Counted from the stretch's first letter, positions 1-64,000 are shown. The stretch is DNA of 64,000 bases from an uncultured virus (IMG/VR IMGVR_UViG_3300020050_017898) (IMGVR_UViG_3300020050_017898), one strand, 5' to 3'. Notes: a model not told the origin generated them from the sequence alone. Program-made: numbers and translations.

Positions 1-799
1 TATCAATGTTGTTGGAGGCAGCAAGAATGCCTAAATCCATCACAATTTTGGGAAAGGCAGTAGCAAAACGTACTCTGCGATCCTGAGCTACTCCGCCATG
101 AACAATTACCTGGTAATAAGCAAGAGCATCAAGATTAGCAGGAAGTTTACCAACTTGTTTGAGTTGAGTAACTACTGAAACAAGACTATTCCAATAAGGT
201 CTAACAGCAGAGTTTAGACCTTTAGTCATAAGCTCTTCAATTTCACGTTTGAGATTGACTTCTTGTTCAGCAAGACTTACGCCTTGGGCTCTTTTATTTC
301 TTATAGAAGTAGAAGAAGCATGAGATGTTAGAGTAACTTGACTTAGCAGTTTTTTAATAAATGCTATTGGTTGTTTTAACATTTTTTCCCATTCTTGCTG
401 TACTAATTTTACTGATGGCTCAGTTAATGGCAATCTTTCTGCGGCAGAAAGATGGCTTAAAATATTTTTAATAATTTCATTTACATTAAACTTTAATGAT
501 TGATCAATCTCAACAAAATCATCAATTATATCAGAATACACAAATCTATTTTGTTCCGACGAAATATCACATTTGTTTATTTTTAAAAAATATTTAATAT
601 CATTTCCCAACTTTTCTAATTGGGGAGCAACTACTTCTCGTAGAAACTCAACATCATCAAGTTCTCTGGGATTATTCCCATTAATATAATGTTTTTTAGG
701 ACCAGTAGTATATTCCTGGGCTTGACTCACTTTGACAGCAGCTTTCTCGAAGCTAGAAACCAGATCATACGCCTTGCTAAATTTTCTATTTGATACCAT
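1..799 (-). CDS. Hypothetical protein, 3' end runs off the window
   Basis: Not in ORF track. ATG at 799 preceded by GAGGA; frame MVSNRKFSKAYDLVSSFEKAA... stays open to the window edge (about 266 codons). Confidence 0.8.
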   Translation of the reverse strand, partial: MVSNRKFSKAYDLVSSFEKAAVKVSQAQEYTTGPKKHYINGNNPRELDDVEFLREVVAPQLEKLGNDIKYFLKINKCDISSEQNRFVYSDIIDDFVEIDQSLKFNVNEIIKNILSHLSAAERLPLTEPSVKLVQQEWEKMLKQPIAFIKKLLSQVTLTSHASSTSIRNKRAQGVSLAEQEVNLKREIEELMTKGLNSAVRPYWNSLVSVVTQLKQVGKLPANLDALAYYQVIVHGGVAQDRRVRFATAFPKIVMDLGILAASNNID

Positions 800-818
800 T
801 CTGTCTATCCTCTTAAAA

Positions 819-1262
819 TTATCGGTTGTCTTTATAATGGTGAATTATTATTTCCCCGCCAAAGGGATCTATACTCTTTTGTGTAGTAAAAGTTTGAGAT
901 ATAGTTGGTTTACTACTTTTTGCTTGGTATAAGTCTTTATATACCAATTGATCTAATGTAATTGTAGCAGCAGCCCATGTCAAGCCTGGAGGTCCATATT
1001 TATTCTTCTGGACACTTAGTAACCCGTTGCTAAAGTATAGTACAGTATCGGCATAGCCATCATTTACTAATGGAGTATCTTGATAATCTATTAGTACCAA
1101 TACTCTATCAGTTCTACTATATCCATCTATTATATTAATATCAAGAGTATTATATTGTAAATGAGTAAGAGTAACAGTAATAAATAACTGTTGTTCTATT
1201 ACAGACTGTACTTGTTCTGTAAGCTCTTTATTTACAAATATAATAAGATTCGGCAATCTCAA
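819..1262 (-). CDS. Hypothetical protein carrying two DGY motifs
   Basis: 147-aa ORF, ATGA overlap with upstream ORF. Confidence 0.75.
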   Translation of the reverse strand: MRLPNLIIFVNKELTEQVQSVIEQQLFITVTLTHLQYNTLDINIIDGYSRTDRVLVLIDYQDTPLVNDGYADTVLYFSNGLLSVQKNKYGPPGLTWAAATITLDQLVYKDLYQAKSSKPTISQTFTTQKSIDPFGGEIIIHHYKDNR

Positions 1263-1537
1263 AGTTTGTCCTCAAGACGATTTAGAATTTCTTCAATTAC
1301 TAATTTAAAATGTTTTAATTCTGGAGCTGATTCCTTTTTAAGAGTTTTTAATCCAGGGTCGTTATATAATTCTTGAAAGTATTTATAAATCAGTCTGGCT
1401 TCAGCTTGCTTGAGCTTCTTTTTACGAGCTAAATTGACAAGCTTGAGCAGAGGCTTATATTCTGGCAACTGCTTCAGAGCCTTGCTGGCTAAGTTCAGAA
1501 AAACAGTTAGGTTTTTTATTTTTGAGCAATCCAGCAT
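1259..1537 (-). CDS. Small basic hypothetical protein
   Basis: 92-aa Lys-rich ORF coupled to 819..1262. Confidence 0.6.
   Translation of the reverse strand: MLDCSKIKNLTVFLNLASKALKQLPEYKPLLKLVNLARKKKLKQAEARLIYKYFQELYNDPGLKTLKKESAPELKHFKLVIEEILNRLEDKL
1434..1461 (+). promoter_or_regulatory. sigma70-like promoter upstream of dUTPase
   Basis: TTGACA (1434-1439), 16 nt, TATATT. Confidence 0.45.
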
Positions 1538-1662
1538 ATCTAAATATCAAAAAAGGACTAGTTTTGACGAACAAAAACAAACAAGTTGCTTACGACGCCA
1601 CACGACATAACTTTCCTGTGTTGGCTTTAGACGAACAATACACTAAACAGAAAATATATCAC

Positions 1663-2184
1663 ATGACAAAAGACATTGAAGAAGAAGTTCCTGATACCGA
1701 AAGATCTCAGCCAAATTTTAAATTTGCTTTACGAGAAGATTTAATTGATTCTAAAATAAATTTTCTTCCTGCAAAAGGGGAACCATATGCAACTGGATAT
1801 GATGTAAGATGTGCTCTTTATGAAGAAACAATGATATTAAAATCAGGACAGTATTTTAAAATTCCTCTTGGAATCAGATGCCTACCCCCTGAAGGATGGT
1901 GGTTTAACCTTCACCCCAGATCATCTTCATTTGCTAAGAAAAATATTCATGGACTTATAGGCATAATTGATGAACATTATGCAAATGAATTGGTATTCGC
2001 TGGGCAGTATCTTCCAGAAGTTAGTACTGATATATTAACTATTAGTTTTGGTGATGCTATTGGGCAGATAATACCTGTAAAAAGAATTGATATATCTGTT
2101 GAAAGTATATCAAATAAGGAATACGATGATCTATGTAAAAAACGTATGGCTTTCCGTAGAGGAGGGTTTGGTTCAACTGGCTAA
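1663..2184 (+). CDS. dut: dUTPase (trimeric)
   Basis: Motifs ATGYDV, PRSS, GIIDEHY, QII, C-terminal RRGGFGSTG; ATG 1663 preferred over TTG 1522. Confidence 0.95.
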   Translation: MTKDIEEEVPDTERSQPNFKFALREDLIDSKINFLPAKGEPYATGYDVRCALYEETMILKSGQYFKIPLGIRCLPPEGWWFNLHPRSSSFAKKNIHGLIGIIDEHYANELVFAGQYLPEVSTDILTISFGDAIGQIIPVKRIDISVESISNKEYDDLCKKRMAFRRGGFGSTG

Positions 2185-3022
2185 TCAAACTAAAGGATCT
2201 CATGAAATTTTTAGAGTAACTTGTGATGGTCAAGTACATCCTAAATGTAGGAATGAGTACGACATTCCTTATAAAGATTATTATAAATTTATTGCTAATA
2301 ATGAATATAAAAAAATATATTGTCTTTTTTGTTCTCGCAGAAAGAAATCTTCTGGAAGATTAAATCCCAATACTAAATATTTTAATTTAAATGATAATTT
2401 TTTTGAAGAAATTGATACAAAAGAAAAAGCCTATTTATTAGGATGGATTGCAAGTGATGGTCATATTAGTAATAATTCAACAACAATTGAGCTAAATAAA
2501 AAAGATTTAGTTATCTTAACATATTTAAGAAATATCTTTTATAAAGATTTACCTATTTTTAGTAGAAAAACATCTACTACTGAATTAGTAGGATTTTCTA
2601 TCTCTTCGCAAAAGATTCAAAATGATCTATGCAAATGGTTAAAAATAAATCCTGGTAAAAAATCACATACTGTAAAGTACCCTCAACTATCAAGCGAATT
2701 TGATAGACATTTTATTCGAGGATATTTTGAAGGAGATGGAACAATAAATTCTCCACAAAATATAAAGAAAATACCATCATTATCAATTTCATCAAAATCT
2801 AAAGATATGTTAATATCCATTAAAGAAAAAATAGGCGATTTAGGATTTATAGGAAAACATTCATTAGAAATGTCTAAAAATGATACTTTTAAATTTTGTG
2901 ATTATCTTTATCAAGATAAAGATGATGTTAAATTAGAGAGAAAATACAATAGGTATCTTGAGTGGATTGAATATTATTCAAAGAAAGAAAATAATGGAAA
3001 AAAAAGTTCAAAAGTATTATGA
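2126..3022 (+). CDS. Free-standing LAGLIDADG homing endonuclease with N-terminal Cys (Zn-ribbon-like) domain
   Basis: KAYLLGWIASDG and HFIRGYFEGDG motifs; ATG 2126 has TAAGGA SD inside dut. Confidence 0.88.
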   Translation: MIYVKNVWLSVEEGLVQLANQTKGSHEIFRVTCDGQVHPKCRNEYDIPYKDYYKFIANNEYKKIYCLFCSRRKKSSGRLNPNTKYFNLNDNFFEEIDTKEKAYLLGWIASDGHISNNSTTIELNKKDLVILTYLRNIFYKDLPIFSRKTSTTELVGFSISSQKIQNDLCKWLKINPGKKSHTVKYPQLSSEFDRHFIRGYFEGDGTINSPQNIKKIPSLSISSKSKDMLISIKEKIGDLGFIGKHSLEMSKNDTFKFCDYLYQDKDDVKLERKYNRYLEWIEYYSKKENNGKKSSKVL

Positions 3023-3221
3023 TGTAAAGGTAGAAGCAATGGTGCCCGCCATTATTACTTATAGTATTCTAGCAGAAAATGAAGAAGAAGCAATGGAAAA
3101 GTATGAAAAAAATAATCTACCAATTTTTGAGATTAAATATGAATTGGTTAGACGCAAAGAAAATGTAGCTAGTGTGTATGATAAAGGCACAATTAATCTC
3201 AGAATGAAAAAGAAGGTATAA
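2994..3221 (+). CDS. Hypothetical protein
   Basis: ORF MEKKVQKYYDVKVEA..., between HEG and exonuclease. Confidence 0.65.
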   Translation: MEKKVQKYYDVKVEAMVPAIITYSILAENEEEAMEKYEKNNLPIFEIKYELVRRKENVASVYDKGTINLRMKKKV

Positions 3222-3222
3222 T

Positions 3223-3849
3223 TTGTTATATTATATTCTTGATTGTGAAACTACTGGACTTAATGAGTCGTATAATGAGGTAGTAGAAATTTCTGTTATT
3301 AGATTTGAAGATAAAATGCAAATTACTAGAGAGATCAGGGCGCAGTACCCTGAAAGAGCTAGTTTAGATGCTTTGAGAATTATTGGTAAAAATAAATATC
3401 AAATATGTCAAGGACAGCTGCCAATTGAGTCAGTAAATGACATCACCATGTTTATTAATTTAGATGGTGCCTCTCCCAAAAAGCGTTGTGTTATAGCGCA
3501 TAACGCTTCCTTCGATCGAAGATTTATGCACTATTTATGGAAATCAAATAACTTAGATTTCCCAATAGATTATTGGGTTTGTTCAATGGCATTAATGCGT
3601 AAATATAATAAACAAATAGGCATCAAAACTAAAGTCAATCTTCAAGATAGTTGTGATAGTTTGGGAATAGTAAAAGTTGCTGGTTTGCATAATGCAAAAA
3701 GCGATACACGTAACACTTATAAGCTATGGAAGAAATTAACTGAAGAACTAAAAGTTGATTATCTGCCATTGATTGAAAATCATGCAATGGGACAAAGTTC
3801 AGAAGAAGATCTTTCAGGAGATTTATACCAAGAAGAGCTTGGAGAATAA
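3223..3849 (+). CDS. DEDDh 3'-5' exonuclease (DnaQ/epsilon-like)
   Basis: LDCETTG, AHNASFD, HNAKSD motifs. Confidence 0.92.
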   Translation: MLYYILDCETTGLNESYNEVVEISVIRFEDKMQITREIRAQYPERASLDALRIIGKNKYQICQGQLPIESVNDITMFINLDGASPKKRCVIAHNASFDRRFMHYLWKSNNLDFPIDYWVCSMALMRKYNKQIGIKTKVNLQDSCDSLGIVKVAGLHNAKSDTRNTYKLWKKLTEELKVDYLPLIENHAMGQSSEEDLSGDLYQEELGE

Positions 3850-4327
3850 ACTCCAAACAGATAATGCTTTTCTTGATGAAACTCATTATCATTATTTAAT
3901 CTCTAGTCTAGGACTGAATCTAGAAGATAAAATCTATGTTGATTACCAAGGACAAGGTATTAAAAGAAATACTTTAATTCCTAATTTATTATATAAAGGT
4001 AATTTTGCTTTAGAAGAATTAACTTTAGATGAAGCAATACAAGACTGTAGTTTTATAGCATTTCTTCTTTATCAGGATGTAGAAGAATCTATAATTACTG
4101 TTACTTATAATAAAGATACGATAATTAGAGCCTATCTAGACAACGATAAAATTCCACCATTATTATTGGGATATGATTTTTTGGTGGGTTTTATGAGTAA
4201 TCAAGATATTAATGGTTATGTGATGTGTCAGGCAGACTTGACAGCCTTGGGTGTAGTGTTTATTAAAGGTGTGATGGGAAGTAGTAGTCATGAAAAGGAT
4301 CTAAGGAAAATATTAAATGGTACATAA
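3773..4327 (+). CDS. Hypothetical protein
   Basis: 184-aa ORF in operon; start uncertain (ATG about 3782). Confidence 0.7.
   Translation: MKIMQWDKVQKKIFQEIYTKKSLENKLQTDNAFLDETHYHYLISSLGLNLEDKIYVDYQGQGIKRNTLIPNLLYKGNFALEELTLDEAIQDCSFIAFLLYQDVEESIITVTYNKDTIIRAYLDNDKIPPLLLGYDFLVGFMSNQDINGYVMCQADLTALGVVFIKGVMGSSSHEKDLRKILNGT
4238..4266 (+). promoter_or_regulatory. Possible sigma70 promoter for infA
   Basis: TTGACA, 17 nt, TATTAA. Confidence 0.35.
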
Positions 4328-4544
4328 ACAAAAGATTAAAAAAGAGAAAATGGAATTTGAAGGTAAAGTAATTGATGCAAATAAAAGTATTTTTAAAGTT
4401 GATATTGGCAATGGTCAACATGTTACTTGTACTTTATCAGGAAAGATTAGAACTAATTCCATTAGAATCTTAGTAGATGACAGAGTTCTGATAGAAGTGT
4501 CAGAGTATGACACCTCAAAAGGACGAATTACCGTTCGATATTAA
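4317..4544 (+). CDS. infA: Translation initiation factor IF-1
   Basis: EFEGKV...FKVDIGNG...TLSGKIRTNSIRILVDDRVLIEVSEYDTSKGRITVRY follows the IF-1 S1 fold; AAGGA SD. Confidence 0.95.
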   Translation: MVHKQKIKKEKMEFEGKVIDANKSIFKVDIGNGQHVTCTLSGKIRTNSIRILVDDRVLIEVSEYDTSKGRITVRY

Positions 4545-4548
4545 AACC

Positions 4549-4574
4549 AAAACCCAGGAAATTTCCTGGGTTTT
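4549..4574. terminator. Bidirectional intrinsic terminator
   Basis: Perfect 26-bp palindrome AAAACCCAGGAAATTTCCTGGGTTTT between convergent genes. Confidence 0.85.
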
Positions 4575-4579
4575 TCATT

Positions 4580-5338
4580 TCATAGTAATGAATCCATTAA
4601 AGTTGGCACCCAAAAATCATCTGATAAAGAACTGTTGATGTAATTTTCGGAAAACCAACAATGACCATTTTCTCCAAATGAATTACCCCAACTATTACGA
4701 ATTAAAAACTCTCTTTTGGAATTTTTCCATCTTATGCCGGTAATAATCATTGCATGATTGCCAACATTTTTTATCTGGGGTTCCCAAATAACATGTGACT
4801 GATTTCTATATTCTATGAAAGTTTGTGGTATAGCTGTCCCAAAAACTACAGGGTGATTTGATCTTAGAGCCATTTCAATTTCATTAAGCCTATTATTATC
4901 ATCTATTCTATAAAAATTATTTATTTTATTATCATTAGCTTGCTTATAAGAAAAAAGATTAGGTTGAAGAAAGACTTTATTTTCATTATATTCCCATAAA
5001 TCTTCAGAGCAACAACCCAAAGTTTGGAGAGAATCAAAAGCATTTTTTATATAACAACCATCATCTTTATCTGTATCTCTAGTATAGACCCTTGCATTCC
5101 AATACACAAAAAGTCTTGATAGTTGTATAACTTTTCCATTTTGTCCTAATAAACATTCTAAAGCATCACAAACAGCATTTCCAACACAACTCGATAAATT
5201 TAATTGATCACTTATTGGTGTATATTCTTTTAATATATATTGATCACTTAAATTATTTAATGATACAAATGAATTACTTACTGTTCCAAACATTAAATTA
5301 TCAATTGAATTTTGTTCTTTTTTCCATCCAAATTTCAT
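4580..5338 (-). CDS. Papain-like cysteine peptidase (C1)
   Basis: DQLNLSSC (oxyanion Q, catalytic C), LSRLFVYW, GNHAM (H), IRNSWG (N). Confidence 0.93.
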   Translation of the reverse strand: MKFGWKKEQNSIDNLMFGTVSNSFVSLNNLSDQYILKEYTPISDQLNLSSCVGNAVCDALECLLGQNGKVIQLSRLFVYWNARVYTRDTDKDDGCYIKNAFDSLQTLGCCSEDLWEYNENKVFLQPNLFSYKQANDNKINNFYRIDDNNRLNEIEMALRSNHPVVFGTAIPQTFIEYRNQSHVIWEPQIKNVGNHAMIITGIRWKNSKREFLIRNSWGNSFGENGHCWFSENYINSSLSDDFWVPTLMDSLL

Positions 5339-5434
5339 TATATCTCCATTATAAATAATATTTTATGCATAATAAGAAATTAATAAGATATTTGTAGTAA
5401 AATGCCATTCGAACAGGAAGATAATTAATTACTA

Positions 5435-6256
5435 ATGCCTAAATATATAAATTTGCTAGGAAGAAAAATAAAAGATATTACTATTATTGAAAAGGTGGCT
5501 GCGCCCTCACATATAAAAAATAAAAATGAAATTTATTATAAATGTATGTGTGATTGTGGTGTTATTTCAATATGCGCTTCAAGGTCTTTAAGGGAAGGGC
5601 GAGATCCAAAATTAAATTGTGATTGTAACTTAAAAAACATTTTAAAAGAAGTTATAGGTAAAAAATATGGTAGATTAACTGCTCTTTCCTTGGCTGAGAC
5701 ACCAGAAAAAATAAAATTAGCAGGATCACATAAAATATATATAAATTGTATCTGCATTTGTGGTAACACAATAGATCCACAAGATTTAAATATTTTAAAA
5801 AAAAGAGAAAATAAAGGGATTGAAATATCTTGTGGCTGTGCAAAAGGTGTTCAAGATCCAAATAAGGCTAAATTACAGTCAGCAAAATTTGTATGGAAAA
5901 GAAGTTATAGGGATGGTGATATAACATTTGAAAAATTTTTAGAAATGTCCCAAATGAAGTGCTACTACTGTAACAGTGATCCATCTACTATTATAAATAT
6001 TTACCAATATTCAAAAAATAGATCTAATAAAATTGAACGCAAATTAAATACAAGATTTGCTCCAACTCTAGCCCTCGAAAATGGTAATTTTATTTATAAT
6101 GGATTAGATAGAATTGATAGCTCAAAAAAACATAATATGGACAATATTGTTACCGCATGTAAAAAATGCAATTATATGAAATTAGATCATTCTATAGATG
6201 ACTTCAAAAGTCATATTGAAAATATTTACAATTTTTTTTGTAAAAAAGAACAATAA
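5435..6256 (+). CDS. Free-standing HNH homing endonuclease
   Basis: Two N-terminal CxCxCG repeats; CYYC...NGLDRIDSSKKHNMDNIVTACKKCN. Confidence 0.88.
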   Translation: MPKYINLLGRKIKDITIIEKVAAPSHIKNKNEIYYKCMCDCGVISICASRSLREGRDPKLNCDCNLKNILKEVIGKKYGRLTALSLAETPEKIKLAGSHKIYINCICICGNTIDPQDLNILKKRENKGIEISCGCAKGVQDPNKAKLQSAKFVWKRSYRDGDITFEKFLEMSQMKCYYCNSDPSTIINIYQYSKNRSNKIERKLNTRFAPTLALENGNFIYNGLDRIDSSKKHNMDNIVTACKKCNYMKLDHSIDDFKSHIENIYNFFCKKEQ

Positions 6257-6257
6257 A

Positions 6258-6560
6258 TTATCGACTCCCTGTACAAATATCTACTGCTTCTTCGCAGTTA
6301 TTAACTGTTGTTAAACATTTGGGATTAATAAAAATTCCTGCATCTTGAGTTTCTTTGCAAAATTGTTCAAAGCTTTTACCTTTTTTAGTTGGTTTAGCTA
6401 TTTCGCATTTAAGTTCAGTTAAATGAATTTCTGCATCCTTACACATTACTGTACCTTCAACTACTCTAGGAGGACGAGGAGGAGTTAATGTTTCTCCAGG
6501 ATTACAGTTAAAAACTGATAAAGATAAAAGAATAAGTAAAAGAAACTGTTTCATGAACAT
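6258..6560 (-). CDS. Putative Cys/Pro-rich lipoprotein
   Basis: MKQFLLLILLSLSVFNC signal with terminal Cys, PPRPPR, six further Cys. Confidence 0.65.
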   Translation of the reverse strand: MFMKQFLLLILLSLSVFNCNPGETLTPPRPPRVVEGTVMCKDAEIHLTELKCEIAKPTKKGKSFEQFCKETQDAGIFINPKCLTTVNNCEEAVDICTGSR

Positions 6561-6581
6561 ATACAATTATATGGTATTCAA

Positions 6582-7550
6582 ATGAGGATCAACATGTTTA
6601 ATATTTCTGACTCTATTTCTTTTCAAGATGTTTTATTGATTCCTAAACATAACTCATATAGTGGAGAGATTGCTACTGATATCAGTATCAATCGCGGTGA
6701 AATAGAATATTGTTTTAGTCAGCCACTTATTCCTAGTAATAGTTTTTTAATTACTGATATCAAAATGGCTGTTAGTCTAATTGCTAGAAATAGTTTAGCG
6801 GTATTTCATGATGGTGTTGAGTATTATCGTGGAAGTTATAGTGATGATGCTGTTAAGGCTAATCTAATACGTTCAATTAAAGAAATAAAAGATATTTGCT
6901 CTAGCTTCTTAGGACGTAATGATTTTCAAAAATATTTGGGAATTACTATTGGAGTTACTCCTGCTGATTATGATTTGGTATATAAGCTCTGTGAATTAGG
7001 TATTAGAATATTTTGCGTTGAAAACGTAGTAGGAGATAGTGATGCTGTCTTAGCTATGGTGGAATTTTGTAGAAAGCTAGATCCTAATTGTTTAATTATT
7101 GCTGGGGATGTGGTAACTGGCAAAGCTGCTAAGGCTTTATGGGTTACTGGAGCAGATTGTGTTATTGTAGGATTAGGAGCCAGTAGTAAAGATAATACCA
7201 GAGAAATATCTGGTAATGGTATTCCTCAATTGAGTGCATTAATAGATTGTGCTAGTGAGAAGAGCCGTGGGCAATATATTATTTCCAAAGGTGGTATTAG
7301 TACTAGTGGAGATATTGTTAAAGCTTTATGTTTTAGTGATTTTGTGATGAGTTATCGAATCTTTGAGGGCTGTTTTGAGGCTCCTGTTAGGGCTGGAGCG
7401 GTGGAAGTTAAAACCTTATTGAATAGTTTACTTAAAGATATTGAATTGGGATGTCGTTTACAAAATGTAAGTAGTATTCGACAATTGCAAGAAGATGTTA
7501 GTTTAGTGAAGTTAACTAGTAGTGGAATTATCGAGTCTAGAGTTACTTGA
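6582..7550 (+). CDS. IMPDH/GMP-reductase-like TIM barrel, predicted inactive
   Basis: SFQDVLLIP, IIAGDVVT, GIPQLSAL, GGI...GDIVKAL; catalytic Cys replaced. Confidence 0.85.
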   Translation: MRINMFNISDSISFQDVLLIPKHNSYSGEIATDISINRGEIEYCFSQPLIPSNSFLITDIKMAVSLIARNSLAVFHDGVEYYRGSYSDDAVKANLIRSIKEIKDICSSFLGRNDFQKYLGITIGVTPADYDLVYKLCELGIRIFCVENVVGDSDAVLAMVEFCRKLDPNCLIIAGDVVTGKAAKALWVTGADCVIVGLGASSKDNTREISGNGIPQLSALIDCASEKSRGQYIISKGGISTSGDIVKALCFSDFVMSYRIFEGCFEAPVRAGAVEVKTLLNSLLKDIELGCRLQNVSSIRQLQEDVSLVKLTSSGIIESRVT

Positions 7551-7556
7551 AGTAAC

Positions 7557-7585
7557 TTGCTGTCATCAACTATCGTGATTATTAT
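7557..7585 (+). promoter_or_regulatory. sigma70-like promoter, leaderless thyA mRNA
   Basis: TTGCTG, 17 nt, TATTAT, 6 nt, ATG 7592. Confidence 0.55.
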
Positions 7586-7591
7586 GGATTG

Positions 7592-8434
7592 ATGACTAAT
7601 AAAGATGAACAAGCATATCTAAACTTAATGCAAGATGTAATGGAAAACGGTCATTTAAAAAATGACCGTACTGGTGTAGGAGTAAAAAGCAAATTTGGAG
7701 TAAATTTATCTTGGGATTTATCTGATAATAAAATTCCTATTACTACTTCAAGAAAAACATTTTATAAGGGTGTTTTTCTTGAAGAATTGTTTTTTATTGC
7801 TGGTAAAACACAAACCAAAGAACTAGAAGAAAAGGGATGTAATCTGTGGAAACATAATACTTCAAGAGAATTTCTTGATAAGAAAGGCTTATTTAACTAC
7901 GATGTGGGCGAAATGGGTCCGATGTATGGAAGAGCATATAGGAATTTTAATGGTGTAGATCAACTAAAAAATGCTTTAGACTTAATTAAAAATGATCCAG
8001 ATAGTAGAAGAATAACAGTAACGGCTCATGATCCTAGTGTAAGCCATCTTACTGTATTAGACACTTGTCACAACTTTTTTCAATTTTTTGTACATGACGG
8101 AATTCTTGATTGTCAATGGTACAGTAGATCAGCAGATTTGTTTTTAGGTTTGAATTCAAATATAATTAATTATTCTTTAATTACTCATTTATTTGCTAAA
8201 GCAGCTAATCTTAAAACTGGTAGATTATATTTTTGTGGAGGTGATTGTCATGTATATTTAAATCATTTTGATCAGGTAAAAGAACAAATATCTCGTTCTA
8301 CTTTTGATTATCCTACACTGAAGATAGATGCGCAATTATCTTCAATAGAAGATATAGAAAATATATCAATTAATCAATTAATAGTTGAAAACTATATCTC
8401 ACACAGTGCCATTCGGGCACCAATGGCTATTTAA
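7592..8434 (+). CDS. thyA: Thymidylate synthase
   Basis: DRTGVG, MGPMYG, DSRR, TCH catalytic Cys, RSADLFLG, dUMP-specifying Asn (NSNI), HVYLNH. Confidence 0.97.
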   Translation: MTNKDEQAYLNLMQDVMENGHLKNDRTGVGVKSKFGVNLSWDLSDNKIPITTSRKTFYKGVFLEELFFIAGKTQTKELEEKGCNLWKHNTSREFLDKKGLFNYDVGEMGPMYGRAYRNFNGVDQLKNALDLIKNDPDSRRITVTAHDPSVSHLTVLDTCHNFFQFFVHDGILDCQWYSRSADLFLGLNSNIINYSLITHLFAKAANLKTGRLYFCGGDCHVYLNHFDQVKEQISRSTFDYPTLKIDAQLSSIEDIENISINQLIVENYISHSAIRAPMAI

Positions 8435-8521
8435 AATGAAAAAAATGTTGGGCATTAGAAAATTTAAGATCACTGTCAGCAAAACAAAATATAATTGAAG
8501 GTAATAGGAGAGAAAATAGTA

Positions 8522-9004
8522 ATGATAAAGTTAATAGCGGCGGCAAGTGAGAATGGAATTATAGGAGTAAATAATAAACTTCCGTGGAATTGCTCAGAAG
8601 ATTTGAGGTTTTTTAAAGAAAAAACTTTAAATGGTACAATTATCATGGGAAGAAAAACCTATGAAAGCATTGGAAGACCATTGCCAAAAAGAACTAATAT
8701 TGTAATTACTTCAGGTTTAATTGAATCTGCTACTAACTTAGTTAGTTTTACTAGTTTACAAGAAGCTTGTTTTGCTTATCCTGAAGCTTTTATTATTGGT
8801 GGAAGTCAAATTTATCGAGAAGCTTTGGTTAAAAAAATACCTAATTGTATTTATCTGAATAAGATTCATACTACTGTGGAAACTCAGCCAGGTGATGAAA
8901 TAGTTACATTTCCTTGGATTGATAATTTATCTTATATTAACATTAGCATTGCTATGGATGAAAGCAAAGCTTTTACCACTTATTCTTATTTAAGATCAAC
9001 TTAA
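8522..9004 (+). CDS. folA: Dihydrofolate reductase
   Basis: IGVNNKLPW...EDLRFFK, IMGRKTYESIGRPLPKR, IIGGSQIY. Confidence 0.96.
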   Translation: MIKLIAAASENGIIGVNNKLPWNCSEDLRFFKEKTLNGTIIMGRKTYESIGRPLPKRTNIVITSGLIESATNLVSFTSLQEACFAYPEAFIIGGSQIYREALVKKIPNCIYLNKIHTTVETQPGDEIVTFPWIDNLSYINISIAMDESKAFTTYSYLRST

Positions 9005-9579
9005 AGTAGACGGTTCTTTTTCTTTAATCCATCTAGGCTGTATTTAGGGACCGCAAACAAAGTTCCAGGATTAATTTTACTACCTTGGTGACTAACTTCA
9101 AGGTGTAAATGGGCGGTTCCGCCCATTGCATTTCCAGTTGACCCACAAGTACCAATCATTGTATCATTGGTAACTGTTTGACCCTGTTTAACAGTGGCTT
9201 TTTCTAGATGAGCATAATAGCTAGAATAGCCTTGAGGGTGTTTAATTGTAACATTGATTCCTCCTTTTGGAGTATCTGCTACTTGGGATACGATACCATT
9301 AGCAATACTATAAATAGGTGATCCAGGATCTTTACTGACATAAAGATCTACACCATTATGACCCCTCGGATGATTTTTATCAGTAGCTACTCCAGGAGAA
9401 TAATTGCCAATGTTATAAAAAGAACCTTTAAAAGGTGGAGTAAATTTTAAATCTTTGCTTTCAAGAAGATGAATCTTGTTTAATGGTTTAGCCTCTTTGT
9501 GTGCAACTTCTGGTTTAATAAATCTTGATGCATTGTCAAAGATAAGTTTTTTAAAGTCTTTAATAAGATCATCAAGCAT
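9001..9579 (-). CDS. M23 family peptidoglycan endopeptidase
   Basis: HNGVD (HxxxD), YAHL, GSTG, HLH. Confidence 0.93.
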   Translation of the reverse strand: MLDDLIKDFKKLIFDNASRFIKPEVAHKEAKPLNKIHLLESKDLKFTPPFKGSFYNIGNYSPGVATDKNHPRGHNGVDLYVSKDPGSPIYSIANGIVSQVADTPKGGINVTIKHPQGYSSYYAHLEKATVKQGQTVTNDTMIGTCGSTGNAMGGTAHLHLEVSHQGSKINPGTLFAVPKYSLDGLKKKNRLL

Positions 9580-9620
9580 GTATGATATATACCCGTCGAG
9601 TAAGAATTCTAAGGAAAAGC

Positions 9621-10268
9621 ATGAATATTGATAGAGCTATCAGCAACAGTAAAAAACAAATAGATTTTGAAGTTAAATTCAAAGATGAATCGCCTTTTAT
9701 GAGATTCCTAGGAAAAGTTTTATTCTTTAATAAACGCTTTAGCCAATTTACTACTACTGTTGGCAAAACTATCTATTTTCCTTCTAGAGCTCATTTAGAA
9801 AATTCTCCTGTTAGTTCAACTAGTACCCTTCTCCATGAATTAGTTCATGTAAGTGATCGAAATAAGTTAACTTTTCCATTATTTGGTTTGCTTTATCTTA
9901 GTCCACAGATATTTTTTCTATTATGTTTGCCACTATTTTTGGTTTCCTGGAAAATTGTACTATTTAGTTTGATTTTCTTAGTTCCTCTTCCAGCTATAGG
10001 AAGAGCCTGGTTAGAATTCAGAGGTTATTGCATGACCATGTATGTACTTTATGTGCTTCATAAGCAATATAATCTATCAATTAATTTTCAAGCTCTAAAG
10101 ACAGGAATTCTTGATCAATTTACTTCTAGTAATTATTATTTTATGTTTCCATTCAAAAAAACTATGAATAACAAACTTAATGAAGCTTTTGAAAGAGTGT
10201 TAAAAAATAAACATCCATTCGAAGATAAAATATTTGAGATGGCGGATGTTATCTTAGAAAAGGTTTGA
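9621..10268 (+). CDS. Membrane-associated HEXXH metallopeptidase-like protein
   Basis: TTTVGKTIY...LLHELVH, hydrophobic stretch, downstream Glu (WLEFRGY). Confidence 0.65.
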   Translation: MNIDRAISNSKKQIDFEVKFKDESPFMRFLGKVLFFNKRFSQFTTTVGKTIYFPSRAHLENSPVSSTSTLLHELVHVSDRNKLTFPLFGLLYLSPQIFFLLCLPLFLVSWKIVLFSLIFLVPLPAIGRAWLEFRGYCMTMYVLYVLHKQYNLSINFQALKTGILDQFTSSNYYFMFPFKKTMNNKLNEAFERVLKNKHPFEDKIFEMADVILEKV

Positions 10269-10280
10269 TATAGGTATCGC

Positions 10281-11471
10281 ATGGAAACCCTAGATATTGC
10301 TATTATTGGTTGTGGTGTTGCTGGTGCTTGTGCTGCTTATTCACTTAGACATACAAAAAAGACTGTAGCTTTAATTGATGTTGGAAGACCACCACTGAAA
10401 CGCCGCCGGCAAATGGAAGGTTGGTTAGGATTACTTCCTTCTAGTGATGGAAAGCTCTTCCTAAATGATCTCAAGCATTGTAGTTTTGATAAAGACATTG
10501 CTTTTGGCAAAGTTCAAGAATTACTTAATCAAGTCTCTGATTTCAAAGTATTTGAAAGTAAAAAAATAAATAACGAATTTATCAAGACTGCAAAAAACAA
10601 TGGTTTTAATATTGAATATTTTAATTGGATGCAAATGTATCCCAAAGATATCCACGCTCTATCTAAGATAATGAATGTACAGATAGAAAATTTAGATAAT
10701 TTTTATCATTACTTTGATCTAGAAGTTAGTGATGTGTTTCATGAAAATGGTGTATTTTCAATTGAATGTGGTGAAAAAACTATTAAAGCTAAGAAAGTAG
10801 TAATAGCTTTAGGGCGATCCGGGTGGCGACTATCTCATCAGATCTTTAGTAAATTTGGATTAATTACTGATAACACTGAAGCCAGATTAGGTATTAAAAT
10901 TGAAACTCAAAGTGATAATCTAAAAGAATTTAAGAAAAGTATTCTAACTCTTTCTAATCCAAATGAGCAGTTAACTTTGGGACCATTTATGTCAAATGGT
11001 ACAGTAATTCCAGAAGATCATATTGAGATGGCTCAGGCTGCCTTCAGATCAAATGAGCCACGTTGGCAGAGTTCGTATACTACTTTTGATTTATTAAAAA
11101 CTATCAAAGTTGAGAAAGCTTGTGAAACAGTAGATCGTTTGAGTAAATTAACCTGGATTCTTGGTAATGATAGAATTATTAAAGAGCCAACAATGACTAT
11201 TCTGAATAAGAAAAGTAAATTATTTATTCTAGAAGAATATAAATTTTTAACTGATGAGTTGAAAAAAATTAATTCATTATTTCCTGAAATATTAGAAAAA
11301 TCTTACTACTATGCTCCACTAATTATGGCAGAACCTGCTAGAATAGAATTAGATGAGCATCTTGAAACAAAAGTTCCTGGCATGTATTGTGTAGGAGAAA
11401 GTGCAAGAATTCCTGGATTACTAGGAGCAATGATAAGTGGAATGAAAATGGAGCAACTAGGCAATGACTAA
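10281..11471 (+). CDS. FAD-dependent oxidoreductase
   Basis: IIGCGVAG Rossmann motif, SDGKL, ALGRSG, TKVPGMYCVGE. Confidence 0.85.
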   Translation: METLDIAIIGCGVAGACAAYSLRHTKKTVALIDVGRPPLKRRRQMEGWLGLLPSSDGKLFLNDLKHCSFDKDIAFGKVQELLNQVSDFKVFESKKINNEFIKTAKNNGFNIEYFNWMQMYPKDIHALSKIMNVQIENLDNFYHYFDLEVSDVFHENGVFSIECGEKTIKAKKVVIALGRSGWRLSHQIFSKFGLITDNTEARLGIKIETQSDNLKEFKKSILTLSNPNEQLTLGPFMSNGTVIPEDHIEMAQAAFRSNEPRWQSSYTTFDLLKTIKVEKACETVDRLSKLTWILGNDRIIKEPTMTILNKKSKLFILEEYKFLTDELKKINSLFPEILEKSYYYAPLIMAEPARIELDEHLETKVPGMYCVGESARIPGLLGAMISGMKMEQLGND

Positions 11472-11919
11472 AGCTAAAAGTAAAAAATCAAAAATTAAAA
11501 CATCATTAACTGATAATGTTGATAATACTACTGCCAATGATAATAGCATGATTCAAAATAGTTATCAGACCAATAGTTTGGCTGATTATACACCACAGTA
11601 TGTACTAGATAGTGATGCTAAAGATAGTGGAAGAATCATTACTAGCAAATATGAATTTGATTTATTTTACAAAGAAGATGACATTGCTTATGCCGTTTAT
11701 CGAGTAAAGTATCTTAAGAGCCCTCATCCTCACTGGAATTTAATGAAGAATGCTAAAATTGTAGCTTCTTTGGCGGAATCATACTTTACTAGGAATGAAG
11801 TAAAGATCTTGCACGGTGGCAAAGGGTTCTTACAGTTATTAGAACTAGCCAAGCTGCCAGACATCAATCACCAACAAGCTCTCACTAAAATCAAGAGCTG
11901 GCTAAAGTCGCTAGCGTGA
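11464..11919 (+). CDS. Hypothetical protein
   Basis: 151-aa ORF overlapping previous stop. Confidence 0.7.
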   Translation: MTKAKSKKSKIKTSLTDNVDNTTANDNSMIQNSYQTNSLADYTPQYVLDSDAKDSGRIITSKYEFDLFYKEDDIAYAVYRVKYLKSPHPHWNLMKNAKIVASLAESYFTRNEVKILHGGKGFLQLLELAKLPDINHQQALTKIKSWLKSLA

Positions 11920-11932
11920 CTATATTGTACCT

Positions 11933-12517
11933 ATGACACCTATCCTTTACTGCCTGGACGTCGAAACGACCGGGCTTGATCCACTAAAAAATGAAGTAAT
12001 TGAACTTTCCATCAAACGTATGTCAGATGGTGAACAACGAACATGGTTTTTGAAACCTAAAAATATCAATGATATTGATCCAACTAGTTTAAAAATTAAT
12101 CACCATATTCTAGAGGATCTCCTTCATAAAACTCCAGAAGGACGAGAAAAATACAAACCTCAGGAAGAGGTTTTAATAGACATTGAAAACTTTCTTAATG
12201 AAGATGGTTTAGCTACACGTGAACGCATCCCTATGGGACAAAATGTCACATTCGACACAGTGTTTCTTAAACAGTTGTGGAAAAATAATGATGCTAGTGA
12301 TACTTACCCGCTTGGGTATCATGTGGTTGATACCATGATCATAGAGTTTATGATGGATTTGGCTAAAGGTCAAATCAAAGAGTCTTATTCACTAGCAGCG
12401 CTAAGCAAACATTATGGAGTAAAAAATGAAAAGGCGCATAGCGCAGAGGCGGACGTAAAATGTACTGCTAAAGTTTTTGATATTCAAATAGATTCATTGC
12501 GAAAATTGATGAAATGA
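11933..12517 (+). CDS. Second DEDDh 3'-5' exonuclease
   Basis: LDVETTG, QNVTFD, DT, HSAEAD. Confidence 0.92.
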   Translation: MTPILYCLDVETTGLDPLKNEVIELSIKRMSDGEQRTWFLKPKNINDIDPTSLKINHHILEDLLHKTPEGREKYKPQEEVLIDIENFLNEDGLATRERIPMGQNVTFDTVFLKQLWKNNDASDTYPLGYHVVDTMIIEFMMDLAKGQIKESYSLAALSKHYGVKNEKAHSAEADVKCTAKVFDIQIDSLRKLMK

Positions 12518-13404
12518 GAAAAGTCTTTCTAGGTATCAAAGATACTAATTATATTTTTTTATCTAGATTTCTAGAACATTATAATTATCAATATGACCTA
12601 ACAATAGGTTATATTGGTAATAGATTTGAATTGCCAAAATTAAAAAATAAAATTAACTTAAATTTTCTTAATTTATCTACCTTAAACAAGTATTCGAAGA
12701 TTTCCTACTTAGAATCAATTATTAGTGATCATGATTTAGTGATTAGTAATCATATATGCTATTTATCATTAGCAGCTAAAAATTGTAAGATACCATATAT
12801 ACAATATAGTGATTTGTATATGTTTCATGAGCTAGCTAGAAATAAAGAGGTATTATTTGGCAAATTAGCTAAAACACATTTAAGACATGCCATCTTTAAT
12901 GAAGATGAACTAGATGTTTATGAACATGCTAATAAAAATTTTATCTATAATCCTTTAATATTTTTTCATGACTTTCGGTTCAAAAGTCCACCTAATATTC
13001 TTTGCCCTTTTTATCTGCAAGGAAATCCTCAACAGGAGGGTCCAGAATGTGTAATAAGTTACACAGCCAATAAAAGTATCATGAAACCTAAAGCCATTCA
13101 TCTATCTGCTATAGAAGATTTTGGTTATATGCAATCAGATTTTATCGGACAGTCTTACTACGATTTTATTTCTAGTTGTTCTAATATTAAAATAGATTTA
13201 GACTATAATTTATTAGGTGATTGTTTATTTAACAATATTAGACCAGAAATTTCTTTTTTAGAAAAAACTCTTAATAATTTTTATCTGTACAATTTTGCTA
13301 GAGTACTTAACCTTTCTAAGGTTGTTGATTCTATTCCCTACGCTAAAGTTTTAGATGAAAAGCAATACCCTACCTTCGACCAAACAATAATGGAATTCCT
13401 ATGA
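12514..13404 (+). CDS. Degenerate GT-B glycosyltransferase-like protein
   Basis: DHDLVISNH...LAAKNCKIPYI resembles GT-B 'PDLVISD...AA...IP' segment. Confidence 0.4.
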   Translation: MRKVFLGIKDTNYIFLSRFLEHYNYQYDLTIGYIGNRFELPKLKNKINLNFLNLSTLNKYSKISYLESIISDHDLVISNHICYLSLAAKNCKIPYIQYSDLYMFHELARNKEVLFGKLAKTHLRHAIFNEDELDVYEHANKNFIYNPLIFFHDFRFKSPPNILCPFYLQGNPQQEGPECVISYTANKSIMKPKAIHLSAIEDFGYMQSDFIGQSYYDFISSCSNIKIDLDYNLLGDCLFNNIRPEISFLEKTLNNFYLYNFARVLNLSKVVDSIPYAKVLDEKQYPTFDQTIMEFL

Positions 13405-13850
13405 TCAAACCTAATGTAACTAAAAATCTTAAAGTAATAGATAAAAATATCACCAGTTTTCAAAGTAGCGCCTTGAATTATATTTTTGTTCCTGTAAGCT
13501 CAGAAGCTAAAATATTTGAAGACTTTAATAAAGAAGTAAATAAAAAATGGACTAACCTAGAACATCAACTAAAGCTTTGGAAAGCTGCTCCTAGAGAGTT
13601 TAAATCCGGATGTATTAAACTACATAGTGTGCAAAGTAATGCCGTTGTGATTTTTGCCTATTGTTTGAATGATGATAACTCAGTTAATCCAGAAGCTTTG
13701 ACTAAATGTGTGAAAGAAATTGCCACAACTATCAAATACAATGATGGTTGCATGAATTTCTCTAAAAAATTATCTATGATAGATAATCTAGAAGAATTTA
13801 TTAAAGAAACATTTATTGATAAAAATATAAGTTGTTATTTGTTTAAATAA
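13401..13850 (+). CDS. Macro-domain-like hypothetical protein
   Basis: Layout ...KKWTN...FKSG...VIFAY...EALTKC resembles phage macro domains; GxG-type loops not evident. Confidence 0.4.
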   Translation: MIKPNVTKNLKVIDKNITSFQSSALNYIFVPVSSEAKIFEDFNKEVNKKWTNLEHQLKLWKAAPREFKSGCIKLHSVQSNAVVIFAYCLNDDNSVNPEALTKCVKEIATTIKYNDGCMNFSKKLSMIDNLEEFIKETFIDKNISCYLFK

Positions 13851-13875
13851 AAAACCGGGCTAAGCCCGGTTTTTT
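13849..13875. terminator. Bidirectional intrinsic terminator
   Basis: AAAAAACCGGGC-TAA-GCCCGGTTTTT between convergent operons. Confidence 0.9.
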
Positions 13876-14605
13876 ATTCTGTATCTTGATAGGTAAATAC
13901 TAATCCACGGGCGACAGCATCATCATGTGTTGAATAAACAAGACAATTGATAATATAGCCTTGATAACCAAAAGTTGCATCAAAATTGCCGAGTTTTATT
14001 GTAGATAAAGATGCTGCCACATATATTGGTAATATTGAATCTTGTGTGCCAAATCCATTATTGATAAAACCTATATTGGTAGTACTATTAACAGTCATTC
14101 CTCTATTTGATTCAATACCACCATCAAAAATGGTAGCTAAGTCATATGTTCCATTCATACCAAAAGCCATCATTCCTGTTGCTGCATAAGCAGGTGCAAA
14201 TCCAGTTTGTGGTGTAGGTGGATTTCCTTCAACAAAACTCCAACCTAGATCAAATCCGGTCTGTGGATTGCCTCGCTGATACGCTGACCAAATATTAGAA
14301 CCCCTAGTACTTACTGGAGCCTCCAATTGTGCACCTCCAGCTGGCATATCAACTCCCCCTCCGCTTCTTAAAGTTGGAACATTCCCAGCAGACCAAGTGG
14401 CATGATTTCCATTTCCTGAACTATCTGTCCAGAATTTAACTGGATCTCCAGGTGTCGTGGCTGGAATAGTTCCAGCCGAATCTTGAAAAAATGGACCTGT
14501 ACGTTTATAGACCGCTAAAGCATTTGCGCTATTGGGAATAGCTACTGGTCCGCCACCGCCACCAGGCTTTTTTTGAGCATTTAAAAAAGTGCTTACAAAA
14601 AACAT
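13874..14605 (-). CDS. Fibre tip / receptor-binding protein 2 (beta-sandwich)
   Basis: TAATG-coupled to fibre B; FQDSAGTIPAT...GDPVKFWTDSSGNGNHA motif typical of phage fibre-associated LamG-like proteins. Confidence 0.7.
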   Translation of the reverse strand: MFFVSTFLNAQKKPGGGGGPVAIPNSANALAVYKRTGPFFQDSAGTIPATTPGDPVKFWTDSSGNGNHATWSAGNVPTLRSGGGVDMPAGGAQLEAPVSTRGSNIWSAYQRGNPQTGFDLGWSFVEGNPPTPQTGFAPAYAATGMMAFGMNGTYDLATIFDGGIESNRGMTVNSTTNIGFINNGFGTQDSILPIYVAASLSTIKLGNFDATFGYQGYIINCLVYSTHDDAVARGLVFTYQDTE

Positions 14606-16539
14606 TAAATGATTACCTGTCTGACTGATGTTTCCATAAACCATTTAGCAGAAAATGTAGAGTCACCTGTAACTTTAATTTCTACATCACTTCCATTGAT
14701 ATCTAAAGCTAAATCAATTGCTGGCGCTGGGCTTTCGCCCCAATCAGGAGTAAGATCCTGGACAGTTGACATGCCTGAAAGAATTGCATCACCAGATGAT
14801 TCTCGATAATATTTTCCAGACTTAACTAAATGCAAAGTTCGATAATTCCCACCATAGACAGTGTTATTATCTACACCAATTAAATTAACAGTAATTAGAT
14901 AAGCTCTTGAAGTTGCTAAACTTATTGTTCTAACTGTAACTTGACTAAGTGAAGTGGTAAAATAATCACTGAAAATTTCTGATTTGCCATTGTTACCTCC
15001 AACAATTTCCATAGCATAATTTGTAGACCTAACATCAGTCATTGCTGTAATACTATTATTCCAGGTTGGAGCAGCGGCACCATTAGCTGTTAGAATATAA
15101 TTAGCTGTCCCCGCCGCCCGATTAACCCAATTGGTGCCATTAAAATAAATCATTGAACCAGTTGCTTCAGAAGCAATTGTCAAATCAACTACAGTTGGTG
15201 TTGAAGCAGATCCACCAAGATCCCCAGCTAGTTGAACAGTACCAATTACGCTACCTGTTGCATTTGTCATATTTGCTGAAGGAAGAACTCCAGTCACATA
15301 GTTTGCCCCTCCTGCTAAATTTAGTGCTGAATAAGAAACTGCAGAAGTGCCAGAGACTTGTAGTACATTGCCAGTTGTTAGTGATCCTGCCGACGGAACT
15401 GTTGCCCCATTAATTTTAGCAACAGTCACAGAGGTGGAAGAGCCTGCAATATCTCCAGCCAGTTGCACAATGCCTTTAGCACCAGTCGTTGCGTCTGGAT
15501 GATTTGCCGCAGGCAAAATTCCGGTTACGTAGTTAGCTCCACCCGCAAGATTCAATGCCGCATAAGATAATGCAGCTGAGCCTGAAACCTGCAAGACATT
15601 GCCGGTCGTTAAAGATCCAGAAACTGGAACGGTAGCTCCATTAATCTTTTCTACTGTTTGAGAAGAGCTAGAACCAGTTAAATCTCCTCCAGCTGTAAAG
15701 CCACCACCAACGTTATTCCAACTTGGTGCTGCGGCACCATTTGCTGTTAATATTTGACCAATAGTGCCAGGAGTTAGTTGAACCCAAGCAGAACCATTGT
15801 AATAAAGGGTAGAACCAGTTGTAGCCCCAGAAATAGTAAAATTAGTAACTGTTGGAGAGGTAGCTGTTCCACCTAAATTTCCAGTTAATCTAACAATACC
15901 AGTAACACCGCTGGCGGCTAATGGAAGATCGGCTGGTGCCCAGGCAGAACCATTCCATACAATTGCTTGACCACTTGTTGGGGCAGTAGCTAGCAATGGA
16001 CGGCTTCTTAAACCTACGACTGTCTGTGAGCTATCAGTACCAGCCAAGTCATTGCCAGCTGTAAATGACCCACCGCCCCCACTAATAGTTGCTGGAGCCC
16101 ATGAACTTAGTCCACTATTCCAAACTAAAGCTTGCCCATTAGTCGGAGCCGTTGAAGCGACAGCTCTACCTTGTAAACCAATGACTGTTTGGGTACTAGC
16201 ATTACCAAATAAATCACCAGCAGCAGTAAATGAAGCACTAATTTTAGGCTCCCATTGACTGGAAACATCATTCCAAGTCATGACATAATTGTCTAACGGA
16301 GTAACACTAGAAACTGCATGACCATTTAGTTTAACGACATGAGTATCATTGGATACTCCCTCTAGATCTCCACCCATGGTTATCAGTCTTTGATTCTGAT
16401 AGTTGTTTAATTGAGTGGCTAGGACATCTAGTCGATTACGTAAGTTGGCATAACCAGCACTAGGATCAGCTCCTAACTCCACGGCTAAATTGTTTACAGA
16501 AGTTTGAAGGGCTAGAAAATCTGCGTCTGAAACTGTCAT
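14605..16539 (-). CDS. Fibre protein B (644 aa, repetitive)
   Basis: G/T/A/S-rich; repeats AGDLxGxxxxQTV and APTxGQAxVWN; AAGGA SD. Confidence 0.85.
   Translation of the reverse strand: MTVSDADFLALQTSVNNLAVELGADPSAGYANLRNRLDVLATQLNNYQNQRLITMGGDLEGVSNDTHVVKLNGHAVSSVTPLDNYVMTWNDVSSQWEPKISASFTAAGDLFGNASTQTVIGLQGRAVASTAPTNGQALVWNSGLSSWAPATISGGGGSFTAGNDLAGTDSSQTVVGLRSRPLLATAPTSGQAIVWNGSAWAPADLPLAASGVTGIVRLTGNLGGTATSPTVTNFTISGATTGSTLYYNGSAWVQLTPGTIGQILTANGAAAPSWNNVGGGFTAGGDLTGSSSSQTVEKINGATVPVSGSLTTGNVLQVSGSAALSYAALNLAGGANYVTGILPAANHPDATTGAKGIVQLAGDIAGSSTSVTVAKINGATVPSAGSLTTGNVLQVSGTSAVSYSALNLAGGANYVTGVLPSANMTNATGSVIGTVQLAGDLGGSASTPTVVDLTIASEATGSMIYFNGTNWVNRAAGTANYILTANGAAAPTWNNSITAMTDVRSTNYAMEIVGGNNGKSEIFSDYFTTSLSQVTVRTISLATSRAYLITVNLIGVDNNTVYGGNYRTLHLVKSGKYYRESSGDAILSGMSTVQDLTPDWGESPAPAIDLALDINGSDVEIKVTGDSTFSAKWFMETSVRQVII
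15665..15699. repeat. 35-bp exact repeat shared with 18782..18816
   Basis: GAGCTAGAACCAGTTAAATCTCCTCCAGCTGTAAA in both fibre genes. Confidence 0.9.
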
Positions 16540-16570
16540 ATGATTCCTTTAAAAATAAACTTCCTAAACA

Positions 16571-18187
16571 TTATAGTTGACCTGCTTCAGTGGCTGTGAC
16601 ATAATTAATAGTAATTTCATTAGCAGAAGCATACATATGAATTTGATCTAATACAGCTTTCATGCTAGTAGTTGTGGGGCTATAGGCGTGTGTAGATAAA
16701 AATACTACTTGATCATTACTAGGATTATTACGTTTGTCTACAACATTGTCTAGCCATACTTGGTATGAAATACCATCAGCATTATATTCAATAGCAGAAT
16801 TGCTGCTCACTACAGATCTGAGATTTCCCGCTGGGGTAACAATATCATGTGGCTGTGATATAGAGGTAATTCCACTATATTGAGAAACTATTTGACTCTG
16901 AAGATATGGAAAAGCCCCAAAAGCGGCAGCAGTTAGACTTGATGGTACTTTAGAACAATCTGTTAGCACTCCAGCATCTCTTAGAGCCTCCCATCGATCT
17001 GCATCCATTAACCAACCACCAGCTACGAATGCCGCAGGACGTACAAAACCTTGATTTTCAAAAGTGTCTAAACAAAAAGTTACTAAAGTTTCAAAATCTG
17101 CTTTAGGATAAGCTGGTAATACTACTGAATAACCACTACCATCAGGAGTAACTCCATCAGCATAACTGGGCACATCTCTAAAAGTTATCCCTGCTGCCGC
17201 AATAATTTGTGTCCAAGGATGAATGTGAAAAGCGGCTTCATCTTGAGCATGTTTATTTGACATCCATTCAGCAGTAATAAGAGCTCTAGTTGGATCATCC
17301 ACACCTGGTAAGTAATAAACGTTTGCATTAAAGAAATGTGTTAATTTAAGAGTAGGATAAGCTGCTCTGATAATATCCCAATCAGTATAATTATAAGTAA
17401 TAGAATTCCCCTCATAGTGCAAGCCTATACCGATATTCATCATTGGCAATGGTACAATCCTAGCAGGTCTCTGTGAGGTAATAGTTTCTGCTACTAAACC
17501 ATCAATGTAAGCTCTGACAGCATTTCTAGTAGTAAGATCATGAGCTCCATCATAAACAAAAATATGTTTAATTTTCCCAGTATAAGTGAAACCACTAGAA
17601 TTACCCAACCTCATTCTCCAACTAGAACTAGTAAGACTATTGGCTGCCTCAGTAGAATTAACAAATACAGTAGAAGAGGCTCCATTAAAAACTGCTCCAC
17701 GAATGGCAAAACCAGCTACAGCATCAGTAACACCAGAACTAAATCCGCCACCTTGAGCTGCTAATAAACTTCCACTAAAAGTATTAAGCCAAACATCTAG
17801 TTCACTGTCGGCATCACACACAATTAAACATGAATCACTTTGACGTTCACAATAAACATAAACAGTAAATGGACTATTTTGAAAAATATTAGTATCAAGA
17901 TATGAATTTACTCCGCCTTCTCCAAAAGAAGCACCATCAGCTCTTCTATATGGGCTTTGTGAATCTCCATATACATTAATAGCAGAAATAGTTTCTCCTT
18001 TACCACTTACCCCTTTAATAACACGTATTCTATCACCAATACTAGCTGGTACAGTGCCATAAGGATCAGAAAACATCTTAGAGCCATCCATAAAATTATA
18101 ATGGGCTCGCAAATTGGCTAGATCAGGATATGGAGTACCATAACTTTGTACAGCAGGGATAGTTCCAGGAGAAGCAAAGCAAATCAC
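16571..18187 (-). CDS. Fibre tip protein 1: LamG-like domain plus polysaccharide-deacetylase-like (CE4/NodB-type) domain
   Basis: N-half similar to 13874..14605; C-half THFFNA, FHIHPW, AFVAGGW; GTG start overlaps fibre A stop (alternative ATG 18223). Confidence 0.7.
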   Translation of the reverse strand: MICFASPGTIPAVQSYGTPYPDLANLRAHYNFMDGSKMFSDPYGTVPASIGDRIRVIKGVSGKGETISAINVYGDSQSPYRRADGASFGEGGVNSYLDTNIFQNSPFTVYVYCERQSDSCLIVCDADSELDVWLNTFSGSLLAAQGGGFSSGVTDAVAGFAIRGAVFNGASSTVFVNSTEAANSLTSSSWRMRLGNSSGFTYTGKIKHIFVYDGAHDLTTRNAVRAYIDGLVAETITSQRPARIVPLPMMNIGIGLHYEGNSITYNYTDWDIIRAAYPTLKLTHFFNANVYYLPGVDDPTRALITAEWMSNKHAQDEAAFHIHPWTQIIAAAGITFRDVPSYADGVTPDGSGYSVVLPAYPKADFETLVTFCLDTFENQGFVRPAAFVAGGWLMDADRWEALRDAGVLTDCSKVPSSLTAAAFGAFPYLQSQIVSQYSGITSISQPHDIVTPAGNLRSVVSSNSAIEYNADGISYQVWLDNVVDKRNNPSNDQVVFLSTHAYSPTTTSMKAVLDQIHMYASANEITINYVTATEAGQL

Positions 18188-19134
18188 ACTGTCACCGTTC
18201 TTAAATAAGTTTCTAATTGCCATTTAGCATTTAGACTTATTTCACCAGTTACTTTTATTTCTATAGTATTACCAACAATTACTAAGCTAAGATCACAGAA
18301 ATTTGTATCTCCATAAGGAGGAGTAATATCTTGTACTGTGGTAGCTCCACAGGCAACTAAACTTGAAACCGAAGTTTGACGATAATATTTACCAGTCTTG
18401 GTTATAGTAATAACTCTATTAGTTCCACCATCACCAGTATAAGCATCAATACCAGTAAGAACGCAAGTTAATACATAACCAAATCCACCATTTAATGATA
18501 ATGTTCTGGCAGTAAATTGAGTATTAGAAGTAGTAGAAAAGAAATCCTGATAGCTATCCAAACTACCAGCAGAGCCAGAATTAGCTTGCATGGTATAACT
18601 TGCCCCTCTGATATTAGTCATACCAGTAATAGCATTATTCCATGTCGGCGCTCCGGCGCCGTTAGCAGTTAAAAGATAGTTGGCTGTACCAGGAGATCTA
18701 TTAACCCAATTAGTGCCGTTAAAATACAACATAGAACCATTGGACTCACCAGTGATGGTCAAATCTACGACATTCTGTGACGAGCTAGAACCAGTTAAAT
18801 CTCCTCCAGCTGTAAAACTACCTCCACCCGTCGGAGCTTTAGGTACCCATTGACTAAGACCATTGTCAAATGACAACACATATCCGTCTACTGGAGCAGT
18901 AGCTGAAACCGCCACCCCTTGAATTTTGATAACATGTGAATTAGTATTCACGCCACTGACATCACCAGCCATTGGTACACTTAATTGACTGATTAATGCA
19001 TCTAGTTGAGTGCTGATTGAATCAACTCGATCTTCTACTGTGGAGAAGATCCCACTGGGATCAACACCTAATTCAGCTTTTAATCCTTCAACTTGAGCTC
19101 TTAAAGCTAAGAAATCTGCGTCTGTAACAACCAT
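18184..19134 (-). CDS. Fibre protein A, short paralogue of fibre B
   Basis: MVVTDADFLAL...ELGVDPSG vs MTVSDADFLAL...ELGADPSAG; shared YFNGTNWVNR and GKYYR; AAGGA SD before ATG 19134. Confidence 0.85.
   Translation of the reverse strand: MVVTDADFLALRAQVEGLKAELGVDPSGIFSTVEDRVDSISTQLDALISQLSVPMAGDVSGVNTNSHVIKIQGVAVSATAPVDGYVLSFDNGLSQWVPKAPTGGGSFTAGGDLTGSSSSQNVVDLTITGESNGSMLYFNGTNWVNRSPGTANYLLTANGAGAPTWNNAITGMTNIRGASYTMQANSGSAGSLDSYQDFFSTTSNTQFTARTLSLNGGFGYVLTCVLTGIDAYTGDGGTNRVITITKTGKYYRQTSVSSLVACGATTVQDITPPYGDTNFCDLSLVIVGNTIEIKVTGEISLNAKWQLETYLRTVTV
18782..18816. repeat. 35-bp exact repeat, second copy
   Basis: Identical to 15665..15699. Confidence 0.9.
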
Positions 19135-19203
19135 GGATGTCCTTGCGGGCAATAACTTAATTCAAATTAATGTTATTATATTAATAACCATATGTTTCAA
19201 AAA

Positions 19204-19227
19204 AAAAGAGAGCATTTGCTCTCTTTT
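19204..19227 (-). terminator. Intrinsic terminator
   Basis: AAAAGAGAGCA-TT-TGCTCTCTTTT hairpin with long U tract on minus strand. Confidence 0.85.
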
Positions 19228-19229
19228 CT

Positions 19230-19637
19230 TTATTCTTTTACTTTTCTAAATCCTGCCCTTGGCTTCTTGGTTGGTGTAACTGAAGATGCCTCAGCAGTTT
19301 TACCCGATTCATCCTTTGCAGTAGAAGGTAGTTCGCAAACCTTAACATATCCTGGATCACTATGATTTAAAAAAACTTTATGATCAGATTCATGTTGATC
19401 GATGAGAGTTTTTAACTCCGCTTCAACTTGAGCCATGGTTTTTTGTTCTTTTATTTCATCAATAAAAATCATAAACTTATCATCTGTGATGAGATCAACA
19501 ATTTTATTGTCTACAACTGATCGTAATCTAGAGGCTTTATAAGCCTTGCTTTTGTCTAGACTATCTTTCTCGGCACAAGTAGAAAGAAATTCTGATATTT
19601 TAATCAATGAAGATACATCTTGGATGTAATTACTCAT
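19230..19637 (-). CDS. Hypothetical protein
   Basis: 135-aa ORF in operon. Confidence 0.7.
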   Translation of the reverse strand: MSNYIQDVSSLIKISEFLSTCAEKDSLDKSKAYKASRLRSVVDNKIVDLITDDKFMIFIDEIKEQKTMAQVEAELKTLIDQHESDHKVFLNHSDPGYVKVCELPSTAKDESGKTAEASSVTPTKKPRAGFRKVKE

Positions 19638-19878
19638 TTACAAAATCTTTCTCGGTTACCTGGACTTGACCAACACCTCTGGTAATTGATCCGTCAGGTT
19701 GAACAGCATCATTCTCAGTTAGATGATATTTTTCCTGAATCTTTTTAATAAGATCACGATACTCATTTGAGGCTACTGTAGTTTCAAGCATAGCTTTTTG
19801 AGCTACAGTACGAGCGAGCTCGACTTTAGTTTTGAGTAGTTCTACATGCAGCTGATCTTGTTCTGATATTTTATCCAT
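19630..19878 (-). CDS. Small coiled-coil hypothetical protein
   Basis: 82-aa ORF, AAGGA SD. Confidence 0.7.
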   Translation of the reverse strand: MDKISEQDQLHVELLKTKVELARTVAQKAMLETTVASNEYRDLIKKIQEKYHLTENDAVQPDGSITRGVGQVQVTEKDFVNE

Positions 19879-19886
19879 AATCTTCC

Positions 19887-20702
19887 TTAGAAATATATTT
19901 TTTTATTAAAATTGCTATCAACATCTGGATGATGTGTTACTACTAATAGATGATCCTCATGTATCTGAACTGTATGTTCAAAGTGAGCACATCTAGTACT
20001 CATATTAACCGTCCATTTGTCTTTGTCAAGTGAAAAAGTTCCAGAGTTTTTGTGAACTAATGGCTCAATAGCAAAAGTCATATTAGCTTGAATATGTATC
20101 CCATTAGTTCTAGTATCTTTATTAGCTACAAAAGGAAATTCATGTGGAGAATTATAACCAATTCCATGTCCACCCATAGATGTTACCACATGATAGTTTT
20201 TCATGGTAATATAATTATTAATAGCTTCGCCAATAATTCCAATTCGATCATTAATATTAATAGCTTTAATGCCGCTGTATAAACTTTGTTGAGTATAATA
20301 AATCAACTCTTGATCACTATCACTTGGTTCAGCTGATACTGTTACAGCTGAATCTACAATGCTACGATTCACTGTAACTCCAAAATCTAAAGTAACTAAA
20401 TCTGTACTAACTGGAGTAATATTTTTAGGAATGCCATGAACTAATTCATTGTTTATACTTATGCAAACTGCTTCTGGAAAGTTCTTATAATTTTTAAAAG
20501 TAGGAATTGCATTATACTTTAAAATATTTTGTTCAGCAAAACGACTTAGCTCTAAATATGAAGCAAATGATTGAGAATTAACTTTTTCAATCATTTGCTT
20601 CATAGTGTCAGTTAGAATTTTACCAGCTTCTTCTTGATCTTTGAAATAATTACTATCTTTTAGAGTAGCAATGTGGCTGGCATATTGGCTAGTAGCTTTC
20701 AT
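19887..20702 (-). CDS. map: Methionine aminopeptidase type I
   Basis: CISINNELVHGIP; metal ligands LDFG, VDSA, GHGIG, AIEP, HFEHT. Confidence 0.95.
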   Translation of the reverse strand: MKATSQYASHIATLKDSNYFKDQEEAGKILTDTMKQMIEKVNSQSFASYLELSRFAEQNILKYNAIPTFKNYKNFPEAVCISINNELVHGIPKNITPVSTDLVTLDFGVTVNRSIVDSAVTVSAEPSDSDQELIYYTQQSLYSGIKAININDRIGIIGEAINNYITMKNYHVVTSMGGHGIGYNSPHEFPFVANKDTRTNGIHIQANMTFAIEPLVHKNSGTFSLDKDKWTVNMSTRCAHFEHTVQIHEDHLLVVTHHPDVDSNFNKKIYF

Positions 20703-20721
20703 GCTACCTATATATCAGGCT

Positions 20722-23310
20722 TCAGAGATAAAGGGCTGCTTCTTTAGCAAGTGCAGAGCGCTGACCTTCAATTAAGGTCACATGACCTGCTAACTTTGAA
20801 TCTTTAAAATGATCAATAATATGAATCAAAGCATTATTAGTAGCATCAAGATTATGACTATCAATTTGCTCTAAGTCACCTGTACAAACTATTTTAGTAT
20901 TATCTCCAACACGTGTTAATAGTGTTTTAGCATCTTCTTTGGTAAGATTCTGTATTTCATCAATTAAAATAATAGCATTAGAAATTGATCTGCCACGAAC
21001 GAAAGTAATTGGAGAGAATTCAATAATGCCTTTTTCCTGCCAGGCTTTTAATTCTTCCTTCCAACGATTAGATACTGGTGATCCACCTTTGCCAGCACGT
21101 TTACTTTTCTTTGAAAGAAGAACTTCAAAACTATCCAAAATAGCACCGAAATTTTGTTCAATTTTTTCTTCCATAGTGTTGTGAGTAACAGTAAAATCAT
21201 TGGTGATATAAAGATGCTCAGGATTTTCAACACGAATACACTGCACTTCTTTTTCGCCTACTAATTCAATACTGGAGATACCATTGTAATGCATGTAAGC
21301 GCATTTGTGGTGTTTAGATTTTCTCTCACAATGAAAAGGATTTATAGTTTCAGGAAGACAAATATTAAATTCATATGAGATTCTTCTAGAAGTAATTAAT
21401 CTACCATTAGCTAGCTTAGCTTCTTTATTAATTCTGTTTCTAGATTTAATATTAGCTTTTCCTCCAAGAGATTTAGTTATCTCAACTATATCATTAGCTA
21501 ACTGAAGTGAAGTAGTAGTAAAGCTAGCTTCTCCATTTTTCTTAATGGTACCATCAGTATCCATTAGACCTCGAATTAAATCGATACGATCTGAAACCGA
21601 AGCTGTTTTATACATTTGAGGGATAAATTTGTCTTGAGCATGTTTGCCAATAAGACCGAGTTTATGAAGTTCTTCTTTGATTGGATTTTGCCAGGTTTTG
21701 TGAGAAACCATAAATTCATATTTAACATTATTTATTGTAGCGCCTGTTCGACAGCGAGATTTTAATGTATTAATCTTAATACCAAAATCTTTATGTGCTA
21801 ATCCTATACTATCGTAAATCTTAAATGAATTATCAATTAAATTAGTTATCTTAACTCTGCGTGTAGTTTTGGTACTACAAGCATCATTAGAAACTATATT
21901 ATAAGTAATAGTTTTATCGTTATGAGTCAGATTACAATTAAATTGTTTAACTTGTTCTGAAACTTTTTCAACTATATCTAGATCAACATTAGTTAAACAA
22001 ATATTATTACTAATACTACCATCTCCTAAAAGAGCGCCCATAAGATAAGCAGGAACAGGAAGATCTGCTTGTTTATTATATTCTACTGTTTCATTTCGAG
22101 GAAGATAATGATTAATTTTGCCTTTTGAAGTCTTCATCGTTTCCATAATTTCTTTGGTAGATTTGACTTTACCCGGCTTGCCGCGTTTTTTCTGTTCCCA
22201 TGTTTTGGTTTCCCATAGATGATCTTCACAGCATTCCACTGTTCCACCATCAGTGGTAGTTACCTTATAGACAGCTTTTTTACCTTTAGGAAAAACACCT
22301 ATGACTTTAGTAGCTTTACCATCACGGGAAATTACTTCAGAGCCTACTTTAATTTCCCCCATTGTACTCCAACCATCAGGAGTTAAAACTTTGGCATCCA
22401 AAGGTTGAGGACCTGGAAGAAATCCAATATCCTGTCCAGCAATAACATTCATCGGACGATAAATAATAAGCTTTTGATATTCTCCTCTTTCAATTACTAA
22501 TTCCAAAGCCGAAGCAATAGCAATTAAACTTTTACCAGTTCCTGGCATTCCAGAAAGTGTAACTAGTGGAACAAGTTTATCTAGAATAAGATTCATTGAA
22601 AGATTCTGTTCAGTATTTTTAGGAGTAATACCAAAACACATTTTTTGTTTTACTAATTCCAAACTATCTTCATCATAAAGCCGAGCAAGTGCTTGGGTTT
22701 CTCCTAAACCATTCTTAAATATCACGCCCTCATTTGGATGAAGATCATGAATATCAAAGTTTCTGGGATCAACATAACCTTCATTGACAACTTTTTCAAG
22801 CATCAAACTATCATTGATAACTCGATAACCAGGATAGGTCTCAATATGATTGCCTTCAGCAGAAGCCTTATTGTAACCAGTACAAACTATTTTATGAGCT
22901 TTGGCTCGAACCCTCATATTAACATCGTTGGTTAATAGGGTGCAATCCATTTTAAGAACATTAGTATAATGATTAGCTAAAGCAATAATTCTGACATCAC
23001 CATATAACGGAGCACCAAATGCTTTGGTATCATAGCTAACAATATCTACTATTAGAGTATTATCACCATCTAATTCAATTCCTTCATGAATTAAACCCTC
23101 GTCAGAAAGCTTATCTAAGCTTCGAACACTGAGACGAGCCTTCTTTCCAGTTTCACCTGGTTGCTTTTTTAATTTATCCAACTCATCTAAAACTGTAACA
23201 GGAAGAACAATATTGCAATTTTCAAAACCACGATCTTTCAAATTAGAAAGAAGCATCGGGTCATCAATTAACACATTTGTATCTAGAATATAGGTTTTTT
23301 TATTTGTCAT
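20722..23310 (-). CDS. phoH: PIN-domain PhoH ATPase with intein
   Basis: YILDTNVL PIN; GMPGTGKS Walker A; GFLPG|TMEEK split by intein; RGRS, IDEIQN, GDLEQID. Confidence 0.93.
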   Translation of the reverse strand: MTNKKTYILDTNVLIDDPMLLSNLKDRGFENCNIVLPVTVLDELDKLKKQPGETGKKARLSVRSLDKLSDEGLIHEGIELDGDNTLIVDIVSYDTKAFGAPLYGDVRIIALANHYTNVLKMDCTLLTNDVNMRVRAKAHKIVCTGYNKASAEGNHIETYPGYRVINDSLMLEKVVNEGYVDPRNFDIHDLHPNEGVIFKNGLGETQALARLYDEDSLELVKQKMCFGITPKNTEQNLSMNLILDKLVPLVTLSGMPGTGKSLIAIASALELVIERGEYQKLIIYRPMNVIAGQDIGFLPGPQPLDAKVLTPDGWSTMGEIKVGSEVISRDGKATKVIGVFPKGKKAVYKVTTTDGGTVECCEDHLWETKTWEQKKRGKPGKVKSTKEIMETMKTSKGKINHYLPRNETVEYNKQADLPVPAYLMGALLGDGSISNNICLTNVDLDIVEKVSEQVKQFNCNLTHNDKTITYNIVSNDACSTKTTRRVKITNLIDNSFKIYDSIGLAHKDFGIKINTLKSRCRTGATINNVKYEFMVSHKTWQNPIKEELHKLGLIGKHAQDKFIPQMYKTASVSDRIDLIRGLMDTDGTIKKNGEASFTTTSLQLANDIVEITKSLGGKANIKSRNRINKEAKLANGRLITSRRISYEFNICLPETINPFHCERKSKHHKCAYMHYNGISSIELVGEKEVQCIRVENPEHLYITNDFTVTHNTMEEKIEQNFGAILDSFEVLLSKKSKRAGKGGSPVSNRWKEELKAWQEKGIIEFSPITFVRGRSISNAIILIDEIQNLTKEDAKTLLTRVGDNTKIVCTGDLEQIDSHNLDATNNALIHIIDHFKDSKLAGHVTLIEGQRSALAKEAALYL
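21178..22410 (-). mobile_element. Class 3 intein (Pro1) with LAGLIDADG HEN, 411 aa
   Basis: Starts PQPLDAKVLTPDG, ends VTHN|T; HLW, VQCI, THN (WCT triplet); ALLGDG and GLMDTDG. Confidence 0.92.
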
Positions 23311-23671
23311 TTGTCTCTCGGTGGTACTGACTCCAATAACTAACTGTCATTTCGAGATAAAACTGCTTATCTCTACTAATCGAAGAGAAGTCTCTCTTCA
23401 AAACATAGGTAGGTTTGTTCCACTTAGCAATTTGTTCTTTTTTAAAGAATATCTCCAAGTTGCCGTCATCTTCTTCAATTATTTCAATATTGTTTTTATT
23501 TAATAAATCAACCAGCGTTAACTTCTGAACAGGAGTTAAAATGGTTTCATTCCAAATTTCACTAATAGGTAGTCCAACAGCTTCTAATACTTCATATACA
23601 AATTTATAACGAAATTCTTGTTCTACCATGCGAGTGTTTTCACGGTGGCTGAGTAAGATAACGTTTTTCAT
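23300..23671 (-). CDS. Hypothetical protein
   Basis: ORF overlapping phoH start. Confidence 0.75.
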   Translation of the reverse strand: MKNVILLSHRENTRMVEQEFRYKFVYEVLEAVGLPISEIWNETILTPVQKLTLVDLLNKNNIEIIEEDDGNLEIFFKKEQIAKWNKPTYVLKRDFSSISRDKQFYLEMTVSYWSQYHRETNDK

Positions 23672-23689
23672 AGACACTAAAATAACTTT

Positions 23690-24088
23690 TTAGCCCATCA
23701 ATCTTTTAACTATTTTATCTAATTCTGATAGTAAATTATATTTAGGCTTTTCTTGTTTAAGAACAGGTAATGCTTCGGTATTAGGAGTTTTTGTTTGCTG
23801 ATCTAAAGATTTAGGTATTAACTTTTCTTCTTTGCTAACATAGACTGTTACCCCTTTATGCCAACCATTTGGACCATTTTTATATCCAGGAGGATGATAG
23901 TGCGGCTCTACTCTAGCAAAATAACTTATTCCCAGAATTTCAAATCGAAATTCATCTCCCATATTATTTTTTAATAATTCTTTTGCTTTAGCAGCTACTG
24001 CTGCTGTAGGATTTTTTAATGTAGTATATCCTGCTGGAGCACCGCTTTTAAAGCGCTTAAGATTATCAGGCATATAAGGAATGGTCAT
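23690..24088 (-). CDS. Hypothetical protein with EPHYH...GWHKGVTVY His motif
   Basis: 132-aa ORF. Confidence 0.7.
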   Translation of the reverse strand: MTIPYMPDNLKRFKSGAPAGYTTLKNPTAAVAAKAKELLKNNMGDEFRFEILGISYFARVEPHYHPPGYKNGPNGWHKGVTVYVSKEEKLIPKSLDQQTKTPNTEALPVLKQEKPKYNLLSELDKIVKRLMG

Positions 24089-24098
24089 AGCTATATAT

Positions 24099-24659
24099 TT
24101 ACTTATTAGATTGTTGAACTGATAACACAGATTCTACTAATTGAATTCGCTCCTGAATACTTCCAGTATGAATATCAAAATATCTGATTCCAAATAACTG
24201 AAGTAGCATTTTAATCATCGAATCAATGGCTATTACTCCTTCCCAATCTAAACTTTCACGAATACCATCCTGTTTTAACATATATTTGTGAGGTCTAACA
24301 AAGAAAACAAAGCTGTCTGGCTGTTTTAGCTTTTTAATATATTCCTTGCATTCATCAGAATGCACTAACTCATTAAATAATGAAGTATGTTGGGCAGTAT
24401 AAGCTAAAGCATCAATTAATGATCTATCACTTACAAAGTTTTGTTCCTTTTGCTCCTCTTTTATCTGGCGAAGAAATATTTCTTTTTGAAATTGATTAAT
24501 TAATTCAAAATTGGCTCGTAGTGAATCTAGGGGAATTTCTTTTTCTGCTAAAATCTGCCTTGCCACCTCAAAAAGCAATGGAGAATTAGTTTTATCACTA
24601 ATAAACCGAGCCAGAGTTGATTTACCACTAGATTGTGCACCTGTAAAATATACTTTCAT
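24099..24659 (-). CDS. P-loop nucleotide kinase (AAA_28/NadR-like)
   Basis: GAQSSGKST, EVAR, SDRSLID, DGIR. Confidence 0.85.
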   Translation of the reverse strand: MKVYFTGAQSSGKSTLARFISDKTNSPLLFEVARQILAEKEIPLDSLRANFELINQFQKEIFLRQIKEEQKEQNFVSDRSLIDALAYTAQHTSLFNELVHSDECKEYIKKLKQPDSFVFFVRPHKYMLKQDGIRESLDWEGVIAIDSMIKMLLQLFGIRYFDIHTGSIQERIQLVESVLSVQQSNK

Positions 24660-24680
24660 AATCTTTCCTAATATAAAATA

Positions 24681-24702
24681 TGGGGGAGGCTTCCCTCCCC
24701 CA
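24681..24702 (-). terminator. Intrinsic terminator after nrd operon
   Basis: TGGGGGAGG-CTTC-CCTCCCCCA 9-bp stem followed by TATTTT on minus strand. Confidence 0.8.
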
Positions 24703-24711
24703 AAAGTTAAT

Positions 24712-24900
24712 TTACTGCAATAAAAACAACATCGATGGATCTTTTACCAGTAGCTTATATTCTGCCGGAGTTAATTCTACTGTAGAAATCAATAACACAT
24801 TTTCTGCATAATCTTTGCTTGCCATGGTTAATTTGATTTTGTCAGTAACACTATCATATGTTAATTCAATATAACTATCATCTGAATATTCTATTTTCAT
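24712..24900 (-). CDS. Small hypothetical protein
   Basis: 62 aa, ATGA-coupled to nrdA. Confidence 0.65.
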   Translation of the reverse strand: MKIEYSDDSYIELTYDSVTDKIKLTMASKDYAENVLLISTVELTPAEYKLLVKDPSMLFLLQ

Positions 24901-27545
24901 GCTTCACACGCCTTGCATTCATCTGCTGATCTACTTGCTAGATCGCCTTTTAACACACCTTCACTTCGACAATAATATAAAGTCTTTAATCCACCTTCCC
25001 ATGCTGCTAAATGAACTTCATGGATGTATTTAGCAGATGAGTTGCTGGCAAAGAAAAGATTAACTGACTGAGCCTGATCAACCCACTTCTGACGCTGAAT
25101 GGCTAACTTAACAATAGCATGTTGATTAATTTCTCTAGCAGTTAGAAATATTTCTTTTTCTTCTTTAGAAAGAAAACTTAGATGTTGTACACTTCCATTT
25201 TGTTCATTAATAGATTTCCATACCTCAGGTAGATTCTTATTTTTAGTTTCTAATAGCCTTTCTAGTGTGGGGTTCTTTTTAATAAAAGTTCCTTTAGCTG
25301 ATTTCTGAGTAAAGATATTAGCAGCAATTGGTTCAATGCCTGCTGAATATCCACCAGAAATAGTTGAATTAGAAACCGTGGGAGCAACAGCACATTGTTT
25401 AGTTTTTACGCCATTAAATAATGCCGTACCTCTTTTTTCTTCAGTTAAACAATAAGTCTCAGAATTAGCTATTTTCTCGATTTTAGTAATTTTTACAAAA
25501 TGTTGTTTATTTATTTTTGCCACAGGCAATGAAATTCTTTGAGTATTAAAACCTAATTCTTTTAATTTAACGATGTCAGAATGTGTAATATACAGATTCC
25601 AATAGTATTCATTAGATGTTGGGTATCCTCCTGACCGTTTAACTTTTGAAATTTTAGCCAAAACACCAGTATATGCTAACATATCTTTTATCTGTTTTAG
25701 AAAATCTAATTTTGAAGATGTGAGAGCACCCATATCACAACCATCAGCATCATAAAGACCAGCTAACCATTCTAATCTTGATTTGACAGTATTATTTATA
25801 GTGGGTACTACAAATTTCCCTGGCATATCATCTGGTACATAAAATCTAAGTGATCCATCTTTTTGAGTTCTGATAGAACAATTTTCTTTTACTTCCAGCA
25901 TAGTTAGGCATTTCTTATCTTCATTGTAAAGTCTCACTTCTTTTCTAACTTTACAATTTTTATATTGAGGCTTTGATTGATTATCACTACCATCGCCACA
26001 ATAAAAACCATGTGTATAAGCATGAGGAAATTCTTCTGAACCTTCAATTACTGGGAGTTCCCATTTTTCTAATTTATCACCAATTTGTAAATCTTTTGCT
26101 TCTACAACTTTTGATTTGGCAAATCTATTATTTTTAATAAGCCACTGATGATATTTAGTAGTTTTTAAAACTGATCCATCAGAAAGAGTAAATTCTAACA
26201 TTTCTGAATCGTCACTTGTTTTATACGGTTTAACCATTGACCACTCATGACCATTCCAAATTTCTAATTCACTATTAGAATCTGCTAATTCCTTAATCTC
26301 TTTGAATCCTTCTTTAGTTAGGAGCGTGGTTTTAGGATCAACGCAAAGGTGCGTGTTTCTGCGATTAAATCCCTTACACCATTCCGGTTCTCCTAATTCT
26401 TCAGCTAATATTTTAGTTTCTTCTTCAGCTTTGGCGCGGATGTTCTTGAAGATCTCAGCGTTGAGCATCATTGTGTCGAAGCTGTCAAAGGGTAGGTTTC
26501 TTTCCTGGAGCAAGGTATGCCAACCTAGCACGCCGATGCCGATTGCCCTACCTTTGATTGCTGAACGGCGAGAGTCCTGCAAACCATTCATATTTTCAGT
26601 TTTCTGAATGTATTCTTCTAATACTGCATCTAAAAATCTAACAGCAACATTGACAGTGTCAGTGTCTTTCCATTCATCCCAACGAACAAGGTTTAGGGAT
26701 GAAAGACAGCAAACGAATGTATGTTCAGGGTCTGTATATAAAACTATCTCTGAACAGATATTTGAAGTTTTAACAGTTAAATTATTTTGCTTATAACATT
26801 CTGGACTGTTATTATTAACATGATCGGTGAAGAACATATAAGGCTCTCCAGTTTCGACTCGGTTTAAAAGTAAAATTTCCCAAATTTTGCGCTTTTCTTT
26901 ATCACCAGCTAACATGGATTTCATCCAATCGTCTGTAATACAGACACCATGATTAAGATTCATACAACGACGATTAGCATCACCGGTTGGTCTTCTCATA
27001 TTAAGAAATTCATCAATATCGCCATGATCTATAGGCAAATAGACTGCTGCGGCGCCTTTTCTTGTACCACCTTGCGAGGTGGCAACAACCGAAGAATCAT
27101 ATACTTTAGCCCAAGGAATTATACCTTCGGATTTATCAGTATTTTTAATTTTTTCTCCTCGGGCGCGAATATCTCCCATATATATTCCAACTCCTGCGCC
27201 ATGCTTGGAAAGCATAGCTAATTCATGATTTTTCATAAAAATAGAATCTACACTATCACCAATTGACAAACTGTTGCAACTAATTGGTAACCCTCTATTA
27301 GCATTAAAATTACTACAAATGGGCGAAGCAGGACAAAGCCAATTTTTCCACATTGCATTGAAGAATTTGTCTTCCCATTTAGGATCAGAATAATATTTTG
27401 CTGCGCCAGCAGCCAATCTCTTATACATGGATTTAGGAGTTTCATCTGGTAAAAGATATCCAGATGATAAAGTTCTAAATCCATTTTCATCCATCCATGA
27501 GGGCGCTTCACCATTTTTAATTAACTCATTTAATTTATTTTTCAT
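24897..27545 (-). CDS. nrdA: Class I ribonucleotide reductase large subunit (no ATP cone) with intein
   Basis: PISC, SNICSE, CCLSS, APTVSN, KTLYY, C-terminal CKAC. Confidence 0.96.
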   Translation of the reverse strand: MKNKLNELIKNGEAPSWMDENGFRTLSSGYLLPDETPKSMYKRLAAGAAKYYSDPKWEDKFFNAMWKNWLCPASPICSNFNANRGLPISCNSLSIGDSVDSIFMKNHELAMLSKHGAGVGIYMGDIRARGEKIKNTDKSEGIIPWAKVYDSSVVATSQGGTRKGAAAVYLPIDHGDIDEFLNMRRPTGDANRRCMNLNHGVCITDDWMKSMLAGDKEKRKIWEILLLNRVETGEPYMFFTDHVNNNSPECYKQNNLTVKTSNICSEIVLYTDPEHTFVCCLSSLNLVRWDEWKDTDTVNVAVRFLDAVLEEYIQKTENMNGLQDSRRSAIKGRAIGIGVLGWHTLLQERNLPFDSFDTMMLNAEIFKNIRAKAEEETKILAEELGEPEWCKGFNRRNTHLCVDPKTTLLTKEGFKEIKELADSNSELEIWNGHEWSMVKPYKTSDDSEMLEFTLSDGSVLKTTKYHQWLIKNNRFAKSKVVEAKDLQIGDKLEKWELPVIEGSEEFPHAYTHGFYCGDGSDNQSKPQYKNCKVRKEVRLYNEDKKCLTMLEVKENCSIRTQKDGSLRFYVPDDMPGKFVVPTINNTVKSRLEWLAGLYDADGCDMGALTSSKLDFLKQIKDMLAYTGVLAKISKVKRSGGYPTSNEYYWNLYITHSDIVKLKELGFNTQRISLPVAKINKQHFVKITKIEKIANSETYCLTEEKRGTALFNGVKTKQCAVAPTVSNSTISGGYSAGIEPIAANIFTQKSAKGTFIKKNPTLERLLETKNKNLPEVWKSINEQNGSVQHLSFLSKEEKEIFLTAREINQHAIVKLAIQRQKWVDQAQSVNLFFASNSSAKYIHEVHLAAWEGGLKTLYYCRSEGVLKGDLASRSADECKACEA
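25395..26345 (-). mobile_element. Intein in NrdA, C-terminal Gln, LAGLIDADG HEN, 317 aa
   Basis: RNTHL|CVDPKT...TTKYHQW...GFYCGDG...AGLYDADG...TYC...GVKTKQ|CAVAPT. Confidence 0.9.
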
Positions 27546-28542
27546 TATTTTTATTCCATTGTACTATTTTAGAGTAAATTTGTTTAGTTTTTATAGCAAA
27601 ATCATAAATATCAGTATCGCCTTTTATATTGTTGCAATATTTACAGCAATTAATAACATTATCTATATCATATTGACCTGTACTATTAATTCTATCAATC
27701 CCCATTCTTTTTATGGAACATGGATTTTCACTATATCCATTGCGATAAGTTGGCGTACCTATTTCCATTAAACTCCTTTCACAATAAAAACATTCTGGAG
27801 AAAAAATAATTTTTTTTATTTGGTTTATAGTTAAATTGACTATATGATTTTCAGATTTAGACTTTGAAGCTATTGAGGTCGCGGCGCGAGTCTCTAATGA
27901 GACTTTAAAAGAGTTTTCACCAAAACAATTACAATTCTCAGTATGATTATAAATCAAATTAATATCAGTATCATAATTAAACCTGCTACCATTTGATAAT
28001 TTGAAAGCATTTATAGAAATTTTGTTATAATAATTTATAATAAAATCAATTGAAGAACTGTATTTAATTCTGTTACATGGAAAGCAACAAGGAACTACAT
28101 TACTAATGTAGTATCCGATCTGATTGTTAATCCTATCAAGTCCCAATGATTTTTTATATTCAGTTCCATTCAAATATAAAGATCCGTTTTTACCAACTTC
28201 ATTTGCAGGCTGGTTACAAAAGAAACAATTAGTAAAAACTTTTTCTTTTATATATTCAGGCGTTAGGTCTGAATTAGCGGTTTTTCTAATGGTGCTAGAA
28301 AATGTTTTCATTATAATATCATTTTCATGCCCTTTTGAATAGGTATCATGCAAATATTGTGATTTAAAACATCCACAACTCGACGTTTGTCCGCCCAAAT
28401 TATTAATAGTTACTTTAACTATTTTACCACAATCACATTGACATTCAACCAATAATTTATTATGATTGTTTCTTTCATTCAATAAATTTATTATTGTCAA
28501 TTTTTCAAATTTAAATCCTACTATAGCATCTTTAACTTGCAT
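27535..28542 (-). CDS. HNH homing endonuclease with two tandem HNH modules
   Basis: CFFC...GLDRINN..GY...NVVPCC..CN and CFYC...GIDRINS...Y...NVINCC..CN. Confidence 0.88.
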   Translation of the reverse strand: MQVKDAIVGFKFEKLTIINLLNERNNHNKLLVECQCDCGKIVKVTINNLGGQTSSCGCFKSQYLHDTYSKGHENDIIMKTFSSTIRKTANSDLTPEYIKEKVFTNCFFCNQPANEVGKNGSLYLNGTEYKKSLGLDRINNQIGYYISNVVPCCFPCNRIKYSSSIDFIINYYNKISINAFKLSNGSRFNYDTDINLIYNHTENCNCFGENSFKVSLETRAATSIASKSKSENHIVNLTINQIKKIIFSPECFYCERSLMEIGTPTYRNGYSENPCSIKRMGIDRINSTGQYDIDNVINCCKYCNNIKGDTDIYDFAIKTKQIYSKIVQWNKNNEK

Positions 28543-28550
28543 TTTAATAT

Positions 28551-29513
28551 TTAATCATCCCATATTTTTGAAAAATCTGTCACACCTTTGCTATATTGAT
28601 CGATTCTTACGGCGAAGAAATCACCATGGCTTGTTCCAAAGCTTAAAGAATCAAACCATTCCATTCGAGCCAAAGCTTCTTTATCTAAATTTTTCCAATT
28701 GGTTTTCAATCCAATATCGTTTAATTTAGTATTGGCTCGAAGTCTGATAAACGTCTTGACATCGTGAGCGGTGATACCTTCAATCTCACCACTTTCGAAG
28801 GCTTTGTCAATAAAGTTGTCTTCTAGCTCGACTGTGAGGCGAGCCGCGTCGTACAATTCTTTTTTGAATTCATCGGTCATGATCTCAGGAAACTCAGAAA
28901 TCAAAGTACGGAATAGCCAGCAGCCAGCGTCACTGTGAAGACTCTCGTCTTTAATACTAAAAGCAATAATTTGTCCAACGCCTTTAAGTTTGTTGAAACG
29001 AGAAAAATTTAATAGAATAGCAAAAGAAGAAAAAAGATTAACGCCTTCATTGAAAGCTGAAAAGATAGCTAAACTTCGTGCAATTTCTTCTTTAGTTTTA
29101 CCTTTGGTACTCATAAGTCTATCGATCTTTGCTTTAGCGGTAGGTTCGCTGAGGAAAGCATCAAAGTCTTCTAGACCAAGTGATTGGTTTAGTAATGCGT
29201 ATGATACCGCATGTACTGACTCCATTGATCCAAATGCTGCTGCCATCATTTGAATTTCAGGCTTTTTAAACCATTTAGCCACCATACTATTCCAGTATTC
29301 TTGAATAAATACTTCTGAGGAAACGAATCCTTTTAAGATATGACCAATAACATTTTTTTCATTATCATTTAATACAGTTTTCCAATCATTAATATCACTT
29401 GACATGGATATTTCTGATGGTAACCAATGACTTTGCTGCTGTAATTCCCAATATTTATAAGCTTGTTCGTATTCAAATGGTGCGTACGTTGGACGCGGAG
29501 TAAGAAGACTCAT
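28551..29513 (-). CDS. nrdB: Ribonucleotide reductase small subunit
   Basis: HWLPSEI, ESVHAVSY, EGVNLFSSF, DESLH, DFF. Confidence 0.96.
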   Translation of the reverse strand: MSLLTPRPTYAPFEYEQAYKYWELQQQSHWLPSEISMSSDINDWKTVLNDNEKNVIGHILKGFVSSEVFIQEYWNSMVAKWFKKPEIQMMAAAFGSMESVHAVSYALLNQSLGLEDFDAFLSEPTAKAKIDRLMSTKGKTKEEIARSLAIFSAFNEGVNLFSSFAILLNFSRFNKLKGVGQIIAFSIKDESLHSDAGCWLFRTLISEFPEIMTDEFKKELYDAARLTVELEDNFIDKAFESGEIEGITAHDVKTFIRLRANTKLNDIGLKTNWKNLDKEALARMEWFDSLSFGTSHGDFFAVRIDQYSKGVTDFSKIWDD

Positions 29514-29631
29514 GTATAACCTTTTTAGTTGTGTTCCAATAGTTTTGTAAAGAGTATGCCAGGATATTATCCAGATTTTAGTAATCTAAAATTACATACT
29601 TTTTACAATAAATAAGTAATAATACAATATA

Positions 29632-30267
29632 TTAGTTTAGTATTTTTTTAATTTTCTCTAAAGAATTTTTAAGAGAAAGTTCTACGACTTTTTTTGAAAG
29701 ATGTCTTTCGGTACAAATTTGTTTGATGGTTTTAGGATCTTCACTATTAAAACCAAAATGATCAAACATAATTTCTTTTTGATCTGTTGTTAGGTTACAA
29801 CAACCTTCTAGAACTCGATTCATTAGATCGCGATTTTCTAAGTCAGGCTCTGTTACCACAGAATCAAATTGAGTTTTAAGAATTTTATTGGTTAACTGTT
29901 CTTTAATAGGAACTAGATCTCTAGCGATTCTCAATGGAAATCTAATAGTGGAATGTTGATTAGCAGATCTACTAATTTTAGTATCAATATATTTATGCAA
30001 CCACCAAAAAATAGAACCTTTATTAATTTTATAGGTTTTTAACCCTTTAATTAAGGCTTCTAGTCCATCTTGGTTGAGATCATCATAGTTAGAAAATTTC
30101 TTGTATCTGGAGCTTTTCATTTTAACCAGATATTCTAGTTTAGAAACTGCTTCTGTTTCTATCTTGTTTAGAAATGATTTATTAGATGCTGAAGGATTTT
30201 CTTTGTAAGAAACTTCTGCGGACTTTAATTTAATGAATAGTTCTAGCGCTTCTTTTTCAGTAATCAT
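29632..30267 (-). CDS. Phage sigma70-family RNA polymerase sigma factor
   Basis: Region 2 DDLNQDGLEALIK...WW, TIRFP; region 4 HTH KTIKQI...LSKKVV. Confidence 0.85.
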   Translation of the reverse strand: MITEKEALELFIKLKSAEVSYKENPSASNKSFLNKIETEAVSKLEYLVKMKSSRYKKFSNYDDLNQDGLEALIKGLKTYKINKGSIFWWLHKYIDTKISRSANQHSTIRFPLRIARDLVPIKEQLTNKILKTQFDSVVTEPDLENRDLMNRVLEGCCNLTTDQKEIMFDHFGFNSEDPKTIKQICTERHLSKKVVELSLKNSLEKIKKILN

Positions 30268-30285
30268 AATGTTCTCCTACAGAAG

Positions 30286-30314
30286 AACATAAGAAGGATC
30301 CTGATAAAAGTCAA
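30286..30314 (-). promoter_or_regulatory. sigma70 promoter of sigma factor gene
   Basis: TTGACT, 17 nt, TATGTT, then GGAG SD. Confidence 0.6.
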
Positions 30315-30344
30315 GACCCTTCTTTGAAAGAAGAATAATATTAA

Positions 30345-31712
30345 TTATTTACGACGATCAATCACATTGCTGCTCATAAGTTTTCCAAATGAACTGGATT
30401 TATTAGCAATTTCTTGTTTAAGTTTCTGAGTAGCAGAAATAGTTTCATTGCTACCGGTATCCAGAGTAAGATTAACAGTACGAGCCTGTTCTTTGGCTTT
30501 AGTAGTTTCTTGCAAAGCTTTTACTTCTGTTTTAAGAGCGCTAATTCGACTCTCAGGAAGAGAGAGACCTGAAATAAAAGTATGAATTTCTACATGATCT
30601 TCTGACATAGAAGAATCTTCATAAATACCTTTAAAAAGGATTGGCTCTCCACACTTATCGGAAAGCAAAGTGCTCATATAATTAACTGAAACTGAAGGAA
30701 TCTGTTTCCAGACAGATGGATGAGCAATTACCATGGCACCAACATATTTAGATTCTTTGACATCAAAGCCTGAGGCTAAGAGGTTTCCATCTAAATTAGC
30801 TAGGACGGCTTCAGCTAAAGCAGTCTTATCAGTAAAGTTAGTTACTTTCATAGAACCATAAATAGAAAGACCATCGCCATCTACAAAAAGTTTTGCCCAC
30901 TCAGCTGAGTCCAAGCCTTTAACTGGTGAATCTTTCATAGAAAAGGTATTGAAGACATCAATTGGTTCACAGATAGCTTTGTTAGCTACACCAAAAAATT
31001 CCATTTGAGAAACTTCCGAATAAACAGTTTCAATCTTAGCATTATCTACTACAATAAGATTAGAAATCCGTTTGGTTTGAACCATTTTTGAAAGCTTAGA
31101 CAAAGTCTCTAAGCTGTTTTGTTTGGCTTGCGCATCATCATTTTGCATGGTAAGAGCAGCAATAACGATAATAGGTTTACCTGTTTGTGATAAAGTGCTA
31201 ATCAATGGTTCAACTGAGCCGGCGCCAGAACCACCCCCGAGTGAAGTAGTAACAATCAAAACTTGAGTATGTCCTAGTTCACGATTAACTAGAGCTAGTA
31301 TTTCATCTGAATGATTCGCAGCTACTGCTTCACCTGTAGCTAAATCTTTAGCTGAACCCCCCAATGTTCCATCTAAAAATAGTTTATGGGTTTCTGGAAG
31401 ATTAATGCTACGTAAATCTTGCATAGCGGTATTAATACAAACTGCATCATATCCTAGTTCACTAAATGTCTGGGACAATTTAGACCCTGCGCCACCAGTA
31501 CCAACTATACCAATTTTAAGCGATCTTTCTTTTTTTGCTACTAAGGTTGCCATTTTTTCTTCTTTGTTTTTAGCATTCATTTTAGCTTTAAGCTGAGCCA
31601 AAACATCTGCATCTATTTCATCTTTATTATCTTGTGATTCCATTATTTCCTCTTCAGAGAGATTATTTTCTATGTTATATGAAATTGCTTGAGTAATTGT
31701 TTTAATTGTCAT
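30345..31712 (-). CDS. Tubulin/FtsZ-family GTPase (PhuZ/TubZ-like)
   Basis: GIVGTGGAG, INT, SLGGGSGAG, VVDN, T7-like GLDSAE; C-terminal coiled tail; start may be downstream. Confidence 0.9.
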   Translation of the reverse strand: MTIKTITQAISYNIENNLSEEEIMESQDNKDEIDADVLAQLKAKMNAKNKEEKMATLVAKKERSLKIGIVGTGGAGSKLSQTFSELGYDAVCINTAMQDLRSINLPETHKLFLDGTLGGSAKDLATGEAVAANHSDEILALVNRELGHTQVLIVTTSLGGGSGAGSVEPLISTLSQTGKPIIVIAALTMQNDDAQAKQNSLETLSKLSKMVQTKRISNLIVVDNAKIETVYSEVSQMEFFGVANKAICEPIDVFNTFSMKDSPVKGLDSAEWAKLFVDGDGLSIYGSMKVTNFTDKTALAEAVLANLDGNLLASGFDVKESKYVGAMVIAHPSVWKQIPSVSVNYMSTLLSDKCGEPILFKGIYEDSSMSEDHVEIHTFISGLSLPESRISALKTEVKALQETTKAKEQARTVNLTLDTGSNETISATQKLKQEIANKSSSFGKLMSSNVIDRRK

Positions 31713-32485
31713 TGGGTCTTATTGAAGACCCATTTATTATTGTCACACCATTCAATGGTTTGGTCTAGCCCATCAAGGAGGCTAAACTCTTGCTGACATG
31801 ATTGTAATTTAAGGTCTCGGGGGACGAGTGTCAAACTGTCGTTGTAAGTGACTTCAGAGCTTTTTTCAGTGATACTATTTATTTTATTTTGTATTTCAAG
31901 GTAGCTAAAACATTGTTTACCATAAGCATTTAATATTGGCTTAGGATCATCAATCATAGATCTAACATTTTTGTGAGCATCAAACACATGCATCCAATAT
32001 TCTTCTTGTAAAGCAGCTACATTTAATGTAACTTTTTGATCTAATAAACTTCCAGCAATCAAGCTAGTGACAGGAGATGGAAGAAATTGTCTGGGACCAT
32101 ATAGTTTAGGTAATCGTAGAATAGATTTATTTTTAATATCCATTGATTCCTTGGCTATTTTATTGTCGTCATAGTAATTAGAAATTAATAAATAAGTGCC
32201 CACATTTTTCATTGATTTTTCAAGTTCAACAGATGGTTGAGAGCTAGTGAGGTCTACAAATATATCAGGAGGATCTAGTTTAATAATATTATTTAAAGTA
32301 TGCGAATCATTAATATTGGCAAAATTAAATTTACAACTCATGTTATAATAAACATTCTTCAAATATTCTTCAGAAGAAATATAATCAAAAGCAGATATTT
32401 TATAATCTAGTTTTTCATACAAGATATGGCGAATAAGATTAGCCCCTAATGCCGAACAAGAAGAAGAAATTAAAATTTTTTTCAT
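31709..32485 (-). CDS. Extended-SDR (NDP-sugar epimerase/dehydratase)-like protein, degenerate
   Basis: LRLPKLYGPRQ, WMHVFD, GLDQTIEW retained; GxxGxxG and YxxxK lost. Confidence 0.75.
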   Translation of the reverse strand: MKKILISSSCSALGANLIRHILYEKLDYKISAFDYISSEEYLKNVYYNMSCKFNFANINDSHTLNNIIKLDPPDIFVDLTSSQPSVELEKSMKNVGTYLLISNYYDDNKIAKESMDIKNKSILRLPKLYGPRQFLPSPVTSLIAGSLLDQKVTLNVAALQEEYWMHVFDAHKNVRSMIDDPKPILNAYGKQCFSYLEIQNKINSITEKSSEVTYNDSLTLVPRDLKLQSCQQEFSLLDGLDQTIEWCDNNKWVFNKTQ

Positions 32486-32802
32486 AAAAGAACTTTCAGA
32501 TTTTGGATAAAATACATAAAACTTTTTTCATCATATAACTTAACAATTTGTAAAATATCTATTGATGAAAATTCTTGACGATTAATCCAGGTTAGCATAC
32601 CATCATTATTAAATACAATTACATCTTTACCAATAATTATTGAATAAGTAAGAAGATAAAAAGTATGTTTGAAACAAGTTTTTTCTATGTGTTGATTACC
32701 GTGTTTTGATAAATTTTTTATATAAAGAGGTCTACCACAAATCAAACAAGTTGATTGTTCTTTAAAGTTTTCAAAGAATTCTTTATATGTTTTACTTTTC
32801 AT
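32482..32802 (-). CDS. Small CxxC protein
   Basis: CLICGRPL...TCFKH. Confidence 0.65.
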   Translation of the reverse strand: MKSKTYKEFFENFKEQSTCLICGRPLYIKNLSKHGNQHIEKTCFKHTFYLLTYSIIIGKDVIVFNNDGMLTWINRQEFSSIDILQIVKLYDEKSFMYFIQNLKVLL

Positions 32803-33146
32803 AACATCTTAGCATTTTGTATTAGTTCTAATATATAACCATCACACTGATATAATTCAAGGTCTTCTTGATAAAGAATAATTGATTGAGTCGATCCATC
32901 CTTATAATATAAGGATCCTCTGTATTTATTATATGAGTAACTTGCTTCTCTAAGAGAAGCTTCAGGAAAATATAAATTTAGTGTTTTAGAGTCTTTAAAA
33001 TACCATAAAATATGTCCATTATTACAAGTATCTTTATATGCATGCCTAGAGGTAGTGGACTTGAGCTTACTCAAACAAACCGGGCATTGCTTTGGATATT
33101 GATGATTAATATAATTATTTCTGAGCTCTGATATTTTTGCCATCAA
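32799..33146 (-). CDS. Small CxxC protein, likely paralogue of neighbour
   Basis: CPVCLSKL...TCNNGH. Confidence 0.65.
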   Translation of the reverse strand: MMAKISELRNNYINHQYPKQCPVCLSKLKSTTSRHAYKDTCNNGHILWYFKDSKTLNLYFPEASLREASYSYNKYRGSLYYKDGSTQSIILYQEDLELYQCDGYILELIQNAKML

Positions 33147-33297
33147 TAATAAATTCCAACTCTTGTTTATGCCATTCGCGAAGAATTTTTTTCTTCCATT
33201 CTGGTGAGGTAACCTTAAATGTTAAAAATACTTCACCTGTTTTAGAGTCTTCTTCTACCCTCACTGCTTGAGCAATTACTTCTTCATCTGATTTCAT
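33115..33297 (-). CDS. Small hypothetical protein
   Basis: 60 aa, ATGA-coupled to helicase. Confidence 0.6.
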   Translation of the reverse strand: MKSDEEVIAQAVRVEEDSKTGEVFLTFKVTSPEWKKKILREWHKQELEFIIDGKNIRAQK

Positions 33298-34691
33298 AAA
33301 AATAAACCCTCTGATTGCTCAGAAATATCATCATAATCTCCAAACTCAATTTCATTGGTTTCGTTGTTAACTGGCATATCTACCAACTGACTGCAATTAA
33401 GTTTTTTAATCATGGTAATCATTCCTTTACCACCATTACGATTTTTTACAATATGTAATCTCATATCAGGGCAACGGTCTTCGTTCATTCTGGTTTCGAT
33501 CTGAAGAAAGGTAGTACAATGGGTTAGAATACCCATACTTCTAGAGACCCTTTGAACACCAATATTTTCCTCAGCATTTTTGGTATCTTTCTTTCGGTTC
33601 AGCTGAACGCCAGAAATACCAGGAATATTTCTTTTACGTAATACTGTACGTAATTGTCTTGTAATTTCTCCCTGCTTTAGCCAGTCAGCCTCATTGGAAC
33701 TTTTATCATTTAAATCCATGATACCAATATAGTCAACACAAACAAAATCTGGGGTGAATTTGGTTTCTTCAATAGTATCTAGGATAGCTTCTACTTCTGC
33801 TGCAGAAAGATTTGGAATATCTACAATTTCTAATTGACAAGGATAATGATTAATAAACTCAAGAGCTTGTTTGATTTGAGTCATTTCATCTTTTGAAAGA
33901 GTAGCTTGTTCAATCCGGCGATAATCTATTCCAGAAATGCAAGCCAGCATTTTAGTGAAGTAATTATCATAGGGCATTTCAATAGAAAAAATAACACAAC
34001 TATAACCTTTTTTGAAACTTTCAACTGGAGTATTTATAGTATTTTCTTGCATCCACATTTGTTTAACAAAGTTTGTCATTACTGTAGACTTACCTGCGCC
34101 AGTTTCTCCACCAATGATTAAAAGATCGCCACCTTTTAAAGTTACATTCTTATCAAAATGCTTATAGTGGGTAGGAATGCCAGGAACAATATCTTTGTTC
34201 TTTTTTTGCTCATTGAATTTATTGGTGAAGATTGAAAGATTTTCTTTCATGGTACGGCTCTCTGCGCCAATAGAGGAATCCATTCCTTGCATGGAAGTAA
34301 AGACATCTCTGACTTTTACTTCTAATTCACGAGTTGAACGTGATTTATTGGATTCAAATTCTTCAACAAATGTAGCAATTTTTTTACGCTTGTATCTGTC
34401 TTTTAACTGATCTAGATAAAAGACGAAATCTTTTTCTTCTACATTAACTTCTATGACTTCATTATAGGTAGAAGTAATATACTTCTGTAAGAAGTCACTT
34501 TTAGTAGTTTTTTCTAAAACCTCCAGAGAGGGTACCTGTTGATAAGTAATAATTGTATCTCTTAAATGAGAAGCAAATTTGATATACTTGGAATCAAGTA
34601 TTTCTGGTTTGTTAAAGTCTGCAAACATCAGGGCGCATTTGCGGAACTGTATAATACATTTGAGTAACTGAAGATCGTAATTGTCTGTCAT
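33294..34691 (-). CDS. dnaB: DnaB-like replicative helicase
   Basis: GIPTHY...D, GGETGAGKS, FSIEM, VDYI, QLNR, IVKNRNG. Confidence 0.93.
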   Translation of the reverse strand: MTDNYDLQLLKCIIQFRKCALMFADFNKPEILDSKYIKFASHLRDTIITYQQVPSLEVLEKTTKSDFLQKYITSTYNEVIEVNVEEKDFVFYLDQLKDRYKRKKIATFVEEFESNKSRSTRELEVKVRDVFTSMQGMDSSIGAESRTMKENLSIFTNKFNEQKKNKDIVPGIPTHYKHFDKNVTLKGGDLLIIGGETGAGKSTVMTNFVKQMWMQENTINTPVESFKKGYSCVIFSIEMPYDNYFTKMLACISGIDYRRIEQATLSKDEMTQIKQALEFINHYPCQLEIVDIPNLSAAEVEAILDTIEETKFTPDFVCVDYIGIMDLNDKSSNEADWLKQGEITRQLRTVLRKRNIPGISGVQLNRKKDTKNAEENIGVQRVSRSMGILTHCTTFLQIETRMNEDRCPDMRLHIVKNRNGGKGMITMIKKLNCSQLVDMPVNNETNEIEFGDYDDISEQSEGLFL

Positions 34692-35380
34692 TTTTTGCCT
34701 CGGAAGTCTTCACCGAAGACTGGTACCTCCACTATATAGCCGTTCTTGAGGCTTGACAAGCTGTTTTTGAGATTGCCAGTAAACGCCTCTACAATATTGG
34801 GAGAATTAGTTGCAAATAAAGTTGGCATATTATTCTGCGCTCTGGTACGAATAATCGTTTCTAAAGTTCTAGCATACAAATCGCTAGCCGCCTCATTTGC
34901 CATAAATCTATTATCCCATTCATCTATAAAAAGAAAATCAACAGATGTCAATTCTTTCTTGGCATAATATCTATCTTCATGTGGTCCTCCTGTAATAACA
35001 GACACAATATCAGATAAATTAGTATACAAACAAGAATACCCTTTTCTAATACACTTCTTTAAGATGTTACATCCAGACATGGTCTTGCCAAGACCATAAT
35101 TGCCAGCAAAGCAATGACCTTTGCCTTCTTGATAGGATGTTTTTATATCAGATGTATAATCAGTATAAAACTGAAGTAGGTTGGGATCACCTGAGAAATG
35201 TTTTTCCATTTCTAGATTCCAATATTCCAAAGGAATATTGGACTCATAGTAACGATTAATTAAATTCAACTTGATTGTTTTAACTTCTAAAGAATCATCA
35301 TTATTTTCAATGGCAACTCTTTTTTCTTCTATTTTTCTTTCAGAAATATTATTTAGGCTTTTTGTTCTGTGAATTGACAT
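34688..35380 (-). CDS. DnaC/IstB-like helicase loader ATPase
   Basis: GNYGLGKT, FLFIDE, R...PTLFATN, GEDFR. Confidence 0.88.
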   Translation of the reverse strand: MSIHRTKSLNNISERKIEEKRVAIENNDDSLEVKTIKLNLINRYYESNIPLEYWNLEMEKHFSGDPNLLQFYTDYTSDIKTSYQEGKGHCFAGNYGLGKTMSGCNILKKCIRKGYSCLYTNLSDIVSVITGGPHEDRYYAKKELTSVDFLFIDEWDNRFMANEAASDLYARTLETIIRTRAQNNMPTLFATNSPNIVEAFTGNLKNSLSSLKNGYIVEVPVFGEDFRGKK

Positions 35381-35765
35381 TGTATTTATAGATCTTGCTG
35401 TTAAGGATTTTTTTTATCGCAGATGATTCTTGGCTGGGAACAAGTTGATACATACTGTTATCAACTTTAGGTAATATAGGAATTCCTAATTCTTTGGTGT
35501 TATTAGAAAATAAATTAACCTCATTAGCTACTAATGAATTGTATACTGGTTTTTCTTCATAACTAAATTCGGTCTCTGATTCAATTCTTCTTCCTAAATC
35601 TGTCTCATGTGTTAATCCATATGAAACTGTTTTTATTCGATTAATTGGAATAACAAACATAATATTTTTAATTTGTACATGCATGAAAATTTCATCTATT
35701 TCACAAACTATTCCAACATAATTTTCATTGCTATCAGTTATGATACTGCAAGTTTTATTAATCAT
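35349..35765 (-). CDS. Hypothetical protein
   Basis: 138-aa ORF, TAATG-coupled. Confidence 0.7.
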   Translation of the reverse strand: MINKTCSIITDSNENYVGIVCEIDEIFMHVQIKNIMFVIPINRIKTVSYGLTHETDLGRRIESETEFSYEEKPVYNSLVANEVNLFSNNTKELGIPILPKVDNSMYQLVPSQESSAIKKILNSKIYKYNVNSQNKKPK

Positions 35766-36334
35766 TAAACTACCTTTTTTAATTTTTCTAATTGAAATAC
35801 TTTTTCAAGTTCTTCAAAAACAGCCAAATCTTTTTTGCTAGCATACAAAAAAGCTAAATCGCCATATGTCTTGATCGCAGGATTATAATTTGAAACAATT
35901 GAATATAAATTCAATGGTAACGTATCTGCTCTTTTTATTGTTTCATTTAGAATATTAGAAAGGAATCTATATTTGAATTCTGCTAGAATTCCTTCATTTA
36001 GGATAGCTGAGACCGAAGTGATTTTTTTACTACCAATCTTTGTATCAAAATACCAATCAATATATTTTTTTAATATTGATCCATCTTGTGATAAATGGAT
36101 TCCTAATTTATTAATCTGAAATACCTCAAAACACTTTGAGGGACTAGTAGTATTGTACTTGAATACATAATTTTTTGTATAATGATCTTGATATTTAGAA
36201 GCGAAATACCCCAAAACATGATTTTTGTTCCATTCATGTTCTGGGATATTTTCCCATTCTTTTATTTTATTGAAGAAATTTACATAATTACTATTAGGAG
36301 CACTATCAATGTAATGCTGGGCGTTGAAAGTCAT
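35765..36334 (-). CDS. Hypothetical protein heading the replication operon
   Basis: 189-aa ORF with its own promoter. Confidence 0.75.
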   Translation of the reverse strand: MTFNAQHYIDSAPNSNYVNFFNKIKEWENIPEHEWNKNHVLGYFASKYQDHYTKNYVFKYNTTSPSKCFEVFQINKLGIHLSQDGSILKKYIDWYFDTKIGSKKITSVSAILNEGILAEFKYRFLSNILNETIKRADTLPLNLYSIVSNYNPAIKTYGDLAFLYASKKDLAVFEELEKVFQLEKLKKVV

Positions 36335-36340
36335 GGCACT

Positions 36341-36369
36341 ATTTTAGCCACTGACCCCCAAGCTGTCGA
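36341..36369 (-). promoter_or_regulatory. sigma70-like promoter, leaderless
   Basis: TCGACA, 17 nt, TAAAAT, 6 nt, ATG 36334. Confidence 0.6.
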
Positions 36370-36388
36370 GTTAGTTCTGTTAAGCTAA

Positions 36389-36574
36389 TTAACGGTAGTT
36401 ATCACGTGCCCAGCAATTGCCCGCTAACACAAAAGAACTTGTAGCAATCAAACGATCAACTTTAGTTGTAACACCTGCTTTTTCACAGGTAGGACAGTTT
36501 TCTAACTTATCCTTGATACTATGAGTTTCCTCAAACTCTCCATGTACTTCACATTTATACACATACGCGGGCAT
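36389..36574 (-). CDS. FmdB-family zinc-ribbon protein
   Basis: MPAYVYKCEVHGEFE...CPTC...FVLAGNCWARDNY. Confidence 0.85.
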   Translation of the reverse strand: MPAYVYKCEVHGEFEETHSIKDKLENCPTCEKAGVTTKVDRLIATSSFVLAGNCWARDNYR

Positions 36575-36879
36575 TATCTTCGGCGCCTTTCTGAATAAGC
36601 TGGTTTTTTACTATAATCATTATAAGCATTTTCTCCAACAAGATTGGCAAATCGACTTTCATTTCCCCCAAGCTCTTTCATAAGCTTTCGTTTATCTTCT
36701 GGAAGTCTTTCTATGAATTCAGTAGGGGTTAATTCCATTTTTGACATGCCTGTTGAAATCATCCGGCGAACTTCGTCTTTGCCACATTCGGGGCAAGTTT
36801 TAGGAGGATCTTGTTTAATTGAATATTCTAACTCAAACTCATGATTACATGCATCGCATTTATGTTCGTAAACTGCCAT
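36574..36879 (-). CDS. FmdB-family zinc-ribbon protein
   Basis: MAVYEHKCDACNHEFE...CPECG...RMIS. Confidence 0.85.
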   Translation of the reverse strand: MAVYEHKCDACNHEFELEYSIKQDPPKTCPECGKDEVRRMISTGMSKMELTPTEFIERLPEDKRKLMKELGGNESRFANLVGENAYNDYSKKPAYSERRRR

Positions 36880-36911
36880 AGGGTCCTTTGGAGATAATAT
36901 CGTATAATTAT

Positions 36912-37388
36912 ATGAAAAACTGGTTATTGAAACGTTTAGCTCAAGAAATAGATCAAAACACCCAACAAGAAACTAAACCGCTATCTTTACCATCTAAAGT
37001 AGATATAACTTATCTTAGCAATAAAGTAAAAACTACTCATCCTGAACTATTGCAAAACATTTGCAATCTAATAAATGCAGTTATTCATTATACTAGTAGT
37101 GGACAAGTAGGTCTAAAAAAACTAAAAGATAGTAATTTTACTCTTGATACTACTAAGTATACTGAGGAGTATATGAAACAATTATTTACTTTGGCTGAAT
37201 TATTTCATAGTTACTTAAATGGAACTCAAACTCTTAAAGAAATGATGAAGCTTGCTGTTGGTTTAAAACGAATTAATAATTCAAATTTAAACAATTTTAT
37301 TGGAGGAGATTTTAACAGTAAGTTAAATGATGCATTTACACAACTTTATAATTTGGATCAGCGTATCGTTTCTGATCGCGATCAATAA
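36912..37388 (+). CDS. Hypothetical protein, lone plus-strand gene
   Basis: MKNWLLKRLAQE...; 3' end overlaps convergent GT2 by 53 bp. Confidence 0.7.
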   Translation: MKNWLLKRLAQEIDQNTQQETKPLSLPSKVDITYLSNKVKTTHPELLQNICNLINAVIHYTSSGQVGLKKLKDSNFTLDTTKYTEEYMKQLFTLAELFHSYLNGTQTLKEMMKLAVGLKRINNSNLNNFIGGDFNSKLNDAFTQLYNLDQRIVSDRDQ

Positions 37389-38139
37389 CTGATTGAAATT
37401 GTTCCATTAAATATTTAAAGTTTTGATTTAAAAACATTTTGTTACTGGGATTTTTCTTTAGTGAAGCACTGCTCTCGTGTTCGATATTAGTATTACCACA
37501 ATACATGATTTTTTTATTTTGTTTATACTTAATTGATAAGCAGGCTGCTACATCATCGAATGCCCAATGAAACTTAGGATCTAAACCTCCGGCTGTCGAG
37601 ATAGCTTTGTAATACTTAGCCTTGGTGAGCCAGACGGCACCAGTAACCACCTGAAATTCTCTGTTTTTTTTGTGCTGCTTGTTTTCTATTACTTGATCAT
37701 CTAAATGTAGTGGATGAAATTGTTCATTAAAAACAACACCACAATGCTGAATTTTTTTAGAGTTCTTATAATTTAGTTTGGCTCCTACTACACCAATTTC
37801 ACTATTACTATCCATCAATTTAATCATATTTTTAATAGAAGCTGCGTCTTTAAAAACTACATCATTATTTAATAATAAAATATAGTCATCATCTTGAGCA
37901 TTACTAATATTGAATAAAGAATTCATTCCTTGAGAAAAATTGTCTCGATTATGATCGACTAATAAAACTTTAATTTGTGGATATTTAGCTAGTATTTGAC
38001 TATCCTCACTATTTGGTGAGGCAGCATTATCTCTAACATACCATTCATATTCAATTCCATCTAGGGCTGGGAGTGTAGAAGCAATTAGATTTTGTAGAAG
38101 CTCTGGGGCTTTCCAGTTTAACGTAAAAATTTTTAGCAC
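37336..38139 (-). CDS. Glycosyltransferase family 2
   Basis: VRDNA, NFSQGMN, LLLNND, IQHCG, VTGA, DDV. Confidence 0.9.
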   Translation of the reverse strand: MLKIFTLNWKAPELLQNLIASTLPALDGIEYEWYVRDNAASPNSEDSQILAKYPQIKVLLVDHNRDNFSQGMNSLFNISNAQDDDYILLLNNDVVFKDAASIKNMIKLMDSNSEIGVVGAKLNYKNSKKIQHCGVVFNEQFHPLHLDDQVIENKQHKKNREFQVVTGAVWLTKAKYYKAISTAGGLDPKFHWAFDDVAACLSIKYKQNKKIMYCGNTNIEHESSASLKKNPSNKMFLNQNFKYLMEQFQSVIDRDQKRYADPNYKVV

Positions 38140-38149
38140 CTGTTTATCC

Positions 38150-39127
38150 TTAAAAAGTAACCATCAAACCAAATTGAAGACTGTATGTATTAAAATTCGT
38201 GTGTAATTGTGGACCAACATAAGTATTATGTGTGAAATTAGTTAACTTACCTAGATTTAACGCTACTGGCGACACAATTAATTCTGGGCTTTTATAGTAA
38301 CCTAATCCAACTTGACCAATTAATATAGTAGGATTTTTCTTTTCTCCATAACTCATGGGAGAAAAAAATACGCCGCCAGAATAAACAAAATCTAGCTTGT
38401 TAGAAAATCCAGATGATAATCCAATTCCTAATTTAGGATTCCACCAATAAAATTGGTCTTTGTTTTTTTCCTGCTGCAAAACACCTTCTACTGGAACATT
38501 GTATTTTTTACCATCTACTTCGATAGTAAAAGTATTATAAGCTACTTGCTTACCAGATTCTGTCTCACCTAACACAGTTGTAACTGTATATTTTTTTGGA
38601 AGAATTTTATAATCCCAGGGGGTTGGGCTGTACCCTGAAAAAGATACCTCACCAATCTTAACATCACTTTTACCAATTGGCTCGGTTAACCATAAAATTT
38701 GCTTGGTAGATAAATAATTAGAAGGATCCAAAACATACTTGGAATCAGTTGGAGAAACGTCTGAAAGTATCTCGCTAGGAACTACTACATCACTTTTAAC
38801 ACCACTTACAATCTTACCTGGGGTCTTAGCAGAAATTGTTTGGAAGGCAGTTAATTTGGCTTGTAGGCTCTCTAGATCTTTTAGAATTTTATCATAATTT
38901 GATTGCTTTTCTTTTAGCTGCTGTTCTAGATCTTCTACAACCTCTGTTTTAGATCTAGTAACATCTTCAGCAATAGTTTTTTGATCAACAATTACTTCAA
39001 TATCTTGTTGATGACAAGAACTAAATCCCATACTAATCATGAAACCAACTAACAATCCTATAACGGCTGCTATTATTGATTTATAATGTCTTGATAGCTT
39101 CTGGACAATAGTAGAGCGTTCTATCAT
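38150..39127 (-). CDS. Membrane-anchored coiled-coil protein with C-terminal beta-rich domain (spanin-like candidate)
   Basis: TM IIAAVIGLLVGFMISMGFSSC, coiled coil, ends QFGLMVTF. Confidence 0.6.
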   Translation of the reverse strand: MIERSTIVQKLSRHYKSIIAAVIGLLVGFMISMGFSSCHQQDIEVIVDQKTIAEDVTRSKTEVVEDLEQQLKEKQSNYDKILKDLESLQAKLTAFQTISAKTPGKIVSGVKSDVVVPSEILSDVSPTDSKYVLDPSNYLSTKQILWLTEPIGKSDVKIGEVSFSGYSPTPWDYKILPKKYTVTTVLGETESGKQVAYNTFTIEVDGKKYNVPVEGVLQQEKNKDQFYWWNPKLGIGLSSGFSNKLDFVYSGGVFFSPMSYGEKKNPTILIGQVGLGYYKSPELIVSPVALNLGKLTNFTHNTYVGPQLHTNFNTYSLQFGLMVTF

Positions 39128-39902
39128 TTTTTGTCTTTCTAGTTAAAATCTTATTTCCACGATCATCTGTATCTCTGCCATAACATTTAAAAGTGAATGT
39201 TCCAAGAGAATTATCAGCATTTTTATAAGTCAAAATACTTGCACCTTTGTTTCTGTAAGCATCATTCATTATCTTATTCAATGACAAAGATAATTTTAAA
39301 ACTTCTGATTCTGACAAACTAAAACTAAACCTCATCGGATCAATTCCACTATCATATAACGCCTCAGCTCTAAGATAGTTACCAACCCCTGCAAAAATAT
39401 TTTGATTAAGTAAATCATCAGCAATAAGTTGCTTACTGATAAGTAATTTTTCACAAATTTCATCAACCACACCAGAAATTTCAGCAGGATCAAGAGGCAA
39501 CAAATCTATACCTAATTCATTTAATTTTTCATCTAAATCTTTTTTAGACATAAATTCAATATTACCAAAATGTCTCATATCATTAAAATAAATTTTACCT
39601 TTATTTTTAAAGGTAAGAGAAAAGCATGTATGCTTATTTTTTTCTTGACTCCACTGAGCTGCCATTCCCAATCCACAACCAAGATATTTTTGATTAGTAA
39701 ATTCAAAATACATAAATTTACCTTTGGTATGCACCTCTTTTAGAGTCTCACCAAAATATAAGTTACTTGATTTAATACCTTTGATATCTTTCTTTAAGAA
39801 CTTTCCATTAATATCTGCGGAGTCAATATCAGATAATTGATCTCCTGATACCCAGGAATTTAATATATCGGCGCTACTTCTCACTTCTGCTGATTCTGGC
39901 AA
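39081..39902 (-). CDS. Fpg/Nei DNA glycosylase
   Basis: N-terminal PE, KGK, LGM, NDMRHFG, H2TH GVGNYLRAEAL, zincless finger with Arg. Confidence 0.93.
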   Translation of the reverse strand: MPESAEVRSSADILNSWVSGDQLSDIDSADINGKFLKKDIKGIKSSNLYFGETLKEVHTKGKFMYFEFTNQKYLGCGLGMAAQWSQEKNKHTCFSLTFKNKGKIYFNDMRHFGNIEFMSKKDLDEKLNELGIDLLPLDPAEISGVVDEICEKLLISKQLIADDLLNQNIFAGVGNYLRAEALYDSGIDPMRFSFSLSESEVLKLSLSLNKIMNDAYRNKGASILTYKNADNSLGTFTFKCYGRDTDDRGNKILTRKTKNDRTLYYCPEAIKTL

Positions 39903-39967
39903 TGTAATTTCCTTTTTTTCTCGAAAACTGGCTGGGCTACGTCTATATCAGCATCTTAACCATTGCT

Positions 39968-40672
39968 TTATTCGAAGCCACTTCTTTTTCCAAGAGCGAG
40001 CCGCTCCTTATCAGTAAATTCGACAGATACTTTTTCAATAAATTTTTGTTTGGCTGGCAAATAAAGTGATCTGAGATTTACTGATGAAGAAGTAACTTTT
40101 CCATAATGTTGGAAGGGCGCCCTAGCAATTTTAAATTTAATTCCCAACTTAATTGTTTCATAGCCCATATAAGCATCTTCAAAGTATGTCCCAAAATCTT
40201 CTATGAAAGGCTTTTTGAATTTTTCAAAAGTATTTCTGGTACTTGACAAACACCACCCCGAAATATAATTAATTTTCTTATTAATAGCATCTGTTTCATA
40301 TTCAAAATTCAAAGTTTTTGGATTAATGAATCCTCCTGTTGGACCTAACAAATAATTATCTTTTACTATCTTAAAATAGCTATCTATGTCAGCCATAGTC
40401 TTGCCCGTAAACTTTACATCATTGTTAAGAAACATAATTTTATCACCTGAACTAGCATGATATCCATTATTTACAGACTTAGCAAATCCACTATTTTTTT
40501 CATTAGTAATTACTTTAATTTTTGGATACTTCGATAAAACCTGAAGAGTATCATCTGTGGAACCATCATTCACAACAATGATTTCTCCATCGAACTCTTT
40601 TATTTGATTTAAAATTGAATTAGTATATTTACTTTGATTATAAACCGGAATAATGATTGAATTCATTTGCAA
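39968..40672 (-). CDS. Glycosyltransferase family 2
   Basis: SIIIPVYN, VVNDGSTD, FLNND, YFED. Confidence 0.92.
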   Translation of the reverse strand: MQMNSIIIPVYNQSKYTNSILNQIKEFDGEIIVVNDGSTDDTLQVLSKYPKIKVITNEKNSGFAKSVNNGYHASSGDKIMFLNNDVKFTGKTMADIDSYFKIVKDNYLLGPTGGFINPKTLNFEYETDAINKKINYISGWCLSSTRNTFEKFKKPFIEDFGTYFEDAYMGYETIKLGIKFKIARAPFQHYGKVTSSSVNLRSLYLPAKQKFIEKVSVEFTDKERLALGKRSGFE

Positions 40673-41787
40673 TAGCCTATCATTTCATTTGCTAGATTTT
40701 TCCAACTATACTTCGTTCTATAAAATTCATTAGATAGCTTTATTTTGAATTTCTTGTCTTCATGAGTTTTATATGATTCACGCAACTGTTTAACTGCTTC
40801 AGTAATGCTAGGGGTAAACCACTTGGCATTAAATGCATTTTTCTCTGGCTTACCATCTAGTCCAGCAGCATAATAAACTTCATTTAATGGAGCAGTTGTC
40901 ATTGATCCATTTACTAAATAACTATTAGAATCATTAAGAAAATCCAACGGACCTCCATGGGCTGAAGCTATTACAGGCTTACCGGATAATACTGATTCAA
41001 GGGCTGGAATCAAAAAACTCTCCGCCTTACTTAATGAGTAATAAACATCACAAGAATGAAATAAATCTTGCATCTGATCAATATGATCAGAAATCACTTT
41101 TATCTCTGCCATATTTTTATATTTTGATTTTTGTTTGGCTAACAACCCATTAAAATTATTAAAATGTTTTTTACTAATCTTTATTATCCAAATTACTTTA
41201 TCTTCTTTGGTGAAAGCTTTGCTCCAGGCTTCCAACATTCCTTCAATATTCTTTCGACCATCAGTACTAGCCATTACTGTTAGATACTTTGTTTTGTCTG
41301 ATAAATCCAAATCTTTAAAATCATACCAGGAATCATCTACTCCATATGGAAGTATCTTTAATTTTTCTTCTTTCATCTTGGCATCTAGAAAAACATTCTT
41401 AGCATGAGTTGAACAAGGAAGAATTAAATCAGCAAATTCTTCATATTTTGCTAATCCTGGAGGAAAATACTTTTCCCATTCATAGCACCAAATACCAAAA
41501 CGATTTTGGTCAGCAAAGCTCAAATGCTTTTTAAAATTCCTCATCATAGTAAATGAAAAATTCATATCATATTTACTTGTGGGTTGTTTGCCTGTAATTT
41601 TATTGAAAACATTTTCTGGATGGTGACCAATAATATTTTCAGATAGGTCTGAAGGCAGATGATCTATTCCATTCGTACTAAAAATATCTACTTCATGACC
41701 CATTTTTTTAAATTGTCTAATAAAGTTTTGGGCTACAATCCCCCAACTATGATTGTTAGCCCCAAACCCGTAGTATAAGATCCTCAT
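40663..41787 (-). CDS. Glycosyltransferase family 4 (GT-B)
   Basis: GHEV, RKN, ESFLIPALES (Ex7E), GKPVIAS. Confidence 0.9.
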   Translation of the reverse strand: MRILYYGFGANNHSWGIVAQNFIRQFKKMGHEVDIFSTNGIDHLPSDLSENIIGHHPENVFNKITGKQPTSKYDMNFSFTMMRNFKKHLSFADQNRFGIWCYEWEKYFPPGLAKYEEFADLILPCSTHAKNVFLDAKMKEEKLKILPYGVDDSWYDFKDLDLSDKTKYLTVMASTDGRKNIEGMLEAWSKAFTKEDKVIWIIKISKKHFNNFNGLLAKQKSKYKNMAEIKVISDHIDQMQDLFHSCDVYYSLSKAESFLIPALESVLSGKPVIASAHGGPLDFLNDSNSYLVNGSMTTAPLNEVYYAAGLDGKPEKNAFNAKWFTPSITEAVKQLRESYKTHEDKKFKIKLSNEFYRTKYSWKNLANEMIGYCK

Positions 41788-41793
41788 GAGAGG

Positions 41794-41821
41794 ATTATAA
41801 CACAGCCTATCAGTAAAGCAA
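41794..41821 (-). promoter_or_regulatory. sigma70-like promoter, leaderless GT4 mRNA
   Basis: TTGCTT, 16 nt, TATAAT, 6 nt, ATG 41787. Confidence 0.6.
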
Positions 41822-44800
41822 GTTAAAAACTTGAGTGTCGTTGACCTGAAGAGGACGATTAGAAAATCCCGCTTTTTTGAGAAAAACAGAGACTTTTACT
41901 TTGGTATTGCCAGTAACATATCCAGGATCATTATATAAGTTAGTAAAATTTAGATTTAAAATGCCATCTTCACTGATAGCTAAACCCATTCTACCATCAA
42001 CTACAATAACAGGATCTCCTAAATATGTTCCATCTAGTTCAGGAGTAAAGCTTTGAATGGCTGCAGAATATCTGATATTATCAGTATCACTTATTTTAAC
42101 ATAAGTTCCATCACTATATTTTAAAGCAGGAAATCCTTTAGCTGTTAAACCAACATTAGTTGAAACATCTTCTGCCACAAACATACTTAAAATATTTAAA
42201 GACTTTTGATATCCATCCAATCCCTCTGGAATATTTAAAATAATATCTGCTACTTCAAAATCTAGTTTATGAAAATTTTTATCTTCATCTAGAATATTTC
42301 CTTCAACAAGGAAATTCCCTGGATTATAATAATTATTTATATTCTTTTCAAAATTTAAAGGATCAGGAAAAATATTTTTATTATCAAATGTTGTATTTTC
42401 ATAATCACTATAAACCGTAATTACCGATCTAGGATCTGAAGAAACATAAACATCATCTGCGTTCCAAGTGAGCTGCTTGGTTAAGCGCATTTCTTTGGGA
42501 GTTGTATAGTCTTGAAATGCTGGTTCAGCAATGAAAGGTTTTGGTATTTCATGAATATCACCGCGGTCTATTGATCCATTATCCCAATAATCATCATGAC
42601 GATCTACAAATCTTTCTAGTACTATCTCTATTACTTGATAAGTAGTGTTCATATAAGTGTATGGATTGACAACAGGATATGGTGAAACGTAAGAAACAAA
42701 AGGAGCCTTATCTAACCAACTATTTAATAAATACCCATCATTAGTACTAATTAATTGATCACCGTCAATATCACTAGCAAAAGCTTCTAATATACCTTTG
42801 GTATTAAAGAAAGGTTTTTGAACATTAGCAGTAGTATTGCTAGTGATACTTGTAATAGCAAATTTACCTGACATTGCCACATTGTCATATCCACTTACTA
42901 CAATTAAAGATGGGTTTGTAACACCTACTGTAGCAGATTTAATATTAGTTGGACTAGTATTAACTGTATAATTTCCTGGAGTACTAGTTGGAGTAAAAGT
43001 TACAGAAAAATTACTTCCAATTTGGACCCCTTCACTGTCAACTAATTTTACTACAACACCAGAATCTACAGCATTATAATTTGCACTTAAAAAGAAATAA
43101 CTTGGACTTACTACATATCCGAAAGGAGAATATGGACTAACACTAATAACACTTGGTCCATTTTCCGGAGCAGTATTAAAATCAATATCTTTATACTTAA
43201 ACAGTACATCTAAATCACTATAATCAACTGTTGATTGTTTAATATTTCCGATTAAAATATCATGTATTTTAGCACTAACAATTCTATATGGTAAATTTGT
43301 ATCTTTATTAAAAAGTTTAGCATTCTTTGTTTCATTAGTGATAATCATAGTTCTTAGATCAAGAATAGATTGCTCAAAATCTGGATCACCAGCATCAGTA
43401 ATTACTTTAAAAAATAATTTATTATTAAAAAAATTAGGAAGATGCAAAGTAAAATCATGGAAGGCTCCATTTACAAAATACTTAACATTATTATCTTTAA
43501 TCGCACCCAAAGTTAAAACATCTGGATTATCATTATCTGCAGTATTTTTTATACTATTATACTCAGTAACGTTTAATAACTTAATAGCTGCTGAGACTTG
43601 TTTTTTGCTTAGTACATCATTACCTGTTCTTGGATTTTCTTCTAAATCAAAAGAAGTTATACCTGTCTGAGCTACAGCTTTATAAATTTGATTAGTAGTG
43701 AAGCTTAAATTATCTAAGCAATAATCTTTAGATAAACCCAAATCTTCATAATATTTTACTTTTTGTAATACTGCTCCGGCTCCAAAAAGATAATATTGAC
43801 CACTAGTCACTTTAGCATTGTCACTATATATTTGATACCAAATACTTTCAGTATAAATATTAACCCACCCTTGACCAGTAAAAATTGTTAATTGTCGATT
43901 ACCATCAGTGTTAGCGCTACTTGTAAATAGTATATCACAATTATCAACTACTCCAGCACTTAATCGCTTAAAAACCAATACATAGGCTTCGCCTTCTTTG
44001 AGAGACTTTCCATTAGATACTGATGTATTAGAAAATACTAAATCAACTGGCTGTGGAACTGTGTCTAACACATAACCGTTATTAAGCAATTGATTATAAT
44101 CAAAACTAATCTGAGCCAATGCAATAGCTGTAGGAGGATAATCTAATTTATTATCAGGAATAATATCATTAATACAATTAACTGTACTTTGTAATGGATA
44201 AATAGAAGCTATGACTTGTCCATCCCAAACCAAATTATCAGGATCGTCACTATTACGCACACTCATTAATACAGTTATTTTTTGAATGTTATTATTCTTA
44301 GCAATAAATTTTTGACCTATTTGAGTAACAATATCATTTCTTTCTAAAGCTTGAACCTCAGAAAAATCTGTGTTAATGTTTAATTGTGTTAAATCATAAT
44401 TAGTTAAAACGCTCTGTAAGTAATCGAGGAAAGGTGCCCCACTATCAATAAAAATATCTCTAAAAAATAGTGACGGATTATTATTATCGTCTATTAATAG
44501 ATCTTTATCTAATACTAAAGAAGATGCTTCTTCTACTACAATTCTGCCTCCCAAATTCATAGAGTTTGAAAATGTTTCTAATCTATCATTGAATAACAAC
44601 CCCAATAATTGGGTATAATGTTTTTTTGTAATTTGAGTTTCATTTTGAGAAAAATATAAAACATCATATTGAAGATTATAATTAAAATCTAAACCAATTA
44701 ATAATATTTTTAATTTTCTTTGTCCCACAGCCTGGCAATCAGTTACAGTTATTGATAGCTGCTGACCCTCAACAATATCTGACGTTTTTCCATTATATTC

Positions 44801-45022
44801 AAAACTTGTAGCCAAAATACCGTCTTGAAGATCATTGCTATTTGTATCAAATAATACTCTACTATCAAGTGAATCTTTGATAACACCTGATCCTATTACA
44901 TTACGTATAGTAGAAGCAACACGCGTTTCATTATGCTCTTGTTCTAGAATTAGGTCTTGATGATCAACTTGTTTTCCATCATAAAAAATGTTTTGAGGAG
45001 ATGAGACAATGGCTTTTTTCAT
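41810..45022 (-). CDS. Large virion (baseplate/tail) protein
   Basis: Last gene of baseplate operon; N-terminal FYDGKQV...EQ; EF-hand/dockerin-like DIDGDQLISTND. Confidence 0.7.
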   Translation of the reverse strand: MKKAIVSSPQNIFYDGKQVDHQDLILEQEHNETRVASTIRNVIGSGVIKDSLDSRVLFDTNSNDLQDGILATSFEYNGKTSDIVEGQQLSITVTDCQAVGQRKLKILLIGLDFNYNLQYDVLYFSQNETQITKKHYTQLLGLLFNDRLETFSNSMNLGGRIVVEEASSLVLDKDLLIDDNNNPSLFFRDIFIDSGAPFLDYLQSVLTNYDLTQLNINTDFSEVQALERNDIVTQIGQKFIAKNNNIQKITVLMSVRNSDDPDNLVWDGQVIASIYPLQSTVNCINDIIPDNKLDYPPTAIALAQISFDYNQLLNNGYVLDTVPQPVDLVFSNTSVSNGKSLKEGEAYVLVFKRLSAGVVDNCDILFTSSANTDGNRQLTIFTGQGWVNIYTESIWYQIYSDNAKVTSGQYYLFGAGAVLQKVKYYEDLGLSKDYCLDNLSFTTNQIYKAVAQTGITSFDLEENPRTGNDVLSKKQVSAAIKLLNVTEYNSIKNTADNDNPDVLTLGAIKDNNVKYFVNGAFHDFTLHLPNFFNNKLFFKVITDAGDPDFEQSILDLRTMIITNETKNAKLFNKDTNLPYRIVSAKIHDILIGNIKQSTVDYSDLDVLFKYKDIDFNTAPENGPSVISVSPYSPFGYVVSPSYFFLSANYNAVDSGVVVKLVDSEGVQIGSNFSVTFTPTSTPGNYTVNTSPTNIKSATVGVTNPSLIVVSGYDNVAMSGKFAITSITSNTTANVQKPFFNTKGILEAFASDIDGDQLISTNDGYLLNSWLDKAPFVSYVSPYPVVNPYTYMNTTYQVIEIVLERFVDRHDDYWDNGSIDRGDIHEIPKPFIAEPAFQDYTTPKEMRLTKQLTWNADDVYVSSDPRSVITVYSDYENTTFDNKNIFPDPLNFEKNINNYYNPGNFLVEGNILDEDKNFHKLDFEVADIILNIPEGLDGYQKSLNILSMFVAEDVSTNVGLTAKGFPALKYSDGTYVKISDTDNIRYSAAIQSFTPELDGTYLGDPVIVVDGRMGLAISEDGILNLNFTNLYNDPGYVTGNTKVKVSVFLKKAGFSNRPLQVNDTQVFNLLY

Positions 45023-45023
45023 G

Positions 45024-48000
45024 TTAACCTAGGTATTTAATATAAACGCGGGAGGAGGCAGGTTTTATTAGTTTTATTAGCTTTTCTAATATCAACTTAA
45101 CTCTATCATTACTCTTAACTATGTCAAAAGAATCAAAGATGTTAAGATAAAAATCATTATTTATAGAGTTTTTGCCTCGTAGATATGAAAAGTTTTCACT
45201 GATTGTCTTAATAGTGTTTCCACTTAATAAATACGTAGTATACAAATCATTTACTGATGGTACAACTGATTTTAGATTTTTAGAGAAAGACAAATCTAAT
45301 TTTTCCCCAGCAAAATAATAACCATCATTATATTTATTGGTAAATTTCAAATCATCTAATAAAAATTGCATTTTTTTAGTAAATGTATTAGTAGACCCAA
45401 AAACTAATATATTTATTTGATCTGTAAAATTCAAAGTAGTACTTATATTGTTATAGTTAACAACATTCCCGAAGCTAGAAGGCATATAACCATCATAAGG
45501 TGATTGATTAAAAGTAGTATCATACTCAAATGTATTACTTTGTTGATAACCATCTAACCACATAGAGATAGTATCATTAACAGAATTTTTCATTGAATAA
45601 CTTAATTTAACTTTATGCCAGCTACCACTATTCCATACAGCAGGTACAGTTATGCTAGCAGATTTATTAGAAGCTGTAACCTCATAAACTAGATCACCTT
45701 TTTTGGTTTTGTAGAAACTCATACGATCACCATTAAATTTTAATGGCAAATAAGTAACTTTTACATTCATCACATCACTAGGCAATGATTTTCCAAGTTT
45801 AACTATTTGTTTATCTGGTGATACATTAGCATTTAATGGTTTATATATTACTATATAGTCTTCTGTTTCTGCTGGAATAGTACCCAAATAAATTGTAACA
45901 CGATCTTGTGCAATATATCCCCCATCAAAATAATCAAAATTACTAATAGAATTTTTTCTTTTAATACTAATAATTTGCTGAACAGGAGCACTAGCAACAA
46001 AATTATATTGAGAAGCATTCAGTTCTATTATTTCTGTAATAGCATCATCTATGGTGGTTGTAATTTCTCCATTAAGAAAATAATCTTCATTAGAAGATAA
46101 TGTTTCAATTTTTAATATTTTACTAGCTTTATTCTTTAATTGTATGGTATTTCTATCAGAAGATAGAATTTCTTCAACTATAGCTCCATAAAAATCAAAA
46201 TAATATCCATCACGGTTATCATGATAAGTATCATTAATTGGTGACATCCAAAAAGATATTGTTCCTTCTTTGGTATTAAAAATACCTTCATTAGAAATTT
46301 CTATTGGTTTTACTACATGAATACTATCACCAAAATTTGAATTTATTTTATGGTTTGTATAAAATAATTTTTTGTTTTTATTTCTGTCATAAAAATCACT
46401 AATATTATTTAACCCTTGTAATAATAGTAATGTAGACGAATCTTGTTTTAATGCTTTTAATGAATTAAAGTCTGCTGTGATAGACTTATTATTCATAGGC
46501 TCTCCAATTCTAGTATCTTCTAAAAGAATATTATTTATTTTGATTTGATCTAATACTCCTTTTATTGGATTAGATAAATTAAAACTATTACCAACAATAA
46601 AATTATCATTTGATTCATAATCTAAATTTAGTCTAGAATGATAATCAAATTTATAAAACCCTTCTGTTAAATAATATGATTTGCCTGGTGCAAATGCTTG
46701 TTGAAATGTGAAATATCCATTTTGAAAACCAGTTCTATCTTCAGTAGCCCGTAGAATCTGATATTTACCATTACTAAAAATTTGATTTATTACTGGTGAA
46801 GTAAAAATCGTATGATTATCAAGTACATCTGTGATTTTATAAATTCCTCCCTGACCAGGAGGCTCAACTATATAAATATAATTGTTTTTATCACTGTAAG
46901 AGAAAAATACATTTTGGTCAGTTAAAGCATAACCATCTGATTGTAAATCAAATCCATCTTTGATAACATAGCTATATTTTAATTCAGGATATAAGTCTCC
47001 ATCTTCGGGAACAGTAATCCAATAAGTTTCACTTACTTCAACATTTGCCCATGGTTTATTACTTGCTTGAATGTATCCATCTACTTCTATAGAAGTAATT
47101 TCTATAAATTTATCGACAAAACTTATTGAACCTATATTTGTAAAATTATGGCTAATATTAATAGCATAACCATCTACATCATACCCATCTACAGAAATAG
47201 TTGTGGGTCCAGAGCCAAAGTCTAAATTACTATTGCCACTTAATGTTAGGGTTAGACTTCTACCAGAAACTGATGGACTAGTAAAATAATTTTCATTATT
47301 AGTTTCCCAATGGAATTCTCCGCCTATCTCACTAGCATTATTAGTACTAGCTGAAATACCAATTTCTTTAATAATTTTCTTGACTCTAACAGAGTCTAAA
47401 TCAATTGGTGATGGCATTCTAGTGCGAATAATATTTTCTGAATCATTACTCCAAATATAATATTTACCTATATTTCTTTCAGTGTTCATTCCTAATGTTC
47501 CAACCATAACAATGTCATTGGTTGAAATATTATTAGTAATAATTATTTGATAACCATCTGTTTGATAATCTGGATTAATAGCTTTTCTTCCATTTAATTC
47601 AATTAAATCTTTAGAATAAATGTAAAATGGTACGTTGTTAACTGGATCTATAATTGGAGAAATTGTAGCAATATTTGGAATAACTGAAGTTATTGCTACT
47701 AATTGATTATCAATAAAAAGATAATCGCCAGAACTAATAGATGATAAATCATTACTTGGACTAACAAAATAGCCATCATTATTAATTGATCCAAAATTAA
47801 ATAACTTTGTCTCTCCTTTAAGTACTGCTAAATCGGGATAAACCCAGTCTTTTGTTCCTAAAGTTAGTGTAGCTTTGTTTACACTAAATCTAGCATTAGT
47901 AAATGATAAGTTAATTGGTGTCGTTAAAATTAAACTCTGACCATTTACACTAGAAATAGAATATCCTCCAGGAGATAATCCATTTTCATTAATATAAATG

Positions 48001-51000
48001 ATATCTCCTGATTGAATATTATAATTGCCGAAATTTATACTAGAAATAACTGTATTACTTCCAGCAACAGTAATCAAGTCATTGCTACCTACAATATCAC
48101 GATCAAATGTTCCAATAAATCTATCAAGATGCAATGATCTAAAAACATTTTGTTCAATAGTATTGTAACTTTCATTCCAATAATTTTGTCCTAATACTTC
48201 TTGACCATCAACAAATAAATGTAATTCATCACTATTATTTACAGTGTTAAGTTTCCAGCCAGCACCAATGTGATGTAGTTCATCAGCTTTCCAATCAGCA
48301 CAGTAATGAGAAATATTAGCTGCTTTACCTTTTTTATCATATACTTTGAAATTTAAAAATCCAAAACTATCAAAAAATAAACTCATTCTATTTTTGAATC
48401 CTGTATTTGAATCAAAAATGTATTTTTCATCATTAGCAACAAAATCTATTTGTCGATTTGGTCCACCATTACTATAGGTATATTTAAATCCTTTAGTGTT
48501 GGTTCGCATAGTTTCATTAGCATAACTAGCTTTAGTTACAGCATGAATTTTATACTCAGAAGATACTTCAATAGTTAATTGATCTCCTGGACCTATGCCA
48601 TTACCTTCGGTAGCAACAATTGACCATTTATTTATATCCAAATCTTTTGTCATATAAATAAAATAACCTATTTTATTAAAAGCTGGTTCACCAAAAATAA
48701 TACTATCCTTAGTAATAGTAAAATCTGAAAGCTCAGGGTTATACTCTTGTGCTCCTAAATAAATTAATTTATTATCAATTAAAGAACCATTTTTCTTAAT
48801 GATAATATGTAACTCAGCATTATTATCAAATATATTTTCTAAATTTTTTAACCAACAAGAAAATGTACCTTCTTCTAAATTAATATAAGAAGAAAAGGGC
48901 AATTTTATATGATCCGTATTAATAAATTTTGGGGCGAGATTATATTTGACTTTTTCTAGACCTGAATGATTAATATAAATATTACTATCATGCAAAAATG
49001 AATCGCCCAAAATCCATTGCTCAAATAAAGTTTCTTTTATTTCTGGATTTATATGAGTAATAGCATTTACCAAATTAGTAATAGCTTGTTTAGTACTTCC
49101 TAATAAGAAAGATGATAATCCGCCAAAAATAGCATCTCGGAATCTTTCTCGATCATAATCAGTGTCAAAAGATTGTAATTCTGGTACTTTTAACAAAGTA
49201 GCGAAATTGCTTAAACCTTCTCTTAAAGCTCCGGCTTTATAAGAAACATAATAAGTTGTTTCTGGCTCAACTGAACTTTCTCTAAAATCTAATACATTAT
49301 CTCCATATTCATAAGAAACAATGATTTCATCAACTAAATATTCATAATCTACAAATAAATCACCTATATTAAAATCAATAGCAAATCTAGTCAAATTATT
49401 AGCAGTTATAGTAAAATCTAAAGAAATTAATTCATTTACTGACCCAGTAGAAAGATATACTCTATATTGATCATTTACAATATCAAATGATGAATATACT
49501 TCTGTTAAAGTATTTTTTTGTTTACATGAAATAGTATAAGTAAAATCAGAATTAATGTAATCTGATTTTATTTGAGTATCAATATAATATTGATATCCAT
49601 CATATTGAGTTACAAAATCATCAGCAATTTTCCAATCATTAATTTTTACTTCTTGATCAGTAATTGTATAAGGAAAATTGATTGGAAAACTATTATTAAC
49701 TATATCTTGATAATTAAAAATTCCATTTATAGTAGCATTAGAAAAAATTTTAGTATCAACATCTACTGTCAATTTTCCATTAATATTAAATATAATAAAA
49801 TTATTAATTTCTAAAGTTAATTGTTGATTTAATTCTTTTAATTCTATTTGATTATCTAGAATAGTACCAAAATCAAATTTTTCAAGATTAATATTTTCGA
49901 TGTTTTGTTTTCTATTTATACCAAATACATTTGTAATATGTTTATTAGTTGTTTGAATATAAGAATAACGATAGTCTATATTGCCAATGTTATAATTTTG
50001 AACATTATCAACTGCTACGTAAACAATACCATTATTGTAATCAATACAATATTCACCCACATTTAGCGATAAACTTGTGTTAATATCAACAAAAAATCTT
50101 TCTTTTTTAAAAATATTTGTATTAGAAAAACTTACAGAAGTATTGACAGAATATCCAATACCATTTTGGGTTTGACTTACTATGTTTACATTTGATAAAA
50201 ATATTTTAAAAGTTGTATTGGTATAATTTAAACTATCACTTACAATTAATACTTCATTAATAGAAGTAAAATCAACTCTTTCATTTTTAACTGTACTAAC
50301 ATTAGGCGAATTAGTTCCATTTACATAAATTTTATTACCAGCAAATCTACTAGCTTCATATATTTCACCGGATGTTTCATTATAAATTCTAAAAACTCCT
50401 GTAATAGGCGTATTTTTAGCAAAAAACACGTTTGGATATTTATATCTATTTTCTACTCTTTCATTTAATGATTCTAAATGTAAATTGCTTTTATAATCAA
50501 TATTTTGCACTAAAGTATTTTCATAATTATATGAAATATAAGCTTGGTTATTTAATAGGTTACCTTTTGGTAATGCAACTAAATCATTTAAACTAGCAGT
50601 GTCTGTGGCTTGATCATCAAAAACATAATCAATTTCAGGAGTAAACACATTCTTATGATAATATGAAATAGTTGGTGGAATATCTCCTGTACCATCATTG
50701 CTGCTTGCCCCGTAGACATAAATTTTACCATTATTATAATCTACACAATATTGACCAACTTTAGTTGGAAGATTAGCTAGATCAAATTGTATTTCTTCTA
50801 GAAAAGCTGGATGACTAGAAGTAAAATCTATATTGTTAGTAATAGTTAATCCACCAATAATGATTGAATTTCCATTAATATCAGTAATAGGATTAAATCT
50901 TGTATCAAACACATTTATTATAGCAGGAATTTCTTCTCTAATAGATTCTACTATTGAATATACTTGCAATGTATTTAAATCAATAATTTTACCTAAATTA

Positions 51001-51989
51001 TTAACAAAATATTCTATTTCTACTCTAAATATATTATTTAAATCAAAAGCCGGATCTAATAGTACATTATCACTTAATTTAAACTGTGAATCAGATAAAG
51101 TCAGATTAGTAAAACTATTATCATCATATTTACTTTCCAATAATTGATATCCTAATTTATTAAAATCATAATCAAAATTAGGAACATCATTGATAAAAGT
51201 AAAAGATAATTTTGAAATCTTAATAAGATTTCTATCTAAATTAAAAACTAAATTATTTTTATCAAAAACTGTAAAAAAAGAGCTATCTTGTACACTAACT
51301 ATGAGTGACTTAGAGATTTGACCCAATGATAAAACACTATCTTTGAATTCTTCAATTAGAATTTTTTCAAATTTACTTGTATTAGTAGGAGTTAGTCCGA
51401 CTCTAGTAACTAAGTAAGCCCCTTCATTATCTAACCGGTCAAATCCAGATAATCCACGGGTTTTTTCTTCATCAACTGTATCATAAGATAAAAATCTATC
51501 ACTTTTTATCTGATTAGTTTCTTGAACTAATTTTACTAATTCTTGAGAAGAACCTTTTAGATATTTACCAATAAAAGTATCATTATTGTTAATATCATAA
51601 ATATTATCTTTAAAATAAGATTTATAATAATCAAATACTTTATTATCAATATCCGTCGGACCAAATATTCTTAATAAATTATTAATATTATCTTCTAATA
51701 AAATATATTGATTATCTCTACTAAGGAATCTATTATCAACTGTAGATTTAATTATTAGTTTATAAACACTATTATATGTTAGTGGACTAACATTTAGTAT
51801 AACACATTTAGATTTATCTGGGTCAGATAACCTTACTTCTACTAAAGTGATAACTGGATCTGGCGTTCCTATTGTTTCTGAAGTAAGTAAGAAATTAGCA
51901 GCAGTAATGTTTTGAGTTACTTTTTCATTGAAGTAAACTTCTATAGTATTTGTAGTAACTTTGCTATCTACTATTCTTAAATTTTTCAT
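45024..51989 (-). CDS. Giant baseplate wedge-like protein with LamG-like domains (2321 aa)
   Basis: Follows baseplate J; two EGTxSxW...H.....(W/Y)...L.(V/L)DG LamG-like units; ends LIKPASSRVYIKY. Confidence 0.75.
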   Translation of the reverse strand: MKNLRIVDSKVTTNTIEVYFNEKVTQNITAANFLLTSETIGTPDPVITLVEVRLSDPDKSKCVILNVSPLTYNSVYKLIIKSTVDNRFLSRDNQYILLEDNINNLLRIFGPTDIDNKVFDYYKSYFKDNIYDINNNDTFIGKYLKGSSQELVKLVQETNQIKSDRFLSYDTVDEEKTRGLSGFDRLDNEGAYLVTRVGLTPTNTSKFEKILIEEFKDSVLSLGQISKSLIVSVQDSSFFTVFDKNNLVFNLDRNLIKISKLSFTFINDVPNFDYDFNKLGYQLLESKYDDNSFTNLTLSDSQFKLSDNVLLDPAFDLNNIFRVEIEYFVNNLGKIIDLNTLQVYSIVESIREEIPAIINVFDTRFNPITDINGNSIIIGGLTITNNIDFTSSHPAFLEEIQFDLANLPTKVGQYCVDYNNGKIYVYGASSNDGTGDIPPTISYYHKNVFTPEIDYVFDDQATDTASLNDLVALPKGNLLNNQAYISYNYENTLVQNIDYKSNLHLESLNERVENRYKYPNVFFAKNTPITGVFRIYNETSGEIYEASRFAGNKIYVNGTNSPNVSTVKNERVDFTSINEVLIVSDSLNYTNTTFKIFLSNVNIVSQTQNGIGYSVNTSVSFSNTNIFKKERFFVDINTSLSLNVGEYCIDYNNGIVYVAVDNVQNYNIGNIDYRYSYIQTTNKHITNVFGINRKQNIENINLEKFDFGTILDNQIELKELNQQLTLEINNFIIFNINGKLTVDVDTKIFSNATINGIFNYQDIVNNSFPINFPYTITDQEVKINDWKIADDFVTQYDGYQYYIDTQIKSDYINSDFTYTISCKQKNTLTEVYSSFDIVNDQYRVYLSTGSVNELISLDFTITANNLTRFAIDFNIGDLFVDYEYLVDEIIVSYEYGDNVLDFRESSVEPETTYYVSYKAGALREGLSNFATLLKVPELQSFDTDYDRERFRDAIFGGLSSFLLGSTKQAITNLVNAITHINPEIKETLFEQWILGDSFLHDSNIYINHSGLEKVKYNLAPKFINTDHIKLPFSSYINLEEGTFSCWLKNLENIFDNNAELHIIIKKNGSLIDNKLIYLGAQEYNPELSDFTITKDSIIFGEPAFNKIGYFIYMTKDLDINKWSIVATEGNGIGPGDQLTIEVSSEYKIHAVTKASYANETMRTNTKGFKYTYSNGGPNRQIDFVANDEKYIFDSNTGFKNRMSLFFDSFGFLNFKVYDKKGKAANISHYCADWKADELHHIGAGWKLNTVNNSDELHLFVDGQEVLGQNYWNESYNTIEQNVFRSLHLDRFIGTFDRDIVGSNDLITVAGSNTVISSINFGNYNIQSGDIIYINENGLSPGGYSISSVNGQSLILTTPINLSFTNARFSVNKATLTLGTKDWVYPDLAVLKGETKLFNFGSINNDGYFVSPSNDLSSISSGDYLFIDNQLVAITSVIPNIATISPIIDPVNNVPFYIYSKDLIELNGRKAINPDYQTDGYQIIITNNISTNDIVMVGTLGMNTERNIGKYYIWSNDSENIIRTRMPSPIDLDSVRVKKIIKEIGISASTNNASEIGGEFHWETNNENYFTSPSVSGRSLTLTLSGNSNLDFGSGPTTISVDGYDVDGYAINISHNFTNIGSISFVDKFIEITSIEVDGYIQASNKPWANVEVSETYWITVPEDGDLYPELKYSYVIKDGFDLQSDGYALTDQNVFFSYSDKNNYIYIVEPPGQGGIYKITDVLDNHTIFTSPVINQIFSNGKYQILRATEDRTGFQNGYFTFQQAFAPGKSYYLTEGFYKFDYHSRLNLDYESNDNFIVGNSFNLSNPIKGVLDQIKINNILLEDTRIGEPMNNKSITADFNSLKALKQDSSTLLLLQGLNNISDFYDRNKNKKLFYTNHKINSNFGDSIHVVKPIEISNEGIFNTKEGTISFWMSPINDTYHDNRDGYYFDFYGAIVEEILSSDRNTIQLKNKASKILKIETLSSNEDYFLNGEITTTIDDAITEIIELNASQYNFVASAPVQQIISIKRKNSISNFDYFDGGYIAQDRVTIYLGTIPAETEDYIVIYKPLNANVSPDKQIVKLGKSLPSDVMNVKVTYLPLKFNGDRMSFYKTKKGDLVYEVTASNKSASITVPAVWNSGSWHKVKLSYSMKNSVNDTISMWLDGYQQSNTFEYDTTFNQSPYDGYMPSSFGNVVNYNNISTTLNFTDQINILVFGSTNTFTKKMQFLLDDLKFTNKYNDGYYFAGEKLDLSFSKNLKSVVPSVNDLYTTYLLSGNTIKTISENFSYLRGKNSINNDFYLNIFDSFDIVKSNDRVKLILEKLIKLIKPASSRVYIKYLG

Positions 51990-51991
51990 AT

Positions 51992-54900
51992 TTACCTAGA
52001 TTCTACATTGATTATCACATTATTAGCTATGAAGTATTCATCTTTTTGAGCAGTAATTGATAACACCTGACCTGTTTCATCATTTTTATTAAAACCAATT
52101 ACTCTTACCCGATCTATACCATCAATAGAGTAAGCTACACTCACTAAATCACTACTATCTATGGTGCCGCCAAGCGTTTCACTATTGAGGTTATTTATTA
52201 AAGCATCTCTTAAATTTTGAACAACTGTATTAACACTACCTTGAAAACCATTTACTAAAACAATATTCATTGTAACATTAATACCAATTTGTTTGGCTTC
52301 TTTAGCTAAAACATCTGCATTGATTGGTCTGATATTTTCAATAGCTTTAGTTACATCGTTAACTAATTTATTATAATTATATCTAATTACAATTCTTTCA
52401 TTGGTTTTTGGAGCAATATAATCATAGTATGCTCTGTATCTAGAATTTAATCCTGGTTGGTTTAAATTAGTTACCGATATTCTGCTGTTTACTGTACTTT
52501 TAAAACCACTAATAGTTTTAATATTTTTTATTACCATAAAGTTTTTATTAGTATAAAGTATCCCCGGTCGAACAAATGATAATATTTCACTATCATTTAC
52601 TTTCATTAAATAAACGATAATTTTTAATCTGTCACCAATTTGTGGGATAAAAACATTAGAACCATCATTCAATGTGTTGGTGATAGTATCATTTAGATTA
52701 AATTCTATATCTGATAAAGTCAAATTTTTGTTTAGTTGGCTATAAATATTATTTTTAATTTCACAAAAATTAAGATCATATACATTATTTATACTTAAAA
52801 TTTGCTCGCTAGTAGCCGCAATAGTATTTACTTTTGCTAGATATTTAATATCAATAATTTGATAACCAGTTAAATTTTTAGCTCTTAATATTTCATTAAT
52901 ATTTTGTTTTAAGCCAGTATTAGTAGCCGTAAATACTCCCTCTAATTTTAGAACAGAGTCTCCATTTATTTGTATTACACCATTATTAATATTTTGGTCT
53001 ATTAAATTAATACCTAATTTTGTTGATGTGGCTCGCATTTTATTATTTCTAAATAAAGTTAGGATAACCTTATCACCACTATTTACAGTATTTTTATCAA
53101 AATATATTCTCCCTATACTCGCATCGTATTCAATTGTATTTGACAAGTCTTTATTACTAATCAATCTGGTTAATAATATATTTTGTTCAGTCAAATCATC
53201 ATGAATAAATAGATTTAAGCTAGTAATATAAATAGAAGCATTATATTCACCTTTAAATGTTCCTTTAGTAACTTTTATCTTTTTATTTTTTATCATTTCA
53301 TTGGTGAAAGGGGTAGATAAACTAAATAATGTTCCACTACCATCAGTATAACCATCTGTGTAAGAACTATAGATTTCCCCAGTAAATCCATCAACAATAC
53401 TAAAGTAAATTCCTGATTCATTTAAGGAAATAGTAGTGTTACTTATGTCTATATAATTCCTATCAGTACTTACATCATAAAGCCAACTTTTAACATTACA
53501 ATAAATTACTCTATTACTGAACATCGCTGGTTGAAATAAATTTTTATATTTTTGATTATATAACACCACCACATTATCTTGATTATTAGCCCCTACAGTG
53601 TTATCTATCATTACTCTATATTTACCATCATTTACTACAACTGTACAACCAGTTACATAAGAAGCATTAGTACTAATATTAAAAATATCAACTATATCAT
53701 ATCCATCTACAATTGAAATATCTGAAAAACATTCAAGATCAATGTAATATTGAAGAGAAATATTCTGTTGAACTTTAGCACTTTCTCTTGTTATCACACA
53801 ATTGTTTAAATTGTTAATCGGTATATTTGGATTATTATTAAACCCATTGCCTACTCTAAATGTAGGTAGATTAGAAACATCATTAGATACTAATTCATTT
53901 ATTTTAGCAATATAAACGACTTCTAATCTTAGTTCTGATAAAGCAGAAATTTCTGGATTGGAAGGTATAGTAATAATATTATTGTTAAATGTACTATTTT
54001 CTAATAAAGATAATTTATTATATTTTACATAGGCTCTATCTCCCGCCTGACCATTTGTATCTGTAGGTAAAAATACATAGGCTGAATTATCTAGATTATT
54101 AATAAAAAATCCATCATTGAGGGTAGTATTATAAACCTCTGTATTGCCATACACACTATTAACATCAGTAATTAATGAAATTAAAGATAGATAACAATAT
54201 TTTCTATTGAATAGTGTACCGCTAAAATCTTGTTCGATTTCAGAAATAGCTAGCAAATATTTATTAATAGAAATTAAACTAGAAACATTGTTGCTAGCAA
54301 TGGCTGTATAAAAATTACCAGAAACATCTTTAACGAATCGTATTTCTTCAGTAGTTAACGCGGAATATCCCCAATCAATACTATCATTTACTGATCTTTT
54401 ATTGTTGGTATTAACTTTGCCATCAAAGTCATAATAATTATCATAATCTATTATCCAATTATAATCTACTTGGAGAGTGTCTGTAGCCCTTGGTAGGGTC
54501 TTTCCACTGATTTGAACCCTACCAGTTGAATTACTAGTTCCACCATCAGGGTTTTGATTTACGATCAAATACCGCTCACCTGTATTAGTATTAAATACTC
54601 TAGATACACTTGTGGCTGGTGTATGAAGCAATTGAATAAATCTATTATCAGATAATATGGTACTATTTTCATTTGTGACAGCTAAATTTTGTGTAATCTT
54701 ATTAAATTTAATAACATCAGTAAAATTTACTTTATCTTGACCAAATGGCTGCCCTTTTAGTTTATCTTCAGAAAAGTTATTAATGTAATTGCTAATCCAA
54801 TGAAATTTATCAGTAGCAAATGGTGATCCTGCAAAATTGCCAGAATCTTTTATTATTTCATAATTACCAGATATTCTCCCAAATTCATCAATAGATTTGG

Positions 54901-55960
54901 GTAGAAAATTAGAACCTGATTGTGATCCGGTAATTTCTATTACATCATTAACTGGTTGTAGTGGAAATAATCCTAACTGATTACTTTGAAATCTTTTACG
55001 ATTAATGGTAGTACCATTAATTTCAGGTATCTGACCAAGAATTACATCATTTAAGGCGCTACTAGCATTAGTAGTATTACTTTTATCTTTATAAATAAAA
55101 GATTCTGTATTTTCTTGAGGATTTTTTCCTAAGACTAATACATCTACTTTTCCACCGGTACCTTCACTAATTATTTCTCTGGTACCATCATCATGTATTT
55201 CCACTACAGTACCATCTCTAGTCATTAAAGGATCACCTGGTTCAATTACCAAAGCATCACTAACTCCTAATACACTAGTAGCAGCTGAACTATAGCCAAG
55301 ATTAGTTCCTGTTGAGGCGCCATTCAAACTAGAAATAAATCTATTTTTTAGAACAGAATCTGTTTCGGAATCTCTTCCATTTTCAAACGGAAGAATATTT
55401 GTAGCATTATTAACATTAGAAATATTGGAACGATTTATTCCGTATTTAGAAATATTTCCAATAGTACCAGGAGAGGTACTCTGTACTGATACCTCAACTG
55501 CATAAATATCAGTGATACCCAAAAAATCTAAATCATTTTTATATTTTAATGCTACACTTTTATAAAAATTACCATTTTTAACACTAACAGTAGTGCCATT
55601 TAATACAGAAAATGATAAACCATTAGAAGAATAAAGTAATTGCCCCGGATTAATAGCAAAATCTGCAAAAATATTACTAAAAGTAACTAATGCTACCCCT
55701 GTTGATGAAACTGAATTTTTTCTACTGATACCAAAATTTTTAACATAGTTATCAATATCAATACCATTCAAATCTTTGAATGACAGTTGACTACTAACTA
55801 AACCCAATTGATCATAATATGCAGATAATTGAGTAGCGGGAGCATCAATTAAAATATCTCTAATAACAGTGGCTGGCTTAGTATCAGCATCAGGTTGAGC
55901 CAATTTAATAAAGTCAATAAAATCTTGAATAATAGTTTGTAGATTTTTTGTTCTAGCCAT
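51992..55960 (-). CDS. Baseplate J-like (gp6-type) protein
   Basis: PGTIGN...GRDSETDSVLKNR...GT..GY...VLGVSDA, GGKVDV; C-terminal IDGIDRV. Confidence 0.88.
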   Translation of the reverse strand: MARTKNLQTIIQDFIDFIKLAQPDADTKPATVIRDILIDAPATQLSAYYDQLGLVSSQLSFKDLNGIDIDNYVKNFGISRKNSVSSTGVALVTFSNIFADFAINPGQLLYSSNGLSFSVLNGTTVSVKNGNFYKSVALKYKNDLDFLGITDIYAVEVSVQSTSPGTIGNISKYGINRSNISNVNNATNILPFENGRDSETDSVLKNRFISSLNGASTGTNLGYSSAATSVLGVSDALVIEPGDPLMTRDGTVVEIHDDGTREIISEGTGGKVDVLVLGKNPQENTESFIYKDKSNTTNASSALNDVILGQIPEINGTTINRKRFQSNQLGLFPLQPVNDVIEITGSQSGSNFLPKSIDEFGRISGNYEIIKDSGNFAGSPFATDKFHWISNYINNFSEDKLKGQPFGQDKVNFTDVIKFNKITQNLAVTNENSTILSDNRFIQLLHTPATSVSRVFNTNTGERYLIVNQNPDGGTSNSTGRVQISGKTLPRATDTLQVDYNWIIDYDNYYDFDGKVNTNNKRSVNDSIDWGYSALTTEEIRFVKDVSGNFYTAIASNNVSSLISINKYLLAISEIEQDFSGTLFNRKYCYLSLISLITDVNSVYGNTEVYNTTLNDGFFINNLDNSAYVFLPTDTNGQAGDRAYVKYNKLSLLENSTFNNNIITIPSNPEISALSELRLEVVYIAKINELVSNDVSNLPTFRVGNGFNNNPNIPINNLNNCVITRESAKVQQNISLQYYIDLECFSDISIVDGYDIVDIFNISTNASYVTGCTVVVNDGKYRVMIDNTVGANNQDNVVVLYNQKYKNLFQPAMFSNRVIYCNVKSWLYDVSTDRNYIDISNTTISLNESGIYFSIVDGFTGEIYSSYTDGYTDGSGTLFSLSTPFTNEMIKNKKIKVTKGTFKGEYNASIYITSLNLFIHDDLTEQNILLTRLISNKDLSNTIEYDASIGRIYFDKNTVNSGDKVILTLFRNNKMRATSTKLGINLIDQNINNGVIQINGDSVLKLEGVFTATNTGLKQNINEILRAKNLTGYQIIDIKYLAKVNTIAATSEQILSINNVYDLNFCEIKNNIYSQLNKNLTLSDIEFNLNDTITNTLNDGSNVFIPQIGDRLKIIVYLMKVNDSEILSFVRPGILYTNKNFMVIKNIKTISGFKSTVNSRISVTNLNQPGLNSRYRAYYDYIAPKTNERIVIRYNYNKLVNDVTKAIENIRPINADVLAKEAKQIGINVTMNIVLVNGFQGSVNTVVQNLRDALINNLNSETLGGTIDSSDLVSVAYSIDGIDRVRVIGFNKNDETGQVLSITAQKDEYFIANNVIINVESR

Positions 55961-55968
55961 CTTAACCT

Positions 55969-56406
55969 TTAGGGAGACAATTCAAATTCAGTATATAAAG
56001 TTTTTAAACTTTTGGTAAGTGTTTTTATTTTAACAATTATCATAGTTGGATCATTGGGGTTTTGATCTACAGAAATACCAACTATTGCCGCCAATTGTTC
56101 ATTTAAAGACATGTTTTGACCAGTCCTTAATTGAGCTTCCTGTAAACTTTTTAAGTTTTCTAAAGCTTTTATTAACTGCATCTTGCCTAAATTATTAATA
56201 ATATCTTGATCTATAATAGAACCAATAAGACTTTTGCTAAAATACGAACCATACCAAGGTTGAAGTGGATTACTACCAACATCTACATAGCATATTTTAA
56301 GAATATCTTGAATTAATTTATCTTGACTTTCAACTTTAACTACATCTCCATTTTTTATGGAGAAATCACCATCAATTAATTTGATATCAAAAGACATTCT
56401 CACCAC
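55969..56406 (-). CDS. gp25-like baseplate protein / sheath initiator
   Basis: Q.ILK....GSNPLQPWYGS motif, directly upstream of J. Confidence 0.8.
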   Translation of the reverse strand: MVRMSFDIKLIDGDFSIKNGDVVKVESQDKLIQDILKICYVDVGSNPLQPWYGSYFSKSLIGSIIDQDIINNLGKMQLIKALENLKSLQEAQLRTGQNMSLNEQLAAIVGISVDQNPNDPTMIIVKIKTLTKSLKTLYTEFELSP

Positions 56407-56417
56407 TCATTCTAAAT

Positions 56418-58085
56418 TTATCCTGTATTAATTTGCACATCTTTCCATAATGAATCTACTATATCATATAAATTCTTGATGGTGTTAGCAAAGCTATCAT
56501 AAGCCTCACCTATATCTAATCTTGTGCCTAACTCTTTAAAAGATAAAACTGACATTCTTTCAATAGCTAAATCATCTATTAGTCCAATTAATGCTGACTT
56601 ATCTACTAAGTAAAGACTGTAATAAACTACTAAAATATCTATTAATCCTAGTCCAGAAAATTCTCCCATAATGATTTCAATAGTAGATAAAGCCTTGTTA
56701 GCTTTTTCACATTCACTATTTCTTATTGAAACAGCCTGATCTAGTGATGTTTTAACAATACTTTTTAAGCTTTCTTTATTTTCTGGGCTAGCCACAGAAT
56801 CAAATGATGAAAAGGCAAAAATTCCTTGATTAACATTAATTGTTTCATTAGGTAACCTAGAAATACTTTGGGAAAGAACATATTTACTAAACATTTCTGC
56901 AATAGCAGTATCTGCGGGCGTATTTAAATTATCTGTGTCTAACACATTTATTTCATTAGTTTTAGATCCAAATTCGGGTCCCCTTTTGTCTGGCGTAGGT
57001 ATCCAATGATATGTGTCTCTTGTTTCTTTAACAATATTTTTAGCTTGAGAAAGCTTTTTAAGTATTGATTTAGTTGTAGATAAGAATTCAATTAATTTTG
57101 ATTGATCATCTATATTATAAACTTTTCCCGTATAAATCTTTTCTAATATTTCATTTTCCTGAATGTTTTCAAATTGTTTAAAAAATGAAACAGTTACATC
57201 TAATGGTTTAGATGCAGTAAATGCTTGCTTTTGATTTTCTTGTTGATAAAACCTATCTCTGATCACTTTCTCTATTAAAGGACGTTTAAGAAAAACATCT
57301 TCTGTAATTTGAGTTTTTGTTTTATTTTCAACAAAAGGCACACAAATTTTTCTAGAACTAGGCTGTGTGGTTTGATCAATTCTGGGATCAACCAAAAATG
57401 GCTGCATTAAATGATATCTTTTATTTAAATTATTAGTATCTTTAGTATTAGCAGTAATAGCTATTCCATCTGAGTCTGTACCAAAACTATAATCTAACAG
57501 ATATGTACCATTAGGATCTTGTTCAATTGGATCACGATAAAAATTTTCGGTATAACCTTGCGACTCAATTAAATTATAATTTTCTGGATTTAACTCATTT
57601 CTTACACAAGAAGAAAATTGCCTGATATTATAAGATGATAAAGCGATAACACTTGAAGTAATATCTTGTCTGGCAAAGATAGGGGCAATTGTCTGAGAAT
57701 AATAATTTTCTCTGAAAGAAGAAACTTTATAAAATAAAGGGTCCATTTGTTTTAATAAATTAATTCTTTTTTCTACTTCATCTTTATTGCCATTTAAATC
57801 TTTAAAAAACCCTGGACTATAAAAATCAAAACTAGATGATAACACGGGTAATCCAACTAGTCTATAAAAAGCATGACAACGACTTTCTGAACTAGTATTA
57901 CTAACATTCAGTTCAGTTTTATTGGCTCCAAAATTAGATATTTTAATCTTAGAAAAATTTAAACTAAGAATAGATGAGATTGGTGTGAGACTTCTAATCT
58001 CATCTATTTCTCTAATAAAATCATTATAGAGTTTATCTATATCAATTTCATATTCTTCATTACCAGCATCAATTACATTACTCAT
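56418..58085 (-). CDS. Hypothetical virion protein
   Basis: 555 aa inside baseplate operon. Confidence 0.7.
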   Translation of the reverse strand: MSNVIDAGNEEYEIDIDKLYNDFIREIDEIRSLTPISSILSLNFSKIKISNFGANKTELNVSNTSSESRCHAFYRLVGLPVLSSSFDFYSPGFFKDLNGNKDEVEKRINLLKQMDPLFYKVSSFRENYYSQTIAPIFARQDITSSVIALSSYNIRQFSSCVRNELNPENYNLIESQGYTENFYRDPIEQDPNGTYLLDYSFGTDSDGIAITANTKDTNNLNKRYHLMQPFLVDPRIDQTTQPSSRKICVPFVENKTKTQITEDVFLKRPLIEKVIRDRFYQQENQKQAFTASKPLDVTVSFFKQFENIQENEILEKIYTGKVYNIDDQSKLIEFLSTTKSILKKLSQAKNIVKETRDTYHWIPTPDKRGPEFGSKTNEINVLDTDNLNTPADTAIAEMFSKYVLSQSISRLPNETINVNQGIFAFSSFDSVASPENKESLKSIVKTSLDQAVSIRNSECEKANKALSTIEIIMGEFSGLGLIDILVVYYSLYLVDKSALIGLIDDLAIERMSVLSFKELGTRLDIGEAYDSFANTIKNLYDIVDSLWKDVQINTG

Positions 58086-60301
58086 ACTTGACTAACATCC
58101 TGATCATCACGACGTACTTCACTGTTATTTCCAAGATTCGCTTTGGTCTTAATAAAGGTATAAGGTAATTTCTTAATTGAACTAGATGGAAGAACATCAG
58201 GATCATCAGGAATAACAAAATCAATAAAATAAGTATTATCAAATCTCATTGAGATGTATCCATCACCATCATTATCAGATGATATGTAACCAACAAAACT
58301 TTGGCTACCATCAAAAGTAAAACTTGTTACATCTCCCAAAGAAGCATCAGCTGATAATCTCAAAGCAATATCATTGGCTGTTGTAGCATCTAATCCATTA
58401 AGAATATTTACATTATTACTATCTTTTAATACCACAGAAACTTTGATGGTATCAGTAGTAAATTGAATTTCAGGATCCAGAGTAAAATCGCTATTATTAG
58501 GATCAAAGGCAATTCCAACCAATTCATTAATAGAATTACCAACTGATCCGATCATATTATTTAGATAGGCGCTGGTATTGTTATCAAAATCAGTTAAAGT
58601 ATCATCATTAAAATTATCTCTAAGATTAGCAATACTAACTTGGAAGAAGTTTAGCGCGTCTGCCATATCAGGAAATCTATTCTGGTCTTCTGGCAAAGCC
58701 GTACCATCAAATCCAACAAATCCATCACTGTTTCCTGGGTTAGCTGTTGTACCATTAGCAGTATTAGCTAATAAATCATTTACTAAAGCTAGTTTAGGTC
58801 CAATGTTATCAAACAAGTTACTGAAAAGAATAGTGCGTTCAGCATCAAATTCTCTATCACAATTTAGAATAACAACATTTTGTTCAGTTAGTACGTCTTC
58901 ATTGATCTTAAAAGTGTAAGTAACATTGCTATGAATAACTGGTGCGTAATCAATGATACTTAAATCTGCTGGGGCAGGAAGCGTAACTGTTGATTTAAAC
59001 AATAATGTTTCTAACGTTGCTTGCGAACTAGTTTTTACTATCCCCGTCGAATCATATCCAGTAATAGGTGTTACTCCATTACTTTCATAAGCTAAACCAC
59101 CAGCAATACTAATTACACCATTAGGAATAACACTGGTTGAACCATTCTGATTTATTAAACTGGGGGTGGGAGTTTGAGTTACTATACAGTTTTTGATTTT
59201 AATTGTTCTAGCATAACCATCAACTGCAGGAAAAATTCTATTATAATCGCTGGGATCATAAAATAATTCAATATCAACTAAATAAGGAACTTGTCTGGTG
59301 TCTGAAGTAGCTGAATAAACTTTATCAGTTGGAAAGAATACTGGCTTGGGTGATTCAGTAACATCAAAAGCATCATAAATATTACTGAACTTCTCTTCTT
59401 GAGCCTGGCTAGCATCTAGGAATGAATAACTGCTAAAACGTTGCGTTTGATCAAATACTCCAGTAAAAGGTGGAGCCGCTTCTACTTTTACTGTAGAGAT
59501 ATACTGTAATGTTCCTGTGACTCGTGTGTAATCACCATTAAGAATAAAAGCCGGACATACATCAGTGGTACAGCAATCTGAAGCGTCTGAACTATTACCT
59601 GATTTACATGGGGGAATTTTAAAAGAAAGATTAAGAATTTCTTTGATAGCAGAAAAAATAAAATTGAAGATAGCGAAGATAATTAGTAATTGCTGAAACA
59701 AACAAAGCAATGAACTAATTTTATTGATAGCGCCTTTAATTGATTGAGCATTGCCATCAGCAAATGCTTTCTTTAACATTTGAATGTTTTTTCTTAAAGC
59801 ATCAATTAAATTTTTGATCTTTTGAATAATATAATTAATGATCTGAAGAAGCAAGTACAGTAACGACATAATCATTGCTATTAAAGCAAAGATAGGAAAC
59901 ATTCGAAGAAAGTCTGGAAGACAGTTTCTAAAAAGTTTTTTTACAGCTTTCCTCATTTTAAACGGGCGAGGAAAAGCGCATAATACTTCTATGATACAAA
60001 CTATTAAATTTAACATTGGAAGAAAGAATTTGTATAATAACAGGAATGGAAAGAATTTATTTAATAAATTAAGAATACCATCAAATATATCTTTTTGAAA
60101 TTTAATATTAAGATTAGGTTTAAGAATTCCTGATGGAAGTAGCAAAGAAATTTTATCAAAAATTTCTAAAATATCTTCAGGAAAACCTTCTGGAAATAAA
60201 TTAGTAGGAAGATCAATAGCTAATGGTTTTCCAAATCCAGGAATACCAAAACTCGGTCCGGTTGGTACTGTAACATTAAGATCTTGAGGATTACAAACCA
60301 T
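58082..60301 (-). CDS. Virion protein with hydrophobic N-terminal helices
   Basis: 739 aa; several long apolar helices then beta-rich region. Confidence 0.7.
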   Translation of the reverse strand: MVCNPQDLNVTVPTGPSFGIPGFGKPLAIDLPTNLFPEGFPEDILEIFDKISLLLPSGILKPNLNIKFQKDIFDGILNLLNKFFPFLLLYKFFLPMLNLIVCIIEVLCAFPRPFKMRKAVKKLFRNCLPDFLRMFPIFALIAMIMSLLYLLLQIINYIIQKIKNLIDALRKNIQMLKKAFADGNAQSIKGAINKISSLLCLFQQLLIIFAIFNFIFSAIKEILNLSFKIPPCKSGNSSDASDCCTTDVCPAFILNGDYTRVTGTLQYISTVKVEAAPPFTGVFDQTQRFSSYSFLDASQAQEEKFSNIYDAFDVTESPKPVFFPTDKVYSATSDTRQVPYLVDIELFYDPSDYNRIFPAVDGYARTIKIKNCIVTQTPTPSLINQNGSTSVIPNGVISIAGGLAYESNGVTPITGYDSTGIVKTSSQATLETLLFKSTVTLPAPADLSIIDYAPVIHSNVTYTFKINEDVLTEQNVVILNCDREFDAERTILFSNLFDNIGPKLALVNDLLANTANGTTANPGNSDGFVGFDGTALPEDQNRFPDMADALNFFQVSIANLRDNFNDDTLTDFDNNTSAYLNNMIGSVGNSINELVGIAFDPNNSDFTLDPEIQFTTDTIKVSVVLKDSNNVNILNGLDATTANDIALRLSADASLGDVTSFTFDGSQSFVGYISSDNDGDGYISMRFDNTYFIDFVIPDDPDVLPSSSIKKLPYTFIKTKANLGNNSEVRRDDQDVSQV

Positions 60302-60304
60302 TGA

Positions 60305-60619
60305 TTAATCTTTCTTTTTACCAATATGAAGCATTGTACTATATGATCCTTTTTCTGCCATAAAAGTAGTAGCTGCCATAATATTTTCTATCATGATATC
60401 AGTTTCTTTTAGATAAAAACTCTGACAAATAGTATTGATATAGCTCATTATAACCAATGAATCTTCATTCTCTACATCAATTTGATATACAGCATTTTCT
60501 TCAACAACAAAATTTGATCCTAATAAAAATATAACATTAGAAACAATAATATATCCCCTTCTTAAAAGATCTTTATATAATTCATTATAATGTTCATTTA
60601 GAGTTGAAGAAATTTTCAT
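60305..60619 (-). CDS. Hypothetical protein
   Basis: 104 aa, ATGA-coupled. Confidence 0.6.
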   Translation of the reverse strand: MKISSTLNEHYNELYKDLLRRGYIIVSNVIFLLGSNFVVEENAVYQIDVENEDSLVIMSYINTICQSFYLKETDIMIENIMAATTFMAEKGSYSTMLHIGKKKD

Positions 60620-62601
60620 ATAGTTCCAAAATCTGATCCTCTTTGAACTAGTCGATCTTGAATAAACATTTCTTCTGATTTAAAAGAAGCTGTACCATCA
60701 CACTGTACTTGTAAATCTCCTGCGCTATAAACCTTAGTAGATCCAGGAGTCATCATAGTAACACCAGTATCATCTATTCTAATAACAGTTTCTCTTAATC
60801 CAGAAGTTAAGACCCGAATATCTAAAACGCCGCCTCTAAAGGCATTATTTAACTGTGTAAATCTTCCATCAGAAGAAATACCATATCCACCAATCTGAAC
60901 TAACATATCTCCGTCTAAAGATACTACTGCACTATTCATATTTTTATCTCTACCAATATTGGCTACAATTCCACCGGCTGTATCGATCCAAACTGATTGA
61001 CGATCAACTGTATTAGCACCAATATTAAATTCCAAAGATCCATCAAAATTCATTTGACCAGATCTGCCACCAGCATTTTTACCAACAGTTATTTTTTTAG
61101 ACACAAAATCAGTAGTAGTGTACATTAACTTAGAAGTATCAATAATATTATCAGGAAAATATTGATAATCTAAGAAATCAGATTTTTTAAAAGAATACAA
61201 AGTACTAGTAATATCGTGAAAGGTAGTACCATGTTTAATAACATTGCTAGTAATGCGATCTACTATATTAGTTTTGTTATCTAAATATTCAATATCAATT
61301 CCACCCTTAATACGATTCTTTTCATCTTTGAAAATATCATATGAATCAGCTGTAAAACTATCGTGTAAAATATCTAGGTTATCTTCTCGCTTGATAAATT
61401 TATTTGGGTTACTATCATCATCTGGACTAAGATAAGAAAAATTTTCATATCTGGTTAGTAATGGAATGTTTCCACTTTCAGAAGAAGCTGGAACATTTAG
61501 TTTGAATTGTCCTTCTTTATCAATGTCCATAAAGAATCTAGAGCGTGCTCTAGAATAATCATAGTTATCATTAATATTAGGAACTTTTAACTCACCATCA
61601 ACAACAAAGTCTTTCCTAGCATTAATCTCAAAGTGATAGGCTAATCCACGACGATGCAAGCTTCTTAAATTTATATATTTATCTTTTTTACTATCAGTCT
61701 TAGCATCTTCTTCAGATTTAATTGTAAATTTACCTTGACCAATTGGTAAAGGATATCTATTAATATCTAATACATTTCCAAAAATATCTATTACTGTACC
61801 CTGAATAGATTCTATTAGATAATTAGGGTGAGTTAATGACAAGCCTAGAACATCAGTTTTATTTAATCTACGATTACTGCTTTTATATTTTTTATTCGGG
61901 ACTGATTCTGTCCCATAATTATTACTTTCAGTAAGATCATCTAATACATTAGAATTTTCAGGAAATTCTGTAACTAAGTATCTAGACTCAATAAAAGCTG
62001 GATTTTTAGTTGTAGTGTTTTTAAATTTATTAGAAGCTAATGTATTATCAAAGCCAATTGGTTTAAGAAAATCATCATAGCTAGGATTTTGTAATTTTAA
62101 ACTATCAGGAATATTAGAATTTTGTGTTAAATCTCTTTTAACAGCCCCACTTACAAATCTGGTTCCTTCAGAAAATTCTGAAAAACTATCAAAATAACTA
62201 TTATAAAAGCTATTATTTACATTGGTTTGAATAGTGATATTTTTTTTATTTTCACCTAAAACAATGTTATTTTTCTTAACTTTAAAAAAAGTATTATTGT
62301 TGGAACTAATAGTAAAAGATTCATCATCTATATTAGTATTATCAAAATTTCTACTATAAAAACCAATACAATGATATTGACCACCTAACCCTTGAGCTAC
62401 AATAACTGTAGTTCCTGTGCTAGGTAATCCTACGGCACTAATGTTTTTAGAATTCATAAAAGGTTGAGGAATAGAAACCGTAATATTGTTAGTAACTCCA
62501 CCAACACTGAAGCCATCCACACTAACATCCATAGTATTTTTGCTAGGATTGACCGAAATAACTGTTCCTGTCTTTACTAATCCAACTTGTTCTGTTAGCA
62601 T
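60616..62601 (-). CDS. Baseplate central spike (gp5/gpV-like)
   Basis: N-terminal OB-fold pattern GTVISVN...LPSTGTTVIV; C-terminal beta-helix-like strands. Confidence 0.7.
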   Translation of the reverse strand: MLTEQVGLVKTGTVISVNPSKNTMDVSVDGFSVGGVTNNITVSIPQPFMNSKNISAVGLPSTGTTVIVAQGLGGQYHCIGFYSRNFDNTNIDDESFTISSNNNTFFKVKKNNIVLGENKKNITIQTNVNNSFYNSYFDSFSEFSEGTRFVSGAVKRDLTQNSNIPDSLKLQNPSYDDFLKPIGFDNTLASNKFKNTTTKNPAFIESRYLVTEFPENSNVLDDLTESNNYGTESVPNKKYKSSNRRLNKTDVLGLSLTHPNYLIESIQGTVIDIFGNVLDINRYPLPIGQGKFTIKSEEDAKTDSKKDKYINLRSLHRRGLAYHFEINARKDFVVDGELKVPNINDNYDYSRARSRFFMDIDKEGQFKLNVPASSESGNIPLLTRYENFSYLSPDDDSNPNKFIKREDNLDILHDSFTADSYDIFKDEKNRIKGGIDIEYLDNKTNIVDRITSNVIKHGTTFHDITSTLYSFKKSDFLDYQYFPDNIIDTSKLMYTTTDFVSKKITVGKNAGGRSGQMNFDGSLEFNIGANTVDRQSVWIDTAGGIVANIGRDKNMNSAVVSLDGDMLVQIGGYGISSDGRFTQLNNAFRGGVLDIRVLTSGLRETVIRIDDTGVTMMTPGSTKVYSAGDLQVQCDGTASFKSEEMFIQDRLVQRGSDFGTI

Positions 62602-64000
62602 TAACTTTCCTCAAATTTTATTAATACGTCAAGAACTTGAGCGTATAAATGATCTAATAAATTAGCTGTTTTGGTATTTAGATATAAATCATGATTAATT
62701 GACATAGCTTTTTGGGTAGGGCTCCGACTTTCCGATGGTCCCAATAAAACAGATACTACATTTATATCATCTTCACTCATAGGAGGAGCCCCGTTGAAAC
62801 CTTGTGTTAATAGCGTTTTAAAGCTCTCGGCAGCTTTTATTGAAGCAATATTATCTCCTTCTTCTTCTTTACCATAAGCCCTAATTTCCACAGATACTTT
62901 CATTTTAGTGTTACTAACTTTATATTTTTCAATCATCAAAGATGCGTCAAATAATAAATCAGTAATTAATTGGCTATTATTCTTAGAAAATCCTACTTTT
63001 GATTGACCAGGATCATTTAGATTAATGAAAGTATTGGATCCTTCTAGAATAAAAACCCCATATGGTTTATATGAATCAGTCTGTTGCTGTCTAAAATTAA
63101 TAAAAGTTTGATTATCACGATTCTTATAGAGAAGTTTTCCAACAACATCTAAAATAGTTGGAATATATTCTCCTGGAGCATGACCATAAGTTAATGTTAG
63201 ATCTGTTCCATAACTAAAACCTTCAGAGTAATTATGACTGACGCTATCAACATAAAATAATTTATTTTGACTTTCTAAGTAAACCACATCTCCTGCCTGA
63301 TAGTATTCATTTGCTACTAATGAAACATTGGCTGTTATTAATGTTTTTCTTATTTTATTTAATAACGAAACGGCATATGGCGCACATTGTGTTTCTGGAT
63401 TTGTAAAGAAAGGTAAATTAATATTATTAGTTTTTCTAGAACCATAGCGACGTAACATGTCAAAATCAATAGCTGTAGCTGAAACTAAACTATTTCCGCC
63501 TTGAAAGGTCCCAGCATCAAAAGATCCTTGACCTATAAAATCCCCAAGAATACCAGACACAGTAATAGAAGTAAATTGAGGCTCAGCATAATTTATAGTA
63601 AATGATTTAATTTTATCATCGGAAATAATGTATCTTTGACCTGAACCTGGACCCAGATCGTCATAACTTTCATCTTCAATTAATCCCGAATAAAGTTCAG
63701 GAATGTATTTACTAGGAGCATAAGAAAAAATAGTATCTTGTAAAGATTCTCCATCAATAGTATTAGCTTCTACTAGATTTTTCAAAGAAAAATGAAGAAC
63801 TTTTATCATTTTTTCTCGTTCTTTTAATAAACTATCCAAAGAATTTAAAGTTTTATATACATCTAATAAATTAGTAGCAAATGTACCTTGACCAATAGAG
63901 TTAGTATATTCTTTGGTGCTAAATTCCTCACCACGATTTCGCAATCTTTCAATAGCAGATCCACCATAAGTTCCATCAATCGGTCTTGGGGCAACAGGAT
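62601..64000 (-). CDS. Baseplate hub-like protein (5' end outside window)
   Basis: RRYG...TANVSL...QAGDVV...FYVDSVSHNY...TDLTLTYG; frame open to window edge. Confidence 0.7.
   Translation of the reverse strand, partial: PVAPRPIDGTYGGSAIERLRNRGEEFSTKEYTNSIGQGTFATNLLDVYKTLNSLDSLLKEREKMIKVLHFSLKNLVEANTIDGESLQDTIFSYAPSKYIPELYSGLIEDESYDDLGPGSGQRYIISDDKIKSFTINYAEPQFTSITVSGILGDFIGQGSFDAGTFQGGNSLVSATAIDFDMLRRYGSRKTNNINLPFFTNPETQCAPYAVSLLNKIRKTLITANVSLVANEYYQAGDVVYLESQNKLFYVDSVSHNYSEGFSYGTDLTLTYGHAPGEYIPTILDVVGKLLYKNRDNQTFINFRQQQTDSYKPYGVFILEGSNTFINLNDPGQSKVGFSKNNSQLITDLLFDASLMIEKYKVSNTKMKVSVEIRAYGKEEEGDNIASIKAAESFKTLLTQGFNGAPPMSEDDINVVSVLLGPSESRSPTQKAMSINHDLYLNTKTANLLDHLYAQVLDVLIKFEES

Follow-up and report, generated by a model that had tools for sequence, protein, structure and literature searches.

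The tripeptide Asp-Gly-Tyr (DGY), which recurs on the outer baseplate proteins of a clade of huge phages, looks like a surface tag not described before, because its enrichment lies far above chance, its sites fall on exposed turns and conserved sugar-transferase genes adjoin the genes that carry it. The published literature searched contained no description of such a tag. On comparative sequence evidence, our best reading, which we tentatively consider possible, is that DGY is a surface tyrosine tag with a phage factor as its reader, the mark perhaps being Tyr-O-glycosylation.

The window analyzed here is the whole stretch of 64,000 nt from the uncultured virus IMGVR_UViG_3300020050_017898, in which 56 ORFs of 100 aa or more were examined (Table 1). 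The genome of the phage from which the window comes is roughly 400 kb in size. The phages of the clade are uncultured, have genomes in the range of about 200-490 kb and are only about 30-37% identical to one another, and no cultured relative of the window phage was found (0 matches among 50,697 phage records). Every DGY position listed in an earlier note on this DNA, that at 32835 included, is present, its coordinates being the low plus-strand base of each minus-strand 9-nt triplet (e.g., 45318-45326).

Table 1. DGY-bearing proteins, internal control and glycosyltransferase genes of the window; DGY sites are given as residues, with nucleotide coordinates in parentheses (for BIG, low coordinates in the order of the residues).
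Feature	Coordinates	Strand	DGY	Matches
267-aa protein, possible third glycosyltransferase	37336..38139	-		PF13712 E 0.0023 (weak, below gathering score)
GT2-family (GT-A) glycosyltransferase, 234 aa	39968..40672	-		PF00535 E 1.2e-21
GT4-family (GT-B) glycosyltransferase	40663..41787	-		PF00534 E 1.4e-10; phrog_2170 E 2e-27
1070-aa baseplate/fibre protein (P1070)	41810..45022	-	762 (42731-42739), 936 (42209-42217)	
2321-aa outer baseplate protein (BIG)	45024..51989	-	11: 797, 1405, 1478, 1601, 1606, 1637, 1685, 1927, 2146, 2166, 2222 (49593, 47769, 47550, 47181, 47166, 47073, 46929, 46203, 45546, 45486, 45318)	
Baseplate J / gp6-like wedge protein, 1322 aa, long C-terminal extension (J)	51992..55960	-	752 (53699-53707), 869 (53348-53356)	PF04865 E 8e-20 (residues 76-268); phrog_6
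Inner baseplate genes: gp25-like 145-aa and 555-aa (P555) proteins	55969..58085	-	none	phrog_2669
739-aa baseplate-module protein (P739)	58082..60301	-	361 (59213-59221), 680 (58256-58264)	
147-aa ORF	819..1262	-	46 (1119-1127), 68 (1053-1061)	

The 56 ORFs together contain 21 DGY. Amino acid composition predicts 0.57 in BIG, in line with the earlier estimate of fewer than one, against the 11 observed; P1070, J, P739 and the 147-aa ORF have two each, with 0.27, 0.25, 0.09 and 0.03 expected, respectively, and a 322-aa fibre ORF and a 115-aa ORF have one each. The recognizable enzymes of the window have none, as the earlier note had observed. No tripeptide in BIG is more strongly enriched than DGY (Poisson 3e-11; runner-up, 9e-5), and a first-order Markov expectation based on the DG and GY dipeptides yields 2.1 copies vs the 11 observed. 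The excess withstands the composition correction proposed earlier: 0/20000 shuffles of BIG reach 11 DGY, 1/20000 reaches the observed count for P739, J and P1070 pooled, and 6/20000 reach two copies in the 147-aa ORF. The single DGY of the fibre block is not significant, its count being reached in 6201/20000 shuffles.

The enrichment extends across the clade. The 120 BIG homologues contain on average 7.3 DGY vs 0.5 expected. When orthologue families were counted over 80 IMG/VR loci, BIG yielded 485 DGY vs 40.1 expected, P1070 431 vs 17.0 (77 ORFs, duplicates kept), J 100 vs 12.9 and P739 15 vs 0.4 (12 ORFs, mostly partial), an 8-35-fold enrichment for the latter three families. The inner baseplate proteins, which served as the internal control, have 0 DGY vs 0.5 expected for gp25 (n=72) and 0 vs 2.9 for P555 (n=70), and the GT4 and GT2 orthologues have 0 vs 3.7 and 1 vs 1.6. 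The comparison of structural with non-structural proteins suggested in the earlier note accordingly comes down to an excess in outer virion proteins and none in inner baseplate proteins or enzymes. DGY counts of different proteins of one phage show weak or absent correlation (rho 0.25, 0.11, -0.12).

With respect to the level at which selection acts, the 21 motifs of the window are encoded by GAT (20) and GAC (1), by GGT (9), GGA (8), GGC (2) and GGG (2), and by TAT (19) and TAC (2), so that all four Gly codons and both alternatives for Asp and Tyr are in use, as reported earlier. Moreover, across 930 DGY the internal codon use does not differ from the background and each of the 16 possible nine-mers is represented, and BLASTP among P739, J, BIG and P1070 detects no internal or mutual repeat at E<=0.05. 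The earlier description of DGY as a protein-level motif, neither a DNA repeat nor a repeated domain, stands on both counts, and codon use indicates that DGY is selected at the protein level. The selection is specific for the exact tripeptide: the observed/expected ratio is 14.7 for DGY, 1.1 for DGF, 0.9 for NGY, 0.1 for EGY, 0.8 for DGW and 0.7-2.0 for the permutations. Tyrosine follows 44% of all DG vs 4.5% of NG, and its presence at DG columns is all-or-none (108/108, 89/89, 35/35).

Positional turnover of the motif is high. DGY is spread over 123 alignment columns, of which 111 have it in at most 12 sequences and 65 in a single one, vs 7-20 such rare columns for the permutations, DGF and NGY. 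It often arrives by insertion, also in the form of tandem DGYx. In the BIG protein of the window, 4/11 DGY occupy columns with the motif in at least 11/120 homologues and the other seven are private or rare; this protein has EGN and NGS at the two columns in which DGY is very frequent across the family. Residue 762 of P1070 belongs to a column with DGY in 35/63 sequences and residue 936 is private, and the column of J residue 869 has DGY in 37/66 sequences. In three of the five homologues found for the 147-aa ORF, which probably encodes a small virion protein, there is an inserted loop, LDGYNTDGYFSHDGYTYPTDGYVF, with four DGY. These alignments indicate that DGY is gained repeatedly and that copy number is kept while positions shift. 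A low-complexity (DGYx)n tandem repeat was considered and rejected: a neighboring DGY at 4-residue spacing is found for only 87/874 motifs in BIG and 8/365 in P1070, and the sole close pair in the window (BIG residues 1601 and 1606) is spaced by 5 residues.

Structural modeling of BIG places most of the motifs at turns and loops. The AF2 model is all-beta, and 8/10 modelled DGY fall where a strand begins or ends or within a loop, as the earlier note's idea of exposed turns predicts. One modelled tandem DGY array is part of a loop whose pLDDT is below 50. At 26 DGY columns, relatives lacking the motif have a polar residue at the tyrosine position in 65% of cases, a gap in 22% and Phe in 3%, vs 30% Phe and 54% hydrophobic residues at 234 other Tyr columns. 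The model and these substitutions together indicate that DGY sites are exposed and that the fold does not need them.

The tagged genes are followed by glycosyltransferases, as the earlier note had stated. The GT4 gene starts 22 nt past the end of P1070 on the same strand, GT2 and GT4 share 10 nt, and the stretch from P1070 through GT4 to GT2 has no terminator-like site between the genes. Both GT4 and GT2 match generic families only; E256 does not vary across 31 GT4 orthologues, and conservation of E264 reaches at least 90%. The orthologue of the 267-aa protein in locus L055 matches PF00535 with E 1.2e-10. Among 33 non-redundant relatives with enough downstream DNA, GT4 adjoins the operon in 32, GT2 is present in 29 and the 267-aa protein in 24; in the exception, a locus with 24 DGY (L072), GT4 lies about 75 kb away and four GT2 matches occur elsewhere on the contig. 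We regard this conserved gene order by itself as weak evidence of a functional link.

With respect to the co-occurrence of DGY with glycosyltransferases envisaged in the earlier note, GT4 is present in 33/33 informative relatives. No association was found between DGY load and GT2 (Mann-Whitney p 0.37; 33 relatives) or the GT2_5-like gene (p 0.57), and the DGY-richest locus (L010, 26 motifs) lacks both in the locus. Because these relatives show no presence/absence variation of GT4, its co-occurrence is confounded with clade membership and does not discriminate. Furthermore, DGY has been lost independently in at least three lineages. L055/L061 retain two DGY in BIG, none in P1070 and two in J, four in total vs 0.75 expected, and have no replacement tripeptide; their GT4, GT2 and third GT-like genes are open frames 54-65% identical to those of relatives, vs about 51% for the structural proteins, and their GT4 keeps the invariant glutamate. 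L065, with five DGY, also keeps all three genes. The sister lineages L081 and L085, with the same gene order, have two DGY each vs about 0.9 expected, which is no excess.

Conceivably, the Asp-Gly pair would form a tight turn presenting a solvent-exposed tyrosine hydroxyl, making DGY a short linear surface motif. The tagged surface would comprise the outward baseplate proteins P739, the J extension, BIG and P1070, along with the small 147-aa protein. Selection appears to target the tripeptide as a unit and in several copies rather than at set positions, and such unit-like, multi-copy, position-free selection implies a reader. The reader would most likely be encoded by the phage itself. Foremost among the candidates is the conserved GT4, alongside GT2 and the GT2-like gene, all located where this run of genes ends; GT4 might attach an O-glycan to the DGY tyrosine in the cytoplasm, either ahead of tail assembly or while it proceeds. 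That a reader exists, that it is a glycosyltransferase and that tyrosine is the acceptor are all three things that we infer. In its full form, the proposal is that huge phages could possess a new system for O-glycosylating tyrosines in the cytoplasm, with DGY as its sequon, and that GT4 with GT2-type extension would modify dozens of baseplate-rim tyrosines and build a tail glycan coat on mobile sites kept in number; we hold this to be possible but rather doubtful. The sequon reading of the earlier note is favored by the protein-level motif, its place on exposed turns of outer virion proteins and the conserved neighboring glycosyltransferases. However, GT4 is present in all informative relatives, DGY-poor lineages keep the glycosyltransferases and the load shows no association with GT2 or the GT2_5-like gene, and therefore the sequon is a candidate rather than a finding. 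The poor correlation of DGY counts between proteins of one phage and the purely generic family matches of the glycosyltransferases also weigh against it.

The motif might also have no reader in the phage at all. The Asp-Gly turn could push out the tyrosine, which together with the aspartate would make a small adhesive patch for glycans of the host surface or some other ligand, with many rim copies giving weak multivalent adsorption. In agreement with this, DGY is found where the outermost baseplate proteins have exposed turns and flexible loops, copy number is kept while positions change, and the losses in at least three lineages would fit host-surface change; the retention of glycosyltransferase genes in DGY-poor lineages does not contradict it. 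The carriers also hold lectin-type modules: many of the 130 BIG homologues, of about 2380 aa, contain Laminin_G_3 (PF13385), and there are weak CBM32/LamG fold matches. Trp and Phe also stack on sugars, however, and the strict order of the motif, with the permutations, DGW and DGF near expectation, is hard to explain by stickiness. Moreover, one tripeptide is kept over a clade as divergent as this one, with presumably many hosts, which suggests a phage-intrinsic constraint over a host-specific ligand. We view adsorption as a conceivable function, with the probabilities leaning clearly against it.

If the reader is a phage factor, it may be one other than the neighboring glycosyltransferases, such as a different enzyme that modifies tyrosine, or a partner that binds the motif in docking or assembly, encoded elsewhere in the genome. 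The unit-like, position-independent, exposed nature of the motif would fit such a factor, as would the persistence of the glycosyltransferase genes in DGY-poor lineages and the tagging of the 147-aa protein, which is encoded about 40 kb from them; Pfam reveals no candidate among the window's 56 ORFs, and we consider this reading unlikely.

Less likely still is a purely structural role without external function, in which DGY would be a favored beta-hairpin staple comparable to the Asp-box or a piece of Ca2+-binding DxDxDG loops. Most sites are indeed strand-turn-strand, the best-conserved one (116/120) is a '...LFLDGY...' strand of a LamG-like domain, and the Dockerin_1 domain of three P1070 orthologues (model pLDDT above 90) has DGY in each of its two Ca loops; the window copy of P1070 has no Pfam match. 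Yet the [DN]x[DN]xDG context is found for only 2/874 DGY in BIG and 23/365 in P1070, and the EF-hand or dockerin-type DxDxDG loop, with acidic or amide ligands at -2 and -4, was rejected as a general explanation, Dockerin_1 alone fitting it. An Asp-box-like staple with a fixed place was likewise rejected in view of the scatter over 123 columns, 65 of them single-sequence, the replacement of Tyr by polar residues or gaps and almost never by Phe, and the existence of entire lineages whose versions of the same proteins manage without DGY. Furthermore, NGY makes just as good a turn yet shows no enrichment, and the 555-aa protein and the fibre block, beta-rich in the same phage, lack the motif or its excess. 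The probability that the excess reflects chance, composition or a DNA-level repeat is negligible: the isolated DGY of the 322-aa and 115-aa ORFs might look accidental, but the shuffles, the Markov expectation, the family-wide excess, the background codon use with all nine-mers and the lack of BLASTP repeats refute such an origin.

If something does read DGY, a large clade of uncultured phages would have a tagging system that spans the virion and is recognizable by sequence alone. Should the mark be a sugar on tyrosine, phage virion glycosylation would extend past mycobacteriophages, a tyrosine sequon would join the short list of known glycosylation motifs, and protein engineering might gain a tag of only three residues. 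Mechanism aside, DGY marks the outward-facing proteins of unannotated tails; the 147-aa ORF, for instance, is thereby singled out as a likely virion protein.

Among known systems, the Asp-box (SxDxGxTW) and the DxDxDG loops of the EF-hand and dockerin type resemble DGY as Asp-Gly turns recurring in unrelated folds, and some DGY lie in dockerin Ca loops. In contrast to these, most DGY lack the acidic ligand pattern, and the motif is dispensable, lineage-specific and built on Tyr rather than Phe. In mycobacteriophages, virions are reported to be glycosylated by phage-encoded glycosyltransferases (Freeman et al. 2023, as cited in PMC12619734), with glycans on the C-termini of capsid and tail-tube subunits (PMC12619734). 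As in the system so described, glycosyltransferase genes here lie beside structural genes (22-nt gap, 10-nt overlap, GT4 adjacent in 32/33) and exposed virion proteins are the proposed targets, on the evidence of sequence. Unlike the C-terminal glycans of that description, the candidate acceptors are dispersed internal DGY turns on baseplate proteins, in a window without capsid and tail-tube genes.

Tyrosine O-glycosylation is known from bacterial S-layer proteins (Paenibacillus alvei and others), where a lipid-linked glycan is built and then transferred outside the cytoplasm by an oligosaccharyltransferase; phage tails assemble in the cytoplasm. The putative acceptor would be the same, a tyrosine hydroxyl on a surface protein, but unlike in the S-layer pathway, Pfam scans detected no oligosaccharyltransferase domain among the window's 56 ORFs. 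Finally, three-residue sequons include N-x-S/T on viral envelope proteins and D-(S/T)-(A/I/L/V/M/T) in Bacteroidota, whose sites move while their number is kept. DGY differs from them in its residues and its putative Tyr acceptor, and resembles them in being short, order-specific and exposed, with high positional turnover, the motif being gained and lost as a unit.

All 21 Asp-Gly-Tyr (DGY) positions claimed by the earlier note are present, with per-ORF counts as claimed, and its estimate of fewer than one DGY expected in the 2321-aa outer baseplate protein agrees with a composition expectation of 0.57 against 11 observed. In this protein DGY ranks first among all tripeptides (Poisson 3e-11; second 9e-5), none of 20000 shuffles reaches 11 copies, and a first-order Markov expectation, which already includes the motif's own DG and GY, is 2.1. 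The 739-aa, J and 1070-aa baseplate proteins together carry 6 DGY against 0.6 expected (1/20000 shuffles) and the 147-aa ORF 2 against 0.03 (6/20000); the lone DGY of the fibre block is not significant in shuffles, and a further five ORFs on the baseplate side, 1912 residues in all, are free of DGY. Chance is excluded as the source of the excess. The motif proved to be neither a DNA repeat nor a repeated domain, BLASTP detecting no repeats within or between the four DGY proteins, and the window DGY indeed use all Gly codons and both codons for Asp and for Tyr.

A protein search with the 2321-aa query gave 130 homologues, the best 120 of which (~2380 aa, mostly 32-38% identical) contain 1-16 DGY each, with a mean of 7.3 against 0.5 expected. 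An alignment-based IMG/VR scan confirmed 98 relatives, and gene order is conserved among the best 80 of these loci. The DGY excess is clade-wide and specific to certain proteins (see the table). The window has a G+C content of ~30%, and relatives of its proteins lie on contigs as long as 430-498 kb. A search for cultured relatives in 50,697 phage records (tblastn with the 2321-aa protein and megablast with 22 kb of DNA) gave no match, and viral-contig scans with one protein as query returned nothing or the query's own contig only.

Features of the window and a dockerin example; the tightly packed gene string runs in order from the 661-aa to the 267-aa protein, and DGY totals are for orthologue families in the best 80 of 98 IMG/VR relatives, ORFs not deduplicated
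Feature	Coordinates	Strand	DGY observed	DGY expected
661-aa protein		minus		
104-aa protein		minus		
739-aa baseplate protein (family: 12 ORFs, mostly partial)	58082-60301	minus	15	0.4
555-aa inner baseplate protein		minus	0	2.9
gp25-like inner baseplate protein (145 aa)		minus	0	0.5
Baseplate J / gp6-like (1322 aa)	51992-55960	minus	100	12.9
2321-aa outer baseplate protein	45024-51989	minus	485	40.1
1070-aa baseplate protein	41810-45022	minus	431	17.0
GT4 glycosyltransferase (374 aa)	40663-41787	minus	0	3.7
GT2 glycosyltransferase (234 aa)	39968-40672	minus	1	1.6
Fpg-like glycosylase		minus	0	1.4
325-aa protein		minus	0	2.2
Weak GT2-like protein (267 aa)	37336-38139	minus	0	2.2
147-aa ORF	819-1262	minus		
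Free-standing LAGLIDADG ORF	2087-3022			
Papain-family C1 peptidase	4580-5338			
M23 peptidase	9001-9579			
Fibre-like ORFs neighbouring the 644-aa protein	13874-19152			
644-aa fibre-like protein	14605-16539			
PIN-PhoH protein	20722-23310			
Ribonucleotide reductase large subunit	24897-27545			
TubZ/PhuZ-type tubulin	30345-31712			
Dockerin_1 example, in an orthologue of the 1070-aa protein (also in the L067 and L072 orthologues)	L053:12379-15321, residues 589-657			

Codon use within 930 DGY from 224 genes matches the background of those genes, and all 16 of the 16 possible DGY nine-mers occur. Across the 120 homologues, the observed/expected ratio is 14.7 for DGY, 1.1 for DGF, 0.9 for NGY, 0.1 for EGY, 0.8 for DGW and 0.7-2.0 for the five permutations of DGY; moreover, Tyr follows DG in 874 of 1988 cases, whereas it follows NG in 78 of 1729. 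The DG columns form two classes, those in which Tyr never follows (the next residue being V, I, L, T or F) and those that are always DGY (108/108, 89/89 and 35/35). DGY is selected at the protein level, as a unit, and the statistics require that an exposed Asp-Gly-Tyr unit be selected for on tail proteins that face outward.

With respect to the glycosyltransferases (GTs), the claim that their genes directly follow the operon is borne out: the gaps from the baseplate genes to GT4 are 1-22 nt, and the GT4 and GT2 genes overlap by 10 nt. In a scan of 36-46 kb, no terminator-like site was found between the 1070-aa gene and GT4, and promoter-like sites were not above shuffles. In a set of 33 non-redundant loci whose genes are complete and which include at least 6 kb of downstream DNA, GT4 adjoins the operon in 32; 29 loci have GT2 and 24 the weak GT2-like gene. 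The sole locus without an adjacent GT4, L072, has 24 DGY in the 2321-aa, 1070-aa and J proteins, a load among the highest; on its contig (G001, ~97.8-103.7 kb) the GT block has moved ~75 kb from the baseplate genes and grown to one GT4 and four GT2 matches. In 31 GT4 orthologues one Glu is invariant and a second, 8 residues on, is at least 90% conserved, a pair that forms the EX7E signature known from retaining GT4 enzymes; the GT proteins match generic families only.

Our tentative preference is for phage-encoded modification of DGY, with Tyr-O-glycosylation by GT4 and its partners the likeliest form. The proposed tie between sequon and GTs holds in part: the GT neighbours are conserved, but in the DGY-poor locus L055 all three GT genes are still open frames, share 54-65% identity with relatives and are no less conserved than its structural proteins, and DGY load in the 33 loci shows no relation to whether GT2 or the third GT-like gene is present. 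DGY counts among the proteins of one phage are hardly correlated. Complex prediction for GT4 with residues 1594-1699 of the 2321-aa protein, run without controls, scored 0.00 and is evidence neither way. DNA glycosylation as the task of the GTs was rejected: the window ThyA is canonical (233 bits, cut-off 108 bits), and its gene lies next to a DHFR gene, so there is no sign of hydroxymethyl-pyrimidine DNA within the window.

Individual sites turn over. In a fast MAFFT alignment of the 120 homologues, on which the column counts depend, 874 DGY are spread over 123 columns, 111 of which have the motif in at most 12 sequences and 65 in one alone; the permutations, DGF and NGY have 7-20 such rare columns each, against 111 for DGY. 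Numerous DGY are insertions, some being tandem DGYx, a minority form (87/874). Seven DGY sites of the window protein are common to at most 7 of the 120 homologues, and at two family columns very rich in DGY it has EGN and NGS; of its 11 sites, 8 recur in a relative with 76% identity, ~48% of all triplets being conserved between the two. Turnover is similar in the 1070-aa family (41 DGY columns, none universal). Furthermore, L055/L061 have 4 DGY across the three proteins (0.75 expected), with no substitute tripeptide in place of DGY, L065 has 5, and L081 and L085 have 2 each (~0.9 expected) with gene order unchanged; the contigs of the latter two stop at or just past the 1070-aa gene, and one metagenome scan gave the identical end. 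Judging from these loci, DGY is dispensable. In a midpoint-rooted FastTree tree of the 120 homologues, DGY-poor sequences fall within DGY-rich groups at no fewer than three places, which reads as secondary loss, independent in at least three lineages (P0036; P0120; P0110/P0113).

The AF2 model of residues 1380-2321 of the 2321-aa protein is a string of beta domains (pLDDT 79.7). In 8 of the 10 modelled motifs Asp, Gly or both fall at a strand boundary or in a loop, with Tyr usually opening the next strand (one of the 8 lies in a stretch with pLDDT <50); the other 2 are inside DSSP strands. Tyr exposure was gauged by a substitution proxy, namely what motif-free relatives have at the Tyr position: for 26 DGY columns it is polar in 65%, Phe in 3% and a gap in 22%, against 30% Phe and 54% hydrophobic residues at 234 other Tyr columns of the alignment. 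A loop of one 1070-aa orthologue, modelled at pLDDT <50, contains the tandem DGYDDGYSDGYSDGYG. Together, the proxy and this loop place the DGY Tyr at the surface, where it is not interchangeable with Phe. The best-conserved site (116/120) is in a LamG-like '...LFLDGY...' strand; DGY crosses structural contexts.

That DGY binds a ligand directly is conceivable but doubtful. A Foldseek search of the C-terminal model against PDB gave weak jelly-roll, LamG, CBM32 and C1q-type matches only, one at E<=0.001. In 1070-aa orthologues, Dockerin_1 matches above the cut-off (E 5e-9 to 1e-6; domain modelled with pLDDT >90) have DGY filling both calcium loops, with two more close by, and the window copy retains a loop-like 'DIDGDQLISTND', with no Pfam match. 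Calcium binding as the general explanation is ruled out, since the acidic pattern of such loops accompanies only 2 of 874 DGY in the 2321-aa family and 23 of 365 in the 1070-aa family. The presence of this domain in a phage baseplate suggests that the 1070-aa orthologues engage in cohesin-type docking. That some different phage reader recognizes DGY seems unlikely. A purely structural turn, to which the boundary positions would conform, is improbable. Phage-encoded modification ranks ahead of ligand binding, a different reader and a structural turn, in that order.

The family of the 147-aa ORF, for which 5 homologues were found, could be a compact test substrate. Three of the five contain an insertion that holds four DGY; this variable loop is nearly all DGY units (LDGYNTDGYFSHDGYTYPTDGYVF in relatives; homologues P0123-P0125). 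The fibre-like ORFs neighbouring the Gly-rich 644-aa protein, which has DUF5907 repeats (E 1.6e-12), show no DGY excess, in contrast to the baseplate-rim proteins. Beyond the gene string lie replication genes, a tubulin (PF00091, E 1.5e-10, with a TubZ-like C-terminal domain) that is syntenic in 14 related loci, and ribonucleotide reductase. The large subunit of the latter (intein-splicing and LAGLIDADG matches) and the PIN-PhoH protein (Hint and LAGLIDADG homing-endonuclease matches) both look intein-bearing, and a free-standing LAGLIDADG ORF is present. The two peptidases lie amid nucleotide-metabolism genes (dUTPase, IMPDH/GMP-reductase-like, ThyA and DHFR).

A DNA pattern for DGYxDGYxDGY matched bacterial genomes at no fewer than 121 stretches and viral contigs at no fewer than 119. 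Of these, 80 bacterial loci (L095-L174) and 18 viral ORFs (L216-L233; 80 viral loci fetched) were inspected; almost all of the former and most of the latter are low-complexity GDGYGDGY or DDGYDDGY tracts, and the inspected matches gave no functional lead. Such (G/D)DGY tracts (e.g., GDGYGDGYGDGYG) are spread over many bacterial phyla and are also encoded by small ORFs on ordinary-sized phage contigs, and Bdellovibrio-like and Myxococcota MAGs encode proteins with 10-15 DGY.

Among the papers listed by literature searches (motif, Asp-Gly-Tyr, baseplate, tyrosine O-glycosylation) there is no published account of the DGY motif in phages, and those on tyrosine O-glycosylation do not, by title or abstract, concern phage proteins. 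The portion of the moraphage account consulted makes no mention of DGY or tyrosine (PMC12619734); it does describe four core GT orthogroups in the moraphages, a lineage of large aquatic phages (PMC12619734).
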